Positions 1 through 19,830 of a DNA stretch of 19,830 nucleotides are shown here, piece by piece. The position numbers and the translations under genes are program-made. Positions within the stretch are counted from its first letter, which is position 1, and each line of letters starts with the position of its first letter. The notes beneath the pieces were generated by a model, which did not search any database, was not told the origin of the DNA, and was given only the letters and a program-made list of their open reading frames with translations. The stretch is taken from IMG/VR virus record IMGVR_UViG_2537561977_000028, one strand, 5' to 3'. The DNA comes from a virus. Its lineage: Duplodnaviria; Heunggongvirae; Uroviricota; Caudoviricetes.

Positions 1-1214
1 GTGAAACTCAATGCCCGTCAAATAGACACAGCCAAGCCAAAAGAGAAGGCTTACAAGCTGGCCGATGGTGGCGGTTTGTATCTCTTGGTAAAACCTAATG
101 GAGGTAAATACTGGCGACTTAAATATCGTGTAGCTGGTAAAGAGAAGCTATTGGCACTAGGTGTTTATCCTGAGGTTACTCTAGCCGATGCTCGGGCAAA
201 ACGTGAAGATGCGAAAAGAGGTATCGCTGGTGGTATCGATCCGATGGAAGCGAAACGAGAGGAAAAGATTGCCCGGGAAACGCAGTTAAACAACACCTTC
301 AAAGATATTGCCCTTGAGTGGCACAGCAGCAAATTAAAAAATGGTCTGCTGGTTATGCTTCAGACATCCTCGAAGCCTTCAACAAAGATGTGTTCCCTTA
401 CATTGGCAAAAAACCCATCGCCGAAATCAAACCACTTGAACTTCTGAATGTGCTGCGTCGCATCGAGGGGCGCGGTGCTACAGAAAAAGCCAAAAAAGTG
501 AGGCAACGGTGCGGGGAAGTTTTCCGCTATGCAATAGTCACTGGTCGCGCAGAGTATAACCCTGCACCAGACCTTACTAGCGCGATGCAAGGCCATGAAT
601 CTAATCATTACCCTTTCCTTACAGCCAAAGAATTACCTGATTTTTTCAAGGCATTGTCCAGTTACTCAGGAAGCGCATTGGTTGTTATGGCGGCTCGTCT
701 ACTGATTATCACCGGCTTGCGGACTGGCGAACTACGTGGCGCATTATGGGATGAAATTGATTTCAACAAGGCTATCTGGGAGATACCCGCTTCACGTATG
801 AAAATGCGGCGGCCTCATATTGTGCCATTGTCTGAGCAGGCTCTTTCGCTTATTGGGAAGATTAGAGAAATAACAGGCAATTACCCTCTTATGTTTCCCG
901 GGCGCAATGATCCAAGGAAAACAATGAGCGAGGCCAGCATAAACCAAGTGTTTAAGCGCATTGGCTACGCTGGACGTGTAACTGGTCATGGGTTCCGGCA
1001 CACTATGAGTACGATTTTGCATGAGCAGGGCTATAACACCGCGTGGATAGAAACGCAGCTCGCTCACGTTGATAAGAACTCAATTCGTGGCACATACAAC
1101 CATGCGCAATATCTGGATGGAAGGCGGGAGATGCTTCAATGGTATGCCGACTATATGGATTCTCTCGAGCATGACGGAAATGTGGTGCATATGGTGTTTG
1201 AAAAACACGCATGA
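1..1214 (+). pseudogene. int: P4/CP4-57-type tyrosine integrase (IntA-like), reading frame broken by an apparent -1 frameshift
   Basis: Frame-1 ORF 1..447 carries a typical P4-integrase N-terminus (KLADGGGLYLLVKPNGGKYWRLKYR). Frame-3 ORF 318..1214 carries the catalytic half (LRTGELRGALWDEIDF, HGFRHT, LAHVDKNSIRGTYNH). The frames meet at an A6 run (336-341); one extra A would give a continuous protein reading WHSSKLKKWSAGYAS. The GTG at position 1 may be the true start, or the start lies just upstream of the window. Confidence 0.85.
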
Positions 1215-1358
1215 AACAACTGGACAAGTATACAGAGGTTTACTAAAGTATAGGGGAGTAGATTGATAAAAACTCACAGAGGATTGCTATTTAACAGTTA
1301 GCCCTGGAGAAGGGCAATCGCTCTTTTACAAACGAAGGTGTATTGAGCCTTCTACGTC

Positions 1359-1420
1359 GCTGACAAAGCGGAATGTTCTTTAACAGGCTTTGGCGCTGAC
1401 AAAGCGCAATTGTTCTTTAA
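1359..1420. repeat. Imperfect ~26-bp direct repeat pair (GCTGACAAAGCG[G/C]AAT(T)GTTCTTTAA) in the int-alpA intergenic region
   Basis: Two copies read directly at 1359-1383 and 1395-1420, 36 bp apart start to start. Candidate protein-binding sites (AlpA or integrase arm-type); function not established. Confidence 0.5.
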
Positions 1421-1521
1421 AACTACTGGATGTCACGCCTAATAGCGTGATCCTGCCGAAATGCAGGGTAGCTCTACCCTTGTGGAGCAAACAAACCAAA
1501 ACAATCTGACTATCTTTTATA

Positions 1522-1556
1522 AAAGACCGCAATATGTTTTTCATATTGTGGTCTTT
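1522..1556. other. Long hairpin / palindrome (AAAGACCGCAATATG - TTTTT - CATATTGTGGTCTTT)
   Basis: 15-nt arms with one mismatch, read directly. No clean downstream T-tract on the plus strand, so it may be an operator or RNA structure rather than a terminator. Confidence 0.4.
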
Positions 1557-1642
1557 GGCGTATTCGACATTTGACGCAAATAAAACTCTCGCCATTCGTT
1601 GCAGGAGGGGGTTATTGCGTCATTAGTACAGGATATTAATAA

Positions 1643-1846
1643 ATGGCTAATTACAATTCATTAATTCGTCTCTCTGAAGTTCAAAGGCGAACTGGTTATA
1701 GCAAAGCATGGATTTATCGTCTTATTAGTCAGGGGAGGTTCCCTAAACAGGTAAAAATTGGAAGTCGGGCAATTGCTTTTGTTGAGTCTGAAATAGATGA
1801 ATGGATTGAGAAGTGTATATTAGAATCTAGAGACGAGGTGGCCTGA
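1643..1846 (+). CDS. alpA: AlpA-family (prophage CP4-57 regulatory protein) helix-turn-helix transcriptional regulator, 67 aa
   Basis: Translation LIRLSEVQRRTGYSKAWIYRLISQGRFPKQVKIGSRAIAFVESEIDEWI is the canonical AlpA/Xis-like HTH pattern. Position right after the integrase is typical of P4-like elements. Confidence 0.88.
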   Translation: MANYNSLIRLSEVQRRTGYSKAWIYRLISQGRFPKQVKIGSRAIAFVESEIDEWIEKCILESRDEVA

Positions 1847-2277
1847 TGGAAAAGAAAAACCGCCCATTACAGGCGGCTAATTCAGATATTCGTGTATCTG
1901 ATGTTACGCCCCTTACAAAATCCCTTCAAGCACCAAAGCGCACACCGAAAAAGCATCGTGCCAGAGTCTATATGCTGCGTACTGGTATAGAGGGATGGAC
2001 AGAAAATGACATTCTTCGCTACTGCCGTCTGTCTTCTGGTCGTAACTATGCAACAGAGTTAGAACGCCAGCTTGGAATCACTCTGGAGCGTATCGACGAA
2101 AAGAATCCTGATGGTATCGGAACACACCTTCGCTACCGTTTCTCCTGCCGTGGTGATGTTCTGAAAGTGATCACTCATATTAACCATCTTGCGAACATAA
2201 ATGATCACAACGGACTTTCTCAGCAGGAAATTGCCGACATTCTGAAACTCTACCCGGACGCGTTTAACGCCGCCTAA
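1846..2277 (+). CDS. Hypothetical protein, 143 aa
   Basis: ATG overlaps the alpA stop (TGATGG, translational coupling). Basic N-terminus, no recognisable motif. Confidence 0.6.
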   Translation: MEKKNRPLQAANSDIRVSDVTPLTKSLQAPKRTPKKHRARVYMLRTGIEGWTENDILRYCRLSSGRNYATELERQLGITLERIDEKNPDGIGTHLRYRFSCRGDVLKVITHINHLANINDHNGLSQQEIADILKLYPDAFNAA

Positions 2278-2289
2278 CGGAGACTGAAA

Positions 2290-3123
2290 ATGAACATCGA
2301 AAAAAGCAGATTAATTTCTGAGGCCGCCCCTCATCTGAACGCCTCTCTGGGCACAATTAACGGTAATGAATTTGCCGCAATTGTCCCGGTTATTCCTGGT
2401 CATATCGGTGGGCGTGAAACCAATATTGTTAGCGCAAAAGCGTTACACAAAGCGTTGGGCGTGGGAAAAGACTTCTCTACATGGATCACTGATCGCATCT
2501 CTGAATATGACTTCACCATTGGGCACGATTACTCAGTCCATAAAACTATTTCCCCAAATTTGGGGAAAATCCCGAATGGCGCGGCTTACAGCAAGATTAA
2601 GCAGTCTGGCAGACCCGGCAAAGACTATCTGTTAAGTGTCGGAATGGCGAAAGAACTGGCAATGATCGAACGCAATGATCAGGGGCGCGCTATCCGCCGT
2701 TATTTCATCCAGTGCGAGGAAGAATTACAGCGTAGCGTGCCTGAAATCGCCGCCCGCTATCGTCGCCAGCTAAAAGCCCGTCTCAGTGCCGCAAACAACT
2801 TTAAGCCAATGTGCGATGCGCTGAATATGGCCCGTGCCGAGATGGGTAAAACGACGCAGCAACACCACTACACAAACGAGAGCAATATGATTTCTCGTAT
2901 CGTTCTTGGTGGGCTAACTGCTAAACAGTGGGCGCGGATAAATGGCTATTCTGGCGAACCTCGCGACCATATGAACGCAGAACAACTTGAGCACCTCTCA
3001 TATCTCGAAAGCACCAATATCACGTTAATTGATATGGGCATGGAATATGAGCAGCGCAAAGGAGAACTCACCCGCCTGTCGCAACGCTGGCTCGCCAAGC
3101 GTCTGGAGGCGGTCAATGTTTAA
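2290..3123 (+). CDS. Phage antirepressor-like protein (AntA/AntB-type N-terminal domain), 277 aa
   Basis: Segment SAKALHKALGVGKDFSTWITDRISEYDFTIGHDYSVHK ... GRPGKDYLLSVGMAKELAMIE matches my memory of the AntA antirepressor N-terminal domain. Family assignment is by eye only. Confidence 0.6.
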   Translation: MNIEKSRLISEAAPHLNASLGTINGNEFAAIVPVIPGHIGGRETNIVSAKALHKALGVGKDFSTWITDRISEYDFTIGHDYSVHKTISPNLGKIPNGAAYSKIKQSGRPGKDYLLSVGMAKELAMIERNDQGRAIRRYFIQCEEELQRSVPEIAARYRRQLKARLSAANNFKPMCDALNMARAEMGKTTQQHHYTNESNMISRIVLGGLTAKQWARINGYSGEPRDHMNAEQLEHLSYLESTNITLIDMGMEYEQRKGELTRLSQRWLAKRLEAVNV

Positions 3124-3298
3124 GCCGACAGGAACACCACAACCTCAAAAACGCTACAAAGATGCCCACGGAGCACTCGTTACTGTCGAAAGCGTGTCTC
3201 ACAACCGAGTGACGTTTTATCGCGACGGGTATCAATCGCCATGCGTACAACCGCTGGCACGTTTCATGAAGGAGTTCGCGGAGGTTAACAAATGCTAA
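3116..3298 (+). CDS. Small hypothetical protein, 60 aa
   Basis: ATG at 3116 lies 6 nt after a GGAGG (3105-3109) and overlaps the stop of the upstream gene. The ORF-track entry 3029..3298 is probably over-extended at its 5' end. Confidence 0.5.
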   Translation: MFKPTGTPQPQKRYKDAHGALVTVESVSHNRVTFYRDGYQSPCVQPLARFMKEFAEVNKC

Positions 3299-4359
3299 CC
3301 GTCCAGAAGAAGATATTTTCACTTGCTGGCATGTCGCCAAAATCCAGCAATATGACGGCAAAATCAGTTATTAATACAGCAGATACAAGCAAAGTTTATC
3401 ATTTGCTGGTGGTCGGAACGGATGCCTTAACCATACCAGAAATCTCGGGCGATGATATTAGCATTGAGAAGGTCAGCGGCTGCGCCAGAAAATTTCTGGT
3501 CGTAGATGATGTCTTCCGCTCGTGTAGTGACTCCACAAAAACATTCGTCCACGCGCGTGACGTTAACGAAATGAGCGCGATGTACTGTGCTTCTGGTTCT
3601 TCCAATAGTGAGTTTTCGGAGTCCATAAAAAAGAGCTTGCCGTTATGCGGCAACACGGTTTATGGTTATAAGGCACCTCATAAAACGGGTGCCGGGATTG
3701 GCGTCCTGAAAATTCTGAAGGCGACATATGACGCGCCGAGCGTCTTTTTTTATGTCGTAGGTCTGACTCACCCATTTTTTGGGCGTTGGTGTATAATCCA
3801 GCGCCTTTGTCAATCAATGGTGGCTCAGGCGGGGGCTTCTTCGGAAGCGCCGGTATCCTTCAGAGCCGGTTACGCCAACCCTGTCTGGGCTACCACCAGC
3901 GAAATTGGCGTTTCCGGTGGTAGCGTAACCTGCTATCTGAAGGAGGCTGCCACATGCTGGCTACTACCCCTACCCAAAAACCGCAATTTATCTGGATTAT
4001 CGCCGCAGTTCGCCGCGATTGCCCGACAATTACCGCCAAAATTCATCATATTGCTGCCGAGTCTGAACGCGATGCTCGCCGTTCTCTGGTGCGCGATCAC
4101 GTCTGCTTTTTTGCTGGTCGTATCCGCATGGAGGTGGCACATGATTAAAACCTACGATGTGCATATGGATCCCCTCGAACGCACAAGCCAGATCATCACA
4201 CTGACAGAAGTGATTAACGACATTCTGGTGAGCAACTCTCCCTCACGAGACGAAAGACTGAAGGCGTTACTCGCGATATTGGATCTCGCCGTTCGTGACG
4301 TTCATTTCCTGCTGGAAGGTGGCGAAATGCCAGGAAAAACGGGGGCAACCAATGAATAA
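3292..4359 (+). CDS. Open reading frame of uncertain extent (355 codons without stop); probably coding only in its 5' part
   Basis: ATG overlaps the upstream stop (ATGCTAA). Frame 1 is purine-rich at codon position 1 up to about 3950, then uses rare codons (CTA CTA CCC CTA, AGG, ATA) where frame 3 (3954..4148) looks coding. See findings. Confidence 0.3.
3954..4148 (+). CDS. Small hypothetical protein, 64 aa
   Basis: AGGAGG at 3941-3946, 7 nt before the ATG. Codons are mostly high-frequency NNC/NNG types. Stop overlaps the next ATG (ATGATTAA). Confidence 0.5.
   Translation: MLATTPTQKPQFIWIIAAVRRDCPTITAKIHHIAAESERDARRSLVRDHVCFFAGRIRMEVAHD
4141..4359 (+). CDS. Small hypothetical protein, 72 aa (internal start within the long frame-1 ORF)
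   Basis: GGAGGTGG precedes the ATG at 4141. Translation [30 protein letters not shown]... is protein-like. Stop overlaps the next start (ATGAATAA). Confidence 0.45.
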   Translation: MIKTYDVHMDPLERTSQIITLTEVINDILVSNSPSRDERLKALLAILDLAVRDVHFLLEGGEMPGKTGATNE

Positions 4360-4546
4360 CTCAATTAATGCCCCTCGACTTACGTCCGCACTTCAATTAA
4401 TCGAGCAAGCAGCGACTGTCCTGGTTGCTGTCAGTCTTTCGGCTGAAGAAATGGACGCTGCTGATGTCGTGGATGCGATTAAAGCGTGCTCATCTTTGGT
4501 TAACGATGCCCGTGCAGAGCTGGTAATTCTTGGGGGTGAAAAATGA
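4352..4546 (+). CDS. Small hypothetical protein, 64 aa
   Basis: ATG at 4352 preceded by GGGGG and overlapping the upstream stop. The ORF-track entry 4295..4546 is likely over-extended. Confidence 0.5.
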   Translation: MNNSINAPRLTSALQLIEQAATVLVAVSLSAEEMDAADVVDAIKACSSLVNDARAELVILGGEK

Positions 4547-4806
4547 ATATCAACTTAATTTATCGTCATCCGCGTGAGCTGGAAATTGAATCATTGCTGG
4601 GGCGTGAAGAGCCATATCCAGACACATTCACTCCCGCAGATTGCGCGACTGAACGGCTTACCAGAGCGCGCACAGGTCTGGTTCATGTGATGAATGAGAT
4701 TATTCCCTCGGTGGGAGGGGAACAGGCGACAGTAATCAATAGCTGGCTACAAAAAGTTACCTCCCTGATAGATATCAGTTTAATCGATGTGGAGAGTGCG
4801 AAATGA
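4543..4806 (+). CDS. Small hypothetical protein, 87 aa
   Basis: Start overlaps the upstream stop (ATGA) and its own stop overlaps the next ATG at 4803; part of a translationally coupled chain. Confidence 0.55.
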   Translation: MNINLIYRHPRELEIESLLGREEPYPDTFTPADCATERLTRARTGLVHVMNEIIPSVGGEQATVINSWLQKVTSLIDISLIDVESAK

Positions 4807-4920
4807 CCAACATCCAGCTCATTGAAGCGCAATGTCGCATCGAACAGGTTCAGACTGTTTTAGGGTTCTGGCTTGAAGGGGCCATCCCCATGAAGTGGTC
4901 AACAAAAACTGGCCACCGAG

Positions 4921-6068
<1,148 letters not shown>

Positions 6069-6269
6069 TATGGCACCTGTGTTGTTCTGAGGTGAGCATA
6101 TCACCTCTGTTCAGGTGGCCAAATTCAGTAAACCACTTCACCAGCAACAGAGACAAGTTAATGATTGGCGCGGTTATGTCACTGCTCAATGGCGTACCAG
6201 AAGCTATTCAGGAAGCAGACGAATTGTTGGGCAAATATGAGTTACAGAATCATTCAGGCGAGGCGAAAC

Positions 6270-6872
6270 ATGAATAATTTCTTAACCTTCCATGCAGAAG
6301 CAACGCCTGACGGCGTAAACATCATGTACCGCAGCAACGATGGCATGACAGAACGCGTTGAGGCCGTTTCATATATTGATGCCGTAAATCGTCTGGATGC
6401 CGGGGATTATGACGATAAACCAGATGAAGGTATGTCAATACATCTTGCTATTGCCGATGGCGGCAACCAGGGATATTTCGATTACACATCACAGCATAAC
6501 GTCATTATGTGGAGATGGCTGATCGCAACAGTATTCATGCTGGAAATGAGAGAGGAAAACGGCACTGTCAGCATCATTGATGATACTGGCAATCCTTCCG
6601 AAGTGGCTGTTTATTCCAACGGCATCGTCGCCATGCCGCTGTATCCAGTAGCAGAGCGCCTCGCTATGGCAAACAACATTGAGGGCGCGATGATAGAACG
6701 TTTTGGCATCGAGTCTGGCACAGAACGCGCCATCATTTTCTACAGAGCCATGATGGATGTGGAACAAGGAGCACTGACTCCATTTGGTCGTGAAACGCTT
6801 GCTGAACTTCACAACAGCTTTATAGCTGAACTGAATGAAAACGGCATGCCAGCGGAACCAGTGACGCACTGA
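6270..6872 (+). CDS. Hypothetical protein, 200 aa
   Basis: ATG at 6270 overlaps the stop of the disrupted small gene (ATGAATAA). The ORF-track entry starts at 6165 but the coupling pattern favours 6270. No recognisable motif. Confidence 0.55.
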   Translation: MNNFLTFHAEATPDGVNIMYRSNDGMTERVEAVSYIDAVNRLDAGDYDDKPDEGMSIHLAIADGGNQGYFDYTSQHNVIMWRWLIATVFMLEMREENGTVSIIDDTGNPSEVAVYSNGIVAMPLYPVAERLAMANNIEGAMIERFGIESGTERAIIFYRAMMDVEQGALTPFGRETLAELHNSFIAELNENGMPAEPVTH

Positions 6873-6882
6873 GGATGGAGCC

Positions 6883-7224
6883 ATGATTACTAAAAATTTC
6901 CGACTGAATGCGCTGGCAAATAAGTATGCGTCGGCACTGTATAACCACATTACCTCCACCAGCGGCGGGGACTATTTCATGGTTCATGCGGACGACAAGG
7001 CCGTACGTGTGGAAATCGTCAATGGAGTAAAAGGCGTTCGCAGCCTGATCGATAGCTACACACTGGCTGCCATGAAAGTGTTCTACCCGCAGTGGGAAAC
7101 CGTGGGGATCGAGCTTCTTGATCGTTGCGTCGCTAAGGACGGATTGACTGACGTCGGGCGTGAGATATGGCAAAGCATGGTTAATGACATGGGCGCAACT
7201 GTAGCGGGAGGTTCTCATGCGTGA
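6883..7224 (+). CDS. Hypothetical protein, 113 aa
   Basis: Plus-strand ORF in the operon upstream of the primase; stop overlaps the next start. Confidence 0.55.
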   Translation: MITKNFRLNALANKYASALYNHITSTSGGDYFMVHADDKAVRVEIVNGVKGVRSLIDSYTLAAMKVFYPQWETVGIELLDRCVAKDGLTDVGREIWQSMVNDMGATVAGGSHA

Positions 7225-7588
7225 AAATGCAGAAATGGCGCTTAGCTCCGCAATCGGAGAGCAGGTGGCAAAGATTGCTGGTGCTGTGTGGATTCATAAC
7301 CTTCATTCTACTGGTGAAGAGAAAATGGCAATTCAGACGCCAGAGGGACGCACCATTACTACATCTCTGAAGCCGTCAGATGTTTGTGATCTGATTTGCG
7401 CATTCATGTACCCAGCAATGAGGACTGTCCACGGCGATAAGTGGAAACTTGCGACAACCGCTGAATTTGATATGTGGCTAAACAATGATGGCATGCTGAC
7501 TGATTACGGAATAACCAAGTGGCAGATGCTGGTTAGCCATATCGCAAACGCTATAGACCACGTGGGGTACGGTGATGCGAAACATTGA
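7217..7588 (+). CDS. Hypothetical protein, 123 aa
   Basis: Plus-strand ORF overlapping the primase start by 17 nt. Confidence 0.55.
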   Translation: MRENAEMALSSAIGEQVAKIAGAVWIHNLHSTGEEKMAIQTPEGRTITTSLKPSDVCDLICAFMYPAMRTVHGDKWKLATTAEFDMWLNNDGMLTDYGITKWQMLVSHIANAIDHVGYGDAKH

Positions 7589-10331
7589 TCTTATCCGTCA
7601 GGTTATCAGTGCGTCTGAAAACAACTGGCCTCATGTGCTGGGCTGCCTGAACATAAATGTCCCTGACTCTCCGCGCCGTCATGCTCCCTGCCCTGCATGT
7701 GGGGGCAAAGATCGATTCCGGTTCGATGACAACGGGCGCGGTAGCTTCATCTGTAATCAGTGCGGCGCTGGTGATGGGCTGGATTTAATTAAACGCGTAA
7801 ATAACTGCGACACAACAGAGGCGGCGCTTCTTGCCGCTGATGTTCTGGGTATTGATTACCGGACAACGGAAACACCAGAAGCCACCAGCCAGAAACGGGA
7901 ACAACTGGAAACCGAGCGCCAGCGACGCGAACAGGAGCGCCTGAAAAGGGCAGAGAAGGACGAACAACAAAGACGGGATACGTTTTCCCGTCAGTTTGAT
8001 GACATGCGCAGAAAGGCTGTAAACGGCAAATCTGATTATCTGGTTGCGAAAGGGGTAGGTGATTTTACATTCCCCGTGTTGCCCGATGGATCTCTGTTGC
8101 TGGCGCTGGTGGATAAATCCGGCGCAGTCACAGCAGCACAGACTATTACCTCACATGGTGAAAAAAGACTCCTGACAGGTTCAGCAAAGCGGGGGGCATA
8201 TCACGCCATAAACGCACCAGAAACAACACAGAGCATCTTAATCGCAGAAGGGCTGGCAACGGCATTATCTGCCCATTTAATTCGTCCAGAGGCGCTGACA
8301 GTGGCGGCGATTGATGCCGGGAACCTGTTATATGTCGCCCAGGTACTGCGGGATAAATATCCATCAGCACAAATCATCATTGCTGCGGATAACGACCACA
8401 GCGAAGGAAGACAAAACACGGGGAGAATAGCAGCAGAAAAAGCAGCTTTATCTGTTTCTGGATGGGTGGCATTACCCCCCACAGATCACAAAGCAGACTG
8501 GAATGATTACCACCAAAAACACGGCATTAAATGCGCCACAGAAGCGTTCAATAAGTCAATGTACCAACCACAGGGTAATGGCGTGAAACAGGAGCCACAG
8601 ACCATTGAGGGAAGCGATTTTAAGGTTATGGATACCGACCCACTGAAACCAAGAATAGAAAGCCGCGAGGATGGTATTTATTGGGTATCTCCGAGAGCTG
8701 ACAGCCAGAGTGGAGAAATCATCAATAACGAAAGCTGGTTATGTTCTCCGTTAAGCGTTATCGGTACTGGCAGAGACGATAAAGACCAGTATCTCATTCT
8801 TCGCTGGCTGTCGTTTGGTTCTGAAACGCCGACAACCGCTGCCATTCCACTGGCTGATATTGGTGAACGTGAAGGATGGCGCACACTTAAAGCTGGTGGG
8901 GTAAATGTCACGACCAAAAGCAGCCTCAGAGCAATACTGGCAGACTGGCTACAACGCAGTGGCTCTCGTGAATTGTGGCGTGTTGCTCATGCCACTGGCT
9001 GGCAATGCGGAGCGTACATCATGCCTGATGGGGAAATCATCGGAACACCTGAAAATCCTGTGCTGTTCAGCGGGAGAAGCTCAGCCGCAGCCGGATATAC
9101 CGTCTCAGGGAGCGCGAAAAGCTGGCGTGATAACGTGGCGCGTCTGGCCTTTGGTAACTATTCAATGATGACCGGGATCGGCGCAGCACTGGCAGCGCCA
9201 TTGATTGGGCTGGTGGGCGCTGACGGGTTCGGCATTCATTTCTATGAGCAGTCGAGCGCAGGTAAGACCACCACGGCAAACGTGGCGAGCAGCTTATACG
9301 GCAACCCTGATTTACTGCGGCTGACGTGGTACGGAACCGCGCTGGGGCTGGCAAATGAAGCCGCCGCCCACAATGACGGACTAATGCCGCTTGATGAAGT
9401 TGGTCAGGGCGCTGATCCTGTCAGTGTTTCACAGTCTGCCTATGCGTTATTTAACGGTGTAGGGAAACTGCAAGGCGCTAAAGATGGTGGAAACCGGGAT
9501 CTAAAACGCTGGCGTACAGTGGCAATCAGCACTGGAGAAATGGATTTAGAAACATTTATCGCTACTTCCGGGCGAAAAACCAAAGCCGGGCAACTGGTGC
9601 GACTGCTGAATATTCCGTTGAGTAAAGCAGTACGCTTTCACGATTACCAGAACGGAAAACAGCACGCAGACGCACTGAAAGACGCTTACCAGCATCACCA
9701 CGGCGCAGCCGGGCGTGAGTGGATTAAATGGCTGGCAGACCACCAGCAACAGGCAATTAAAACTGTTCGTGACTGCGAAAGCAGATGGAGAAGTCTGATC
9801 CCATCCGATTATGGTGAGCAGGTTCACCGTGTAGCCGCGCGATTTGCCATTCTGGAGGCCGCATTGCTGTTAGGCGAGGTTGTAACAGGCTGGGATGCTC
9901 AGACATGCCGTGATGCGATACAGCACAGCTATAACGCATGGTTGCGCGAGTTCGGCACAGGTAACAAAGAACATCAGCAGATTATTGAACAAACGGAGGC
10001 ATTTCTTAATGCCTATGGGCTTAGCCGTTTTGCACCATTTCCATACAGCCCGGCAGATTTGCCCATCAAAGATTTGGCCGGATACCGTCAGCGTGGAGAA
10101 CATGACGAAAGCCCAATGATTTTCTACACATTCCCGGCCACATTTGAAAAGGAGATCGCATGTGGTTTCAACGCAAAACAGTTTGCTGAAGTGTTGAAAA
10201 AAGCCGGGATGCTAACCCCACCAAACAGCGGTCGTGGATACCAAAGAAAATCACCACGTATTCAGGGACGACAAATAAACGTTTATGTACTCAATTACCA
10301 GCCAGGAGATTATAACTCATCTGAAGAATGA
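7572..10331 (+). CDS. P4-alpha-like replicative primase-helicase (zinc ribbon + TOPRIM primase + C-terminal P-loop NTPase of DUF927/D5 type), 919 aa
   Basis: Cys4 zinc ribbon CPACGGKDRFRFDD...FICNQCG; TOPRIM motifs ILIAEGLATAL and IIIAADND; P-loop-like FYEQSSAGKTTT. Likely start is the ATG at 7575 (the track starts at GTG 7572). Confidence 0.85.
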   Translation: MMRNIDLIRQVISASENNWPHVLGCLNINVPDSPRRHAPCPACGGKDRFRFDDNGRGSFICNQCGAGDGLDLIKRVNNCDTTEAALLAADVLGIDYRTTETPEATSQKREQLETERQRREQERLKRAEKDEQQRRDTFSRQFDDMRRKAVNGKSDYLVAKGVGDFTFPVLPDGSLLLALVDKSGAVTAAQTITSHGEKRLLTGSAKRGAYHAINAPETTQSILIAEGLATALSAHLIRPEALTVAAIDAGNLLYVAQVLRDKYPSAQIIIAADNDHSEGRQNTGRIAAEKAALSVSGWVALPPTDHKADWNDYHQKHGIKCATEAFNKSMYQPQGNGVKQEPQTIEGSDFKVMDTDPLKPRIESREDGIYWVSPRADSQSGEIINNESWLCSPLSVIGTGRDDKDQYLILRWLSFGSETPTTAAIPLADIGEREGWRTLKAGGVNVTTKSSLRAILADWLQRSGSRELWRVAHATGWQCGAYIMPDGEIIGTPENPVLFSGRSSAAAGYTVSGSAKSWRDNVARLAFGNYSMMTGIGAALAAPLIGLVGADGFGIHFYEQSSAGKTTTANVASSLYGNPDLLRLTWYGTALGLANEAAAHNDGLMPLDEVGQGADPVSVSQSAYALFNGVGKLQGAKDGGNRDLKRWRTVAISTGEMDLETFIATSGRKTKAGQLVRLLNIPLSKAVRFHDYQNGKQHADALKDAYQHHHGAAGREWIKWLADHQQQAIKTVRDCESRWRSLIPSDYGEQVHRVAARFAILEAALLLGEVVTGWDAQTCRDAIQHSYNAWLREFGTGNKEHQQIIEQTEAFLNAYGLSRFAPFPYSPADLPIKDLAGYRQRGEHDESPMIFYTFPATFEKEIACGFNAKQFAEVLKKAGMLTPPNSGRGYQRKSPRIQGRQINVYVLNYQPGDYNSSEE

Positions 10332-10356
10332 GCTTCTTCATGTGCGTAGAAAAGGT

Positions 10357-10467
10357 GTTGGTTCAGTTGGTTCAGTTGGTTCAATTTGTAAAGAGTATTG
10401 TTTTATAAGGATTTTATTCTTTTTATTGAACCAACACTGAACCAACAACACGGTATTTTGAACCAAC
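10357..10467. promoter_or_regulatory. Iteron cluster A (candidate replication origin): 3 tandem GTTGGTTCA, 43-bp AT-rich spacer, 3 inverted TGAACCAAC
   Basis: GTTGGTTCA at 10357-10365, 10366-10374, 10375-10383. AT-rich spacer 10384-10426. TGAACCAAC at 10427-10435, 10438-10446, 10459-10467. Lies directly after the primase gene. Confidence 0.65.
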
Positions 10468-10788
10468 ACAATGTGACTGAATTGATGCGCACAACACCTG
10501 GCTGGCATCAGAGAGTGTTTTACGAGACTTTCGTAAAATCCTGTGTACAAGGGCGTGACGTTTTTGAAAGTGAGCACTACGAAATTTTCGTAGTTCAAAA
10601 AACAGCCTCTGAGAAGTTGTTATGCCTGTTCAGCAAACCATCCGCATAGCTGATCGCGAATCAAATTACCAATGGAGCCAGAAGCAAGGGCAGAACTGAA
10701 AAGTGCCTGCCGTGAAGAGTAATGCGACACCATAAATATAGTTTTTAGAGTCCATAAAAAACCTGTCAAAACCTGACACACAGAACGA

Positions 10789-10820
10789 TGCCACCAGCTA
10801 CTGAGCGGTGGCATTTTTTT
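10789..10820 (+). terminator. Rho-independent terminator candidate
   Basis: Stem TGCCACC / GGTGGCA (7 bp) with an 11-nt loop, followed by A + T7 (10814-10820). Confidence 0.6.
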
Positions 10821-10915
10821 GTGCTATTTGTTTCATATTTTGCAATTACGATGATGAATATTGCGATTTGTGAAACTATAATAACTGTTGTTTTATACAG
10901 TTCTAAGGGGGCGTT

Positions 10916-11077
10916 ATGGCTATTTCAGTAAAGCCGGTATTGATAAGTGAGAAGCAAATGGAAGCGATAAAGAAAATTCAGGAAGAGCAGCGTAAAAAAT
11001 CAGGAATTGGAGTAGCGCCAACTCTGCATGAAATTGCTCGAGGGTTAATAGATAAGGCGCTGGCAGGCTGTATGTGA
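10916..11077 (+). CDS. Small hypothetical protein, 53 aa (below the ORF-track cutoff); possible regulator
   Basis: ATG at 10916 preceded by AGGGGG. Translation MAISVKPVLISEKQMEAIKKIQEEQRKKSGIGVAPTLHEIARGLIDKALAGCM. Sits between the terminator and the cargo operon. Confidence 0.35.
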   Translation: MAISVKPVLISEKQMEAIKKIQEEQRKKSGIGVAPTLHEIARGLIDKALAGCM

Positions 11078-11093
11078 AAATGGATGGCATCGC

Positions 11094-11495
11094 ATGGAAC
11101 TAAAATTTATTGATAACCCTGTGCGATTACAGGCCTTTCTTAACGATCCTGGCAATACCGAAAATATTGTTGAGCCGGGGCACACGTACTACATCAAGCC
11201 TGATGCGGTATATCTCGGCATCTACGAAGGATTGGTGCTGGCTGGCGTTCATGAAGTGCGTAACTTCTGGCATAGCATTGTTGAATGCCATGCGGTGTAC
11301 GACCCCGGATTCCGTGGTGAATATGCACTGCAAGGGCATCGATTATTCTGCAAATGGCTTCTCGAAAACTCACCATTCCTTAACAGCATCACTATGGTTC
11401 CTGACACCACGAAATACGGACGGGCAATTATCCGTTTGCCCGTGTTGGTCACCTTGATGATGCTTATATCAGATGTGGTAAACCCGTCGGCGTAA
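11094..11495 (+). CDS. Hypothetical protein, 133 aa; first gene of the cargo operon
   Basis: Protein-like translation. The overlapping frame ORF 11110..11457 is Trp/Cys-rich and looks non-coding. Confidence 0.6.
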   Translation: MELKFIDNPVRLQAFLNDPGNTENIVEPGHTYYIKPDAVYLGIYEGLVLAGVHEVRNFWHSIVECHAVYDPGFRGEYALQGHRLFCKWLLENSPFLNSITMVPDTTKYGRAIIRLPVLVTLMMLISDVVNPSA

Positions 11496-11538
11496 CGCTT
11501 TATCAGTTAACTCGGCAACAATATAAGGAATTCAGCGA

Positions 11539-12216
11539 ATGTTAATTACCCATATAGCTCATAAACATCTCAATCGTGCCGTATACGAAAAAGGCGGTGA
11601 TGGTGGTGCCTCTAAAGCTCAGGCGAAGGCCCAGCAGCAGGCAATTGATTTGCAGCGCGAGCAGTGGAATACGGTGATGAATAATCTCAAGCCGTATGCA
11701 GAAGTCGGATTGCCTGCTTTACAACAACTACAAGGACTGATGACTCTGGAAGGGCAGAATAAAGCCGCGAATGATTTCTTTGGTTCTGGTTTATATAAAA
11801 CACAGGCAGATCAGGCCCGTTATCAGAACCTTGTCTCAGCAGAAGCTACCGGGGGGCTTGGCTCAACAGCTACCAGTAACCAGTTATCTTCCATTGCGCC
11901 CATGCTTTATAACAATTGGCTTAGTGGGCAAATGCAAAATTATGGAAACCTGCTAAATGTCGGGATGAATGCGGCATCAGGGCAGGCAACGGCAGGGCAA
12001 AACTACGCCAATAATACCGGACAACTCTTGCAGGGGCTTGGCGCTATTCGTGCAGGTCAGGCGCAGCAGCCATCCAGTCTTGCGCGTGGTATTGGTGGGG
12101 CAGCATCAGGCGCTTTAGCGGGTGCGCAACTTGGTTCCGTTGTTCCTGGAATAGGTACTGCGGCAGGCGCTATTGGTGGTGGGCTTATTGGTCTTGTTGG
12201 GGGGCTTGGATTCTAA
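11539..12216 (+). CDS. Gln/Ala-rich protein with Gly-rich hydrophobic C-terminus, 225 aa; virion-internal/ejection-protein-like
   Basis: AAGGA RBS about 8 nt upstream. C-terminus GIGGAASGALAGAQLGSVVPGIGTAAGAIGGGLIGLVGGLGF. Stop overlaps the next start (TAATG). Confidence 0.7.
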   Translation: MLITHIAHKHLNRAVYEKGGDGGASKAQAKAQQQAIDLQREQWNTVMNNLKPYAEVGLPALQQLQGLMTLEGQNKAANDFFGSGLYKTQADQARYQNLVSAEATGGLGSTATSNQLSSIAPMLYNNWLSGQMQNYGNLLNVGMNAASGQATAGQNYANNTGQLLQGLGAIRAGQAQQPSSLARGIGGAASGALAGAQLGSVVPGIGTAAGAIGGGLIGLVGGLGF

Positions 12217-13535
12217 TGGCGACATGGCAACTTGGCGGGCTGCCTAGCATGGCACCGCAAAATGATAATGCTCCTCGTTCTTCCGTTCCTCAGCCTGTGC
12301 AGTATCAGCAGCAGCCAAACGTAGGTTTAATGGCGCTACAGGGGCTAAGAGGCGTTGCTGAGATTAATCAGCAGGCGCAAATTTCCCAGCAGCTAAAAGA
12401 ATATCAGGCACGGTTGGGTAGTGCGGTAGCTAATAATGATCGTGTTGGCGTGCAGAAGTTAATGGCCCAGTATCCCCAGTTTATGGCTGATTCTCAAAAA
12501 CAGATGGGATTCATTGATGCTGAGCAAAATCGGCAGACCGCTGACGCTGCCATGAATCTGCGTCTTGCGTCACAAACTGGAGATCCACTGACCATGCAGA
12601 AGGCCATTCAGCAGGCAAATCCAGTATTACAGCGATTTGGTCTTCCTGCTGAAGAGGTTTATCAGTCTTGGCAGAATGCCCCACAGGAATTCAACAGAAT
12701 CACTGACCTCATCCACCTCCATGCTGATCCAAATAGTTACTTTAGTGTTCAAGAGAAGCAGCAAGGGCAGAGTATTGCACAGCAGAACGCAGATACATCT
12801 GCATATAATGCTCAGGTTAATGCGGAACAGGGTAATCGGCGTCTCGATATGGAGCAGTTCAAAGTCCTATCCGATAACCAGCTACGCACGAGAGAAATGG
12901 TTCTGAAAGCACGACTTGGACGTGCTCAAAATGACATCGAGAGAGACAAGCTCAATGCTGAACTGAGCAAGGTACAGCAGGCGAAAGTGGAGAAGATGAA
13001 CGATAAAATTAATACTGTTGCAGGTAACATCGACTCCTTGAACTCTGCGCTTGAAGTGGGTCATGAACTGGCGGGAATTGTAGGGAAACATCCTTCGGCC
13101 GTTACCCGTTCGCAGAACTATAACCCCCTGACGCTGGGGTTTGGATTCCTTCCTGATGTAGCAGAAGACACACGAAGCCTACGCGCCAAAGCTGATGAAT
13201 ACAACCTAAAGGTTATTCTGCCTAGCCTCAAAGGGACTTTTGGCTCTAACCCAACCGAAGGGGAAAGGGCTGCCCTTATGCAATCTCAAAATGGCATTAA
13301 GTCAGCAACCAGCAATGAGGCATTTTTGCGAGAGTTGAATAAAGCGCAGGACGTAATTATTCGAATGCAGAAACGACAGATTGCCGGGCTCGGTATTCCT
13401 GTAACCAAATCTAAGGACGAAGAAACTGATACCAAAATGCTGTTGCAGGATCCTTCTCTGGTTAAGGATTATGTGACCGCACATGGCTATCTGCCGGAAA
13501 GTTACTATCAGGCAAAACTTAAGGGATGGCAATGA
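12216..13535 (+). CDS. Gln-rich coiled-coil protein, 439 aa; virion-internal/ejection-protein-like
   Basis: Long Q/A/N-rich heptad-like stretches (QQAQISQQLKEYQARLGSAVANN..., LDMEQFKVLSDNQLRTREMVLKARLGRAQNDIERDKLNAELSKVQQAKVEKMNDKIN). Overlaps neighbours at both ends. Confidence 0.7.
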   Translation: MATWQLGGLPSMAPQNDNAPRSSVPQPVQYQQQPNVGLMALQGLRGVAEINQQAQISQQLKEYQARLGSAVANNDRVGVQKLMAQYPQFMADSQKQMGFIDAEQNRQTADAAMNLRLASQTGDPLTMQKAIQQANPVLQRFGLPAEEVYQSWQNAPQEFNRITDLIHLHADPNSYFSVQEKQQGQSIAQQNADTSAYNAQVNAEQGNRRLDMEQFKVLSDNQLRTREMVLKARLGRAQNDIERDKLNAELSKVQQAKVEKMNDKINTVAGNIDSLNSALEVGHELAGIVGKHPSAVTRSQNYNPLTLGFGFLPDVAEDTRSLRAKADEYNLKVILPSLKGTFGSNPTEGERAALMQSQNGIKSATSNEAFLRELNKAQDVIIRMQKRQIAGLGIPVTKSKDEETDTKMLLQDPSLVKDYVTAHGYLPESYYQAKLKGWQ

Positions 13536-16252
13536 TGGCACAACTGACAGAAAAACAGAAAGCCTATTCCCGTCATCTCGATGAAAAATATGGTTTCCCA
13601 TCAGGGACGATGGAAACATTAGTTGGCAATGAATCTAGTGGTAACGGAAGTGCCGAGTCACCGAAAGGAGCTAGAGGATTTGCTCAACTGATGCCCTCAG
13701 TAATGAGTGATGCTGGTTATCGTGGAACAGATCCGCGCTCACTGCCATTTGAAAAGCAAATGGATATCGCAGCAAACCATCTCAATAAAGGAATGAAGCG
13801 ATTTGGTGATATAGGTATGGCATTGGCTGGGTATAATTCTGGCTATGCTCGTATTAATGCCGTAAGAAACGGTAAATCTACACTGCCAGATGAAACGGCT
13901 AATTACGTAAGTAAATTTGCAGATGCCGGAATAATCCCTGATGACAGTGAAATCTTGCAGTTTGCACAAACCAGTCAACATCGCAATCTTCAGCAGCCTG
14001 ACTACTCAGAGCTTGATAAAGAAATCTCTCAGGTGGGAGATATTTCTGCATGGGAAGCAAAACGTCAGCAATTTAAGAACATAGAAGCAGGACTACCAAC
14101 AGCCAGTTCATGGGAGCAGAAAAGAGCTCATTTTCTCGCCGATGAAAATGCCGGGGAACCGCAGCAGCAAGTAGCCAAGTCTAACCTTAATCCTGAGATG
14201 GAATATCTTTCGCCAGGACTGAAAGCTGCGCCAGAGCAGATGGCCAGAGGGATTGCTAATATACCGTTTGATGTAATGGACGCAGGCGTGGGGGTAGTCA
14301 ATGCGGCGCAATCAGCCGGAGCATGGGCAGCTCAGAAGCTTGGTGTGGGTGATGGTACATACACGCCCATATCACCTGTCTTTCGCCCAGTAGACCAACC
14401 TACAGATCCATACGCGCAGGCTGGTGAGCAGCTAGCACCTTACCTTATTACAGGATTAGGTGCAGGAAAGGCAGCTACCGCAGCTTCTTCAGTTGCCAAC
14501 GCTCCACGTGCTGAACGTGCGGCCACAAAGGTGGCTAGTATGTTGGCAGAAAACCTGCCAGGTACATTGGTGAACGCCCAAAAGAACGGGCAGATCAGCC
14601 CAGAAGACCTAGCAAAAGAGACAGGTATTGGCCTAGCAGGATCGCTAGGAGCACGCGCTTTAATAAAGAGCGGACAGACAGCCAGTGACGTAATGCGAGA
14701 TGTATTGCGGAGTAATACAAATCAATCAAGCTATGTGTTAGGGGCAGCAAATACTCTGGAAACCGCCAATGATGTATCGAAAGCAGCGCGTTCTGCCGTA
14801 GGCCGAGAGCATATCGCATCGCAGGCATCAAACGTCAGAGATGATGTCGCTAAGGCGGCGAAAATCACTGGTATTAATATCAACACCCTGACGCCTGGAA
14901 TGCGCTCAGGTAGTCGTGGAATTGCCCAAGCAGAAGGTGTTCTGGCATCAACTCCTGGGAATGTTCAGGATGCTCACCTTACGGCCTTCAATGAAATATC
15001 CTCAAAGTTGAATAAGCAGTTGTCTGATTTCGGTGCTGATTCTGGAAGCGCATCAGAAAAAAGCGCAGCAATTAAAGAGCGCATCATCGCGAGCCTCAGT
15101 GATATGAAAACAGCAGAGAATATGGCATGGGCAGAACTGCGAAGCACGATGCCACGCGAAAGGATGAAAATGAGTAATGGGATGGCTGTCGTCCAAGCAG
15201 AAAAAGCAGCCAATGTTCCACTCAGCCCGGAGATGAAACAGTTTCAGGCTGCCAACAACCAAGGTGGCGGCATAACCTTCGACGGGATGAAGGCATGGCG
15301 TGCTAAGTTTGCTGATGCTGAACAAGCAAACACCCGGGCAGGTAAGGCCAATGCCGCCCGGGTTGCCGGAGAAATGCGCAGAGCTATCACTGATGACATG
15401 CGCATCATGGCTGAAAAAGGAAACTTCCTCACAGAATGGCAGAAAGCTAACGATCTCTCTAAAAGTTACATTATCGCCAAACAAAATGCCGAATCTGTTT
15501 TTGGTCGAGATCTCGCATCAGACGCTATGGTAAGAAAAGGTGCCGATACGCTTAAGGCATCCGCAAACACTGGAACGGGAGCTTTTCACCGTCTTATCTC
15601 CGCGCAGCCGGAAGCAGAACGCCAACCAGCAATAGCATCTATTCTTCAGCATGCTGTGGCGCAGGGAGAGAAGGGAGGAATCGGTGAAGAGTCTGGTATC
15701 CAGTATTTTGCCAAGCTCATGACCCAGCAGAATGTAAACGCCATCAGTCGTCATGCGCCAGATCTCGGTAGAATGATGAAAGAGTTCGGTGTACTCGCTA
15801 AAGCCAGCACCAGACCGCAGCGATACGTAGAGCGCACGGGAAGAACAACTGAGGCTCTCAAAACGCTCGATTCAGGCCTTCCAAAGATCGTCGGCGTGAT
15901 TATGAACGGAGTTCAACAGTCAGGTGCGATCGCTGGAGGCTTTGGCGGTGGTGTAATTGGTTCGATTAGTGGTTTGGTTGCTGGTGGCGCGCTGAGAAAT
16001 ACTGTGGCTAAGATTGGGGCGACAAGAAGTGGTCGATATGCGATAGAGAAAGCCGTTCAGGAAGCTACAAAAGCAGTGCGCGCAGGGGCATCACCAGCAG
16101 CGATCGCCGCAGCAGAGAAACGATTTTCGGCCAATAAAATTGCCATGAAAGCAATTCGTGATGCCGTTGGGGCTGAAGAATTCGTGAAACTGACAAGGGC
16201 CGGGATTGTAGCTACCCTCAGTGGCATGAAAGATGTTAGCGAATGGGAATAG
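13526..16252 (+). CDS. Large protein with N-terminal lytic transglycosylase (SLT) domain, Ala/Gln-rich central region and Gly-rich hydrophobic C-terminal segment, 908 aa
   Basis: SLT family-1 motifs: catalytic E-S in LVGNESSGNGSAESPKGARGFAQLMP and the AYNxG-type motif ALAGYNSGYARINAV. C-terminal GAIAGGFGGGVIGSISGLVAGGAL. Real start may be the ATG at 13532 or 13535, which are better spaced from the AAGGGA. Confidence 0.75.
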   Translation: MAMMAQLTEKQKAYSRHLDEKYGFPSGTMETLVGNESSGNGSAESPKGARGFAQLMPSVMSDAGYRGTDPRSLPFEKQMDIAANHLNKGMKRFGDIGMALAGYNSGYARINAVRNGKSTLPDETANYVSKFADAGIIPDDSEILQFAQTSQHRNLQQPDYSELDKEISQVGDISAWEAKRQQFKNIEAGLPTASSWEQKRAHFLADENAGEPQQQVAKSNLNPEMEYLSPGLKAAPEQMARGIANIPFDVMDAGVGVVNAAQSAGAWAAQKLGVGDGTYTPISPVFRPVDQPTDPYAQAGEQLAPYLITGLGAGKAATAASSVANAPRAERAATKVASMLAENLPGTLVNAQKNGQISPEDLAKETGIGLAGSLGARALIKSGQTASDVMRDVLRSNTNQSSYVLGAANTLETANDVSKAARSAVGREHIASQASNVRDDVAKAAKITGININTLTPGMRSGSRGIAQAEGVLASTPGNVQDAHLTAFNEISSKLNKQLSDFGADSGSASEKSAAIKERIIASLSDMKTAENMAWAELRSTMPRERMKMSNGMAVVQAEKAANVPLSPEMKQFQAANNQGGGITFDGMKAWRAKFADAEQANTRAGKANAARVAGEMRRAITDDMRIMAEKGNFLTEWQKANDLSKSYIIAKQNAESVFGRDLASDAMVRKGADTLKASANTGTGAFHRLISAQPEAERQPAIASILQHAVAQGEKGGIGEESGIQYFAKLMTQQNVNAISRHAPDLGRMMKEFGVLAKASTRPQRYVERTGRTTEALKTLDSGLPKIVGVIMNGVQQSGAIAGGFGGGVIGSISGLVAGGALRNTVAKIGATRSGRYAIEKAVQEATKAVRAGASPAAIAAAEKRFSANKIAMKAIRDAVGAEEFVKLTRAGIVATLSGMKDVSEWE

Positions 16253-16402
16253 ACGCTCTAACTAACAAAACCATAATAGCCAAGGACGGCATACTGATAT
16301 TGAGCCAACTATCAAAATTCCATATCACATTACGAGCCTGTGGCTTACATTCGCTTACAGTGATGATAATTTATAACCACGCAATTCTTAGGTGAGATTA
16401 TC

Positions 16403-17101
16403 ATGATTAAAAATCTTCTTTTAATATTATCCCTGTCATTATTGGCTGGATGCGTACAAAAACCGTTAGTAACGGTCAATGCTTTATCTTCCGGGCAATC
16501 TGTCGGTAAGAAGTTCTTGATCATCCCCGCAAGCCAAGAACTTTGGAACACCAAACAGATTGAATACACTCAAATAGCTACGGTAGTAGCCGCCAGTTTA
16601 TCAAGCCAAGGATATACACAAGTTAAAGATGAAAAATTGGCTGACCAGGTAATTCTCTTGAACTTTTTGAGAAGCGGGGCCATTTCAAATACTCGTAATG
16701 TAACCATCCCAATATACGGGCAAACTGGTGTGAGCTCAGCAACAACGTACGGAAACTCGAACACCACGTTCAATAGTTATGGTGGTGGCTACGGTACAGC
16801 TAATACCACTGGAACGGCAACAACAGTTTATACGCCTACTTATGGAATTACTGGCGCGTATAACACAACTGTGACGGACACGTTCTACGGCGCAGGGGTG
16901 ATACTCCAGTCGTTTGATGCCAAGGCCTATCTCAATAATAGGCAGATTAATATGTTATGGAAAGTTGGTAGCTCAGTCGTCTCGCAACAGTCTGATGGAA
17001 TTGCTGATTACAAGGGGTTGGCGAGAATAGCCGCTAGCTATGCCGGGAAAAATACAGAAGGTGATATAACTTTTAATGTTGACCCTAAAGCACCAAATTA
17101 A
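16403..17101 (+). CDS. Lipoprotein, Thr/Gly/Asn/Tyr-rich, 232 aa
   Basis: Signal peptide with lipobox MIKNLLLILSLSLLAG-C. GGTGAG 6 nt before the ATG. Low-complexity central region TTYGNSNTTFNSYGGGYGTANTTGTATTVYTPTYG. Locally AT-rich compared with its neighbours. Confidence 0.7.
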   Translation: MIKNLLLILSLSLLAGCVQKPLVTVNALSSGQSVGKKFLIIPASQELWNTKQIEYTQIATVVAASLSSQGYTQVKDEKLADQVILLNFLRSGAISNTRNVTIPIYGQTGVSSATTYGNSNTTFNSYGGGYGTANTTGTATTVYTPTYGITGAYNTTVTDTFYGAGVILQSFDAKAYLNNRQINMLWKVGSSVVSQQSDGIADYKGLARIAASYAGKNTEGDITFNVDPKAPN

Positions 17102-17108
17102 CTAATAA

Positions 17109-17129
17109 GCCCGGTACGCCGGGCATTTT
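17109..17129 (+). terminator. Rho-independent terminator candidate after the lipoprotein gene
   Basis: GCCCGG-TACG-CCGGGC hairpin followed by ATTTT, 8 nt after the stop codon. Confidence 0.55.
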
Positions 17130-17244
17130 GCCCCCTATTATTCATGAATCGCTTTTTCTAGAAGGTATGCGACAAACGTTAAGTGACATTGCCTACACAT
17201 TCGGGGCGGGATTTCAAATCCGCTCCCAGTTGATGGGGCCGTTA

Positions 17245-17614
17245 CAGTACGCGCATATCCGCTTTATGTGAAACAGGAAGATTTTTCTGATATCACAGCC
17301 ACCGCAAAACACCAATTTCGTGACCAGTACGCGCGCGAGGTGTATCAGTTGCAAAATTTTTTGCAGCTGTGTCCGACCAGTACGCACGCGATGGCGGGGA
17401 GCACCATAAAACTGTTCTCTACATAAGACAGAGTGGTGGTGATGTGTTGATTATCGGCGTATATGCGCACAGGACGCGCTATGACGATGTTTTATGCACA
17501 TGTATCTGGTGTGATAAATCGCGTTACATGACCTCTCATGTTGTGCTGGTGGTTATCACGACTTTCTGAATCTGGCCTTTGCCTGATATTTTGCGACAAG
17601 TACGCGCGCGTAGC
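17245..17614. repeat. Four dispersed copies of a ~16-bp GC-rich motif GAC(C/A)AGTACGC(G/A)CGCG, partly palindromic (TACGCGCGCGTA)
   Basis: Copies at about 17245-17254, 17322-17337, 17375-17390 and 17595-17610. The region between copies 2 and 3 holds the palindrome TTGCAAAATTTTTTGCA. Confidence 0.5.
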
Positions 17615-17638
17615 ATCGACAGCATACACATTGGATAT

Positions 17639-17860
17639 TCATTTTGTGACCAATGCGATAAGTAGCGGGATAAGAATTGATAAAATCAACAGGCCGATGA
17701 TCCACTTTTGATTTTCACTGGCCTTATCTCTATTTTCATCCATCTTATCAATAATTCGACGCTCCAAGCCGTGCATATCACCGCGAATGGCAATCATCTC
17801 ATTGCGAACATCCGAGAAGTGGTTGGCTTGATGTTCAATGTGTGGCGTTCTGCCTTTCAT
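17639..17860 (-). CDS. Small tail-anchored membrane protein, 73 aa (XhlA/holin-like architecture)
   Basis: Charged N-terminal region plus a single C-terminal transmembrane segment (WIIGLLILSILIPLLIALV). GAGGA RBS upstream on the minus strand. Family name is a guess. Confidence 0.5.
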   Translation of the reverse strand: MKGRTPHIEHQANHFSDVRNEMIAIRGDMHGLERRIIDKMDENRDKASENQKWIIGLLILSILIPLLIALVTK

Positions 17861-17939
17861 TCCTGATCCTCACCTATCGTCACCACCTGCTGGTGTATAA
17901 AGGTATTGGCCCAAGCAGCTTTCCAATGGGCACTCATGT

Positions 17940-18395
17940 TTATACGCTGACCTTACAATCAATCACCGCTTTTAACTTTTCAGCATTGCTTCCCTGACGC
18001 TTCCACGCGCTGTAAATATCTTTATCCCACGCTTTACCAGCTTTTGTTTGATAGCCTGCTTCATTGATCCGTTCAGCTATCACACGCCCATTATCAAATC
18101 CCTGTCGGATGGTATCGGCAATGATCTTTATAACTGCCGTTTCGTTATATGGCTTTGGTGGGATGTTCGGCTTTCCGGCAATAAGCGACGCAGCGGCTTT
18201 TTCCATGCGCTCCACCAGCCCAAGCATTCGTGAATCAATAGACTTTTCCGGCTGTCCCAGCTTCATGCGAATCGCATCAACAAGCCAGGAGGTTTTATCC
18301 CCTCCAGAAGCGAGAACAGACCGATTAAACTCATCCTGCAATTCAGATGGGATGCGGAACGCGACCAGATTAGATTTGCTCATTGCAAAGACCAT
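17940..18395 (-). CDS. Ribbon-helix-helix (Arc/CopG-like) N-terminal domain protein, 151 aa
   Basis: N-terminus SNLVAFRIPSELQDEFNRSVLASGGDKTSWLVDAIRMKL has the RHH beta-strand/helix pattern. Co-directional with the downstream membrane-protein gene. Confidence 0.55.
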   Translation of the reverse strand: MVFAMSKSNLVAFRIPSELQDEFNRSVLASGGDKTSWLVDAIRMKLGQPEKSIDSRMLGLVERMEKAAASLIAGKPNIPPKPYNETAVIKIIADTIRQGFDNGRVIAERINEAGYQTKAGKAWDKDIYSAWKRQGSNAEKLKAVIDCKVSV

Positions 18396-18497
18396 ATCAG
18401 TGAGTAATATCCATACAGTATACCACTGTATAACACTGTTATACGCTCAAATATCAGCCAGAAAATAACGGACCAATCACAAAGCTATCGCTGTGTT

Positions 18498-18627
18498 GTT
18501 GGTTCAGAGCTGGGCTGTGTTGGTTCAAAATGAGTTGATGTTGGTTCAATATTTCAGAAAAAACACAATAAAAACAACGATATTTACAAATTGAACCAAC
18601 TGAACCAACTGAACCAACTGAACCAAC
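18498..18627. promoter_or_regulatory. Iteron cluster B: 3 spaced GTTGGTTCA, 43-bp AT-rich spacer, 4 tandem TGAACCAAC; inverted copy of cluster A
   Basis: GTTGGTTCA at 18498-18506, 18519-18527, 18540-18548. AT-rich spacer 18549-18591. TGAACCAAC at 18592-18600, 18601-18609, 18610-18618, 18619-18627. Its reverse complement aligns with cluster A. Confidence 0.65.
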
Positions 18628-18663
18628 ACCTTTTTGCTTATCTATATAATCTGAGAGGCAGAA

Positions 18664-18951
18664 ATGATAAGGGACAGGAAAGCTGAAGAGCTGGAGTCAA
18701 AAGGGCTATACCGGAGAGTTGCCGCACGATGGGCAGAAGTCATGATGCTGGCAGATGGCGATAAAGAACGTGAACATGCAGCAAACAGACGCTCTGAATG
18801 TATCCGTAAGGCGGCACGCCCACCAGCAACTACAGACAGATTCGGAGATTTAAGACAGGCAGTTAAGCGGACTCATTCGGCTCTTGGTATGGATGAGGAA
18901 GCGAGAGGGTACTTCAGGCGTTATCGCGATAAAGATTGCCAGAGACAGTAA
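18664..18951 (+). CDS. PerC-family transcriptional regulator-like protein, 95 aa
   Basis: N-terminus MIRDRKAEELESKGLYRRVAARWAEVMM matches my memory of PerC/Pch-family proteins common in P4-like islands. GAGAGG RBS; TATAAT at 18645-18650 just after the iterons. Confidence 0.55.
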   Translation: MIRDRKAEELESKGLYRRVAARWAEVMMLADGDKEREHAANRRSECIRKAARPPATTDRFGDLRQAVKRTHSALGMDEEARGYFRRYRDKDCQRQ

Positions 18952-19419
18952 TGCTCTCTCTGTTTTGGCAAATTACCCCTCACTTTGAAGGGATCGGAGC
19001 TATAAAAATGGTTTTAGGTACATTCCTCAAATTGAGGATTGTGGGAAAACCAATGGGTTAGGCTTTTCCCCCAATGGGGGTTTTCGAAAGAATCAATGGG
19101 TTAGTCCATCGTGCAAATTTGCACCCTGCCAGCCAACGCAATTTCTCGTTGGCGAAAATATCAGGTATTTACTGAACGAACGGTCTACCAGTCTGTTCAG
19201 TTACCAGTTGTACATGGCTGCTTTATGTGCAAATGGTGGTGAGAGAAAATTGTTTGGGGGTACTTTTGGGGGTATCTCCAAATACGCAATGGGGAAATGT
19301 CTTTATATATCAATGTATTTTTATTGTTTGTTTTGTTCCTATTATCGCATTTGTGCCATTGTAACCTTGGCAATTCATCAAAATACTGTTCTGACATCAG
19401 GCAGTGCAGGTGCAGCTAT

Positions 19420-19830
19420 TTAAACCAATTGCTGCTGCCATTCTTTGACGTAGTCAATCAGGGCGCGGAGCTTTGGTGCAATATTGCGACGCTGTGGGAA
19501 ATACAGATAGAAGCCCGGAAATTGTGGAAGAAAGTCATCAAGCAGCGATACAAGCTTACCGCTTTCAATATATGGCCTGAAAGTTTCCTGAGTGGCAATT
19601 GTTATTCCTCCGCCGGCAAGAGCCAGCCTCAACATCAGACGCAGATCATTAGTCGTAATCTGCGGTTCAATCGCAAGGTCGAAAGTTCTCCCGTTTTCTT
19701 CAAATGGCCAGCGATAAGGCGCAACCTCCGGGGACTGACGCCAGCCGATACACTTATGGGTATTTTCCCCGCAGGTGAGAAAGCGCTCTCCACGCCCGGC
19801 CGCAAGGATCAGGACGACGGGGGCAGGCAT
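19420..19830 (-). CDS. LysR-family transcriptional regulator, C-terminal substrate-binding part only (gene continues beyond the window end)
   Basis: Translation ...LRLMLRLALAGGGITIATQETFRPYIESGKLVSLLDDFLPQFPGFYLYFPQRRNIAPKLRALIDYVKEWQQQLV is a typical LysR C-terminus. The N-terminal HTH would lie past 19830. Probably chromosomal flank. Confidence 0.75.
   Translation of the reverse strand: MPAPVVLILAAGRGERFLTCGENTHKCIGWRQSPEVAPYRWPFEENGRTFDLAIEPQITTNDLRLMLRLALAGGGITIATQETFRPYIESGKLVSLLDDFLPQFPGFYLYFPQRRNIAPKLRALIDYVKEWQQQLV

Follow-up and report, generated by a model that had tools for sequence, protein, structure and literature searches.

The window, a stretch of 19,830 nt, opens on an integrase gene that is spread over two reading frames around a short run of adenines. 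The question raised by this locus is whether the broken frame is a sequencing error, an inactivating mutation or an arrangement that the element uses, through frameshifting or otherwise. The window belongs to the E. coli LT-68 draft contig ADUP01000052.1 (assembly GCA_000188815.2), its position 1 being position 9684 of locus L005, with identical sequence. LT-68 is named as an ETEC strain in the literature, and its record, judged by the accession series, is presumably a draft of about 2010-2011.

A P4-type integrase beside thrW

Positions 331-344 of the window read AAATT-AAAAAA-TGG, with a run of six adenines (A6) at 336-341 on the plus strand. Alignment to the orthologous loci L001 and L002 and to Logan contigs identifies this tract as the site of a one-base loss, the orthologues having seven adenines (A7). 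The first integrase piece occupies 1-447 on the plus strand (frame 1, 148 aa); it starts with a GTG that matches the annotated CDS start in L001 and L002 and ends with a TGA stop at 445-447. Its codons 1-113 are native and carry the arm-type DNA-binding domain (residues 3-88; PF13356, E 2e-29), and they are followed by 35 out-of-frame codons. The second piece, at 318-1214 on the plus strand (frame 3, 298 aa), is an ORF that begins at an internal GTG, runs in the native frame from 336 on and has been deposited as EFZ56745.1 under the title 'putative prophage CPS-53 integrase [Escherichia coli LT-68]'. It contains the remaining core-binding domain (PF22022, E 4e-30) and the complete catalytic domain (PF00589, E 5e-27). 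The 130-bp overlap of the two ORFs (318-447) is a consequence of the positions of the stop codons in each frame, not a feature in itself.

With one A inserted, the two pieces merge into a continuous ORF of 404 aa, which at the junction reads ...WHSSKLKKWSAGYAS... / ...EWHSSKLKKWSAGYAS.... No compensating second indel was found, the two frames remaining separate to the end, and the minus-strand ORFs over 318-447 (165-332 and 360-608) are short and without support. All integrase domains lie in one 404-aa ORF in the orthologues and in no single uninterrupted frame in the window. The first-pass annotation had located both the A6 run and the ORF overlap at the right coordinates and had described the break as lying between the N-terminal and catalytic halves of the protein. 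The division of the integrase over two frames stands, whereas the break itself is at codon 113/114, within the core-binding domain.

We searched the repaired protein against Pfam and found three domains, namely Arm-DNA-bind_3 (PF13356, DUF4102; residues 3-88, E 1e-28), Phage_int_M (PF22022; residues 100-194, E 1e-34) and Phage_integrase (PF00589; residues 206-371, E 1e-26, covering profile positions 2-170 of 172), the last of which is also found in the 298-aa ORF. The break falls in the first part of Phage_int_M. The matches in the PDB were 3ju0, 3jtz and 2kj8, of which 2kj8, the structure of the CPS-53 integrase core-binding domain, aligns to residues 96-202 (E 1e-35). Candidate catalytic residues, located by pattern, are TGLR(241), K268, H330-x-x-R333, H356 and Y366 in repaired numbering, the match to lambda Int spanning only residues 138-331.

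Just upstream of position 1 of the window, which itself contains no tRNA gene, lies thrW, a tRNA-Thr(CGT) gene at L005 9443-9518. It follows proB-proA, with 165 nt between its end and the start codon of the integrase, and thrW is the attachment site of P22. At the opposite end of the element, an 11-nt sequence, TCCTATTATCG, at 19337-19347 on the plus strand repeats the 3' terminus of thrW, and here similarity to relatives changes from island to chromosome (on the LysR remnant/paoD side, junction 19346-19349). This repeat probably forms the core of attR and marks where the island ends on the right; as it is short, the exact crossover site is a putative one. The adjacency of thrW and the integrase gene is also found in hundreds of E. 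coli genomes, and the same layout is present in E. coli SLK172, RM10386, PF9285 and HCP6S3_I2, where the annotation gives an intact 404-aa 'tyrosine-type recombinase/integrase'.

Comparison with relatives and domain searches together outline an island of ~19.5 kb inserted at thrW, with the gene order integrase, AlpA, AntA/B-like protein, Ash-family protein, several small ORFs, primase, P22-type block and PerC-like regulator. The AlpA-family gene (1643-1846, plus strand) encodes an intact small HTH protein of 67 aa (PF05930, E 7e-20), equal in length to WP_000035054.1 of the relatives. P4/CP4-type integrases usually have such a protein as their directionality or regulatory partner. The intergenic region that separates the integrase gene from alpA contains, at 1358-1420 on the plus strand, two direct repeats of 26-27 nt (CGCTGACAAAGCG.AAT.GTTCTTTAA), 36 nt apart, of which HCP6S3_I2 has one copy only, visible as a 36-nt indel. 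These repeats may be protein-binding sites of the recombination module, either for arm-type binding by the integrase or for AlpA.

By its domain architecture, tRNA linkage and AlpA neighbour, the gene is a P4/CP4-57/CPS-53-type arm-binding tyrosine integrase. Integrases of this type (IntS of CPS-53, IntA of CP4-57, P4 Int, and WP_000772643.1 and relatives) have the same three-domain architecture and, as in the LT-68 island, follow directly on a tRNA gene and have an AlpA-family gene close by. The LT-68 gene differs from them in the frame broken at codon 113/114 by the change from A7 to A6.

Further into the island, domain searches identified a Zn-ribbon/TOPRIM/DUF927 primase at 7572-10331 and a P22-type gene block 14-7-20-16 at 11094-16252. 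The latter follows the P22 order, with a gp14-like protein (DUF2824), gp7, a gp20-like injectosome translocase and a 908-aa protein combining an SLT lytic transglycosylase with a gp16-like DNA-transfer protein. A P4-like module of integrase, AlpA and primase is here paired with a P22-type block, and the island has no capsid, terminase or tail genes. It looks like a satellite or remnant with its own ejection proteins, and may be a parasite of P22-like phages.

The missing base and other lesions of the island

Adding one A had been predicted to restore the integrase, and the resulting 404-aa product is 100% identical to P0026, a protein with D392 that is recorded on at least 1000 public contigs. 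P0025, which has G392 instead, is likewise found on at least 1000 contigs. Source names of P0026 are from Salmonella enterica, and G392 is the allele of the complete E. coli genomes examined; this distribution hints that the integrase module moves between genera.

The comparison of homopolymer length with orthologous integrases, proposed as a check in the first-pass annotation, came out in favour of a missing base. SLK172 and RM10386 both have A7 and an intact annotated 404-aa integrase, and besides the missing A they differ from the window by 1 or 2 bases in 1300. Among complete E. coli genomes, the best matches to the A6 query were 121 of 122 nt, and all 40 matches listed span 122 nt, which corresponds to A7; no exact A6 copy was among the matches listed. 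The exact A6 pattern was absent from GTDB species representatives and from JGI metagenome contigs, the exact A7 pattern being present in two of the species representatives (Escherichia sp. and E. ruysiae).

Relative to RM10386, the 13,983 nt compared have no gap other than the A tract, which is also the only 1-nt indel relative to PF9285 over ~17.5 kb and the only one in the ~27 kb compared in all. Another 33 runs of at least 6 nt in 29.5 kb of LT-68 (four of 7 nt and 29 of 6 nt) show no discrepancy with close relatives. They include the A7 and A6 runs of proA and the A6 and T6 runs of int, which show no difference in LT-68 and are wrong in error-prone assemblies.

The same change from A7 to A6 was found in 12 other public contigs, with the frameshifted tail …KLKNGLLVML… in nine protein variants. 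At least four of the assemblies concerned, GCA_033660265.1, GCA_041363795.1, SRR28063714 and ERR14116628, have other homopolymer deletions, which break proA, proB or phoE or fall elsewhere in int. In GCA_033660265.1, bases are missing from the A7 and A6 runs of proA and from the A6 and T6 runs of int, and in GCA_041363795.1 proB is in three pieces. Three otherwise clean contigs from unrelated samples (ERR15602634, ERR4562847 and ERR9538818) have A6 as their only coding indel. In 5 kb of flank, 39 SNPs separate ERR15602634 from LT-68; ERR4562847 is unlike LT-68 at the 3' end of int and in the downstream region, and the flank of ERR9538818 is much more divergent. We had considered that Logan runs with the exact 148-aa fragment might be resequencing of LT-68, which was rejected for ERR15602634 by the flanking SNPs and for ERR4562847 by the differences in and downstream of int.

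Since the identical change occurs in clean contigs on different backgrounds, the A tract slips in nature too. Its presence in both error-ridden and clean contigs therefore makes the site an error hotspot and a natural slippage hotspot at once. E. coli genes have a deficit of A7 and T7 runs, for which high indel rates or transcriptional slippage have been suggested as possible reasons (PMC4066793).

Two further genes of the island carry lesions of another kind. The IS insertion mentioned in the first-pass annotation is real: an IS911-like element of the IS3 family, 1250 bp long and 98.4% identical to annotated IS911, lies at 4891-6140 on the minus strand. It interrupts a small island gene for a 73-aa hypothetical protein that is conserved in related islands. 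Its ends are 27-nt imperfect terminal inverted repeats (TGAAGTGG...), flanked by a CCA target duplication at 4888-4890 and 6141-6143. The element is apparently intact and has the hallmarks of IS911/IS3, with an orfA of 100 aa, an open orfB and a -1 frameshift site TTA AAA AAG giving the junction ...ILKKA.... No complete E. coli genome has an IS911-like element at this site, the best coverage of the whole window being 92%.

The second lesion is a 10-bp deletion at ~11439/11440 in the P22 gp14-like (DUF2824) gene (11094-11495, plus strand), which truncates the product to 133 aa compared with 153 aa in relatives. None of the 643 complete E. coli genomes with the region has this deletion (the best full-length matches cover 101 nt and contain a gap of 10 nt). 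Relative to PF9285, there are also a 13-bp intergenic deletion at ~17496 and, ahead of the PerC-like gene, a tandem duplication of 9 bp (TGAACCAAC) at ~18592-18609.

Mutation, artefact or functional frameshift

The first-pass annotation had left the choice between a homopolymer sequencing error and an inactivating mutation, and we find evidence on both sides. That the loss of one A in LT-68 is a real and very recent inactivating slippage mutation has, in our assessment, an even chance of being right. It is also quite possible, with a likelihood somewhat short of even, that the strain has A7 and an intact integrase and that one base of the homopolymer was missed in the draft consensus. A6 has no exact counterpart in the complete E. 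coli matches listed, the species representatives or the metagenome contigs, and the LT-68 protein, once repaired, is fully identical to one recorded on at least 1000 contigs. Both fit an undercall, and assemblies whose essential neighbouring genes contain multiple homopolymer deletions show the same undercall. Errors of this size are typical of flow-based and nanopore chemistries. In ~2010-2011 pyrosequencing, a method that undercalls long homopolymers, was in common use, and the draft, an old WGS assembly in which one contig of 231 kb runs across an IS copy, would be compatible with a paired-end assembly of the 454 type. In a 454-only draft, residual errors at 7-nt runs are roughly estimated at ~1-10% per run, and the natural frequency of A6 (~3-4 clean contigs versus thousands) is far below this rate. 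The integrase gene is otherwise undamaged, an appearance equally expected of a sequencing error.

Against an undercall, the ~27 kb of LT-68 compared show no further homopolymer discrepancy, and the A6 allele is present in clean contigs of other samples. The IS911-like insertion and the 10-bp deletion, found in no complete genome searched, are not products of sequencing chemistry, and because the island has these two further lesions outside homopolymers, the prior for genuine decay is raised. Taken by itself, the evidence from the tools is near balance, with a slight lean to a real lesion, and the likely platform pulls the opposite way. The A7 tract has been miscalled in several public long-read assemblies, and a frameshift called here without read support is unreliable as biology.

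Beyond mutation and undercall, the tract might serve the element through frameshifting. It contains A_AAA_AAT at 336-342 in frame 1 (context TTA AAA AAT), a slippery heptamer of the form X_XXY_YYZ directly at the frame junction. It resembles the -1 sites of IS1 (A_AAA_AAC) and of IS911/IS3 (A_AAA_AAG), a likeness in sequence only. In contrast to these systems, the two-frame layout of the integrase is not conserved, no stimulatory element accompanies it and the ancestral state is a single frame: all 40 matches listed have A7, and P0025 and P0026 are each on at least 1000 contigs. We considered an RNA structure 3' of the tract as a stimulator and rejected it, the fold of 325-420 (-16.3 kcal/mol, z = -0.53 versus shuffles) being no better than chance, and by eye no Shine-Dalgarno-like element was seen upstream of the A tract. 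Programmed frameshifting had not been expected for an integrase, an expectation borne out by A7 in the best-matching complete genomes, by the abundance of both intact alleles and by the RNA after the tract, which has no stimulatory structure.

A weaker form of the idea is that the allele is leaky or reversible, the A6 gene yielding a little full-length integrase, through -1 ribosomal slippage on A_AAA_AAT or transcriptional slippage on the A run, or representing an OFF state that reverts by slippage. Slippage of the P-site Lys-tRNA would then give the wild-type KLKKW junction, and tandem slippage KLKNW. We regard such an allele as very unlikely. The heptamer TTA AAA AAT is a true one and is like the A_AAA_AAC of IS1, a proven case of frameshifting without an established stimulator (PMC4066793), low-level compensatory frameshifting has a precedent at homopolymer indels in the G7 tract of herpesvirus TK (PMC5009743), and A6 recurs on several backgrounds. 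Yet the layout is not conserved and the RNA has no structure beyond chance. Moreover, frameshifting by the motif alone in E. coli rises at most ~10-fold over a background of 0.055%, A_AAA_AAC is of low efficiency, and A_AAA_AAU is absent from the motifs listed above 0.1% (PMC4066793). A tract of 6-7 nt is also shorter than classical contingency tracts. In a phase-variable locus both tract lengths would be common in relatives; here about 12 A6 contigs, several of them error-ridden, stand against thousands with A7. Any leak would be incidental, not evolved. It is highly improbable, even more so than leakiness as such, that the tract is a crude reversible switch or leaky site at which A6 locks the island and then reverts or yields trace integrase, with the recurrence of A6 reflecting function and not noise.

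The two ORFs might, finally, be a functional split integrase, fragment 1-447 and the fragment from the GTG at 318 both being made and cooperating in trans. Both ORFs are open, each with complete or near-complete Pfam domains, but no Shine-Dalgarno-like sequence precedes GTG 318, the second fragment lacks the first ~13 core-binding residues and the first has a 35-residue nonsense tail. No homologue has the split arrangement as a conserved state, and the bridging of arm and core sites by one polypeptide is central to lambda-type integrases. We give this arrangement next to no credence. In either of the two main readings nothing programmed or regulatory is involved, the A6 integrase being an ordinary pseudogene or a sequencing slip with no new mechanism behind it.

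Consequences for the island

If the lesion is a real mutation, one A would have been lost from the A7 tract at codons Lys113-Lys114, the simplest route being slipped-strand mispairing during replication. Ribosomes starting at the native GTG would then produce 113 correct and 35 wrong residues before terminating at 445-447. The arm-binding domain would thereby be parted from the core-binding and catalytic domains, leaving no protein that could join arm and core att sites. In lambda-type integrases these sites have to be bridged by a single chain with both the arm-binding and the core/catalytic parts, and the domain architecture would predict an island without excision or re-integration of its own. 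Such a lesion would be very young, as the gene has no other damage and its repaired product matches a common intact protein exactly.

Taken together, the integrase, IS911-like and gp14-like lesions suggest an element that is decaying in place and is probably immobilised. The first-pass annotation had suggested that an inactivating mutation, together with the IS insertion, would point to a domesticated, immobile island; of this, immobility is the part that holds as probable, whereas domestication, in the sense of functions recruited by the host, overstates the case. Frameshifted integrase pseudogenes are found in the cryptic prophages and degraded islands of E. coli and Shigella, and LT-68 likewise combines an apparent 1-base homopolymer indel, an IS insertion and a small deletion. 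Compared with those degraded islands, the one in LT-68 has decayed little and recently, and its att-like repeat, AlpA, primase and most of its cargo genes are still intact.

A frameshifted homopolymer in an integrase gene beside an IS is routine for island or prophage decay and equally routine as a draft-assembly error, so that nothing here is new in kind. If the missing base is an artefact, the 298-aa 'integrase' EFZ56745.1 is a mis-split gene. If it is real, LT-68 has a thrW island that probably can no longer leave the chromosome and is turning into a cryptic remnant, a common and well-described fate.

What the first reader, a model, noticed from the sequence alone, without database searches (positions are those of the whole stretch)
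1..19419. Island architecture: int-alpA-primase-perC backbone without sid/psu/delta, so not a classical P4
The backbone genes are the P4-like set, but I see no capsid-size (Sid), polarity-suppression (Psu) or Delta/Ogr zinc-finger genes, and no terminase or capsid genes. The island instead carries an antirepressor-like gene and the ejection-like cargo. This may be a distinct family of P4-related mobilisable elements whose helper and transfer mechanism is unknown.
Basis: partly seen in the sequence, partly recalled or inferred. Interest (0 to 1): 0.5.

Follow-up and report, generated by a model that had tools for sequence, protein, structure and literature searches.

The report
Decayed EcCIMP1-type satellite of P22-like phages
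This island is a damaged copy of an already published E. coli phage satellite (EcCIMP1) that rides on P22-like phages, so its helper is no longer unknown; what remains unexplained is why it carries its own set of phage DNA-injection proteins.

Summary
The window holds a P4-type integrase, AlpA, an AntA antirepressor, a Zn-ribbon/Toprim/DUF927 primase, PerC and a P22-type ejection-protein cassette (gp14, gp7, gp20, SLT-gp16). It has no Sid, Psu, Delta, epsilon, terminase, capsid or P4 cos.

The element is not new. It sits at thrW (tRNA-Thr, proA side) with attR core TCCTATTATC at 19337-19346. It is 96-99% identical over about 16 kb to EcCIMP1 (Pick et al., ISME J 2025), a 20-kb "PICI" shown to be induced and transduced by the P22-like phage Kapi1.

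This copy is decayed: an integrase frameshift, a 1250-bp IS3-family insertion and a 10-bp deletion in gp14.

I found no mention of these points in that paper:
- a P4-type isrK/C4 RNA plus Icd immunity region lying under the "Ash" ORF;
- two inverted GTTGGTTCA iteron clusters, arranged like P4 ori/crr;
- ejection genes under strong purifying selection (dN/dS about 0.07) that occur in at least three swapped types on one backbone;
- a repeated non-coding motif that otherwise occurs almost only inside Sf6-type small-terminase genes, which makes it a candidate pac mimic.

The parts
1..1214 (+). P4-type tyrosine integrase, frameshifted in this copy (1-nt loss in an A-run near position 336; ORFs 1-447 and 318-1214)
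   Evidence: The intact 404-aa homologue is L001:4001-5215. 42% identical to P4 Int and 49% to Kapi1 Int.
1643..1846 (+). AlpA-family regulator. Its EcCIMP1 counterpart is required for excision and transfer.
   Evidence: PF05930, 7e-20. The protein annotated at the corresponding position of strain 3985 (L001) is the same RefSeq protein as MP1 alpA, WP_000035054.1. Function from PMC11773190.
1846..2277 (+). Conserved 143-aa protein of unknown function
   Evidence: No family hit. Conserved in L005, L006, L016 and L017.
2290..3123 (+). AntA/AntB-type antirepressor. By inference it stands in for the P4 epsilon helper-derepression function.
   Evidence: PF08346, 1.5e-21; phrog_5817, 1e-37.
3116..3298 (+). 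DUF4222 protein
   Evidence: PF13973, 6e-25.
3673..3750 (+). isrK-type RNA (leader element of the P4/P1-type immunity region)
   Evidence: RF01394, 67.8 bits against a gathering score of 50. The same element is present in P4 and in L001, L002, L005 and L017.
3813..3900 (+). C4/CI-type antisense immunity RNA. Its loop is complementary to the icd ribosome-binding site.
   Evidence: RF01695, 79.9 bits against a gathering score of 45. TCCTTCAGA at 3856-3864 pairs with TCTGAAGGA at 3936-3944 and with 3714-3721.
3954..4148 (+). Icd-like cell-division inhibitor ORF, first gene under C4 control
   Evidence: NF033153, 3.7e-20. Annotated as Icd-like in MP1 and M10.
3292..4359 (+). 355-aa 'Ash family' ORF. 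Probably not a real protein over most of its length, because its Pfam match is the translation of the isrK/C4 RNA region.
   Evidence: PF10554 matches aa 124-232, which is nt 3661-3987. One search places the RNAs there; the P4 'cI' ORF hits the same Pfam family.
4352..4890 (+). Small early-operon ORFs (4352-4546, 4543-4806, and a third ORF starting at 4803 that is cut by the IS)
4891..6140 (-). 1250-bp IS3-family insertion sequence (orfA at 5766-6104, orfB at 4921-5739) with a CCA target duplication. Not part of the ancestral island.
   Evidence: HTH_Tnp_1 and rve; absent from L001 and L002; ends TGAAGTGG...CCACTTCA.
6270..7588 (+). Three conserved unknown ORFs ahead of the primase: phrog_1515 at 6270-6872, then 6883-7224 and 7217-7588
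7572..10331 (+). Primase-helicase (Zn ribbon, Toprim, DUF927)
   Evidence: 34% identical to P4 alpha over aa 5-339; phrog_1139, 6e-179.
10357..10467 (.). Iteron cluster A (3 + 3 copies of GTTGGTTCA around an AT-rich spacer) directly after the primase stop. Candidate origin.
   Evidence: Conserved in L001, L002, L005, L006, L007, L016 and L017.
10916..11077 (+). Conserved 53-aa ORF heading the ejection operon
   Evidence: 85-100% conserved in L005 and L006.
11094..11545 (+). P22 gp14 homologue (DUF2824), inactivated here by a 10-bp deletion at 11439
   Evidence: PF11039, 1.5e-61 on the intact L001 copy.. 84% aa identity to Kapi1 gp14, with a 282-bp stretch (11187-11468) 94% identical at DNA level.
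11539..12216 (+). P22 gp7 ejection protein homologue
   Evidence: PF25688, 6.6e-73. 58% identical to Kapi1 gp7.
12216..13535 (+). P22 gp20 ejection protein homologue
   Evidence: PF16928; phrog_917 and phrog_2534. 26% identical to Kapi1 gp20.
13526..16252 (+). Lytic-transglycosylase domain fused to a gp16-type ejection protein
   Evidence: PF01464; phrog_770, 1e-120. PF26808. 24% identical to Kapi1 gp16.
16403..17101 (+). Lipoprotein (lipobox LLAGC) of unknown function, located where sieA lies in P22. Candidate exclusion gene (inference only).
   Evidence: sequence. No family hit.
17317..17610 (+). Cluster of three same-strand copies of TTYSNGAYMAGTAYGC(GCGCG) in non-coding DNA. Candidate pac-site mimic.
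   Evidence: One exact copy lies inside Kapi1 terS. In viral contigs the 18-mer is found in Sf6-type terS genes or in this satellite family.
17639..18395 (-). Two variable accessory ORFs: a 73-aa protein with a C-terminal hydrophobic stretch read as a membrane helix, and a 151-aa protein whose N-terminus I read as ribbon-helix-helix. They replace the xis-like alpA_1 of EcCIMP1.
18498..18627 (.). Iteron cluster B, an inverted copy of cluster A (3 + 4 copies of GTTGGTTCA)
18664..18951 (+). PerC-family regulator
   Evidence: PF06069, 2e-32. The EcCIMP1 homologue repressed LEE1 in Citrobacter rodentium.
19337..19346 (+). attR core TCCTATTATC, identical to the 3' end of tRNA-Thr. Right end of the island.

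Best explanation
The window is a chromosomal copy of an EcCIMP1-type phage satellite at the thrW tRNA-Thr site. It is a P4-related chassis that parasitises P22-like (Lederbergvirus) phages rather than P2.

Proposed cycle:
1. Quiescence (inferred): the isrK/C4(CI)-type antisense RNA pairs with the icd ribosome-binding site and keeps the icd-to-primase operon off, as in P4 and P1.
2. Induction (shown for the near-identical EcCIMP1): when a P22-like helper enters lytic growth, alpA is switched on. AlpA and Int are both needed for excision, which occurs at the TCCTATTATC core.
3. Replication (inferred): the Zn-ribbon/Toprim/DUF927 primase-helicase replicates the circle from the paired GTTGGTTCA iteron clusters.
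4. Transfer (shown for EcCIMP1 at low frequency; mechanism inferred): helper capsids carry the element. The repeated terS-like motif downstream of the ejection genes is my candidate for the site recognised by an Sf6-type small terminase.
5. Delivery (inferred): the satellite supplies its own gp14/gp7/gp20/gp16 ejection proteins, which are loaded into helper capsids and build the DNA conduit in the next cell. The gp20/gp16 pair differs from the helper's, which may let the DNA enter cells protected by SieA-type exclusion.

This particular copy is probably immobile because of the integrase frameshift, the IS in the early operon and the broken gp14.

My confidence by step: identity as an EcCIMP1-type satellite about 0.9; RNA immunity and origin about 0.6; pac mimic about 0.35; ejection proteins used for the satellite's own delivery about 0.45.
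For: Identity. The integration site is the same: proA, then tRNA-Thr, then the island. The att core is the same. Nucleotide identity to the MP1 copy is 96.3% over 1-4890 and 98.7% over 6141-17619. Gene order is the same.

Helper. PMC11773190 reports that circularisation is seen only with Kapi1 and increases on induction, that alpA-lux is helper-induced, and that transduction depends on int and alpA.

P4 relatedness..

Origin. There are 13 exact GTTGGTTCA copies, all in two clusters. The pattern search (exact or one mismatch) found 18 matches where about 5 are expected; no shuffle reached 18. The two-cluster layout is conserved in Leclercia and Citrobacter although the Leclercia primase is only 68% identical.

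Ejection module. It is complete. dN/dS between the E. coli and Leclercia copies is 0.066-0.084, with dS of at least 1. Satellite copies form a clade at 78% identity or more. Homologues at 60% or less sit in true P22-like prophages. Three module types occur on the same backbone, and gp20+gp16 is always present. P22 tolerates foreign ejection proteins, and SieA escape maps to gp16 and gp20. gp14 is a virion protein.

pac lead..
Against: Helper dependence was not tested on this sequence, and this copy carries three lesions. EcCIMP1 transduction by Kapi1 is very inefficient, and only 2 of 21 EcCIMP1 strains carry a Kapi1-like prophage, so Kapi1 may not be the natural helper.

No experiment shows satellite ejection proteins in virions. 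The published phenotype is added superinfection immunity, which fits an exclusion role equally well.

The local alignment between terS and the island is not above shuffled controls on its own: 15 against a shuffle maximum of 16. The motif also encodes a conserved TerS peptide (FRDKYA), so the copies could be gene fragments. The position of the Sf6 pac site could not be checked because the paper is not held.

The integrase frameshift lies in a homopolymer run and could be a sequencing error.
Confidence: 0.8

Rival explanations
1. The ejection genes act as a defence rather than for transfer. Expressed from the resident island, divergent gp20/gp16 (and perhaps the downstream lipoprotein) interfere with conduit assembly by incoming P22-like phages, or poison the helper's progeny. 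This would explain the superinfection immunity reported for EcCIMP1.
For: EcCIMP1 adds to immunity of Kapi1 lysogens against Kapi1. The module is under purifying selection and is type-variable, as expected in an arms race. A lipoprotein lies where sieA lies in P22 (gene order from my own knowledge of P22).
Against: Type A carries all four cassette genes, including gp14, which is itself a P22 virion component. gp7 and gp14 stay close to the helper's versions (58% and 84%), as expected if they must fit helper capsids. Helper titres were unchanged by EcCIMP1. No PADLOC hit on gp20, SLT-gp16, the lipoprotein or six other ORFs; only AntA gave a weak hit to candidate family PDC-S22.
Confidence: 0.2
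2. The island is a classical P4-like satellite of P2-like phages in which sid, psu and delta are too diverged to recognise.
For: P4-type integrase, AlpA, an alpha-like primase N-terminus and a CI/C4 RNA region.
Against: Profile searches that do detect P4 Sid, Psu, Delta and epsilon find nothing in any island ORF. There is no P4/P2 cos. The only virion genes are P22-type. The demonstrated helper of the near-identical element is a P22-like podovirus.
Confidence: 0.02
3. The ejection cassette is inert debris: a fragment of a dead P22-like prophage that recombined into an integrative element.
For: The cassette has phage origin. In this window gp14 is broken and the island is decaying. A stretch of about 290 bp in gp14 is 94% (window) to 98% (MP1) identical to Kapi1, which shows recombination with phages.
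Against: The cassette keeps the same position and has intact ORFs in E. coli, Citrobacter and Leclercia. dN/dS is about 0.07 at saturating dS. Satellite copies are at most 52% identical to any phage gp16 in the collection. Alternative intact gp20/gp16 types occupy the same slot.
Confidence: 0.05
4. It is a conjugatively mobilised island, with 'DNA transfer protein' and 'primase' annotations taken at face value.
For: Only database names such as 'DNA transfer protein'.
Against: No Pfam or PHROG scan returned a relaxase, type IV secretion or coupling-protein family. The 'DNA transfer' proteins are P22 gp7, gp20 and gp16 homologues. Transfer of EcCIMP1 is by phage.
Confidence: 0.01

Closest known systems
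EcCIMP1 (E. coli MP1 PICI; Pick, Stadel & Raivio, ISME J 2025, PMC11773190; GenBank OR778291)
   Same: Same thrW site and the same TCCTATTATC core. Same gene order from int to the lipoprotein. 96-99% nucleotide identity over about 16 kb.
   Different: In the window the integrase is frameshifted, an IS3-family element sits in the early operon and gp14 has a 10-bp deletion. The right end (17620-19336) differs: two minus-strand ORFs replace the xis-like alpA_1, and the pRiA4b-ORF3 gene block is missing.
Satellite phage P4
   Same: Integrase family (42% identity). AlpA/Vis regulator. Zn-ribbon plus Toprim primase N-terminus (34%). The isrK then C4/CI RNA then kil/icd immunity layout. Two separated iteron clusters reminiscent of ori and crr.
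   Different: No sid, psu, delta, epsilon or cos. The primase C-terminal half is DUF927 rather than D5_N/Pox_D5. About 19.5 kb against 11.6 kb. The helper is a P22-like podovirus, not P2. It carries an AntA antirepressor and P22 ejection genes.
Gram-negative PICIs (EcCICFT073, EcCIEDL933) and capsid-forming PICIs
   Same: int and alpA at the left end, a primase/replication module followed by the origin, helper-induced alpA, and phage-mediated transfer.
   Different: No Rpp, TerS, Ppi or capsid-morphogenesis genes. Instead it encodes internal virion (ejection) proteins, so it is not free of structural genes. The authors place it as a 'Type C' PICI outside the characterised clades. cf-PICIs make capsids, whereas this element encodes only the injection apparatus.
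P22/Sf6 ejection-protein cassette (genes 14-7-20-16)
   Same: Same gene order and the same families. An SLT-gp16 fusion also exists in true P22-like phages and prophages such as Dewey, Huey and Serratia, Tatumella and E. coli prophages. The mosaic type variation matches that described for P22-like phages.
   Different: Here the cassette follows a primase and origin, with no tail needle (gp26) upstream and no tailspike downstream. The satellite clade is at most 52% identical to phage gp16s in the phage collection and at most 60% to prophage homologues.
P1 immI (c4-icd-ant) and Gifsy-1 IsrK modules
   Same: A C4-family antisense RNA complementary to the icd ribosome-binding site, with an isrK element upstream.
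   Different: The antirepressor gene lies upstream of the RNAs, not downstream. The genes downstream of icd are the replication genes, as in P4.

Membership tests
Classical P4-like satellite | Sid capsid-size determination protein | tested here: not met
   PHROGs detect P4 Sid (phrog_6165). No island ORF hits it. tblastn found nothing.
Classical P4-like satellite | Psu polarity-suppression/decoration protein | tested here: not met
   PF07455 and phrog_6366 detect P4 Psu. Absent from island ORFs.
Classical P4-like satellite | Delta (Ogr/Delta zinc-finger late activator) | tested here: not met
   PF04606 and phrog_603 detect P4 Delta. No island hit. The best tblastn match has E = 0.41 and lies on the wrong strand of gp16.
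Classical P4-like satellite | Epsilon helper-derepression protein | tested here: not met
   PF25738 and phrog_10016 detect P4 epsilon. No island hit. An AntA-type antirepressor is present instead.
Classical P4-like satellite | P2/P4 cos site | tested here: not met
   blastn-short of the P4 cos junction against the window gave only chance 10-18 nt matches.
Classical P4-like satellite | P4-type integrase, Vis/AlpA, alpha primase and CI RNA immunity | tested here: met
   Int 42%. Alpha aa 5-339 34% (N-terminal half only). AlpA PF05930. isrK plus C4 in the same order as in P4.
PICI (Gram-negative type) | int followed by alpA in the same orientation at one end, then a primase/replication module with an adjacent origin | tested here: met
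PICI (Gram-negative type) | No phage structural or lysis genes | tested here: not met
   gp14, gp7, gp20 and gp16 are P22 virion components. No capsid, tail, terminase or lysis genes.
PICI (Gram-negative type) | Induction, excision and high-frequency packaging by a helper phage | not testable with these tools
   Shown for EcCIMP1 with Kapi1, at low transfer frequency. This copy carries int, IS and gp14 lesions.
PICI (Gram-negative type) | Packaging-redirection gene (Rpp, TerS, Ppi or Cpm) | tested here: not met
   No such family in Pfam or PHROGs scans. Only a terS-like DNA motif is present.
EcCIMP1 lineage | thrW integration with TCCTATTATC core, and backbone synteny with near-identity | tested here: met
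EcCIMP1 lineage | Second AlpA-family (xis-like) gene alpA_1 at the right end | tested here: not met
   The window diverges from MP1 over 17620-18496 and carries other ORFs there.
P22-like prophage (Lederbergvirus) | Terminase, portal, scaffold, coat, tail and tailspike genes | tested here: not met
   tblastx of Kapi1 against the window found only int, gp14, gp7 and the N-terminal part of gp20. Contrast with true prophages L009-L013.

The most novel reading that the evidence does not exclude
EcCIMP1-type elements may represent a satellite strategy not yet described. Instead of resizing capsids or encoding a terminase subunit, they would do two things. First, they would lure an Sf6-type small terminase with a cluster of non-coding copies of a sequence that otherwise lies inside the phage's own terS gene. 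Second, they would replace the helper's DNA-injection conduit with their own swappable gp20/gp16 pair (with or without gp14/gp7). That would let satellite DNA enter cells that exclude the helper through SieA-type blocks. The chassis would be a P4 relative (CI/C4 RNA immunity, ori/crr-like paired iterons) re-tooled for podovirus helpers.
Probability: 0.3. Interest if true: 0.7.

Novelty: already known. Interest (0 to 1): 0.3.

Why it matters
As filed, the finding asks whether this is a non-classical P4 relative with an unknown helper. That was answered in 2025: it is an EcCIMP1-like satellite of P22-like phages, so the window adds a decayed copy and a variant right end.

The value of this re-analysis lies in mechanism. 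The published work left packaging unexplained and treated the genes downstream of the primase as vague 'DNA transfer' candidates. This analysis shows four things:
- They are a selected, type-swapping P22 ejection cassette.
- The 'Ash protein' region is really a P4-type RNA immunity switch.
- Replication probably uses two iteron clusters.
- A specific DNA motif links the satellite to Sf6-type small terminases.

Each point gives a direct experiment on how satellites exploit short-tailed phages, which is much less understood than P4/P2 or SaPI/80alpha.

Tried and rejected
- The genome-contig scan with gp20 returned only two loci, which is too few for a family census. I used protein homologues plus context look-ups instead. 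One look-up (P0023) was not on record.
- The NCBIfam scan of ten ORFs (eight of them unassigned) gave only the Icd hit. The PADLOC scan of seven unassigned ORFs plus AntA, gp20 and SLT-gp16 gave only a weak AntA hit to PDC-S22. No known defence system was found.
- A search for a helper-like pac site by local alignment of the Kapi1 terS region against EcCIMP1 gave a score within the shuffle range. I kept the hit only because it fell on an independently repeated, conserved motif.
- Comparing terS genes at 72% amino-acid identity did not show unusual synonymous conservation at the motif, so that test was uninformative.
- The paper mapping the Sf6 pac site (Leavitt et al. 2013) is not held. Its content is cited only from memory.
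- The sigma-70 promoter scan found fewer sites than in shuffles and was not used.
- I considered that the 19.5-20 kb size (about half of Kapi1's 39.4 kb) reflects a packaging constraint. I did not pursue it, because headful packaging of concatemers imposes no such constraint and M10 carries an 18.4-kb variant.
- I considered structure prediction of the lipoprotein and did not run it, as it is peripheral to the finding.

Full report
**What is in the window**

ORF listing and profile scans give a single, mostly co-directional gene array:
- a P4-type tyrosine integrase (1-1214);
- AlpA (1643-1846);
- an unknown 143-aa protein;
- an AntA/AntB antirepressor (2290-3123);
- DUF4222;
- an 'Ash family' ORF (3292-4359);
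- several small ORFs;
- an IS3-family element on the other strand (4891-6140);
- three unknown ORFs;
- a Zn-ribbon/Toprim/DUF927 primase-helicase (7572-10331);
- a 53-aa ORF;
- homologues of P22 genes 14, 7, 20 and 16 (11094-16252), the last fused to a lytic-transglycosylase domain;
- a lipoprotein (16403-17101);
- two minus-strand ORFs;
- PerC (18664-18951);
- a truncated LysR gene that belongs to the chromosome (19420-19830).

**What is absent**

None of the island ORFs hit the Sid, Psu, Delta/Ogr or epsilon families. Positive controls show that the same libraries do recognise the P4 proteins: Pfam PF04606, PF07455 and PF25738, and PHROGs 6165, 603, 6366 and 10016.

tblastn of every P4 protein against the window and two intact relatives found only Int (42%), the N-terminal 340 residues of alpha (34%) and the cI/kil region.

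tblastx of the whole helper phage Kapi1 against the window found only int, gp14, gp7 and the start of gp20. There was no match to the P4 cos junction beyond chance.

The observation 'P4-like backbone without sid/psu/delta, no terminase or capsid' is confirmed.

**Where it sits, and what it is**

A megablast against complete E. coli genomes places the window next to proA and tRNA-Thr (thrW), with paoD on the far side. From my own knowledge this is the CP4-6 site of K-12.

A literature search found Pick, Stadel and Raivio (ISME J 2025, PMC11773190). They describe EcCIMP1:
- a 19,963-bp island in tRNA-Thr between proA and yagU of E. coli MP1;
- flanked by TCCTATTATC;
- carrying integrase, AlpA, antirepressor, primase, 'DNA transfer' genes and PerC.

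I fetched the MP1 locus. The window is 96.3% identical to it over 1-4890 and 98.7% over 6141-17619, with the same gene order. The core TCCTATTATC occurs once in the window, at 19337-19346, and in relatives it also forms the 3' end of the tRNA. The island therefore ends at 19346 and begins about 180 bp left of the window.

For EcCIMP1 the authors showed the following:
- Circularisation is seen only in cells carrying the Lederbergvirus (P22-like) prophage Kapi1, and it rises on induction.
- alpA is induced by the helper, not by DNA damage alone.
- Both alpA and int are needed for excision and transfer.
- The element is transduced by Kapi1 at low frequency, while a chromosomal marker is not.

'Helper unknown' is therefore no longer true for this family.

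**This copy is decayed**

Compared with an intact relative (strain 3985, L001) the window has three lesions:
- It lost one A from an A7 run in the integrase gene. This causes a frameshift, though it could be a homopolymer sequencing error.
- It gained a 1250-bp IS3-family element with a CCA target duplication inside a small early-operon gene.
- It lost 10 bp (TTGGCGCTAC) from gp14.

Its right end also differs from MP1. Two minus-strand ORFs replace the xis-like alpA_1, and the sequence between perC and attR is different.

**It really is a P4 relative**

An Rfam scan found an isrK RNA (3673-3750, 67.8 bits) and a C4 antisense RNA (3813-3900, 79.9 bits), both above gathering scores. They are followed by an Icd-like ORF at 3954-4148 (NF033153).

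P4 itself has isrK followed by C4, which is its CI immunity RNA, in the same order. So do the E. coli, MP1, M10 and Leclercia copies.

The C4 loop TCCTTCAGA is complementary to TCTGAAGGA, which overlaps the icd Shine-Dalgarno sequence, and to a second copy upstream. A second arm has matching targets on both sides. This is the P1 c4 / P4 CI logic.

The Pfam 'Phage_ASH' match of the 355-aa ORF covers exactly these RNA genes (aa 124-232, which is nt 3661-3987), and the P4 'cI' ORF hits the same family. The 'Ash protein' is therefore most likely a translation artefact of an RNA locus.

**Candidate origin**

The 9-mer GTTGGTTCA occurs 13 times exactly, all in two clusters. In the pattern search (exact or one mismatch) there were 18 matches against about 5 expected, and no shuffle reached 18.
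- Cluster A is at 10357-10467, directly after the primase stop.
- Cluster B is an inverted copy at 18498-18627, just before perC.
- Each cluster has an AT-rich spacer.

The same two-cluster layout is kept in Leclercia, where the primase is only 68% identical, in Citrobacter, and in all E. coli variants. It resembles the ori/crr pair of P4, where crr also follows the alpha gene. That these clusters are the origin is inference.

**The ejection cassette**

Pfam and PHROGs identify the four genes that P22 places between its tail-needle gene (26) and sieA (gene order from my own knowledge):
- gp14 (DUF2824);
- gp7 (PF25688, 7e-73);
- gp20 (PF16928);
- gp16 (phrog_770, 1e-120, plus PF26808), here with an N-terminal SLT domain.

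gp14, gp7, gp20 and gp16 are all P22 virion components. The statement that EcCIMP1 lacks structural genes is therefore not strictly right.

Identity to the helper Kapi1 falls along the cassette: gp14 84%, gp7 58%, gp20 26%, gp16 24%.

The cassette is not debris, for four reasons:
- dN/dS between the E. coli and Leclercia copies is 0.066-0.084, with dS of at least 1.
- Citrobacter freundii islands keep the cassette behind the same primase, with SSB, ProQ and PerC inserted in between.
- SLT-gp16 homologues at 78% identity or more are all in such satellites. Those at 60% or less lie in true P22-like prophages with portal, coat and tailspike genes.
- The best phage match is only 46-52% identical.

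At least three cassette types occupy the same slot on an almost identical backbone:
- Type A is the one in this window.
- Type B has the same gp14/gp7 but a different gp20 and 'injection protein' (strain 85.0412 and Escherichia sp. MOD1-EC7003).
- Type C has only a gp20 and a gp16 of yet another type, 66% identical to phage N7 (strain M10).

The constant element is the gp20+gp16 pair. Those are the two proteins in which P22 mutants escape SieA superinfection exclusion. P22 has also been shown to assemble and inject with very different foreign ejection proteins (PMC10883804).

My preferred reading is that the satellite loads its own conduit proteins into helper capsids. I give this about 0.45. 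The main rival, at about 0.2, is that the proteins act in the resident cell as an exclusion device. That would fit the extra superinfection immunity reported for EcCIMP1.

**A candidate packaging signal**

No terminase, Rpp or capsid-redirection gene is present. Aligning the Kapi1 terS region with EcCIMP1 gave a best match of 17 of 18 nt, which is not significant by itself.

The matched island sequence, however, is one member of a repeated motif, TTYSNGAYMAGTAYGC(GCGCG):
- It occurs three times on the same strand in the window, at 17317, 17370 and 17590 (two exact matches and one with a single mismatch). Its 11-nt core, searched with up to one mismatch, gave 4 hits in the window against 0.45 expected; no shuffle reached 4.
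- It occurs 2-5 times in every relative, including Leclercia and Citrobacter.
- It always lies downstream of the cassette, in DNA that RefSeq annotates as intergenic.
- Kapi1 has exactly one perfect copy, inside terS. Its TerS is identical to that of HK620 and nearly identical to that of Sf6.

Of these, 87 lie inside Sf6-type terS genes, 27 lie in loci carrying genes of this satellite family, and 6 are in neither.

In P22-like phages the pac site lies inside the small-terminase gene. From memory, the Sf6 site lies in the part encoding the DNA-binding domain, but the paper was not available.

I regard the motif cluster as a candidate pac mimic, with probability about 0.35. The caveat is that the motif also encodes a conserved TerS peptide, so the copies could be relics of a terS fragment.

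**Prevalence and verdict**

The junction from the primase 3′ end through the origin and gp14/gp7 to gp20 is present at 80% coverage or more in 67 of 5,426 complete E. coli genomes. Many more share the backbone with other cassette types.

The finding is a correct description of a real element, but the element has already been published and its helper is known. I rate the novelty 'already known' and the interest at 0.3. The RNA immunity switch, the paired origin, the cassette types and the terS-like motif are additions that could guide experiments.

Noticed in passing
window 3292-4359 (RNAs at 3673-3750 and 3813-3900; icd at 3954-4148): The 'Ash family protein' ORF overlaps an isrK RNA, a C4/CI antisense RNA and, in another frame, an Icd-like ORF. 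The Pfam Phage_ASH match coincides with the RNA genes, and the P4 'cI' ORF hits the same Pfam family. The protein family therefore looks like a translation of an RNA locus.
   Followed up: yes
window 10357-10467 and 18498-18627: Two inverted clusters of the 9-mer GTTGGTTCA (13 exact copies), one right after the primase gene and one before perC. They are conserved in Leclercia and Citrobacter relatives, and the layout resembles P4 ori/crr.
   Followed up: yes
window 17317-17610; Kapi1 L003:18876-18891: A non-coding motif, TTYSNGAYMAGTAYGC, is repeated on one strand. Its only exact copy in the helper phage lies inside terS. In viral contigs the 18-mer is found almost only in Sf6-type terS genes and in this satellite family.
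   Followed up: partly
window 4891-6140: A 1250-bp IS3-family element (by my recollection IS911-like; ends TGAAGTGG...CCACTTCA, CCA target duplication) interrupts a small early-operon gene upstream of the primase.
   Followed up: yes
window 336-341: The integrase frameshift is a single A missing from a homopolymer run (A6 here, A7 in relatives). It may be a sequencing error rather than a true pseudogene.
   Followed up: partly
window 11187-11468; L002:18265-18556; Kapi1 L003:28041-28332: A stretch of about 290 bp inside gp14 is 94% identical to Kapi1 in the window and 98% in MP1. The gp14-to-gp7 region that contains it is only about 80% identical overall. This suggests recent gene conversion between satellite and helper.
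   Followed up: partly
L016 (strain 85.0412), L017 (strain M10), L006: The same satellite backbone carries different ejection cassettes, including one with only gp20 and gp16 and no gp14 or gp7. L016 also has a different integrase and sits near dinD/yicG instead of thrW.
   Followed up: partly
window 16403-17101: A lipoprotein (lipobox LLAGC, Thr/Gly/Tyr-rich) with no family match lies directly after gp16, where P22 has sieA. It is a candidate for the superinfection immunity reported for EcCIMP1.
   Followed up: no
window 19023-19104: Two 39-nt direct repeats (72% identical) lie next to attR, in a segment (18748-19336) not shared with the MP1 or strain 3985 copies. They may be integrase arm sites.
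   Followed up: no
window 17940-18395 (minus strand): A 151-aa ORF whose N-terminus I read as ribbon-helix-helix (Arc/Mnt-like). It is divergent from perC and next to iteron cluster B, and it occupies the place of alpA_1 in EcCIMP1.
   Followed up: no
L005:15853-15889; L007:4374-7197: The Leclercia relative has an abiF RNA hit downstream of the cassette. The Citrobacter relative has SSB, ProQ and PerC genes inserted between the origin and the ejection cassette.
   Followed up: no

Follow-up and report, generated by a model that had tools for sequence, protein, structure and literature searches.

Judging by nucleotide identity, the 19,830-nucleotide stretch of DNA analyzed here (the window) is a satellite island (PICI) of the EcCIMP1 family, being 96.4% identical to Escherichia coli MP1 over positions 1-4890 and 98.8% identical over 6141-17619. 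EcCIMP1 is a PICI of E. coli MP1 that is mobilized by the P22-like phage Kapi1; in the published description, the long ORF discussed below is only a conserved 'Ash family protein', and the packaging mechanism is left open (PMC11773190). The gene order of EcCIMP1 is that of the window, its tRNA-Thr/proA site is also that of the closest relatives of the window, and its copy in MP1 contains the same open frame, with 356 codons. Unlike EcCIMP1, the window carries an IS3-family insertion (approximately 4890-6141); the two islands also differ in the variant of a terS fragment and in the immunity cassette, where the 127 differences from MP1 are concentrated in 3697-3939.

The segment of interest begins at the end of a gene for a DUF4222 protein (Pfam, 87 bits) and is covered throughout by a single ORF (Table 1), which is annotated as 'ash family protein' in RefSeq. 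A previous reading of the DNA made without database searches (the sequence-only reading) had noted that frame 1 stays open here for 1068 nt from an ATG overlapping the upstream stop, and both observations were borne out: the ATG is located 7 nt downstream of a GGAGG motif, next to the stop of the DUF4222 gene, and the frame runs uninterrupted to the stop codon at 4357-4359. The openness of this frame exceeds chance: upstream of the icd-like gene, frame 1 contains no stop in 221 codons vs. 13 and 15 stops in the other two frames, and at the stop density of these frames the probability of such an absence is about 8e-7.

Table 1. Features of the segment covered by the long open reading frame (positions in the window).
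Feature	Position	Strand	Details
Coupling junction	3280..3298	+	SD GGAGG 3280-3284; ATG 3292-3294; stop of upstream DUF4222 gene 3296-3298
Long eta-like ORF, 355 codons	3292..4359	+	confirmed ORF; equivalents in 25/25 related loci
P22-type small-terminase fragment (terS nt 268-374)	3440..3546	-	pac-site equivalent 3525-3546
Putative sigma-70 promoter, P4 PLE-like	3637..3666	+	-35 TTGCCG 3637-3642; 18-nt spacer; -10 TATGGT 3661-3666
IsrK / P4 seqA-type RNA	3673..3751	+	Rfam RF01394, 67.8 bits (gathering score 50), match 3673-3750; terminator hairpin 3730-3744 and T7 run 3745-3751; C4-target mimics a1 TTGGCGT 3698-3704 and b1 CTGAAGG 3715-3721
C4 / P4 CI-type antisense immunity RNA	3813..3900	+	Rfam RF01695, 79.9 bits (gathering score 45), full-length; exposed sites b CCTTCAG 3857-3863 and a ACGCCAA 3872-3878
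icd leader	3905..3946	+	a' TTGGCGT 3905-3911; b' CTGAAGG 3937-3943
icd-like / P4 kil-like gene, 64 aa	3954..4148	+	NCBIfam NF033153, 71.7 bits (cutoff 25); SD AGGAGG 3941-3946
orf72, 72 codons, in frame with the 3' end of the long ORF	4141..4359	+	conserved SD and ATG; SD GGAGG 4130-4134

The frame preferences perceived in the sequence-only reading are borne out by codon log-odds for which the long genes of the window served as the training set. In its first ~650 nt, described as coding-like, frame 1 is weakly the best frame in 3292-3439 (+0.13) and close to zero in 3440-3672; the proposed preference for frame 3 from 3954 is reflected in a score of +0.27 for 3954-4140, vs. -0.14 for frame 1; and the tail of frame 1, considered protein-like, again scores best in 4141-4356 (+0.23). 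Amino acids 1-127 of the long ORF match no family above threshold in Pfam, NCBIfam, or PHROGs. Full-length homologs are ORFs of 329-376 aa, with identity down to 49% at 98% coverage; they are found in both E. coli and Klebsiella, some relatives are fused to AntA domains, and thousands of database members are full length. For the sequence-only reading, such homologs conserved in other genomes would mean that the long ORF is real; they do exist, but the substitution pattern (see below) indicates that the protein sequence of the RNA-containing part is not what is conserved.

Two small genes are nested at the 3' end of the long ORF. The icd-like gene, the product of which is homologous to P4 Kil, occupies the -1/+2 frame with respect to the long ORF; the perfect AGGAGG 7 nt before its ATG, from which the 64-codon ORF starts, had already been recognized. 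In its own frame, substitutions are distributed over the three codon positions as 2215/1918/5367, that is, with an excess at the third position. By analogy with the P4 Kil family, the product may be a toxic inhibitor of cell division. The second gene, orf72, indeed has a GGAGG of its own, 6 nt before the ATG; it overlaps at its start with the stop of icd and at its own stop with the ATG of the next gene at 4352. Homologs of orf72 in three related loci (L018, L019, and L023) show 39-45% amino acid identity and retain the SD and the ATG, with codon-position differences of 293/179/391; no family was found at threshold in Pfam, NCBIfam, or PHROGs. By these comparisons, and by the NCBIfam match and the third-position excess of icd, both are real genes overlapped by the long ORF, in support of the genuine overlapping-gene arrangement that was among the options of the sequence-only reading.

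Upstream of these genes, 3637-3953 is, by its Rfam matches and complementary segments, an RNA immunity module of the P4/P1 type, in which a promoter is followed by the IsrK/seqA RNA, the C4/CI RNA, and the leader of icd. The putative promoter, with a predicted start near G3673 and an A-tract (3627-3634) upstream, was recognized solely from the way it is conserved: in 21 loci, P4 among them, both hexamers and the distance between them are retained, whereas the sequence of the spacer varies. It was missed by a simple consensus scan because only 8 of the 12 positions match; the sole match of that scan, at 3464-3493, is not conserved in the relatives and was left out of account. The Rfam families for RNAs of the P4 seqA kind are IsrK (RF01394) and c4-a1b1 (RF03163). 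The T7 run and a T6 run (3775-3780) are both present as the sequence-only reading had listed them, but the T7 run, rather than being a possible indel site, is part of the intrinsic terminator of IsrK detected by a terminator scan.

The two exposed sites of C4 are complementary to the two segments of the leader, CCTTCAG to b' and ACGCCAA to a', and b' overlaps the icd SD. The structure of C4 is supported by compensatory changes in 18 of 28 pairs among 20 relatives, and the a1 and b1 mimics within IsrK covary with the C4 loops. The covariation is three-way, involving the leader as well; matches within a locus (self) are 8-13 nt long, compared to a non-self mean of 6.3. Rfam matches to both isrK and C4 were obtained in the window, in all 20 relatives examined for them, and in P4, a P1-like plasmid, and the P4-like element of O157. 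In near-identical islands, the immunity cassettes have been swapped: C4 is 59-65% identical between flanks that are 95-100% identical, and the ORF is still open. At least 10 types of C4/target specificity are represented among 18 loci, and the swapped cassettes probably represent immunity types predictable from the sequence.

The Pfam family to which the long ORF owes its annotation coincides with this module. Phage_ASH (PF10554; 117.5 bits, gathering threshold 26) matches amino acids 124-232 (nt 3661-3987), precisely the part between the -10 box and the beginning of icd, and the old 'cI protein' ORF of P4 matches it too. In the long-ORF frame, the substitutions do not behave as in a protein-constrained family, being flat across codon positions over both C4 (1926/1884/1934) and IsrK (1283/1316/1231). 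Phage_ASH is essentially the translation of the promoter, the two RNAs, and the leader. In RefSeq, this DNA appears in three mutually incompatible versions, namely with an 'ash family protein' of 355 aa, with an Ash pseudogene along with Icd, or with an 'Icd-like protein' of 185-303 aa; both RNAs and orf72 are often left unannotated, the latter in the records where Ash is a pseudogene.

We compared the window with 25 related loci, including P4 and a P1-like plasmid; these loci share kinship, so the following counts are not fully independent. In all 25, one frame is open for 186-655 codons across the IsrK, C4, and icd region, with a zero-stop probability per locus of 2e-2 to 8e-12, and the other two frames are broken in the relatives wherever tabulated. 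The start codon abuts the stop of the upstream gene, at distances of -13 to +5 nt, in 23 of the 23 loci checked, P4 among them. In 21/21 loci, the long ORF keeps one and the same phase with respect to the IsrK and C4 RNAs, although the IsrK-to-C4 distance varies between 140, 128, 125, 101, and 98 nt, all equal modulo 3. One related locus (L026) combines a 655-codon frame and C4 with no IsrK or Ash match. The sequence-only reading had envisaged, among other options, a non-coding immunity or leader region that happens to stay open: the immunity and leader elements are indeed present in 3637-3953, but the region is not open by chance, given the 25/25 loci, the phase-preserving indels, and the coupled start.

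The relationship between the long ORF and icd divides these loci into two classes. In 13 relatives, as in P4, the O157 element, and the P1-like plasmid, icd is nested in phase with the long ORF and shares its stop codon; the window departs from this P4-type arrangement by 1 nt in the stretch that separates the SD from the ATG of icd, which moves the long ORF out of phase (window, GCCACATG; P4-type in-frame equivalent, GCCACCATG). The phrog_6928 profile matches the long ORF in one frame and Icd in another, a split that marks a frameshift with respect to the profile of the family. The shifted class comprises at least seven lineages and at least two independent junction types, and is found in Escherichia, Klebsiella, Leclercia, Pluralibacter, and Symbiopectobacterium. 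Within the shifted class, the +1 frame of icd lacks stops in 12/12 loci; among the in-frame loci, it is interrupted in 13/13. Given that the frame slips relative to the toxin gene and yet stays open, it is openness, not a protein product, that appears to be under selection. The possibility of an indel raised by the sequence-only reading thus stands as an evolutionary 1-nt shift relative to P4-type eta/kil, but not as decay, the shifted form being a widespread, maintained variant. Some protein-level constraint may act on the N-terminal peptide of the long ORF, where 9 of the 12 differences between the window and MP1 within the first ~49 codons fall at third positions (binomial P ~0.004).

Under the 5' third of the long ORF, on the opposite strand, lies a fragment of a P22-type small-terminase gene that is 91.6% identical to terS of phage Bas106/Dewey and 86.3% identical to that of P22. 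The fragment begins at terS nt 268, where the left edge of pac lies, and the match overlaps with the pac site as annotated in P22-pbi; 15-16 of the 22 positions of the pac 22-mer match, and the next 85 nt are near-identical. At least five other island lineages have short pac-like motifs at a distance of 100-160 nt upstream of IsrK, and both orientations are represented. Islands of this family are devoid of a terminase gene, and the one in the window carries genes for P22 gp7/gp20/gp16-like ejection proteins. We tentatively propose that the fragment contains a captured P22-type pac site that could be a signal for packaging by P22-like helpers, although we would not call this reading of the sequence match probable. 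Were it correct, it would provide a packaging route for EcCIMP1-family satellites, the question left open in PMC11773190, and the cognate helper would have a TerS of the P22/IME10/Bas106 type, not that of Kapi1, which is different; a non-cognate TerS would in turn account for the very low transfer reported with Kapi1. As a source of the fragment, Kapi1 was rejected, its TerS being of a different, 142-aa type without a blastn match to the fragment. A second pac-like 22-mer (18/22) at 17277 consists of the motif alone, with no phage homology in the surrounding 200 nt. A minus-strand gene at 3399-3656 was considered and dropped, as it matches no family and, apart from the terS fragment, gives no coding signal.

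Among the closest known counterparts of this arrangement is the immunity region in the left operon of satellite phage P4, with the PLE promoter, seqA, the CI RNA, seqC, and the nested genes eta and kil. According to PMC10111431, eta has a promoter inside it, is coupled to alpA, and, when translated, keeps transcription from terminating. As eta does in P4, the long ORF of the window contains the putative immunity promoter and extends over the equivalents of seqA, CI, and seqC. P4 and the window share their order of elements: an upstream AlpA/Vis-type operon, a coupled long ORF, a promoter, IsrK/seqA with its terminator, C4/CI, an SD target, and a Kil/Icd protein of 64-65 aa. The long ORF belongs to the same Pfam family and has the same phase relative to both RNAs. 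The P4 long ORF (8812-8168) contains Kil in frame, kil being nested in eta with a common stop, whereas in the window icd is in the +1 frame and the long ORF covers it fully and ends 211 nt later together with orf72. The specificity sequences also differ (CCUGUGA/UUCUCAC in P4, CCUUCAG/ACGCCAA in the window), and the window ORF has approximately 115 more N-terminal codons, which include the terS/pac fragment.

The C4/target layout is shared with the immI operon (c4, icd, ant) of P1 and P7. In that operon, the two exposed sites of C4 pair with a'/b' over the icd RBS, copies of which (a1/b1) are present upstream, and the gene after icd is translationally coupled to it. The P1-like plasmid has a frame that is open from the upstream stop to the icd stop and is in phase with icd, unlike that of the window; there, icd is followed by an antirepressor gene, and in the window by small ORFs and a replication module. 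The IsrK RNA of the Salmonella prophage Gifsy-1 belongs to the same Rfam family as that of the window. According to the abstract of PMC4825925, the isrK-orf45-anrP locus of Gifsy-1 has a leaky IsrK terminator, the read-through small ORF is silent until RNA-RNA pairing occurs, and the short IsrK activates rather than represses translation; that abstract mentions no long overlapping ORF. The output described there is an antirepressor/AntQ cascade, compared to a satellite replication operon in the window.

On the strength of these comparisons, we consider it probable that this segment serves an EcCIMP1-type satellite as its RNA-based immunity and control region, with an ORF selected to stay open across the promoter, the RNAs, and the toxin-like gene. 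The long ORF could instead be an annotation artefact, a chance frame over GC-rich structured RNA, with only icd, orf72, and the RNAs being real and the 'Ash family' a spurious product of translating the promoter, IsrK, C4, and the leader. The exact coincidence of the Pfam domain with nucleic-acid elements and the flat substitution pattern are what such a frame would be expected to show, as are N-terminal parts of 28-365 aa that are mostly unrelated between lineages, the antisense terS fragment within the 5' third, and the pseudogene label that PGAP often attaches to the ORF. Nevertheless, this explanation appears rather unlikely given that the openness reaches well beyond the conserved RNAs, upstream as well as through icd, in every locus compared, and that the spacer indels are all multiples of 3. 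The start with its SD is coupled to the upstream stop throughout, the +1 frame of icd is free of stops only where the long ORF uses it, and a translated eta has a precedent in P4.

Conversely, the long ORF might encode a functional 'Ash/Eta' protein, a regulator of the Bro network, the sequence of which matters and the overlap of which with the RNAs is incidental. The high-scoring match to a curated Pfam family, the full-length homologs in two genera with AntA fusions in some relatives, the treatment of Phage_ASH as a Bro-network domain (PMC10111431), the N-terminal third-position excess, and a recurring short N-terminal motif, QKxFxLAGL, are compatible with this possibility. We regard it as quite improbable, since the codon-position bias is absent over the conserved part, where compensatory RNA changes freely alter the encoded residues, and since 62 codons are an alternative frame of icd, with Icd itself at that place in the 13 in-frame relatives. 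Moreover, the N-terminal 127 residues lack a PHROG or Pfam match, and QKxFxLAGL is also conserved as DNA, resembling a promoter-proximal block. Least of all do we expect recent decay, in which an ancestral eta/kil-type gene has been frameshifted and the 355-codon frame is a transient pseudogene fusion. Although the SD-ATG junction differs by a single nucleotide from that of the in-frame relatives, the phrog_6928 profile is split over two frames, and some records carry the PGAP label 'incomplete', decay would have to be reconciled with a shifted arrangement in five genera with at least two junction types, with thousands of full-length database members, and with an alternative icd frame that is stop-free in every shifted locus though Icd has diverged to 68%. 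In addition, EcCIMP1, a functional mobilizable island according to PMC11773190, has the shifted arrangement.

The regulatory logic that we infer for the preferred reading, an immunity and control region under a translatable ORF, combines the elements, their conservation and covariation, the frame statistics, and the coupling with what is known of P4, P1, and Gifsy-1. In the quiescent state, the constitutive promoter would start transcripts at approximately 3673, most of which would end at the IsrK/seqA terminator, with read-through giving the C4/CI RNA. The two exposed stretches of C4 would pair with a' and b' of the leader and cover the RBS of the toxic icd/kil-like gene; the RNA would then remain untranslated, and transcription of the downstream replication genes would terminate, which would constitute immunity. 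The same stretches of C4 could also pair with the a1/b1 mimics of IsrK; the sign of the IsrK effect in the window is uncertain because the short IsrK of Gifsy-1 activates translation. After induction of the helper, transcripts of the upstream AlpA-controlled operon would arrive loaded with ribosomes, which would couple from the DUF4222 stop into the ATG of the long ORF and read across the promoter and the terminator hairpin as well as C4 with its targets. This would override the RNA structures along with Rho-dependent termination and allow expression of the downstream genes. By analogy with P4 eta, translation of the long ORF would thus prevent immunity-dependent termination. The long ORF would therefore be selected for translatability, not for a particular protein in the RNA part. 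With the 1-nt change between SD and ATG, the long ORF lies in the +1 frame of icd, crosses this gene, and merges in frame with orf72, whereas in P4 it terminates as a fusion of Eta and Kil.

Recognition of this module would correct thousands of database records. Under the interpretation favored here, the principle of P4 eta, a sequence-agnostic ORF the translation of which overrides RNA-based immunity, would extend to P1-like plasmids and PICIs.

The 355-codon frame of the window (the long ORF, in frame 1) is explained by the known eta/kil/CI immunity module of P4, carried here by a satellite of the EcCIMP1 type. With 96-99% identity to EcCIMP1, the E. coli MP1 island described as a 19,963-bp PICI at tRNA-Thr between proA and yagU (PMC11773190), the window belongs to this type of phage satellite. 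Its genes run from integrase through AlpA-like HTH, hypothetical, AntA/B antirepressor, DUF4222 and long ORF to small ORFs, a TOPRIM/DUF927 primase and homologues of P22-type ejection proteins. Homologues of P22 ejection and virion proteins span 11094-16252 (DUF2824, P22 gp7-like, gp20-type injectosome translocase and a 908-aa SLT-domain protein), and 11094-11673 is 79.5% identical to Kapi1 DNA. An IS3-family insertion at about 4890-6141 is absent from the MP1 copy. The RefSeq labels for the long-ORF segment conflict, being either a 355-aa 'ash family protein' or an Ash pseudogene plus an Icd-like gene, and in relatives a 185-303-aa 'Icd-like protein'. In one related locus (L005, 2713-2976, homologous to window 4543-4806), an 87-aa protein is named 'nicotinic acetylcholine receptor subunit beta' (WP_110844061.1), evidently a misannotation.

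Features of the long-ORF region, the IS3-family ORF and pac-like sites (window positions, except for the related island loci designated L)
Feature	Position	Strand	Basis or detail
GGAGG ahead of long-ORF ATG	3280-3284	+	sequence
Long ORF, 355 codons	ATG 3292 to stop 4357-4359	+	reading frame read from sequence
DUF4222 gene stop, overlapped by long-ORF ATG	3296-3298	+	sequence; DUF4222 by Pfam
pac equivalent	3525-3546	-	terS alignment to P22-pbi pac site
Putative sigma-70 promoter	-35 3637-3642; -10 3661-3666	+	conservation pattern
IsrK RNA	3673-3750	+	Rfam, 67.8 bits
Target-site copies inside IsrK	3698-3704; 3715-3721	+	complementarity to C4
T7 run	3745-3751	+	sequence
T6 run	3775-3780	+	sequence
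C4 antisense RNA	3813-3900	+	Rfam, 79.9 bits
C4 exposed stretch CCTTCAG	3857-3863	+	complementary to CTGAAGG
C4 exposed stretch ACGCCAA	3872-3878	+	complementary to TTGGCGT
icd-leader target TTGGCGT	3905-3911	+	complementarity to C4
icd-leader target CTGAAGG, overlapping SD	3937-3943	+	complementarity to C4
icd-like ORF, 64 codons, frame other than long ORF	3954-4148	+	AGGAGG 7 nt upstream
orf72, 72 codons, same frame as long ORF	4141-4359	+	GGAGG 6 nt upstream
ORF inside IS3-family insertion	4921-5739	-	rve and HTH_21 domains
pac-like 22-mers in relatives	L004 2470; L013 2071, 2131; L014 2114; L015 1843		upstream of IsrK

Inspection of the sequence confirmed that frame 1 is open from an ATG overlapping the upstream stop, and all the ribosome-binding motifs and T runs listed in the sequence-only reading are present (Table). 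Codon log-odds trained on the window's own long genes reproduced its coding impression: frame 1 is weakly favoured over 3292-3439 and neutral up to 3672, frame 3 beats frame 1 over 3954-4140, and frame 1 is favoured again over 4141-4356. The 221 codons of frame 1 ahead of 3954 are free of stops, against 13 and 15 stops in the other two frames. The genuine overlapping-gene arrangement envisaged in that reading was supported. The 64-codon ORF encodes an Icd-like protein (NCBIfam, 71.7 bits) homologous to P4 Kil, and orf72 is a genuine small gene, with homologues at 39-45% identity in which SD and ATG are retained and differences fall mainly at third positions (293/179/391 by codon position). In RefSeq records that label the Ash ORF a pseudogene, such as MS1494 and MP1, orf72 is missing.

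The preceding part of the long ORF covers two RNA genes, IsrK (the P4 seqA-type RNA) and C4 (the P4 CI-type antisense immunity RNA). Given that IsrK ends in a hairpin followed by the T7 run, this run is an intrinsic terminator and not the indel site suspected previously. The Pfam Phage_ASH match (aa 124-232, nt 3661-3987) spans the -10 box, IsrK, spacer, C4 and leader, up to exactly the eleventh icd codon. A block consisting of aaaaaGGGCTTGCC, 18 variable nt and TATGGT, separated from the start of IsrK by 6 nt, is a conserved feature of 21 loci, P4 among them, and has the pattern of a sigma-70 promoter; it was identified by this conservation pattern only, the window copy (3637-3666) being below the threshold of a simple promoter scan. 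A perfect 6-bp inverted repeat, TTGCCG-ttatg-CGGCAA (3637-3653), runs from the -35 box into the promoter spacer and was read by a terminator scan as a minus-strand terminator-like site; it is confined to the window family, and spacers differ in other loci. Directly upstream of the -35 box lies a conserved block, GAGTTTCTGGAGTCCATAAAAAAG (3608-3636, with equivalents in L004 and L010-L018), the translation of which is the EFxESIKK motif, and several long ORFs have repeated 'TSTR..REGEF' units in their N-terminal portions. These may represent a degenerate pac-like repeat, an UP element or a protein-binding site.

Across 18 loci, the C4 loops, the IsrK copies and the icd-leader sites covary, and the C4 fold shows compensatory changes at 18 of 28 pairs. 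The C4 b loop has 8-13 nt of contiguous complementarity to its own leader (non-self mean, 6.3), and high off-diagonal values occur only between loci with identical loop sequences, which implies at least 10 specificity types; the window shares its b-loop type with a Raoultella locus (L017). Islands with 95-100% identical flanks differ by 35-40% in C4 and leader, as seen for window 3697-3939 compared with L005, L006, L009 and MP1 (L031), where C4 and leader are 59-65% identical. Thus, C4 and leader look like an exchangeable immunity cassette swapped between near-identical islands.

We compared the window with 19 loci of other Enterobacteriaceae, fetched via their Icd homologue, and with E. coli relatives, P4, a P1-like plasmid and an O157 P4-like element; these loci are related, so that locus counts overstate independence. 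All loci scanned with Rfam have IsrK and C4 upstream of icd, except L026, with C4 only. The suggestion that the beginning of the long ORF is an immunity/leader region was correct as to the RNAs, but not in that it merely happens to stay open: one frame is open for 186-655 codons over IsrK, C4 and icd in 25/25 loci beyond the window, the other two being broken wherever all three were tabulated. Given 0.052 stops per codon in the other frames, the probability of no stop upstream of icd is 2e-2 to 8e-12 per locus. Relative to IsrK and C4, the open frame has the same phase in 21/21 loci, the IsrK-to-C4 distances (140, 128, 125, 101 and 98 nt) differing only by multiples of 3, and in 23/23 loci the start codon lies -13 to +5 nt from the upstream stop, usually in an ATGA-type overlap and preceded by an SD. 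By codon position of the long-ORF frame, pairwise substitutions are flat over C4 (1926/1884/1934) and IsrK (1283/1316/1231), compared with 2215/1918/5367 for icd in its own frame. The frame is thus kept open and in phase while the amino acid sequence over the RNA part is unconstrained, as expected if translation itself is the function. In the first ~49 codons, 9 of the 12 differences between the window and MP1 are at third positions, and a short N-terminal motif, also conserved at the DNA level, is shared with other loci, so the N-terminal peptide or its DNA may have a role. The 655-codon frame of L026 (Escherichia sp. MOD1-EC7003, second locus; 1266-3233), open over C4 and icd, has no IsrK or Phage_ASH match.

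An indel, also proposed in the sequence-only reading, applies in evolutionary terms only, as a 1-nt difference relative to the in-frame arrangement of P4. The spacing between C4 and the icd ATG sets the frame relation: 54/51 nt in the in-frame class and 53/50 nt in the shifted class. In the in-frame class (13 fetched loci, P4, the P1-like plasmid and the O157 element), the long ORF shares the frame and stop of icd, with nested genes. In the shifted class (the window family, Klebsiella michiganensis, Pluralibacter, Leclercia, Symbiopectobacterium and a second Escherichia locus), it lies in the +1 frame, reads across icd and, in most loci, enters the next gene. The window-type junction is GCCACATG versus GCCACCATG or GCCGCTATG, and that of L018 has a change upstream of the SD; given these two junction types, the shift arose at least twice. 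The profile phrog_6928 represents the in-frame form, and the window long ORF matches its positions 31-149 and Icd, in the other frame, positions 138-194, a signature of the frame shift. A damaged gene is, however, not what the shifted loci resemble: from the SD to the icd stop, the +1 frame is stop-free in 12/12 of them, whereas all 13 in-frame loci have at least one stop (11 in the icd body, 2 in the junction). Full-length shifted ORFs of 329-376 aa, the homologues that the sequence-only reading had proposed to look for, are abundant in E. coli and Klebsiella and reach down to 49% identity at 98% coverage. Taken together, these comparisons are clear evidence that it is translation, and not its protein, for which the long frame is maintained.

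The 5' third of the long ORF also contains a fragment of a phage gene: 3440-3546 corresponds, in reverse complement, to nt 268-374 of terS, the small-terminase gene of P22-like phages (107 nt, minus strand; 91.6% identity to Bas106/Dewey, 90.7% to IME10, 86.3% to P22), and the start of the match coincides with the left edge of the annotated P22-pbi pac site (22 bp). MP1 has another allele with the same boundaries, closest to APC_JM3.2 (87.8%), then P22/As3 (86.9%). Short pac-like motifs (GAAGnTTTnTnTGnnnTCACTACGCGAG), opposite in orientation to the window copy, precede IsrK by 100-160 nt in L004, L013 (two copies), L014 and L015, and an intergenic 18/22 match is located near the right end of the island (17277-17298, plus strand), around which no wider phage homology was found; altogether there are 17 pac-like matches versus 1.9 expected in shuffles. 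The terS of Kapi1, the only tested helper, encodes an unrelated 142-aa protein. The fragment is a serious but unproven candidate for a captured pac signal used in packaging by a helper, in an island that the P22-like Kapi1 mobilises at very low frequency and whose packaging mechanism is reported as unknown (PMC11773190).

The minus strand of P4 is laid out in the same way (IsrK-like 8692-8615, C4 or CI RNA 8507-8420), and its old 'cI protein' ORF is, like the long ORF, a Phage_ASH member; in P4, Kil is in frame with the 214-codon ORF (8812-8168), whereas the window long ORF is +1 to icd. The elements, their conservation and the statistics of the window module are direct observations; its regulatory logic is inferred from P4, from P1 (the c4-icd-ant literature) and from Gifsy-1 IsrK (PMC4825925). 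Without induction, the internal promoter would yield IsrK and, by read-through, C4, which would mask the icd ribosome-binding site, with the result that the transcript, left untranslated, terminates and the replication genes are silent. Upon helper induction, transcripts of the upstream operon would bring ribosomes into the ATG at 3292 and across the whole region, overriding the terminator hairpin, C4 pairing and Rho, and into the downstream genes by overlap coupling (4352/4357). P4 eta is reported to have an internal promoter, to be coupled to the alpA homologue and, when translated from the upstream late promoter, to prevent immunity-dependent termination (PMC10111431). The pattern seen for the long ORF matches this behaviour, as expected if translation is its function; what is new is the previously undescribed shifted-frame variant of the module.

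Follow-up and report, generated by a model that had tools for sequence, protein, structure and literature searches.

The more distant of two inverted iteron clusters in a phage-inducible chromosomal island (PICI) of E. coli is, with a probability that we put at roughly 0.6, the second half of a bipartite origin region, in mirror image to the first; it would be bound by the island's own primase-helicase, PriRep, and would act as an auxiliary or second initiation site. This reading draws on sequence comparison and on analogy. The nearer cluster, A (unit 1, 10357-10467 of the 19.8-kb stretch of DNA analysed as a whole, here called the window), is by its layout a canonical PICI origin and thus of an already known kind, and cluster B (unit 2, 18498-18627) is its mirror image at a distance of 8.2 kb. 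The separation of 8 kb looks like that of a split composite origin, with variable late/accessory genes lodged in the gap. The components of this proposal differ in firmness: that B is a cluster of PriRep-binding sites under selection in PriRep-type islands appears very probable; that it takes part in replication has a somewhat better than even chance; and that it regulates the neighbouring genes, which would be compatible with a role in replication, we regard as a tentative suggestion.

PICIs disseminate virulence and defence genes at high frequency, and the efficiency of their transfer depends on how well they replicate once a helper has induced them. The PICI origin has so far been described as a single iteron/A+T unit beside pri-rep, and a search of the searchable papers found no description of a second or distal PICI origin module. 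For a large enterobacterial PriRep lineage our comparison suggests instead a two-module, mirror-symmetric origin, the modules of which are separable by kilobases around a variable slot. One question then, for self-loading helicases of the Rep/Cch type, is whether each module takes one hexamer and whether the modules communicate; the arrangement also provides a link between PICI origins and the old, unexplained requirement for ori and crr in P4. Relative to the literature searched, what is new is that a mirror second module exists, covaries with the initiator and can stand apart from the first module around a variable slot, although this involves no new principle.

The island and its replication initiator

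The element is an EcCIMP1-like PICI of E. coli at tRNA-Thr. Its left part comprises int, alpA, an antA-type antirepressor, an Ash-family protein, several small ORFs and the PriRep gene, and is followed by cluster A, DUF2824, genes resembling P22 gp7, gp20 and gp16, a 232-aa ORF, leftward ORFs of 73 and 151 aa, cluster B and perC. This combination of a unidirectional int-alpA-...-pri-rep backbone and an att site, with less than a full virion gene set, is that of Gram-negative PICIs, the phage-derived genes of the island being limited to those for ejection proteins (Pfam, PHROG). The GC skew in the window tracks gene orientation and is uninformative on initiation. The tRNA-Thr attL and attR were located by locus comparison; the attR core TCCTATTATCG (19337-19347, + strand), a copy of the tRNA-Thr 3' end, marks the right end of the island about 720 bp past B, and a chromosomal LysR gene fragment lies beyond it.

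The same island is found at tRNA-Thr in E. coli ABU 83972 and in strain 3985, and queries from the A or B region match, at least partly, about 550-570 of 5,426 complete E. coli genomes. A separately assembled record, 'phage_14408_2' (19.2 kb), is circularly permuted and contains a perC-to-int (attP) junction, as expected for an excised or concatemeric form of the island. EcCIMP1 itself is a PICI that excises, and the P22-like phage Kapi1 both induces and transfers it (Pick, Stadel & Raivio 2025, PMC11773190). The two islands have in common the tRNA-Thr/proA site, int, alpA, the antirepressor, Ash, the primase, DUF2824, the DNA-transfer proteins and perC (PMC11773190); they differ in that the int gene of the window's copy is frameshifted, and the published account of EcCIMP1 gives neither an origin nor iterons (PMC11773190).

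The central element of the replication module is PriRep (7572-10331, + strand; 919 aa), which is composed of a Zn-ribbon and Toprim primase, a DUF927 helicase and a C-terminal DNA-binding region, with Pfam matches to Zn_Ribbon_Prim, Toprim_3 and DUF927. Over its N-terminal 360 aa it has 33% identity with the P4 alpha primase domain (E 9e-42); for residues 403-814 there are matches to Cch 5DGK and to 8TCH, a 'pathogenicity island protein' of SaPI (E 1e-11). When the last 220 aa were modelled with AlphaFold (pLDDT 82.6), the only significant match of the model in the PDB was Cch 5DGK (E 1e-4, prob 1.0, 200 aligned columns). PriRep thus displays the features of a Rep/Cch-type initiator, in its sequence matches to 8TCH and 5DGK, in the model of its C-terminus and in a segment which covaries with the iteron. 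As judged from sequence and model, it is a P4-alpha-like primase joined to a SaPI-Rep/Cch-like self-loading helicase and to a predicted C-terminal DNA-binding domain. The first-pass annotation had likened the two clusters to ori and crr of P4, and the analogy of two sites is indeed a good one, but the element is an EcCIMP1-like PICI and the helicase and DNA-binding part of its initiator is of the SaPI-Rep/Cch type.

With the PICIs and SaPIs the island shares an origin placed 3' of pri-rep and made of two inverted iteron sets around an A+T-rich region, a self-loading Rep/Cch-type helicase which has a C-terminal DNA-binding domain and is fused to a primase, and an island backbone of the order int-alpA-...-pri-rep-ori-perC. 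The origins of E. coli PICIs are situated immediately 3' of pri-rep (Fillol-Salom et al. 2018). The pri-rep-ori segment drives autonomous replication in EcCICFT073 and in SaPIs, Rep binding and melting the origin (Fillol-Salom et al. 2018; PMC9371898), and in SaPIs the C-terminal winged-helix domain of Rep binds the iterons, two self-loading hexamers flanking the A+T region (Ubeda et al., as cited in PMC9371898). In contrast to the one origin beside the gene that has been published for these islands, here a complete mirror unit is present 8.2 kb away, past the accessory genes.

Layout of the two iteron clusters

Two inverted clusters had been described in the window from a reading of its letters, and both a renewed reading and a pattern search returned exactly the same coordinates and layout. 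Exact copies of the iteron GTTGGTTCA on either strand number 13 in the whole 19.8-kb window, and all are inside clusters A and B. When up to one mismatch is allowed the window contains 18 matches; 200 shuffled sequences averaged 4.96 and never exceeded 12 (0/200 reached 18).

Cluster A starts 26 bp past the PriRep stop codon and is thus immediately 3' of pri-rep, a position which B, 8.2 kb downstream, does not share; opposed iteron sets around an A+T-rich region are found in both clusters (3+3 around 84% A+T in A, 3+4 around 81% A+T in B). The earlier recognition of A as a classic origin layout following a primase-helicase gene accords with the published layout and position of PICI and SaPI origins. 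Unit 1 opens with three tandem copies of GTTGGTTCA (10357-10383, + strand; starts at 10357, 10366 and 10375) at a 9-bp period, a layout which is the same in relatives. These are followed by a spacer of 43 bp and 84% A+T (10384-10426, no strand assigned), presumed to be the melting region, in which the motif ATTTGTAAAG, kept across genera, abuts the tandem iterons. On the other side of the spacer three spaced reverse iterons, TGAACCAAC (10427-10467, - strand), start at 10427, 10438 and 10459, that is, at start-to-start distances of 11 and 21 bp, and this R-11-R-21-R spacing is kept in nearly all of the 49 relatives. About 30 bp past unit 1 lies the motif CCTGGCTGGCA (10497-10507, + strand), which follows unit 1 in most relatives whatever their iteron type and also occurs after the first iteron cluster of two DUF5906-type islands (L073, L074).

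Unit 2 is arranged as the mirror image. Three spaced forward copies of GTTGGTTCA (18498-18548, + strand; starts at 18498, 18519 and 18540) have a 21-bp period; a spacer of 43 bp and 81% A+T follows (18549-18591, no strand assigned), in which the mirror motif CTTTACAAAT/ATTTACAAAT abuts the tandem iterons; and four tandem reverse copies of TGAACCAAC (18592-18627, - strand) complete the unit. The count of four tandem copies, given previously for B, is correct for the window but does not hold as the typical number, since most E. coli copies have three and the range in other E. coli is 2-4. The terminal tandem iterons are followed by TTTTGCTTATCTATATAA (18632-18649, + strand), a T-rich/TATA motif, unique in the window, which recurs after unit 2 among elements of several iteron types.

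The predicted alignment of A with the reverse complement of B over about 130 bp takes the form of three inverted-repeat arms, with lengths of 48 nt (92% identity), 40 nt (95%) and 38 nt (82%). Likewise, the two spacers are identical at 26 of 43 positions in mirror orientation as against 16 of 43 in direct orientation. The homology stops about 7 bp outside the iterons, so that B is a copy of the origin unit alone, lacking the flank with the primase gene. The idea that B is the relic of a second island with its own initiator was rejected, given that no primase remnant lies beside B and that the homology ends so soon; furthermore, many genera have a B-like unit in this position, although replicon swapping does give rise to orphan copies. 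Nor does B belong to a separate degraded element, a prospect considered at the outset, for it is conserved, its iterons are of the resident type and its location is constant over many genera.

Since A and B form an inverted pair of about 130 bp, they might in principle be the ends of an invertible or excisable segment and so constitute a DNA switch for the cargo, a behaviour which the first-pass annotation had also envisaged. Against this, a synthetic query spanning the inverted junction gave a full-length match in 0 of the 552 genomes carrying the sequences, the 151-aa gene has a constant orientation in every related locus, and the scanned ORFs contain no invertase or resolvase domain, the island integrase being the only recombinase found. 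Inverted repeats, besides, cannot delete the DNA between them. On these grounds we rejected the switch, which we consider extremely improbable.

The region between the clusters (10468-18497, + strand; Pfam and PHROG matches) is a variable late/accessory region. In the window it opens with a shared non-coding leader, then a 53-aa ORF, DUF2824, continues with the P22 gp7-, gp20- and gp16-like ejection protein genes (11094-16252), and ends in its right part with the 232-aa ORF and the leftward 73-aa and 151-aa ORFs. Its gene content differs in each of ABU 83972, NRZ14408, Cedecea and Leclercia: other E. coli strains have P22-type ejection genes between the units but different genes next to B, in Cedecea the slot contains a P4-like Beta protein and an SLT-domain protein, and in Leclercia a tape-measure-like protein. 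It had been suggested that the bracketed cargo may be selected as part of the replicon, a supposition which the variation of the slot between strains and genera does not bear out.

The second module and iteron specificity among relatives

The relatives of this replicon were collected as 64 loci with PriRep homologues from across Enterobacterales together with several E. coli loci, iterons being detected de novo, and 49 loci were analysed. Throughout these 49 loci the grammar of unit 1 is nearly fixed as F-9-F-9-F, about 54 bp start to start, then R-11-R-21-R. A further module is found repeatedly, composed of three sites phased at 21 bp, a spacer and a tandem R-9-R-9-R. The two modules are adjacent, within about 300 bp, in about 22 of the 49 loci (about 22 of the 34 having both), are 0.4-8.8 kb apart in 12 of 49, and unit 1 is alone in the available flank in about 13 of 49, counts which do not represent independent events because the loci are phylogenetically related. 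Split loci comprise the window, other E. coli, Lonsdalea, Chimaeribacter, Rosenbergiella, Cedecea, Serratia, Limnobaculum, an Erwinia MAG, Enterobacter and Leclercia. As the units are adjacent in about 22 of the 34 two-module relatives, separation on the kilobase scale is probably a derived state and not a designed ori/crr pair. Strain D5 and the cf-PICI-type islands of O157:H7 have PriRep followed in turn by unit 1, unit 2, ssb and perC. The ori region of EcCICFT073 is likewise a composite, with tandem reverse iterons just ahead of the next gene, and this origin region is experimentally functional (Fillol-Salom et al. 2018).

The two modules change their iterons together. Eight iteron cores are present among the loci (GTTGGTT, GTTGTCT, GTCGGTT, CGGGTTA, GTGGGTT, TTAGCCC, TTATCCC and CTTGTCC), and across all eight the core of the second module equals that of the first in every element having both; clusters of a non-cognate core are absent from 48 of the 49 loci. 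In unit 2, compared over 9 genera, conservation is 97% in the iteron columns and 62% in the 12-bp gaps that separate them; the phasing of 21 bp is maintained, and the last 12 bp of the spacer (…CTTTACAAAT), beside the tandem iterons, are 90% conserved. All 12 spacers of split second units are A+T-rich (63-82%), and their length is often that of unit 1 (45/45, 47/47 or 54/54 between iteron cores), whereas among adjacent composites the second spacer is short (36-38 bp) and G+C-rich in 10 of 18. The A+T-rich spacers of the split copies would fit a separated unit needing its own melting region, with the reservation that the loci are not phylogenetically independent.

The third partner in this covariation is the initiator. 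An alignment of the 49 PriRep C-terminal domains, grouped by iteron, picked out a segment that in the window corresponds to residues 890-897 (YQRKSPRI; codons at 10239-10262, + strand). All GTTGGTTCA elements have (Y/F)QRKSPR(I/V) at this place, all seven TGTTGTCTC elements have YQGRV-RE, the CGGGTTA-type elements RYK(K/R)KAL, and those with TTATCCC, TTGTCCC or TTAGCCC iterons WQIR(T/M)PRL(K/R)H. In the C-terminal model the segment sits in a hairpin after helix 169-178. The sequence grammar, its conservation, the three-way covariation of the PriRep segment with the iterons of units 1 and 2, and the protein homologies are direct observations; the recognition of the 9-bp iteron GTTGGTTCA by PriRep is a prediction from them. 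Since both the iteron type and the C-terminal segment can be read from sequence, the compatibility of replicons between islands could be predicted, though the practical use of this is modest.

Two other ways of accounting for the clusters dispense with PriRep, and we consider both exceedingly unlikely. If they acted as RNA hairpins, in termination or processing, the strong predicted folding of their transcripts (z = -6.3 for A and -4.3 to -4.5 for B) would be in keeping, but such folding is an automatic consequence of inverted repeats and therefore uninformative. No U-tract follows the clusters, and Rfam gave no real match, only far-sub-threshold matches to miRNA hairpins caused by the palindrome; with nothing but these artefacts, a structured RNA was rejected. 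The spaced sites of unit 2, moreover, flip in orientation among relatives (FFF, RFF, RRF) and keep their 21-bp spacing, which points to binding sites, as flips would break a hairpin. If, on the other hand, the clusters were bound by the 151-aa protein, the gene of which abuts B, one would not expect the iteron type to follow the C-terminus of PriRep as it does. This gene (17940-18395, - strand) is transcribed away from B, and its product has by eye a ribbon-helix-helix-like N-terminus and no Pfam match. Its homologues adjoin unit 2 in several loci (L003, L013, L018, L019, L021, L074-76) but lie far from any iterons in others (L020, L022, L037), and they always carry their own GTAAGACA-type repeats; the protein was accordingly rejected as the iteron binder.

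Taking B as the second half of a bipartite origin, we envisage the following course of events. Helper induction would lead to the synthesis of PriRep, the C-terminal domain of which would read GTTGGTTCA, such that hexamers assemble on both inverted iteron sets at A, by analogy with SaPI Rep. These assemblies would melt the 43-bp A+T spacer, and the built-in primase would start synthesis. The same assembly may form at B, which has an A+T spacer of its own, and B would then provide a second or auxiliary initiation site able to pair with A via the initiator, much like ori and crr in P4. The ejection genes in the gap, being of P22 type, would match a P22-like helper. The binding of PriRep at B, firing or looping there and a regulatory effect are what we infer.

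The surroundings of the distal unit and the likeness to P4

Of the 268 bp that separate the divergently transcribed 151-aa gene from perC (18664-18951, + strand; Pfam PerC, E 2e-32), B takes up 130; perC, a regulator gene of the perC family, begins 36 bp downstream of the cluster. This position makes it conceivable that B is mainly an operator, PriRep bound there switching the divergent perC and 151-aa promoters at the start of replication and B itself having no part in replication. Adjacent composites always place the terminal tandem iterons and a TTTTGCTTATATATA-like motif directly upstream of the next rightward gene, be it ssb, perC or a hypothetical gene, and B accompanies perC in elements which have a different Rep. 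Consensus scans around A and B, TTTTGCTTATCTATATAA included, found no sigma-70 promoter, however, and a TATAAT-like hexamer is present only 13 nt ahead of the perC start codon. In three split elements (L013, L018, L019) perC follows unit 1 rather than unit 2, and the length-matched mirror A+T spacer together with the conserved TTTGTAAA motif are features of an origin with no obvious use in an operator. We therefore hold a purely regulatory B to be unlikely, although regulation as such is compatible with the preferred explanation: a regulatory side-effect is plausible because B spans the divergent 151-aa/perC region and TTTTGCTTATCTATATAA is conserved behind its tandem iterons.

The extent to which B depends on PriRep can be judged from sibling islands with another initiator. 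Three E. coli islands (L074, L075, L076) share with the window the cargo, the 151-aa gene, B and perC, and L076 in addition has in common with it the tRNA-Thr site and the genes that immediately precede the one for Rep. In all three the Rep is of the DUF5906 (P4-alpha-like) type and has iterons of its own, TGTACCA/TATACCA, which form two clusters separated by 1 kb; neither PriRep nor cluster A is present in these islands. The B unit, an orphan here, has three spaced sites in each island, and its tandem copies number two plus one mutated in L074, two in L075 and three in L076. In an evenly spaced sample of B matches, 7 of 18 full-length matches were to a single place, and those single-place matches that were inspected were all (3/3) of the orphan type. 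The replication module is thus swapped by recombination, and B, which travels with a right-end module made up of the 151-aa gene, B and perC, can outlast the loss of its initiator, if only on a short evolutionary timescale, the divergence of the orphan copies (about 4%) being too small to tell decay. As these siblings carry B without a cognate initiator, B is not universally tied to cognate PriRep. The roughly 13 relatives that seem to get by with a single unit likewise speak against the bipartite reading.

Such orphans give appreciable weight both to a regulatory B and to a B that is a functionless passenger, the leftover half of an origin moved by modular recombination, with decay still to come. 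Consistent with a passenger, unit 2 was undetected in about 13 relatives, the number of tandem copies drifts (2-4), and in one orphan an iteron is mutated. Yet an intact, phased and cognate unit 2 is kept where PriRep is only 57-83% identical and the sequence between iterons has diverged, and the eight iteron types have changed jointly in both units. A neutral relic would not follow switches of iteron specificity and is on this account disfavoured; we consider it quite improbable. A more elaborate version of the bipartite origin would have PriRep assemblies at A and B pair across an 8-kb loop, which would license or limit firing and couple the slot to replication, an orphan B then offering a handle in trans to a co-resident PriRep island. 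This we mention as speculation with a poor chance of being right; if true, a co-resident PriRep-type island could replicate or interfere with the islands that have an orphan B, a form of satellite cross-talk.

A comparison with P4 was made already in the first description of the clusters. As was stated there, P4 has an ori and a crr with common octamers, kilobases apart, and its GenBank annotation agrees: in record NC_001609 crr, with two 120-bp direct repeats, is directly 3' of alpha, and ori is 4.7 kb away between divergent genes, both being made up of type-1 octamers, a spaced repeat or repeats, a spacer of about 35 bp (A+T content 69% for crr and 83% for ori) and inverted repeats in tandem. 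The two separated sites of P4 have their counterpart in A and B, 8.2 kb apart. The systems have in common two cis clusters of the same initiator repeat at kilobase distance, one of them 3' of the primase-helicase gene and the other in a divergent intergenic region; an order in which spaced repeats are followed by a spacer of about 35-43 bp and then by inverted repeats in tandem at 9-10 bp; and a homologous primase domain (33% identity). Both P4 sites are reportedly required, and alpha is said to loop between them.

The initiators differ, however, in that the helicase and DNA-binding part of alpha is of the D5_N/DUF5906/Pox_D5 type and that of PriRep of the DUF927/Cch type, the homology of PriRep with alpha being limited to the N-terminal primase domain. 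Moreover, the P4 crr has its two 120-bp direct repeats whereas A and B are single mirror units, and in the relatives of the window element the modules are usually adjacent. Homologues of sid, psu, delta and epsilon are absent among the scanned ORFs of the window. The likeness to P4 is functional and, via the shared primase domain, partly ancestral, and the element is not a member of the P4 family.

Iteron plasmids provide another parallel. In P1 incA and F incC, auxiliary clusters serve the control of copy number by titration or handcuffing. They resemble B in being an extra cluster of initiator iterons outside the minimal origin, but are not known to have an A+T spacer or origin grammar, and they flank the rep gene. 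The same theme of split clusters is seen in the DUF5906-type PICIs, with clusters 1 kb apart, and may for this reason be general for the primase-helicase replicons of satellites.

Cargo and RNA region of the island

The cargo of the window (11094-16252) encodes P22-type virion ejection proteins, namely DUF2824, gp7-like, gp20-like and gp16-like products, the gp16-like protein having 908 aa and an SLT transglycosylase domain at its N-terminus. Such proteins are unusual in satellite cargo, and they fit the P22-like helper that the published PICI EcCIMP1 is reported to have. Further downstream, the only similarity of a 232-aa ORF (16403-17101) is a very weak one to TraT and to DUF4136 (lipoprotein), with E about 0.06-0.09; since EcCIMP1 is reported to confer superinfection immunity, surface exclusion is a possible function of this ORF.

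Within the Ash-gene region, Rfam matches to isrK (67.8 bits) and to the C4 antisense RNA (79.9 bits) were found at 3673-3750 and 3813-3900, a combination that resembles the P4/P1-type RNA immunity system. Just 5' of this RNA region (3537-3632) are short repeats that reappear in the non-coding leader directly after cluster A, the origin-like first iteron unit, with copies at 10535-10604 and 10740-10761. These leader repeats hint that the RNA has a second target, through which the cargo operon would be controlled. In the leader itself, no isrK-like match was obtained at E<=1.

Integrase and att ends

Compared with the intact copy of strain 3985, the integrase gene of the window (1-1214) has a 1-bp deletion at about position 335, because of which it is split into two frames (1-447 and 318-1214). 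With its integrase thus divided, this copy of the island may have lost the capacity for excision. Close to both att ends lie GGGGGTACTT(T/A)TGGGGGTAT repeats (19256-19275 in the window; 1452-1475 in the compared locus L002), and between perC and attR there is a 39-nt direct repeat pair (19023-19104); all of these are likely to be arm-type sites, predicted to bind the integrase or an excision factor.

Iteron units and motifs near the origin

The number of tandem iterons varies: an Erwinia MAG (L051, 3988-4050) has 7 in its unit 1, the window's cluster B, the mirror-image second unit (18592-18627), has 4, and other E. coli (the islands L074 and L075) have 2-3, a variation consistent with replication slippage. 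About 30 bp past the first iteron module there is a CCTGGCTGGCA-like motif (10497-10507 in the window, 7818-7830 in L073, and in many loci), which is common to islands of differing iteron types, even of another Rep family (DUF5906), and is possibly a host-factor site or a priming site.

In the islands with a DUF5906-type (P4-alpha-like) Rep, the iterons are of a specific type, TGTACCA/TATACCA, and form two clusters 1 kb apart around two small genes (6022-6123 and 7129-7232 in L074; 7699-7800 and 8806-8910 in L073), the second cluster having tandem reverse copies at its end. These PICIs share the split-cluster theme with the window, but belong to a different replicon family.

Some genomes, among them O111:H8 and further E. 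coli, have stretches that match cluster A alone (query 1051-1172) at about 78-80% identity; these coincide with neither an annotated feature nor a PriRep match, and they may represent further orphan or divergent origin units.

Related islands in other genomes

One related island, L003, was deposited on its own as 'phage_14408_2' (NZ_LT599831.1, 19,226 bp). Because this separate record is circularly permuted, with a perC-to-int (attP) junction, and carries a different integrase, it suggests an excised or concatemeric form within that culture. Its bracketed slot, the variable region between the iteron units, includes an Abi-family gene. The slot of Cedecea (L021, 13614-14729) encodes a protein homologous to P4 Beta, whose gene in P4 belongs to the gop-beta-cII locus, and a chloramphenicol acetyltransferase gene is found just past unit 2 in Leclercia (L059, 21771-22448).

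On a contig labelled Chryseobacterium sp. (L008, CACSKA010000004.1) there is a PICI typical of enterobacteria, whose PriRep is 79% identical and whose iterons are GTTGGTTCA; this assembly may be contaminated or mislabelled. In Yersinia pekkanenii (L033, about 4300-14200) the composite iteron region is present in three full copies, and one product, P0103, has an HNH-endonuclease-annotated N-terminus fused to the PriRep C-terminal domain; this arrangement could reflect duplication or homing-endonuclease insertion in the replication module.

Follow-up and report, generated by a model that had tools for sequence, protein, structure and literature searches.

The ejection-protein cassette and its flanks

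The window, which is the whole stretch of 19,830 nucleotides analysed here, encodes between positions 11094 and 16252 four proteins that profile and alignment searches confirm as true homologues of P22 gp14, gp7, gp20 and gp16:

11094-11495, plus strand: gp14 homologue (DUF2824, head-assembly/ejection-protein helper), truncated, 133 aa; Pfam E 7e-45, phrog_651 E 2e-50
11539-12216, plus strand: gp7 homologue (ejection protein), 225 aa; PF25688 E 7e-73, phrog_598 E 3e-70
12216-13535, plus strand: gp20 homologue (ejection protein, periplasmic conduit), 439 aa; Inj_translocase PF16928 E 2e-21, phrog_917/2534 E 1e-41 to 3e-43
13526-16252, plus strand: SLT-gp16 fusion, 908 aa; SLT domain at nt 13574-13882, gp16-type part at nt 14069-16117

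The Pfam search that the initial annotation had proposed, together with PHROGs, places all four proteins in P22 ejection-protein families, with DUF2824, P22_gp7 and Inj_translocase above the Pfam cut-offs, and the likeness to the P22 14-7-20-16 block, noted there too, turns out to be real homology (Pfam, PHROG, and 46-52% identity for gp16). The four coupled plus-strand genes are also there, although the 133-aa one is what remains of a 153-aa gene after a 10-bp deletion at 11439, which shifts the frame and abolishes the 7-nt overlap that intact copies show with the start of gp7. This deletion is absent from the three copies compared, namely PF9285, which was followed base by base, and TUM17668 and MP1, which have an intact 462-nt gene. 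The gene order 14-7-20-16 is kept with coupled starts, gp7/gp20 and gp20/gp16 overlapping in the window.

The N-terminus of the largest protein, whose RefSeq start corresponds to position 13532, is a predicted family 1 lytic transglycosylase by both motif and domain. The SLT match (PF01464) covers aa 17-119 with E 1e-12 and 48 bits against a cut-off of 21.3, and the translation holds the E36-S37 catalytic pair, GFAQLM and AGYNSG. The Gly-rich hydrophobic segment described earlier is likewise found, around aa 795-832, and aa 182-864 match phrog_770, 'DNA transfer protein', with E 1e-120. In tblastn comparisons, aa 21-903 of the protein align with gp16 of Dewey and Huey at 46% identity, and aa 177-901 with that of CUS-3, HK620 and epsilon34 at about 50% (range 46-52% including Dewey).

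The cassette shares its protein families, gene order and overlapping starts with these P22-like phages and with Kapi1. Dewey and Huey, which are ordinary P22-like phages, also have an N-terminal SLT domain fused to gp16, and the fusion is thus not special to the island. The identities to Dewey are 23% for gp14, 54% for gp7, 26% for gp20 and 46% for gp16, and those to Kapi1 are 88%, 58%, 26% (range 22-26%) and 24%, respectively. The gp14 value for Kapi1 refers to 115 aa, and it rises to 97-100% in the central 80 aa. What differs is the location. In the phages the block lies between the tail-needle gene 26 and the tailspike gene within a full morphogenesis operon, whereas here it is preceded by a primase gene, an origin and a small ORF and followed by a lipoprotein gene and accessory genes, and the island has no virion gene besides the cassette.

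A resemblance to the T7 ejectosome gp14-gp15-gp16 had also been pointed out. It stands as regards the layout, a series of proteins of rising size, the largest of which starts with a transglycosylase (T7 gp16, catalytic E37), and a review treats P22 gp7, gp20 and gp16 as counterparts of T7 gp14, gp15 and gp16 (PMC8954989). At the sequence level, only the SLT domain matches a T7-type family (phrog_342, 'internal virion protein with endolysin domain', aa 9-217), while the gp7 and gp20 homologues match neither T7-type families nor any PDB sequence, and the T7 proteins are much longer. The likeness is one of function and layout only.

The following features flank the cassette:

10357-10467: iteron cluster 1, three copies of GTTGGTTCA separated by an AT-rich spacer from three inverted copies
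10797-10882, plus strand: cassette control region, with an intrinsic-terminator-like hairpin (10797-10823), an inverted repeat TTGCAAT-N13-ATTGCGA and a perfect TATAAT (10877-10882)
10916-11077, plus strand: conserved 53-aa ORF that always heads the cassette slot, with homologues 51-87% identical
16250-17133, plus strand: moron-like unit directly 3' of gene 16, with a promoter-like site (16250-16277), a lipoprotein gene (16403-17101) and a terminator-like hairpin (17109-17133)
18498-18627: iteron cluster 2, with TGAACCAAC in inverted groups of three and four copies, directly upstream of a PerC gene (18664-18951)

The two iteron clusters claimed in the initial annotation are real, since all 13 copies of TGAACCAAC in the window fall within them and 0.2 would be expected by chance. 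Cluster 1 is the probable replication origin; in cluster 2 the window copy equals PF9285 plus one 9-bp unit. The control region is 97% identical in an alignment of five satellite variants. No usable -35 element was found for the TATAAT at 10877-10882, and the cassette operon has no consensus sigma-70 promoter.

Homologues of the 53-aa ORF precede cargo genes in aligned loci from E. coli, Salmonella, Citrobacter, Klebsiella and Pectobacterium. Its AF2 model (pLDDT 78) has an extended N-terminus and two helices, and gave zero matches in Foldseek; we suspect a ribbon-helix-helix fold.

The lipoprotein has 232 aa and the lipobox LLAGC. Its gene has a dN/dS of 0 relative to MP1 (five synonymous and no nonsynonymous changes), and the protein has no Pfam, PHROG or PADLOC match and no phage homologue. 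An envelope protein gene follows gene 16 in every variant, coding for the lipoprotein here and for small multi-pass membrane or secreted proteins elsewhere. This is reminiscent of sieA, which encodes an entry-blocking prophage protein and lies straight after gene 16 in P22-like prophages. The island product differs, however, in being a predicted lipoprotein, SieA being a multi-pass inner-membrane protein, and it has no sequence similarity to a known family.

The island and its kinship with EcCIMP1

The cassette is carried by a PICI-type island of ca 19.5 kb at the tRNA-Thr gene thrW, which belongs to the EcCIMP1 family. It has int, alpA, antA, ash and primase genes in addition to the iterons, and the main landmarks are:

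1-1214, plus strand: tyrosine integrase (Pfam Phage_int_M, Phage_integrase), frameshifted, its frame split into ORFs 1-447 and 318-1214
1643-1846, plus strand: AlpA-family regulator (Pfam Phage_AlpA E 7e-20)
4891-6140, minus strand: IS3-family insertion sequence of about 1250 bp with a 3-bp target duplication, breaking the island early operon; rve-domain transposase, phrog_157 E 1e-122
7572-10331, plus strand: primase-helicase (Zn-ribbon, Toprim, DUF927; Pfam), the satellite replication protein; phrog_1139 E 6e-179
19337-19346, plus strand: attR core TCCTATTATC, marking the right boundary of the island; core sequence as published for EcCIMP1 (PMC11773190)

These features are those of a Gram-negative-type PICI, i.e. 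int at one end, an AlpA regulator, a primase with an adjacent origin, a size of about 10-20 kb and the lack of a structural or lysis module, with the caveats that int is frameshifted in the window copy and that the cassette genes themselves are phage-derived virion protein genes. The element had at first been compared with P4-type satellites. It does share an integrase, an AlpA-type regulator and a P4-alpha-like primase-helicase with P4-like satellites, and like them it is integrated at a tRNA gene. The helper of such satellites is a P2-like myovirus, while that of the island is a P22-like podovirus (PMC11773190), and no psu, delta, sid or epsilon gene was found among the ORFs scanned with Pfam and PHROGs, in line with what had been reported for the first three. 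The earlier statement that capsid, terminase and tail genes are missing holds for the entire element, from int to attR.

EcCIMP1 is the PICI of E. coli MP1, with vB_EcoP_Kapi1 as its helper (Pick, Stadel and Raivio, ISME J 2025, PMC11773190), and the element itself is therefore already known. Without the P22-like podovirus Kapi1, EcCIMP1 is not excised; Kapi1 also transduces it, and its master activator is the gene at the alpA position (PMC11773190). The window copy has the same thrW/yagP site, the att core TCCTATTATC, the four-gene cassette, the lipoprotein gene and a near-identical backbone (int, alpA, antA, DUF4222, ash, primase, iterons, PerC; 96-99% nucleotide identity over common parts). 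Against the MP1 locus, 11.5 kb align at 98.8% identity and 4.9 kb at 96.4%. A chromosomal LysR pseudogene lies just beyond the attR core, with flank homology starting again at 19346; in PF9285 the island lies between proA-thrW and yagP-paoD.

The two elements differ in the accessory region from 17619 to 19346 and in ash, which is intact in the window and a pseudogene in MP1. The window copy, in turn, has the IS3-family insertion, which is missing from PF9285 and MP1, where the flanks abut, the 10-bp deletion in the gp14 homologue, and, in int, the loss of 1 bp from a run of A near position 336 (a 1-bp gap relative to PF9285). With these defects in int and gp14 and the inserted IS, the island can probably no longer move in the window genome, and helper-dependent excision, replication and transfer have probably been lost.

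Selection, spread and allele types

The cassette is under purifying selection. The dN/dS is about 0.1 for gp14, about 0.11 for gp7, about 0.08-0.11 for gp20 and 0.2-0.35 for gp16, the primase being similar, and the cassette genes are intact in other copies. In the genome search suggested in the initial annotation, 72 of the 5426 complete genomes of E. coli contain the full cassette, and 253 contain the block of small ORF, gp14 and gp7.

Both gp20 and gp16 are present in all five E. coli satellite variants with ejection-protein genes that were examined, two of which lack gp14 and gp7; gp20 and gp16 are thus the core of the cassette, and gp14 and gp7 are optional. The core genes are exchanged jointly, and the breakpoint lies some 40 codons after the start of gene 20. 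Three types of gp16 occur in the satellites, with mutual identities of 17-20% and at most 66% identity to any sequenced phage. The position of the cassette behind the small ORF and control region is fixed in several satellite variants at two integration sites, and none of 40 rows sampled evenly from the 671 E. coli records with a match showed the gene 20-16 part alone. The gp7 loci in other species (n=19) comprise 16 in full phage context, from portal to tailspike, two shorter fragments and one satellite. The pattern in the satellites fits working parts rather than debris.

It also agrees with exchange experiments in P22, where foreign ejection-protein sets function, gp16 and gp20 must be cognate and gp7 is exchangeable (PMC10461980). 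The EcCIMP1 paper mentions 'DNA transfer' and DUF2824 genes, while the complete 14-7-20-16 ejection set is not recognised there (PMC11773190). New here are the purifying selection, the gp20+gp16 core, the three gp16 types and the tail-protein cargo in the slot of related PICIs.

Possible functions of the cassette

We lean, with some reserve, towards reading the locus as the ejection-protein module of an EcCIMP1-family PICI, whose own ejection channel, loaded into helper capsids, delivers the satellite DNA. Upon lytic growth of the helper, AlpA would turn the island on, with excision and replication from the iteron origin. The separately controlled operon (small ORF, gp14, gp7, gp20 and SLT-gp16) would be expressed, and the helper scaffolding protein would draw satellite gp7, gp20 and gp16 into helper procapsids, with gp14 assisting. 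Satellite DNA would be packaged in those heads. After adsorption, the proteins would exit via the portal, the SLT domain would cut the peptidoglycan, and gp20 and gp16, as an obligate matched pair, would form the channel that brings the satellite DNA into the new cell.

Of this scheme, the homology, the satellite context, the selection and the allele pattern are shown here, and helper-dependent excision and transfer come from the literature on EcCIMP1; the timing of expression, the incorporation into virions, the delivery function and the selective benefit are what we infer. Of the initial proposal that a satellite supplies its own ejection proteins to a podovirus capsid, the podovirus satellite is accordingly backed by the EcCIMP1/Kapi1 experiments (PMC11773190), and the supply of ejection proteins belongs to the conditional part. 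P22 capsids are known to take similarly divergent foreign ejection proteins (PMC10461980), which are recruited by the scaffold via their N-terminal parts and assemble independently of each other (PMC8402733). The likely benefit would be a delivery channel unlike that of the helper, so that satellite transfer would neither depend on which type of ejection proteins the helper has nor suffer from blocks aimed at that type. Examples would be SieA-like exclusion by lysogens that receive the DNA, or inhibitors present in the donor cell; escape from SieA maps to gp16 and gp20 (PMC10461980).

Several observations speak against delivery, however. Kapi1 transfers EcCIMP1 very inefficiently, at about 5e3 particles/ml (PMC11773190), and the cassette clearly does not ensure efficient transfer with this helper. 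A Kapi1-like prophage is present in only two of the 21 EcCIMP1 strains, and searches of the island for a helper-type late promoter and for a pac-like sequence found neither. Since procapsid assembly precedes DNA packaging, the satellite proteins would enter helper virions too, where mixed non-cognate gp16/gp20 sets could be harmful.

Another option, less likely but still a serious rival, is that the homologues serve defence by interfering with P22-like phages instead of serving the satellite. Their non-cognate co-assembly would spoil the phage channel, or they would block incoming DNA together with the neighbouring envelope protein, as superinfection exclusion. Non-cognate gp16/gp20 combinations do yield non-infectious P22 particles (PMC10461980), and the envelope protein gene always found after gene 16 has the position of P22 sieA. 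EcCIMP1 makes Kapi1 lysogens more immune to superinfection by Kapi1, as a defensive cassette would explain, and no known defence system was found on it (PMC11773190); here, PADLOC-DB gave no matches for gp7, gp20, SLT-gp16, the lipoprotein and six other ORFs. In addition, the region beside the PICI primase gene, in which the slot lies, is a documented accessory and immune hotspot, and a block of virion assembly is common in satellite defence (PMC11364771). On the other hand, EcCIMP1 does not lower Kapi1 titres on induction, which argues against a poisoning role, and non-lysogens are unprotected (PMC11773190). One protein would be enough for a decoy, whereas a matched, full-length gp20 and gp16 pair is kept, often with gp14 and gp7, with intact SLT catalytic motifs and low dN/dS along the whole length. 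Finally, the lipoprotein gene has its own promoter-like site and the cassette operon has no consensus sigma-70 promoter, a contrast suggesting that the envelope protein, and not the cassette, is expressed from the resting island.

The EcCIMP1 authors proposed that the genes redirect helper head assembly or DNA packaging to the satellite (PMC11773190), which we regard as quite improbable. PICI packaging genes usually lie downstream of primase and origin, where the cassette sits (PMC11773190). In a Klebsiella relative the primase gene is followed, farther downstream, by a small-terminase gene. The gp14 homologue is a member of a 'head morphogenesis' family, and its central part is nearly identical to that of Kapi1. 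P22 gp16 has been described as a participant in the start of procapsid assembly. Yet DNA-filled P22 heads assemble without ejection proteins, which do not select the packaged DNA (PMC8402733), the island has no terminase, pac-like sequence, or capsid or scaffold homologue, and the tape-measure and lytic tail proteins in the slot of relatives are delivery parts.

That the cassette is a functionless fragment of a P22-like prophage captured as cargo is very improbable, and disfavoured for the family because of the purifying selection and the conserved position: the window copy is indeed decaying, one other strain has IS elements within the SLT gene, and P22-like prophage remnants with needle-14-7-20 fragments exist in E. 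coli O157, but other copies are intact, occupy the fixed position at both integration sites, carry alleles unlike any sequenced phage (46-66% identity at most), and never showed the gene 20-16 part alone in the sampled records.

Returning to delivery by the satellite's own channel, a precedent is found in the PLE satellites of V. cholerae, which put their own tape-measure protein into virions, giving 'chimeric tails' built with a PLE-encoded tape-measure protein, chaperone and baseplate hub (preprint PMC11838301). There, a satellite swaps a genome-delivery part of the helper for a divergent version of its own, which shares 19-41% identity with that of the helper and is required for efficient transfer (PMC11838301). 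In PLE, which use a myovirus, these parts are tail proteins, whereas the island has a podovirus helper and ejected internal head proteins; incorporation into virions is reported for PLE and proposed for the island. Two E. coli relatives have an M41-peptidase-like protein and no virion protein in the cassette slot, which counts against delivery. In the related PICIs, with primases 80-83% identical, the slot that holds gp20/gp16 here is taken up by tape-measure proteins in three genera (Salmonella, Citrobacter, Klebsiella) and by a lytic tail protein in Pectobacterium, in each case behind the small conserved ORF.

Homology to the P22 ejection-protein block

ORF calling in the window yields four plus-strand genes with exactly the coordinates of the initial annotation, and profile searches give matches for all four proteins:

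11094–11495, plus strand, gp14 homologue (ORF 1): DUF2824 / phrog_651 'head morphogenesis', E 7e-45
11539–12216, plus strand, gp7 homologue (ORF 2): P22_gp7, E 7e-73
12216–13535, plus strand, gp20 homologue (ORF 3): Inj_translocase, E 2e-21
13526–16252, plus strand, SLT-gp16 homologue (ORF 4): SLT domain and phrog_770

ORF 3 also matches phrog_917/2534, described as 'released from the phage upon host infection'. In ORF 4, the profile searches place the SLT domain at aa 17–119, with 48 bits compared to a cut-off of 21.3, and the gp16-type part (phrog_770, 'DNA transfer protein') at aa 182–864 with an E-value of 1e-120. The transglycosylase motifs that had been read from the sequence are seen in the translation as E36-S37, GFAQLM and AGYNSG, together with the Gly-rich hydrophobic stretch. 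These matches and motifs confirm the proposed relationship to the P22 14-7-20-16 block as true homology, beyond a likeness in layout. PDB sequence searches with the gp7, gp20 and SLT-gp16 homologues returned no match, and PADLOC none for the cassette or neighbouring proteins.

Compared with the P22-like podovirus Kapi1, the identity drops along the operon, from 88% for gp14 and 58% for gp7 to 22–26% for gp20 and 20–24% for gp16; over its central 80 aa, the gp14 homologue is 97–100% identical to Kapi1. The best phage matches of the large protein are in Dewey and Huey (46% over aa 21–903, SLT domain included), followed by CUS-3, HK620 and epsilon34 (about 50% over aa 177–901). Dewey, with the gene order needle-14-7-20-16-tailspike, is an ordinary P22-like phage, and since it has an SLT-type gp16, the fusion is a natural phage variant and not an invention of the satellite. 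A sensitive blastn comparison of the window and the MP1 island with 31.4 kb of Kapi1 gives similarity in genes 14-7 only, and it reveals no late-promoter or pac-like sequence shared with Kapi1.

A P22-like prophage remnant at tRNA-Arg in E. coli O157:H7 (13372–17520 of the fetched locus L006) contains a partial needle gene, gp14, gp7 and gp20 homologues, and intS. Part of the window gp14 gene matches its gp14 segment at 97% identity.

The carrier island and its sibling EcCIMP1

Upstream of the cassette, profile searches identify an integrase, an AlpA-family gene, AntA, DUF4222, Ash and a Zn-ribbon/Toprim/DUF927 primase. Both iteron clusters described in the initial annotation are present. The first lies directly behind the primase and consists of three direct and three inverted copies of a 9-bp iteron, TGAACCAAC, which occurs 13 times in the window against 0.2 expected by chance. 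The second (18498–18627; inverted groups of 3 + 4 copies) lies 8 kb from the first, just upstream of a PerC gene, and differs by one unit from strain PF9285; it could be a second origin or serve copy-number control or PerC regulation. The right end is marked by the following feature:

19337–19346, att core TCCTATTATC, followed by a chromosomal LysR pseudogene at the window end

In PF9285, the same island sits between proA-thrW and yagP-paoD, and there is no capsid, terminase or tail gene between these chromosomal flanks. The cassette is therefore not part of an ordinary prophage whose structural genes lie beyond the window.

The accessory region 17619–19346 is strain-variable, with minus-strand ORFs of 73 and 151 aa in the window (weak PHROG matches only), a Panacea-domain pair in PF9285 and a second AlpA-like gene in MP1. 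In strain TUM17668 (locus L001, 1–15200), the island primase is a pseudogene, and a P2-like prophage remnant with a retron Ec67-type reverse transcriptase directly adjoins the island.

Alignment of the MP1 locus with the window gives 98.8% identity across 11.5 kb, a stretch that contains the cassette, and 96.4% across the 4.9 kb at the left; judged by sequence, the window island is a known element and not a new one. The sibling of the window island in E. coli MP1, EcCIMP1 (19,963 bp), sits at tRNA-Thr, flanked by proA and yagU, and shares the att core of the window; it requires its own int and alpA, and it circularises only when Kapi1 (genus Lederbergvirus) is present (PMC11773190). Kapi1 transduces it at low frequency, Kapi1 titres are unchanged by it, and it adds superinfection immunity in Kapi1 lysogens (PMC11773190). 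This published work supports the original idea of a podovirus satellite. In that paper the cassette appears as 'DNA transfer' genes, its DUF2824 similarity is pointed out, and a role in packaging is put forward as a guess (PMC11773190). The sole later mention of EcCIMP1 that we found, in the available part of a 2026 MP1 transcriptome paper, gives no cassette detail and does not specify which EcCIMP1 genes are up-regulated in lysogens. Our literature search yielded no paper in which podovirus ejection proteins encoded by a satellite are described as such.

It should be mentioned that the island, at about 20 kb, would be half a P22-type headful (19,963 bp for EcCIMP1 versus 39,436 bp for Kapi1). 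This is numerically suggestive, and we have dropped it as evidence.

Cargo slot, control region and envelope gene

The slot behind primase and origin begins with a conserved gene:

10916–11077, small ORF of 53 aa, conserved, heading the cargo slot in related islands

The adjacent control region (10797–10882) contains a terminator, an inverted repeat TTGCAAT-N13-ATTGCGA and a perfect TATAAT with no −35 element. Control region and small ORF are 97% identical across five satellite variants, while the downstream genes differ completely. This conservation, together with the missing −35 element, suggests a candidate promoter under activator or repressor control. Homologues of the small ORF, 51–87% identical, occur in E. 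coli, Salmonella, Citrobacter, Klebsiella and Pectobacterium. An AF2 model has an extended N-terminus and then two helices, for which Foldseek finds no significant match in the PDB; a ribbon-helix-helix-like fold stays our guess, and the protein could be a regulator or a specificity factor.

In a second island type (strain SCU-316, yicC-dinD site), gp14 and gp7 are the same as in the window type. Its gp20 is identical over the first ~40 residues and then falls to about 20%, and its gp16 is an unrelated 701-aa allele that lacks the SLT domain. The types of strains MS110-3 and WP2-S18 have neither gp14 nor gp7, and the small ORF is directly followed by gp20 and gp16. Satellite gp16 comes in three types with 17–20% mutual identity, whose best matches in sequenced phages are at 46–66%.

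Primases 80–83% identical to that of the window occur in Salmonella, Citrobacter, Klebsiella, Enterobacter, Pectobacterium and others, and the slot behind the small ORF is filled in various ways in the loci compared:

L028 14376–17776, Salmonella PICI, same backbone, tape-measure protein
L031 14457–17959, Citrobacter PICI, same backbone, tape-measure protein
L034 14588–18157, Klebsiella PICI, same backbone, tape-measure protein
L032 14854–16817, Pectobacterium PICI at the proA-tRNA site, small ORF, then a 594-aa 'lytic tail protein' (phrog_2013) with a C-terminal SLT domain
L038 7086–7930 and L039 7087–7931, E. coli islands with P4-family primase, small ORF, then an M41-peptidase-like gene

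In Salmonella, Citrobacter and Klebsiella pneumoniae, the small-ORF homologue is followed by a protein of 106–108 aa and a full-length tape-measure protein (phrog_1538, E 2e-153 to 4e-200), the Salmonella one being 64% identical to siphophage tape-measure proteins. The M41-like protein of the two E. coli islands has ~220 aa and a remote resemblance to the M41 (FtsH/AFG3L2) protease domain. In one Klebsiella quasipneumoniae island, a small-terminase gene lies farther downstream of the primase, and two Enterobacter islands have nothing comparable. By these matches the content of the slot varies. Of the four kinds of cargo that directly follow the small ORF, three are virion proteins that clear a path for DNA. 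We had assumed that small-ORF-alone matches always precede gp20/gp16; two of four sampled have the M41-peptidase-like gene, which weakens that claim. In Vibrio, PLE satellites put their own tape-measure protein into virions ('chimeric tails'), which is needed for efficient transfer, and tmp genes have been noted in other satellites too (2025 preprint, PMC11838301).

At the integrase of a related PICI in Enterobacter asburiae (L035 1012–5528), there is a prophage end with Arc and Arc-like genes, a P22-type antirepressor and a tail-fibre assembly gene. Because it directly adjoins the integrase, a tandem insertion at one att site is suggested.

Behind gene 16, the window and the other variants carry envelope-protein genes:

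16250–17133, promoter-like site, 232-aa lipoprotein gene and terminator
L005 18678–19067, L026 15731–16126 and L027 18153–18590, post-gp16 genes of other variants, small envelope proteins

The lipoprotein has the lipobox LLAGC and a middle part rich in Gly/Thr/Tyr/Asn, and its gene, directly after gene 16, takes the position of sieA in P22-like prophages. Relative to MP1 it has five synonymous and no nonsynonymous changes. Searches of Pfam, PHROG, PADLOC and phages (tblastn) gave no match, and the case for an exclusion role thus consists of position and lipobox; we infer from these that it is a candidate for the superinfection immunity of EcCIMP1. Of the three proteins in the other variants, two have 3–4 predicted membrane helices and one a signal-like N-terminus (secreted). 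All three begin with a common stretch of 15 residues (MIAILNNAKGRVGVN) and differ thereafter, in the manner of a cassette hotspot, and the post-gp16 gene varies independently of the gp16 allele.

Function of the cassette and its alternatives

P22 works with foreign ejection-protein sets, in which gp16 and gp20 have to come from the same source while gp7 is exchangeable, and escape from SieA exclusion maps to gp16 and gp20 (PMC10461980). The ejection proteins are recruited to procapsids by the scaffolding protein via their N-terminal parts, and head assembly is independent of them (PMC8402733). The allele pattern of the satellites fits this published genetics. On balance, we lean slightly towards the cassette doing for the satellite what its homologues do, namely DNA delivery. 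Its proteins would be made during helper lytic growth, be recruited into helper procapsids and, once ejected, build a channel for the satellite DNA, with the SLT domain cutting peptidoglycan. The least certain step is that this channel, being unlike that of the helper, would free the satellite from helper-type-specific entry blocks. Against DNA delivery stand the very inefficient transfer of EcCIMP1 by Kapi1, and the consequence that helper virions would receive the satellite proteins too.

A wider reading, which we advance only tentatively, is that the slot of enterobacterial PICIs of this lineage holds swappable genome-delivery cargo that re-arms stolen virions with a DNA-entry channel of the satellite's own, against blocks of the helper channel, with the variable envelope gene next to gene 16 as the matching exclusion factor. 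The cargo may be gp20 and gp16 for a podovirus helper, a tape-measure protein and possible chaperone for a siphovirus, and the lytic tail protein in Pectobacterium; the blocks escaped may be SieA-type exclusion in recipient lysogens or the satellite's own inhibitors.

Satellites reshape helper capsids and redirect packaging. If the satellite supplies the proteins that bring DNA through the envelope of the recipient, DNA entry would become a third satellite–helper battleground beside capsid size and packaging, joining the tail manipulation by PLE, and the 'chimeric tail' idea would reach podoviruses and internal ejected proteins. It would also give a handle on the old puzzle that genes 16 and 20 are among the most variable P22-like virion genes. 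Ejection proteins take up a quarter of this 20-kb satellite genome, and the allele pattern and tape-measure parallels sharpen the question why. These questions are directly workable, since EcCIMP1::kan, Kapi1 and P22 hybrids with foreign ejection proteins already exist. EcCIMP1-type islands are frequent; commensal as well as pathogenic strains harbour them, and their genes include regulators such as PerC. What determines their transfer range therefore matters for E. coli gene flow.

A further objection to DNA delivery comes from the neighbourhood of the PICI primase gene, which is known as an immune hotspot (PMC11364771). That the cassette acts in defence or as a decoy is rather unlikely in our view, and a role in packaging or assembly, as guessed for EcCIMP1, more doubtful still.

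The full cassette (at least 80% coverage) is found in 72 of 5426 complete E. coli genomes, the block of small ORF, gp14 and gp7 in 253 and the primase in 360. Between copies, dN/dS is ~0.06–0.19 for gp14, 0.11–0.16 for gp7, 0.08–0.11 for gp20 and 0.2–0.35 for gp16, compared to 0.05–0.2 for the primase, all from small substitution counts. In an even sample of 40 of the 671 matching E. coli records, no record matches genes 20-16 by themselves. When one genome per species is scanned with gp7, which misses satellites that lack gp7, the satellite context appears only in Escherichia.

Prevalence and dN/dS argue against inert cargo. For the family as a whole, a relic cassette is highly improbable, but the window copy itself is decayed and heading that way. 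Three differences separate the window from PF9285: a missing A, an IS3-family element and a 10-bp deletion. The A is lost from a homopolymer at ~336 and splits the integrase ORF (1–1214), which could reflect a real pseudogene or a homopolymer sequencing error. The second is an insertion:

4891–6140, IS3-family element of ~1250 bp, rve transposase on the minus strand, 3-bp target duplication

It disrupts a small ORF belonging to the early operon, ahead of the primase, and is absent in PF9285 and MP1. The 10 bp missing at 11439 frameshift the gp14 homologue, leaving 133 aa instead of 153, and the overlap between this gene and the start of gp7 is gone. The other three cassette genes (gp7, gp20 and gp16) are intact in the window.

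Follow-up and report, generated by a model that had tools for sequence, protein, structure and literature searches.

The window analysed here is the whole 19,830-nucleotide stretch of the viral record IMGVR_UViG_2537561977_000028 (Caudoviricetes). Two published EcCIMP1 primers match it exactly, and by its sequence the window is identified as an EcCIMP1-type phage-inducible island (PICI), a phage satellite of E. coli. At the locus under study, a block of ejection-protein genes is followed by a lipoprotein gene that has its own flanking signals and encodes a long, conserved core. The features are as follows.

11094..16252, plus strand: P22-type ejection-protein block (gp14-like DUF2824, gp7, gp20 and SLT-gp16), directly upstream of the lipoprotein gene
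16338..16402, plus strand: promoter-like regulatory stretch with the ribosome-binding site AGGTGA, marked by its conservation in orthologous islands
16403..17101, plus strand: lipoprotein coding sequence, recorded as WP_000594596.1, which carries the database annotation 'hypothetical protein'
16403..16453, plus strand: putative signal peptide with lipobox LAGC, lipidation expected at Cys17, Val at position +2
16688..16882, plus strand: predicted protruding beta-hairpin, residues ~96–160 (strands 82–126 and 130–172, turn G127–G129)
16709..16753, plus strand: motif 1, P-x-[YWF]-G-Q-T-G-V-S-S-x-T-T-x-G, residues 103–117
16823..16855, plus strand: motif 2, T-x-Y-x-P-T-Y-G-I-T-G, residues 141–151
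17109..17130, plus strand: terminator-like hairpin of six G-C pairs with a tetraloop, then AUUUUG

The lipoprotein coding sequence is a real gene that starts with ATG, encodes 232 residues and is preceded by the Shine–Dalgarno sequence AGGTGA (16390–16395), 7 nt before the start codon. The gene directly upstream (13526..16252) combines an SLT domain with membership of the P22 gp16 / 'DNA transfer protein' family; since it ends at 16252, the gap between the two genes is exactly 150 bp (16253–16402), as the first-pass annotation of this DNA had described. The AT-rich 5′ region that it had set apart from the upstream operon is likewise borne out, with a GC content of 0.40–0.42 over 16201–16800 vs 0.53 over 15601–16200. 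Comparison of orthologous islands revealed that about 65 bp next to the ATG are almost invariant; the far part of the gap and the 3′ end of the SLT gene are divergent and contain indels. Within the conserved stretch, CTTACA (16344–16349) and GATAAT (16365–16370) are separated by a 15-nt spacer, a suboptimal spacing, and a consensus promoter scan did not call the pair. The copy in a Serratia P22-like prophage has a related TTGCAT-16-TGaTAAATT upstream. No terminator was found within the 150-bp gap. A 50-residue reading frame in the gap (16243–16395) is not a gene, given that its frame is not kept and that orthologous islands show 4- and 13-nt indels; the antisense reading frames 16345–16569 and 16570–16773 were not accepted as genes either. 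Downstream, the hairpin GCCCGG-uacg-CCGGGC (17109–17124) has a folding energy of –12.7 kcal/mol, is followed by only four U and scores z = –1.65 vs shuffled sequences. It is a plausible but modest terminator, so the claim that the gene has its own terminator stands in that modest form; the Serratia homologue has its own, stronger one.

These signals bear on whether the gene serves the lytic cycle of its own element. In that case it would be expressed late with the ejection operon, and its site of action would be the producing cell's own envelope: it could help release, for instance, or, like T5 Llp, protect the progeny by covering receptors on debris. Its place at the end of the ejection-protein operon, behind a gap in which no terminator was found, speaks for such a role; the conserved promoter-like stretch and the lower GC content, in contrast, point to an independent transcription unit. 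Together with the terminator hairpin, these two features would suit a moron, an independent accessory unit in a phage late region, although the gene may also be co-transcribed with the upstream operon. In the P22-like helper Kapi1 the corresponding slot is filled by different cargo.

The putative signal peptide reads MIKNLLLILSLSLLAG|C; its lipobox L-A-G-C occupies residues 14–17 and matches the pattern [LVI][ASTVI][GAS]C with the cut before C. The Cys is kept in at least 90% of 128 aligned homologues, in agreement with the canonical lipobox noted at first reading. The cleavable signal peptide is the sole hydrophobic segment of the protein, and transmembrane helices are absent. The only PHROG matches, to 'Rz-like spanin' (E 0.2–0.6), are confined to residues 1–25, that is, to the signal peptide, and a spanin identity was rejected. 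Asp at position +2 is required for Lol avoidance, and other +2 residues lead to outer-membrane sorting; with Val at +2, default sorting to the outer membrane is expected. We read the product as a secreted lipoprotein that carries its lipid on Cys17 and most likely resides in the outer membrane. Only four residues lie between Cys17 and the first predicted strand, so the body would be held near the membrane.

The core of the protein (residues 104–152) contains T14, G10, Y6, S4, A4 and N4 and no charged residue. The T/G/N/Y-rich composition that the first-pass annotation had reported is thus correct; its description of the core as repetitive and of low complexity is not, as conservation within the family peaks here and no tandem DNA repeats were found beneath it. 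AlphaFold2 prediction with the 128-sequence alignment gave a mean pLDDT of 95.1 with no segment below 70; with a shallow alignment, residues 110–145 fell below 50. In the predicted structure, the Thr/Gly/Tyr-rich core is one very long beta-hairpin, with strands of about 30 residues each, which protrudes from a body modelled as a PelC/TraT/CsgG/LptE-type alpha/beta domain. G106, G109 and G151 are invariant across the family alignment; P103, Q107, T108, T115, G117, G127, T141, P145, Y147 and G148 are conserved at 90% or more, and GQ[TS]G is present in 169 of 184 family sequences. The hairpin inserts are nearly uncharged family-wide, with a mean of 0.43 charged residues per insert (n = 111), and indels at the tip affect both arms about symmetrically. 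Along strand 2, Thr/Ser partly alternate with Tyr/Gly/Ile. Strongly hydrophobic residues are sparse in the hairpin (V 4.8%, I 3.2%, L 0.9% and F 1.6%), a low content that is atypical for a lipid-facing barrel.

Foldseek returned weak matches of the hairpin to the stem hairpins of pore-state lysenin, epsilon toxin, aerolysin, CDTb and anthrax PA. Together with the alternation of Thr/Ser and Tyr/Ile in strand 2, these matches to beta-pore-forming toxins would suit an abortive-infection effector, in which triggered amphipathic hairpins form a permeabilising barrel and the infected cell is killed or arrested. Defence-type genes also adjoin some relatives, namely a reverse transcriptase gene at one locus and a restriction enzyme gene at another. 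Nevertheless, the TM-scores of the toxin matches are very low (0.1–0.17), and any long hairpin might produce them. A suicide effector would hardly be expected to be permanently lipid-anchored, apparently constitutive and devoid of a partner or sensor gene. The gene is stably carried in 76 genomes, which gives no hint of toxicity, and neither the lipoprotein nor its neighbours matched any of the PADLOC-DB v2 defence models. We consider a pore-forming role very unlikely.

Among proteins of the predicted fold, TraT (PDB 9e2v, 9fs5 and 9fsm), the surface-exclusion and complement-resistance lipoprotein of F-like plasmids, is among the closest comparisons. Sequence homology to it is not claimed, because the hhalign probability fell from 93.6% (E 2e-7) with the signal peptides to 13% over 33 columns on the mature sequences, once signal peptides and lipoboxes were removed; the TraT alignment was shallow, the best 120 matches all being at least 79% identical. 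The Pfam TraT model (PF05818) scored 12.9 bits (E 0.091), below its cut-off of 31 bits. hhalign placed the hairpin between strands equated with those that flank the TraT membrane helices, and in the model the beta-hairpin stands at the position of alpha3/alpha4, where the TraT insertion consists of two amphipathic helices. In TraT, alpha1, alpha3 and alpha4 are amphipathic transmembrane helices that form an alpha-helical barrel, whereas the lipoprotein is predicted to lack a helix after Cys17. Moreover, TraT is a decameric outer-membrane ring encoded on plasmids; the lipoprotein was modelled as a monomer, and its gene lies on phages and satellites. The ring-forming outer-membrane lipoproteins CsgG, PelC and those of the flagellar LPHT ring are parts of dedicated machines for secretion or motility whose partner genes are conserved; the gene studied here has no conserved partner, and the predicted hairpin of its product is longer and more polar than theirs. 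The first-pass annotation had also drawn a parallel with Cor/Llp-type proteins. Cor (phi80/N15/T1/HK022) and Llp (T5) are phage-encoded outer-membrane lipoproteins whose genes lie near tail or receptor-binding genes; they comprise about 60–90 residues and bind FhuA. They are far smaller than the 232-residue lipoprotein and have no counterpart of its fold and hairpin, and searches of PHROG, phage genomes and BFVD gave no link to them, so this part of the annotation was abandoned.

Homology searches assigned the protein to a DUF4136 subfamily that numbers at least 3,800 cluster representatives. Taken by itself, the window protein reaches 14.2 bits (E 0.062) against DUF4136 (PF13590), below the gathering threshold of 32.8 bits; homology that extends transitively to bona fide members, together with the common fold, establishes its kinship, and the lipoprotein is a divergent DUF4136 member. 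Its subfamily is defined by the GQTGVSS...PTYGITG hairpin, a feature that DUF4136 at large (crystal structure BT2437, PDB 4f54) need not share. The domain called 'DUF4136' in the UG5 paper is irrelevant here, as it is a cytoplasmic linker domain of a reverse-transcriptase fusion. No relative was found by DNA or protein in 50,697 cultured phage genomes (tblastn up to E 1) or in 72,556 plasmids, nor was there a match among BFVD viral structures or in NCBIfam; a sequence search of the PDB gave only a chance 18-residue glucanase match (E 1.9). The family is spread over many diderm phyla, with environmental members in Nitrospirae, Desulfobulbus, Methylococcales and Planctomycetes among others, and distant members lie in ordinary chromosomal surroundings with few mobile-element genes. 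In complete E. coli genomes the gene occurs in 76 of 5,426 (1.4%), as a single chromosomal copy of 95–100% identity. In E. coli it never occurs apart from the SLT-gp16 gene, and 73 genomes have the whole block.

The protein could therefore be an ordinary envelope-housekeeping DUF4136 lipoprotein that mobile elements picked up and that has no function related to them. The first-pass annotation had named evident kinship with housekeeping lipoproteins as grounds against exclusion; a family kinship indeed emerged, and it leads to DUF4136, which has no known function. The housekeeping reading draws on the 77 of 128 family members that match Pfam DUF4136, as well as on the size of the family, its range of diderm phyla and its mostly non-mobile-looking neighbourhoods. 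Against it, all relatives at 39–89% identity whose flanks could be judged lie in phage, satellite or variable defence-like regions, and occurrence in E. coli is sporadic. The lipoprotein gene is also intact in the window island copy despite an IS911 insertion and a frameshift in the gp14-like DUF2824 gene. Finally, there is no conserved operon partner: in 38 diverse genomes no gene was conserved beside the lipoprotein gene, which points to a self-contained single-gene function. The chance that the protein is a mere housekeeping passenger appears slight indeed.

Orthologous islands inserted elsewhere in the chromosome show the same succession of ejection block and lipoprotein gene, and relatives at 39–62% identity are found in the sieA slot of P22, in the Z/fun slot of P2, among tail-tip genes of the lambda type, in other podophages and in other satellites. 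The gene order is gp16, lipoprotein, arc, tailspike in one Serratia prophage (L008) and gp16 homologue, lipoprotein, mnt/arc/ant in another locus (L074); the upstream product of the latter and the window gp16 both belong to phrog_770, yet they show no similarity by direct BLASTP. A 45%-identical relative in a P2-like phage has the tail fibre/Tfa genes on one side and the sheath gene on the other, a position that we take to be the Z/fun locus on the P2 map; here the likeness of P2 cargo to the lipoprotein is one of position only. In a lambda-like phage the relative is found between gpK and gpI; in other podophages it follows the last internal virion protein and precedes the tailspike. The Z/fun locus of P2 is listed as an antiviral locus (PMC13586616), and in P22-like prophages the sieA slot is bounded by gene 16 and the tailspike/immI genes (PMC10883804). 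The parallel with exclusion genes drawn by the first-pass annotation is upheld by the relatives in these two positions.

The lipoprotein gene of the window lies, like sieA, downstream of a gene-16 homologue, and it resembles sieA in being envelope-located single-gene cargo that is variably present. The resemblance ends there: SieA spans the inner membrane several times and carries the conserved motif FxRYPxEAxxFNK (PMC10883804), whereas the lipoprotein has neither that motif nor any sequence relationship to it. Given its cleavable lipoprotein signal and lack of transmembrane helices, the lipoprotein would act at the outer membrane or in the periplasm, unlike SieA. As judged from these comparisons, the lipoprotein is placed outside the Cor, Llp, SieA and TraT families.

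The same positions bear on the lytic-cycle role. In a Serratia nevei podophage the lipoprotein gene begins before the virion gene ahead of it has ended, which implies co-transcription, and the constant linkage to SLT-gp16 in E. coli points the same way. Conversely, an 83%-identical copy occurs without any ejection genes, and other copies lie in siphophage or myophage tail regions and in small satellites.

Published work on EcCIMP1 gives these alternatives a physiological frame. EcCIMP1 adds superinfection immunity to lysogens of Kapi1, its P22-like helper, and no known defence system was recognised by the authors in the whole island (PMC11773190). In non-lysogens Kapi1 infection is unaltered by EcCIMP1, and neither element alone is fully protective (PMC11773190). 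A constitutive, self-sufficient block to Kapi1 is therefore unlikely, and an exclusion role would have to involve helper-dependent expression or action, or phages other than Kapi1 as the target. That the EcCIMP1 effect appears only with the helper present would also fit a lytic-cycle role; against this, Kapi1 titres from induced lysogens are the same with or without EcCIMP1 (PMC11773190). On balance we regard the lytic-cycle role as distinctly unlikely.

Alternatively, the protein may be a fitness or virulence factor of lysogenic conversion. In the manner of TraT, Bor/Iss and Lom, it would change the outer-membrane surface so that the cell withstands complement, phagocytosis or further attacks on its envelope, and it would have no phage-specific role. 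TraT, which shares the predicted fold, gives both serum resistance and exclusion; the gene resembles a moron in its putative signals, EcCIMP1 also encodes a virulence-modulating PerC-like gene, and the E. coli carriers include commensal and pathogenic strains from animals and humans. On the other side, many family members belong to environmental, non-host-associated diderms, and deletion of EcCIMP1 does not affect growth in gut-mimicking media (PMC11773190). The repeated placement in sieA and Z/fun slots fits a phage-directed role better. A conversion factor of this kind is, in our estimate, unlikely.

Taken together, the best reading of the locus, which we favour tentatively and put at slightly under even confidence, is that the envelope lipoprotein forms rings and keeps incoming phage out. 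In this model, the hairpin would project from the site at which TraT carries its membrane-embedded helical hairpin. The protomers may assemble into a ring whose hairpins join up, within or upon the outer membrane, as a long stalk or beta-barrel. Such an assembly would hinder a superinfecting phage at the envelope, either during penetration of the outer membrane or during assembly of the trans-envelope ejection conduit. Temperate phages and satellites would then share a mobile exclusion module consisting of this one gene, whose product is a candidate effector of the superinfection immunity conferred by EcCIMP1. The earlier view of the gene as prophage cargo needs adjustment: it is an accessory gene of temperate phages and satellites, and the window element is a PICI rather than a complete prophage. 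In its most specific form the proposal is doubtful: a new class of exclusion factor, in which a TraT/CsgG-like ring would display Thr/Tyr/Gly hairpins of about 30 residues as an outer-membrane beta-barrel that blocks the ejection conduit or outer-membrane penetration, serving as the EcCIMP1 immunity effector and travelling as a single-gene cassette, with sieA and Z/fun slots as its sites, between satellites and phages of the P22, P2 and lambda types.

In summary, this analysis provides a concrete candidate for the superinfection immunity of EcCIMP1, one of the few Gram-negative phage-inducible islands studied experimentally, in which no defence system is recognisable. It also draws attention to a large uncharacterised family that combines the predicted fold of ring-forming lipoproteins (TraT, PelC and CsgG) with an unusually long, conserved and uncharged hairpin. 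Recurrence in the classical exclusion slots of three temperate phage architectures suggests a portable envelope-level exclusion cassette, which escapes current defence-finding tools. The function of the hairpin, once solved, would give this DUF4136 subfamily a function.

Of 5,426 complete E. coli genomes, 76 carry the DNA of the window, as one copy on the chromosome. In strain PF9285 it falls within an island of ~20 kb located at tRNA-Thr between proA and the yagU side, with the order integrase, antirepressor, Ash, Toprim/DUF927 primase, gp14-like (DUF2824), gp7, gp20, SLT-gp16, lipoprotein and PerC-like, and with no genes for capsid, terminase or lysis. EcCIMP1, a phage-inducible chromosomal island (PICI) from E. 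coli MP1 that the P22-like phage Kapi1 mobilises, is organised in this way, and two primers from the EcCIMP1 study have exact matches in the window, at 17086-17114 and 18664-18683 (PMC11773190). The window is an EcCIMP1-type PICI and not the prophage assumed in the first-pass annotation; capsid, terminase and lysis genes are absent throughout 1-19830. EcCIMP1 raises the superinfection immunity of Kapi1 lysogens by a mechanism that was left open, whereas Kapi1 infection of non-lysogens is unaffected; its authors found no known defence system and nowhere mention a lipoprotein (PMC11773190).

The ejection block (11094-16252) holds the full P22-type set of gp14-like, gp7, gp20 and gp16, the last with an extra N-terminal SLT domain (908 aa versus 723 aa in Kapi1). 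A satellite providing its own ejection proteins seems unusual; these genes are called only "DNA transfer" or possible morphogenesis genes in PMC11773190. Given a 10-bp deletion at ~11438 in the gp14-like DUF2824 gene (11094-11495; ORF reduced from 153 codons in PF9285 to 133) and an IS911 insertion, this island copy appears to be decaying, with the lipoprotein gene intact. The IS911 copy (4891-6140, in the early region, transposase ORFs on the minus strand) is 97% identical to that of Sf6, and no transposase is annotated at the corresponding site of the otherwise matching PF9285 island. The lipoprotein gene and its flanks comprise the following features.

13526-16252: preceding gene, N-terminal SLT domain, P22 gp16/"DNA transfer protein" family
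16403-17101, + strand: lipoprotein ORF, encoding 232 aa
17109-17124: terminator-like hairpin, 6-bp G-C, -12.7 kcal/mol, then only four U

The preceding gene (Pfam SLT; phrog_770 at 1e-120; PF26808 in orthologues) is separated from the lipoprotein ORF by exactly 150 bp, as initially described. The canonical lipobox and AT-rich composition also hold: the protein begins with a typical lipoprotein signal (MIKNLLLILSLSLLAG immediately before the lipobox Cys, Val at +2), the Cys is conserved family-wide, and GC drops from 0.53 to 0.40-0.42. A good Shine-Dalgarno sequence (AGGTGA) lies 7 nt upstream. The proposed terminator is plausible from its sequence and graded modest because only four U follow it. 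About 65 bp before the ATG, containing a promoter-like CTTACA-15-GATAAT, are nearly invariant in orthologous islands, while the remaining gap diverges with indels; the copy in a Serratia prophage has TTGCAT-16-TGaTAAATT and a strong terminator. These signals fit a moron with its own transcription. However, no terminator was found between the ejection operon and the lipoprotein gene, and in S. nevei the relative's gene overlaps the preceding one; therefore, late co-transcription with the ejection operon is also possible. As a rival reading, a late role in the cycle of the element itself is unlikely, at roughly one chance in seven. In the 89%-identical orthologues (L002-L007, 10001-10819), the 272-aa models begin 40 codons too early; these starts are probably misannotated, since the conserved Met, Shine-Dalgarno sequence and signal peptide line up with those of the 232-aa form.

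Directly 3' of the terminator, 17203-17660 carries iteron-like direct repeats (CAGTACGCGC five times, and the 23-nt unit ATTTCGTGACCAGTACGCGCGCG three times, spaced by 53 and 220 nt). Its 17203-17400 part alone is 91-98% conserved in ~460 further E. coli genomes without the lipoprotein; the repeats may mark a replication origin or a regulatory sequence common to a wider PICI family. The PerC-family gene (18664-18951) starts with an exact match to the cloning primer of EcCIMP1_025, which represses LEE1 expression in Citrobacter rodentium (PMC11773190). Over its final ~485 bp (19346-19830), the window shares 98% identity with the end of Escherichia phage phi458, annotated there as "tail assembly protein".

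The core of the lipoprotein had been read as low-complexity and repetitive. Residues 104-152 are indeed Thr/Gly/Tyr-rich (T14 G10 Y6 S4 A4 N4) with zero charged residues, but no DNA tandem repeat was found beneath them, and the core is a conserved structural element rather than low-complexity sequence. A first search yielded 37 relatives, and a profile search against 1.84 billion cluster representatives gave 3,824 at E <= 1e-3, of which 654 reached E <= 1e-30. In an alignment of 128 sequences, G106, G109 and G151 are invariant and P103, Q107, T108, T115, G117, G127, T141, P145, Y147 and G148 at least 90% conserved; such positions fall almost wholly inside this region. Two motifs emerge, P-x-[YWF]-GQTGVSS-x-TT-x-G and T-x-Y-x-PTYGITG, with GQ[TS]G matched in 169 of 184 sequences. 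Between them, 111 representatives average T 26%, G 20%, S 14% and Y 11%, with a mean of 0.43 charged residues.

Kinship with Cor/Llp-type proteins, which the first-pass annotation named as examples, is not the case. By homology search the protein itself falls below threshold for all curated models tried (DUF4136, 14.2 bits versus a cut-off of 32.8; TraT, 12.9 versus 31) and has no match in NCBIfam, PHROG or PADLOC, whereas 77 of the 128 aligned relatives match DUF4136. By this sequence evidence, it belongs to a DUF4136 subfamily as a divergent member. No function is known for DUF4136, and source names of relatives are solely "hypothetical", "lipoprotein" or "DUF4136". AlphaFold2 with 28 sequences predicted a confident alpha/beta core with residues 110-145 at pLDDT <50; with 128 sequences, the entire chain reached pLDDT 95.1. 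In the latter model, the core folds into one very long hairpin (strands 82-126 and 130-172, turn G127-G129), so that ~30 residues per strand are predicted to extend past the domain. Statistics across the family are consistent with a hairpin: strand 2 alternates Thr/Ser (136, 138, 140, 142, 144, 146, 150) with Tyr/Gly/Ile (137, 143, 147, 149), and tip length changes affect both arms jointly, (5,4) in 72 sequences and (9,8) or (9,9) in 11, besides (4,3) and (3,2). Structure search of the deep model with Foldseek matched the hairpin to pore-state lysenin, epsilon toxin, aerolysin, CDTb, anthrax PA and iota Ib at E 5e-4 to 1e-2, but with TM-scores of only 0.1-0.17. The likeness of the modelled hairpin to beta-pore-forming toxins is taken as only geometric. 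A pore or abortive-infection effector is an improbable reading.

TraT, a decameric outer-membrane surface-exclusion lipoprotein, has amphipathic transmembrane helices inserted in a beta-sandwich core (PMC11733297). A profile-profile match to it fell from 93.6% to 13% over 33 columns once signal peptides were removed; homology is not established because of this collapse. The residual alignment pairs helix alpha-1 and the next strand of both proteins ("GY.VV..P..A..", then strand). From this alignment and the secondary structures, the hairpin would lie at the topological position of the TraT alpha3/alpha4 membrane hairpin, a beta-hairpin taking the place of two helices. A TraT/Bor-like host-fitness factor is the foremost of the alternatives, albeit at about one chance in six.

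Relatives occupy the following positions.

Enterobacteriaceae, 89%: same primase-to-ejection-block-to-lipoprotein island, other chromosomal sites
Metagenomic contig, 83%: no ejection block, neighbourhood shared with an Eco57I-type restriction enzyme
Serratia, 62%: complete P22-like prophage, gene 16 – lipoprotein – arc/tailspike
Metagenomic contig, 43%: between a gene-16 homologue (phrog_770) and mnt/arc/ant
Serratia nevei (39%) and several IMG/VR podophages: after the last large internal virion protein, before the tailspike
Rouxiella, 46%: lambda-like tail cluster, gpK–gpI interval, second lipoprotein gene next
Metagenomic contig, 45%: P2-like phage, between tail fibre/Tfa genes and the tail sheath gene
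More distant relatives: cargo end of small integrase-AlpA-primase islands
More distant relative, Vibrio: adjoining a reverse transcriptase in an integrase-bearing island

From the P2 map, we take the P2-like position to be the Z/fun locus. That locus is cited as antiviral (PMC13586616). The 62% Serratia and 43% contig relatives sit in the sieA slot of P22-like prophages, where sieA itself occurs in only 22 of 66 such phages (PMC10883804), bearing out the proposal of mobile-element cargo in an exclusion-type position. In Kapi1, the gene-16-to-tailspike slot holds different cargo: Kapi1_059 and Kapi1_060 (6629-7171 of the Kapi1 locus), two small opposite-strand genes after the gene-16 homologue, whose products (103 and 61 aa) have predicted signal peptides and may likewise be envelope-directed. 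In the lambda-like prophage of Rouxiella, the insert (10001-11106 of its locus) comprises two consecutive genes, for the DUF4136-type relative and for a 132-aa "lipoprotein" of phrog_890. In Vibrio fluvialis (4342-9500 of its locus), the gene for a distant relative (28% identity) directly follows that for a 426-aa reverse transcriptase. An integrase, a KilA-N protein and a resolvase are encoded in the same island, and the relative may belong to a defence island. Very remote relatives, from 38 genomes across many diderm phyla, have few mobile-element genes nearby; thus, the deep family is not exclusively mobile. A housekeeping DUF4136 protein is the least probable reading. No conserved neighbour was found among the 38 genomes, and the lipoprotein gene therefore acts alone.

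The best-supported reading, which we hold tentatively at somewhat under even odds, is a ring-forming outer-membrane lipoprotein. Its protomers would assemble as a ring in the outer membrane, the hairpins would come together as a long barrel or stalk, and the protein would counter incoming phage at the envelope, as a portable exclusion cassette of one gene. We infer each step, the ring from the fold, the barrel from the ring and exclusion from position. The main counter-evidence to this reading is that EcCIMP1 has no effect in non-lysogens and that the hairpin is polar. In summary, the protein would join the known envelope-level exclusion or conversion lipoproteins of mobile elements, with an uncharacterised fold-plus-hairpin architecture. 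As a candidate for the superinfection immunity of EcCIMP1, it ties directly, and in a way open to test, to a phenotype that was published without an explanation.

Follow-up and report, generated by a model that had tools for sequence, protein, structure and literature searches.

A probable ribbon-helix-helix autoregulator and an interchangeable XhlA-like membrane-protein gene at the accessory end of an EcCIMP1-like satellite

EcCIMP1 is the phage-inducible chromosomal island (PICI) of E. coli MP1, and it is mobilized by the P22-like phage Kapi1, on which its dependence as a helper has been demonstrated (Pick et al. 2025, PMC11773190). The island was excised and transduced, and a superinfection-immunity phenotype was reported for it (PMC11773190). 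In phage P22 itself, the genes of the immI/sieA region are ordered 16 / sieA <- orf59a <- mnt / arc -> ant -> 9. The superinfection exclusion protein encoded there, SieA, has 164 amino acids, some four transmembrane helices and the motif FxRYPxEAxxFNK that characterizes its family (PMC10883804). A small membrane protein of another kind, XhlA of the Bacillus prophage PBSX, works jointly with the holin XhlB (PMC5589764).

The stretch of DNA described here, 19,830 nucleotides long and called the window below, is an EcCIMP1-like phage-inducible chromosomal island at tRNA-Thr. It would be a satellite of P22-like podoviruses. It has the tRNA-Thr integrase, AlpA, primase and PerC genes of such islands and is nearly identical to EcCIMP1, the DNA identity being 96-99 % over some 16 kb and 98.8 % across the 11.5 kb of window positions 6141-17619. 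The insertion site at tRNA-Thr/proA is common to both elements, as are the genes for the integrase, AlpA, AntA/B, Ash, the TOPRIM-DUF927 primase, PerC, a lipoprotein and the P22-type proteins gp14, gp7, gp20 and gp16, together with a block of repeats. The difference lies in exactly positions 17620-18600 of the window, which are missing from EcCIMP1, where an Xis-like alpA_1 gene is found in their place. This segment holds a gene for a ribbon-helix-helix (RHH) protein and a gene for a membrane protein of 73 amino acids (tm73; Table 1), both absent from EcCIMP1. The two genes thus make up a previously undescribed alternative cassette of that element. Because EcCIMP1 lacks the 73-aa gene, its superinfection immunity cannot stem from that gene.

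Table 1 Features of the RHH/tm73 segment and of related elements in the window
Feature	Position	Strand	Basis or remark
Bidirectional terminator-like hairpin	17109-17133	.	First terminator-like site past the RHH promoter, minus strand
Non-coding repeat block	17245-17607	.	Five copies, CAGTACGCGC-like; kept; far edge of the cargo slot
Gene for 73-aa tail-anchored XhlA-like membrane protein (tm73), accessory cargo	17639-17860	-	ORF; phrog_6324 (2e-11), phrog_689 'holin' (0.004)
C-terminal transmembrane anchor, W53-V71	17648-17704	-	Read from sequence (WIIGLLILSILIPLLIALV)
Remnant of long-form (104-131 aa) membrane-protein coding sequence	17861-17898	-	blastn homology and frame reading
RHH regulator gene	17940-18383	-	147 aa from kept start MSKS; ORF and family alignment
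Longest RHH ORF	17940-18395	-	151 aa; begins four codons before the kept start
C-terminal four-helix domain, residues 76-143	17955-18158	-	Almost invariant across genera (GFDNGRIIAERLNEAGYQTKAGKAWDKDIYSAWKRQ)
N-terminal ribbon-helix-helix domain, residues 1-45	18249-18383	-	hhalign, AF2, phrog_30270
Putative RHH operator	18415-18444	-	Three 10-bp tandem repeats: GTATAACAGT / GTTATACAGT / GGTATACTGT
Extended -10 (TGgTATACT)	18417-18425	-	Overlapped by the last repeat of the putative RHH operator
Iteron cluster B	18498-18627	.	GTTGGTTCA; three forward and four reverse; RHH gene on one side, perC on the other
Iteron cluster A	10357-10467		Same 9-mer as cluster B; directly after the primase gene

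An earlier, sequence-only reading of this DNA had described an RHH protein of 151 aa followed by a small tail-anchored, XhlA-like protein, both encoded by genes that run away from an iteron cluster towards the repeat block. Much of this description stands. The ORF list and the sequence bear out two co-directional minus-strand genes with 79 bp separating the end of the RHH reading frame from the start codon of the 73-aa gene, and their orientation relative to cluster B and the repeats is as described. The nature of both proteins was likewise supported, that of the upstream one by a profile alignment with Arc and Mnt and by covariation with its putative operator, that of the downstream one by its sequence and by the sub-threshold matches of its relatives to the XhlA profile, as set out below. 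The length of 151 aa holds for the longest ORF only: an alignment of 25 family members and the RefSeq annotation, with a coding sequence of 444 bp, place the true start at the second ATG (18383), which gives 147 aa.

Judged from its sequence, the upstream protein is most likely of the Arc/Mnt ribbon-helix-helix type. An hhalign comparison with an Arc/Mnt alignment put residues 1-47 in register (E 3e-4, probability 40 %), with VAFRIP of the island protein pairing with FNFRMP, and phrog_30270 matched residues 5-49. In the AF2 model, helices were predicted at residues 13-25 and 30-42, the N-terminus of the monomer model being of low confidence. No curated RHH profile was hit, as no Pfam family matched at E <= 1; the RHH profile, run against PDB sequences, found noise only and no solved-structure match, sequence similarity to the CopG and ParG families was not detected, and tblastn returned no match to the protein in cultured phages. 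The protein resembles the Arc, Mnt and CopG repressors in its beta-alpha-alpha N-terminus, in the putative operator repeats overlapping its own promoter and in the covariation of strand and operator. It differs from them in its length, in a long linker helix and in the C-terminal four-helix domain, which is folded and invariant. Used alone as a query, this domain revealed no other domain architecture and no detectable relatives; it may serve to contact DNA or another protein. Across the Enterobacterales, 357 RHH homologues were found that are 60-80 % identical, none of them annotated, and both the RHH gene and the 73-aa gene are listed as "hypothetical protein" in hundreds of E. coli genomes. 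At their accessory end, EcCIMP1-like satellites frequently have the RHH gene as a core gene.

The repeats of the putative operator are kept in front of every intact member of the RHH family, at a distance of about 35 bp. Of the 43 IMG/VR loci with the operator, 42 have an RHH homologue immediately behind it, and the remaining one stops just past the site. Two types could be distinguished: a beta-strand with NL[VI]A goes with the operator TATAAC..TTATAC (22/22 loci), and one with xSVT goes with GTCTTAC..GTCTTAC (19/19 loci). Operator type and beta-strand residues 5, 6 and 8 thus change together in all 41 loci, but there are two states tracking two clades, and the covariation represents roughly one evolutionary event. 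In the hhalign alignment, the switching residues 6 and 8 pair with His6 and Asn8 of Mnt, which are DNA-contacting residues of that repressor. The operator occurs once in the window, and further copies were sought in the window and in cultured phages with none found, so that there is no sign of control by the RHH protein over the helper or the alpA/primase operon. A helper-responsive element was not found either. A scan for consensus promoters gave no sigma-70 site in 17100-19100; promoters of the extended -10 type proposed here escape such a scan.

On these grounds the RHH protein is most likely an autoregulator. It would bind two to three of the 10-bp tandem repeats abutting or overlapping the extended -10 in front of its gene, and in this way would hold itself and the genes reached by read-through at a steady low expression in the integrated state. 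In the interval from the RHH gene to the small gene, no terminator was detected. As no promoter arrived with the 73-aa gene and no terminator parts it from the RHH gene, the two are probably co-transcribed from the RHH promoter.

Residues 1-52 of the 73-aa protein are charged and heptad-like, and the uncharged hydrophobic stretch W53-V71 is followed by TK only, which makes it a C-terminal tail anchor. This anchor is the best-kept part of the protein family (KW..L..S.L.P....L..K). The product would be a coiled coil that faces the cytoplasm and is held in the inner membrane by its C-terminal helix. With its small size, coiled-coil N-terminus and single C-terminal transmembrane helix, all read from the sequence, it has the topology of PBSX XhlA, and there is weak profile similarity as well: 18 of 20 family members match the Pfam XhlA profile (PF10779), all of them under the gathering score, with 15-23 bits in the relatives against a cut-off of 34.7 and a best E-value in the family of 7.8e-7. 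The protein of the window itself had no Pfam match at E <= 1, PF10779 included. It differs from XhlA in that its gene lies outside a lysis cassette with no XhlB holin or endolysin as a neighbour, and in that its family is found in the immunity regions of Gram-negative prophages. It is also unrelated to SieA, a polytopic inner-membrane protein of about 160-200 aa in its family; it has one transmembrane helix and lacks the motif. Scans of both the RHH and the 73-aa protein with Pfam, NCBIfam and PADLOC gave no toxin, antitoxin or other match above noise. The gene is carried by 169 E. coli genomes, in 166 of which the junction with the RHH gene is intact, and among cultured phages the protein matches those of three Klebsiella phages only. 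Its dN/dS of 0.21-0.22, obtained in comparisons with a 66-aa allele and with a prophage homologue, indicates that the gene is under purifying selection.

The likely source of the 73-aa gene, a 5'-shortened copy, is a moron that P22-like and siphovirus prophages have in their immI-type (mnt/arc/ant) regions. In a P22-like prophage gene, the C-terminal 65 aa of the product are 85 % identical to the 73-aa protein, and blastn homology covers 17641-17898 and so reaches beyond the start codon of the island gene into the remnant of a long form, whose reading frame ends in a TGA four codons before the ATG. Phages also have natural 70-aa short forms, which begin at the same Met as the 73-aa protein. 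Homologues in P22-like prophages (loci L056, L059 and L111-L116) are flanked by gene 16 on one side and ant/gene 9 on the other, and they follow an mnt-like gene. In P22 the corresponding position is held by sieA; this is a positional likeness only and not homology. Most of the 71 IMG/VR loci with homologues fall in mnt/arc/ant-type regions of siphovirus-type prophage contigs, i.e., contigs of 40-55 kb with a tape-measure gene. Some 67 phage loci hold the small gene without the island RHH gene. Its usual phage partner, situated upstream, is X1 (a Zn-ribbon-like protein) or X2, both of which are missing in the window, so that the island copy may act differently, or weakly. The prophage partners X1, X2 and Mnt-like showed no similarity to the island RHH protein. 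Sister islands carry, on the same strand, a SieA-like gene with the motif RYPGEA. With homologues at the sieA position and this gene in related islands, the hint of an exclusion function in the sequence-only reading fits the context.

The arrangement in the island recalls that of P22 in several respects. An RHH repressor gene is followed by small genes of the lysogeny type that converge on the ejection genes 7-20-16, and the 73-aa homologues occur in the immI/sieA region of P22-like prophages. The island RHH protein, on the other hand, shares only its fold with Mnt and has both an extra C-terminal domain and an operator of tandem direct repeats, and an arc/ant pair does not adjoin the two island genes.

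The distribution of the two genes does not agree with the earlier suggestion that they form one module. In 49 of 49 loci from other genera, the RHH gene is found without the small gene beside it and with no co-directional partner, and about half of its E. coli carriers also lack the small gene (361 E. coli genomes with the RHH gene, 169 with the 73-aa gene). The homology in E. coli breaks in the last 11-15 codons of the RHH gene. In two loci (L052 and L053), Abi takes the place of the 73-aa gene, and in other genera Abi_2, Fic, Trypsin_2, M78, Panacea or Schlafen genes were found in the slot. The repeat block on the far side is kept irrespective of which of tm73, Abi and alpA_1 occupies the slot, and 545 E. 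coli genomes have it. A structured RNA was considered for the repeat block and found no support (fold z = -0.5, no Rfam match there). The RHH protein is hence not a dedicated partner of the 73-aa protein, and the 73-aa gene is interchangeable cargo. The slot downstream of the RHH gene would be a recombination-prone site bounded by the kept repeats, its content varying by island from Abi_2, Fic, Panacea or M78-type toxin-antitoxin parts to Schlafen, the Xis-like AlpA_1 and the 73-aa gene. A variable slot between kept flanks, with Abi_2, Fic, toxin-antitoxin-like and Schlafen genes, is also seen in the accessory or defence hotspots of P4-like satellites and PICIs; the difference is that the flanks are here a probably autoregulated RHH gene and a repeat block. 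A hotspot flanked in this way was not found in the literature searched and, to our knowledge, has not been described before.

Several other explanations of the two genes were weighed. Roles in replication and partition are common among RHH proteins, and the RHH protein might, like CopG, ParG, omega or P4 Cnr, act as a replication, copy-number or partition factor at the adjacent crr-like iterons, with the small gene as an unrelated passenger. Iterons do occur immediately ahead of the RHH promoter, both in the window and in 6 of 17 loci from other genera (those with a full-length RHH gene and the 3' end of the primase gene), and the second cluster of the same 9-mer after the primase gene gives a layout like that of P4 ori/crr. 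They are missing at this position in the other 11 loci, however, 4 of which have the complete set next to the primase only, and they are found alongside both types of RHH operator, which excludes iteron cluster B as the operator of the RHH protein. The kept element beside the RHH gene is its own tandem-repeat operator, excision and transduction of EcCIMP1 proceed in the absence of the gene, and no similarity to CopG or ParG was seen. A role of this kind is therefore unlikely, and the replication or partition family that the sequence-only reading had named as the outcome speaking against it was not what emerged, the iterons being independent of the RHH gene and of operator type. It is very unlikely that the 73-aa ORF is a decaying, functionless piece of a phage gene left by recombination. 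Its shortened 5' end with the in-frame stop upstream, the absence of the usual phage partner gene and the existence of several frameshifted variants (e.g., P0125, P0137 and P0148) are what decay would produce, but the low dN/dS, an ORF without disruption in most of the 169 E. coli carriers, a separate intact allele of 66 aa and the phage short forms starting at the same Met argue for a maintained protein.

Neither a toxin-antitoxin pair nor a lysis cassette or helper-triggered module, as proposed from the initial inspection, was indicated by the data, and no holin or endolysin partner was seen. An accessory function in lysis, in which the holin- or XhlA-like protein would aid permeabilization or the timing of lysis after helper induction while the RHH protein keeps it off, could draw on the family matches to Pfam XhlA, phrog_689 ('holin') and phrog_1193 ('hemolysin'), on the XhlA topology and on the precedent of PBSX. 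It is made quite unlikely by the low scores of those matches and their absence for the window protein, and by the lack of an adjoining XhlB-type holin or endolysin both in the window and in the phage contexts, where the copies reside in mnt/arc/ant regions by X1 and tail genes and outside lysis cassettes. Moreover, the operator of the RHH gene is a private one, an element responding to the helper was not found, and the 73-aa gene is dispensable for mobilization because EcCIMP1 does without it. That the RHH protein would be antitoxin and repressor to a membrane-protein toxin, as a toxin-antitoxin or abortive-infection pair, is highly improbable. The order of the genes, the short spacer and the missing terminator are reminiscent of some type II and membrane-toxin modules, and toxin-antitoxin or Abi genes occupy the slot in other islands; yet the RHH gene without a co-directional partner in other genera and in many E. 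coli carriers, the small protein in the phage loci that lack the island RHH gene, and an RHH C-terminus that is folded and invariant instead of forming a disordered toxin-binding tail all speak against it, as does the absence of toxin or antitoxin matches in PADLOC, Pfam and NCBIfam. A type II system was rejected for want of a co-inherited adjacent toxin gene and of any known toxin or defence family. A 73-aa toxin restrained by the RHH protein is thus unlikely.

The reading to which we lean, with modest confidence and on the strength of gene context and comparative sequence data, is that of a satellite RHH autorepressor next to an exchangeable cargo gene that came from an immI-type phage region and has an envelope role during lysogeny. 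Expressed in the lysogenic state, the 73-aa protein may hinder incoming P22-like phages or otherwise modulate steps at the interface of phage and envelope; from its genomic context, an exclusion role is plausible. A bolder version, tentative and on balance doubtful, would see the slot, together with the RHH gene and the private operator, as an undescribed regulated accessory or defence hotspot of a widespread family of P22-type satellites. In this version the XhlA-like protein would be a new, very small exclusion factor from the sieA position that blocks the gp7/gp20/gp16 conduit of incoming P22-like phages, the satellite supplying divergent ejection proteins of its own.

In conclusion, a satellite regulator has been told apart from the exchangeable cargo next to it, a pair that would otherwise probably be filed as a toxin-antitoxin or holin pair. 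For an uncharacterized family present in hundreds of enterobacterial genomes, the analysis provides a candidate operator/repressor pair with two natural specificity classes. It also locates the cargo slot of EcCIMP1-like islands, in which Abi, Fic, toxin-antitoxin-like, SieA-like and XhlA-like genes are swapped, and it documents that satellites acquire genes located in the immunity/exclusion region of helper-type phages. Should the 73-aa protein prove to exclude P22-like phages, work on the entry of podovirus DNA would gain a compact new tool.

The island in the window is of a known kind, an EcCIMP1-like phage-inducible chromosomal island (PICI). It is an integrative element of ~19 kb at the tRNA-Thr adjoining proA, in which an integrase, an AlpA-type HTH protein, AntA/B, Ash and a TOPRIM-DUF927 primase are followed by P22-type gp14 (DUF2824), gp7, gp20 and an SLT-gp16 fusion and, at the end, by a lipoprotein, the gene for a small 73-aa membrane protein with that for a ribbon-helix-helix (RHH) protein, and PerC. 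Identity to EcCIMP1 of E. coli MP1, of which excision and transduction by the P22-like phage Kapi1 were shown experimentally (PMC11773190), is 96-99% across ~16 kb. EcCIMP1 precisely lacks the segment with the RHH and small genes and has a Xis-like alpA_1 there instead (3262-4599 in the compared locus L062): homology ends 20 bp past the small-gene stop and restarts inside iteron cluster B, three forward iterons of which are missing with the two genes. As EcCIMP1 is without both, they are dispensable for helper-dependent mobilisation; without the RHH gene, EcCIMP1 does not represent the ~65% of islands in E. coli that have it.

The P22-type virion ejection proteins are encoded by the satellite itself, the SLT-gp16 fusion (908 aa) joining a lytic transglycosylase domain to gp16. 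The DUF2824/gp14 ORF has 133 aa as opposed to 153 aa in near-identical islands, and the tblastn match breaks in two behind residue 115, pointing to a frameshift close to the 3' end of this copy. The lipoprotein 3' of the ejection genes (lipobox LLAGC) shows faint similarity to the TraT surface-exclusion lipoprotein and DUF4136 (E about 0.06-0.09); its 100% conservation in EcCIMP1 makes it a candidate source of the superinfection immunity reported there. The isrK and C4 RNAs in the ash/antirepressor region resemble a c4-icd-ant immunity module of the P1/P7 type, here carried by a satellite. PerC, divergent from the RHH gene with iterons between, is only 53% identical to its EcCIMP1 homologue, which was reported as a repressor, not an activator, of LEE1 (PMC11773190).

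Features of the island discussed in the text
Feature	Position	Strand	Remarks
isrK Hfq-binding RNA	3673-3750	+	Rfam
C4 antisense RNA	3813-3900	+	Rfam
Iteron cluster A	10357-10467		3+3 copies of GTTGGTTCA
Ejection genes (gp14/DUF2824, gp7, gp20, SLT-gp16)	11094-16252	+	
DUF2824/gp14 ORF	11094-11495	+	
Lipoprotein	16403-17101	+	232 aa
First terminator-like hairpin on the strand of the RHH and small genes	17109-17133	-	
Repeat block	17245-17607		Non-coding; five CAGTACGCGC-type repeats
Segment absent from EcCIMP1	17620-18600		
Small gene	17639-17860	-	73 aa
RHH ORF	17940-18395	-	Start at 18383 (MSKS...), 147 aa
Putative RHH operator	18415-18444		GTATAACAGT GTTATACAGT GGTATACTGT; extended -10 TGgTATACT
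Iteron cluster B	18498-18627		3+4 copies of GTTGGTTCA
PerC-family gene	18664-18951	+	

Both minus-strand ORFs of the sequence-only reading are present, 79 bp apart, and they read away from the cluster B iterons towards the repeat block as described. The larger one stands as a gene but not at the proposed 151 aa, its real start having been placed by an alignment of 25 relatives and by the RefSeq annotation of near-identical E. coli loci. No terminator-like hairpin was found between the RHH gene and the small gene.

The RHH protein has 357 relatives of ~143 aa across the Enterobacterales (60-80% identity), none of them annotated, and was recognised by none of the curated libraries. Its proposed RHH-like character was borne out by profile comparison with proteins from P22 and prophage loci, in which residues 1-47 align in register with Arc/Mnt (E 3e-4, probability 40%). 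In the AF2 model, the expected two helices lead into a long helix and a confidently predicted C-terminal four-helix domain. The protein would be a new, uncharacterised Arc/Mnt-type autoregulator with an added domain. Just 5' of every intact family member, 10-bp direct repeats, two or three in number, are conserved with an adjoining extended -10; the sole operator-less locus carries a decayed RHH copy. Repeats of the TATAAC..TTATAC class occur with the β-strand NL[VI]A (22/22 loci) and those of the GTCTTAC..GTCTTAC class with xSVT (19/19 loci), but the two states track two clades, so that the covariation counts as roughly a single co-change. Residues 6 and 8, those that switch, align in the profile comparison with His6 and Asn8 of Mnt, which contact its operator. 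The site is unique, no further copy being found within the window. All 43 exact matches in IMG/VR lie in satellite-like contigs, 42 of them directly 5' of an RHH homologue while the 43rd locus stops at the site; none was found in cultured phages. No sign was found of RHH control of the helper or of the island alpA/primase genes. An autoregulated RHH promoter would be the simplest reading, and the comparisons support a predicted Arc/Mnt-like protein for which a private tandem-repeat operator, co-varying with it, lies at the extended -10 of its own promoter; Arc/Mnt-like character with autoregulation is considered probable.

The iterons invite another explanation, in which the RHH protein would serve replication or partition at these crr-like sites. 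The 9-mer forms inverted blocks in two clusters 8.1 kb apart, the first lying directly after the primase stop, an arrangement that resembles the P4 ori/crr layout. The iterons indeed adjoin the RHH gene, but in some islands only: among 17 loci with a full-length RHH gene and a primase 3' end, clusters occur at both places in 6, all 9-11 copies lie beside the primase only in 4, and the 8-mer is entirely absent in 7. By this test, the RHH gene and the iterons adjoin one another in part of the islands but do not form a functional unit. With a putative operator of its own for the RHH protein and EcCIMP1 functioning without the gene, a role in replication or partition is unlikely. The iterons were also rejected as RHH sites, as the 8-mer was found with both operator types across genera and in no fixed adjacency.

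Among 5,426 complete E. coli genomes, the repeat block was found in 545, the RHH gene in 361 and the small gene in 169, in 166 of these with an intact RHH junction. The segment bounded by the RHH gene and the repeat block is variable. In RHH-only E. coli islands, homology is lost at the last 11-15 RHH codons and the slot is filled by an Abi family gene; in other genera, the genes adjoining the RHH gene include those for Abi_2, Fic, a trypsin-like peptidase, an M78 peptidase (ImmA/IrrE), a protein with a Panacea domain and a Schlafen/AlbA_2 protein. In 49 other-genus loci, the far end of the primase island is taken by this gene, which is convergent with the primase operon; most of these loci lack a co-directional gene after it, the next gene usually being convergent. 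These patterns support a variable slot downstream of the RHH gene, which behaves as an accessory/defence hotspot with the 73-aa gene as one interchangeable occupant. The repeat block, conserved at 82-96% in its 545 E. coli genomes regardless of the slot gene, showed neither a significant RNA fold nor an Rfam match; it could be a pac/recognition site or a recombination boundary.

Residues 1-52 of the small protein are charged and heptad-like and are followed by the hydrophobic WIIGLLILSILIPLLIALV and a terminal TK, and thus by a C-terminal tail anchor, as had been proposed. Its own matches are limited to phrog_6324, of unknown function, and a weak one to phrog_689 'holin'. An exhaustive search yielded a small family of 28 clusters; most members are 104-131 aa long, their N-terminus varying and being followed by a Gly-rich stretch, a coiled coil and DENQKW-TM-K, the highly conserved C-terminal end. 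Pfam XhlA was matched by 18/20 members, every score being below the gathering cut-off, and phrog_1193 'hemolysin' by 14/20. The small protein is a distant, uncharacterised moron of XhlA-like type. Over the final 65 residues of a prophage protein of 117 aa, the island copy shows 85% identity; at the DNA level, homology runs 38 bp 5' of the ATG, through coding sequence in the prophage, the frame of which is closed in the island by an in-frame TGA. Short forms that begin with this Met occur in phages too.

That the RHH and small genes form one module, as the sequence-only reading had it, was not upheld: conservation tests speak for an accidental juxtaposition in a hotspot. A toxin-antitoxin or Abi pair is contradicted by the same tests, a small-gene homologue being found in 0/49 non-E. 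coli loci, and is hardly credible; that the small gene is cargo is very probable. Of the proposed lysis module, the similarity to XhlA remains, weak as it is. In PBSX, the membrane protein XhlA acts jointly with two partners, the holin XhlB and the endolysin XlyA (PMC5589764). The island has a counterpart of neither and offers the wrong genomic context, so a lysis accessory is quite improbable. A decaying fragment is very doubtful, being contradicted by allele conservation and by a dN/dS of 0.21-0.22, which argues that the gene is functional. A tail-anchored XhlA-like protein in the slot, of phage immI origin and under purifying selection, is supported by sequence comparison.

In P22-like prophages, the homologue is found where P22 has orf59a and sieA, between gene 16 and ant/gene 9; its operon reads mnt-like RHH, X, homologue. 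In ~60 siphovirus-type prophage contigs (40-55 kb), it adjoins Mnt/Arc and Ant/Bro-N genes just 5' of the tape-measure gene and follows X1, a Zn-ribbon-like protein. The gene before the XhlA-like one in phages is usually that of X1 (119-123 aa, two CxxC pairs), frequently with start and stop overlapping, and in a few loci that of X2, an unrelated 135-138-aa protein (L056 5637-6008, L055 3026-3385 and about 45 IMG/VR loci). The regular partner of the small gene is therefore X1 or X2, absent from the island, which points to a two-gene phage module of which the island would have kept the second half only.

SieA, a polytopic protein of 164 aa with the motif FxRYPxEAxxFNK, blocks the gp20/gp16 DNA-delivery conduit (PMC10883804). 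The 73-aa protein is not a SieA. Some sister islands (L107 6744-7358; also L108) encode a SieA-like membrane protein of 204 aa with an RYPGEA motif, 29% identical to P22 SieA, co-directional with the RHH and 73-aa genes and beyond the repeat block. Others encode a periplasmic protein whose N-terminus, by inspection, resembles another prophage gene of the immI/sie region. The immI/sie region of helper-type phages was evidently the source from which the accessory end of the island was stocked.

The RHH protein would repress its own promoter, and the small gene, having come without a promoter and with no terminator before it, would be transcribed by read-through from there, constitutively and at a buffered level while the island is integrated. 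Its product may act on phage-related envelope events at the inner membrane; the most plausible function, albeit a tentative one, is to exclude incoming P22-like phages. What the analysis offers is a predicted operator/repressor pair with two specificity classes, the definition of a cargo slot and a link to the immI/sie region of the helper. With its own DNA-delivery conduit and sie-type genes on the other side, the satellite is worth studying for that alone.
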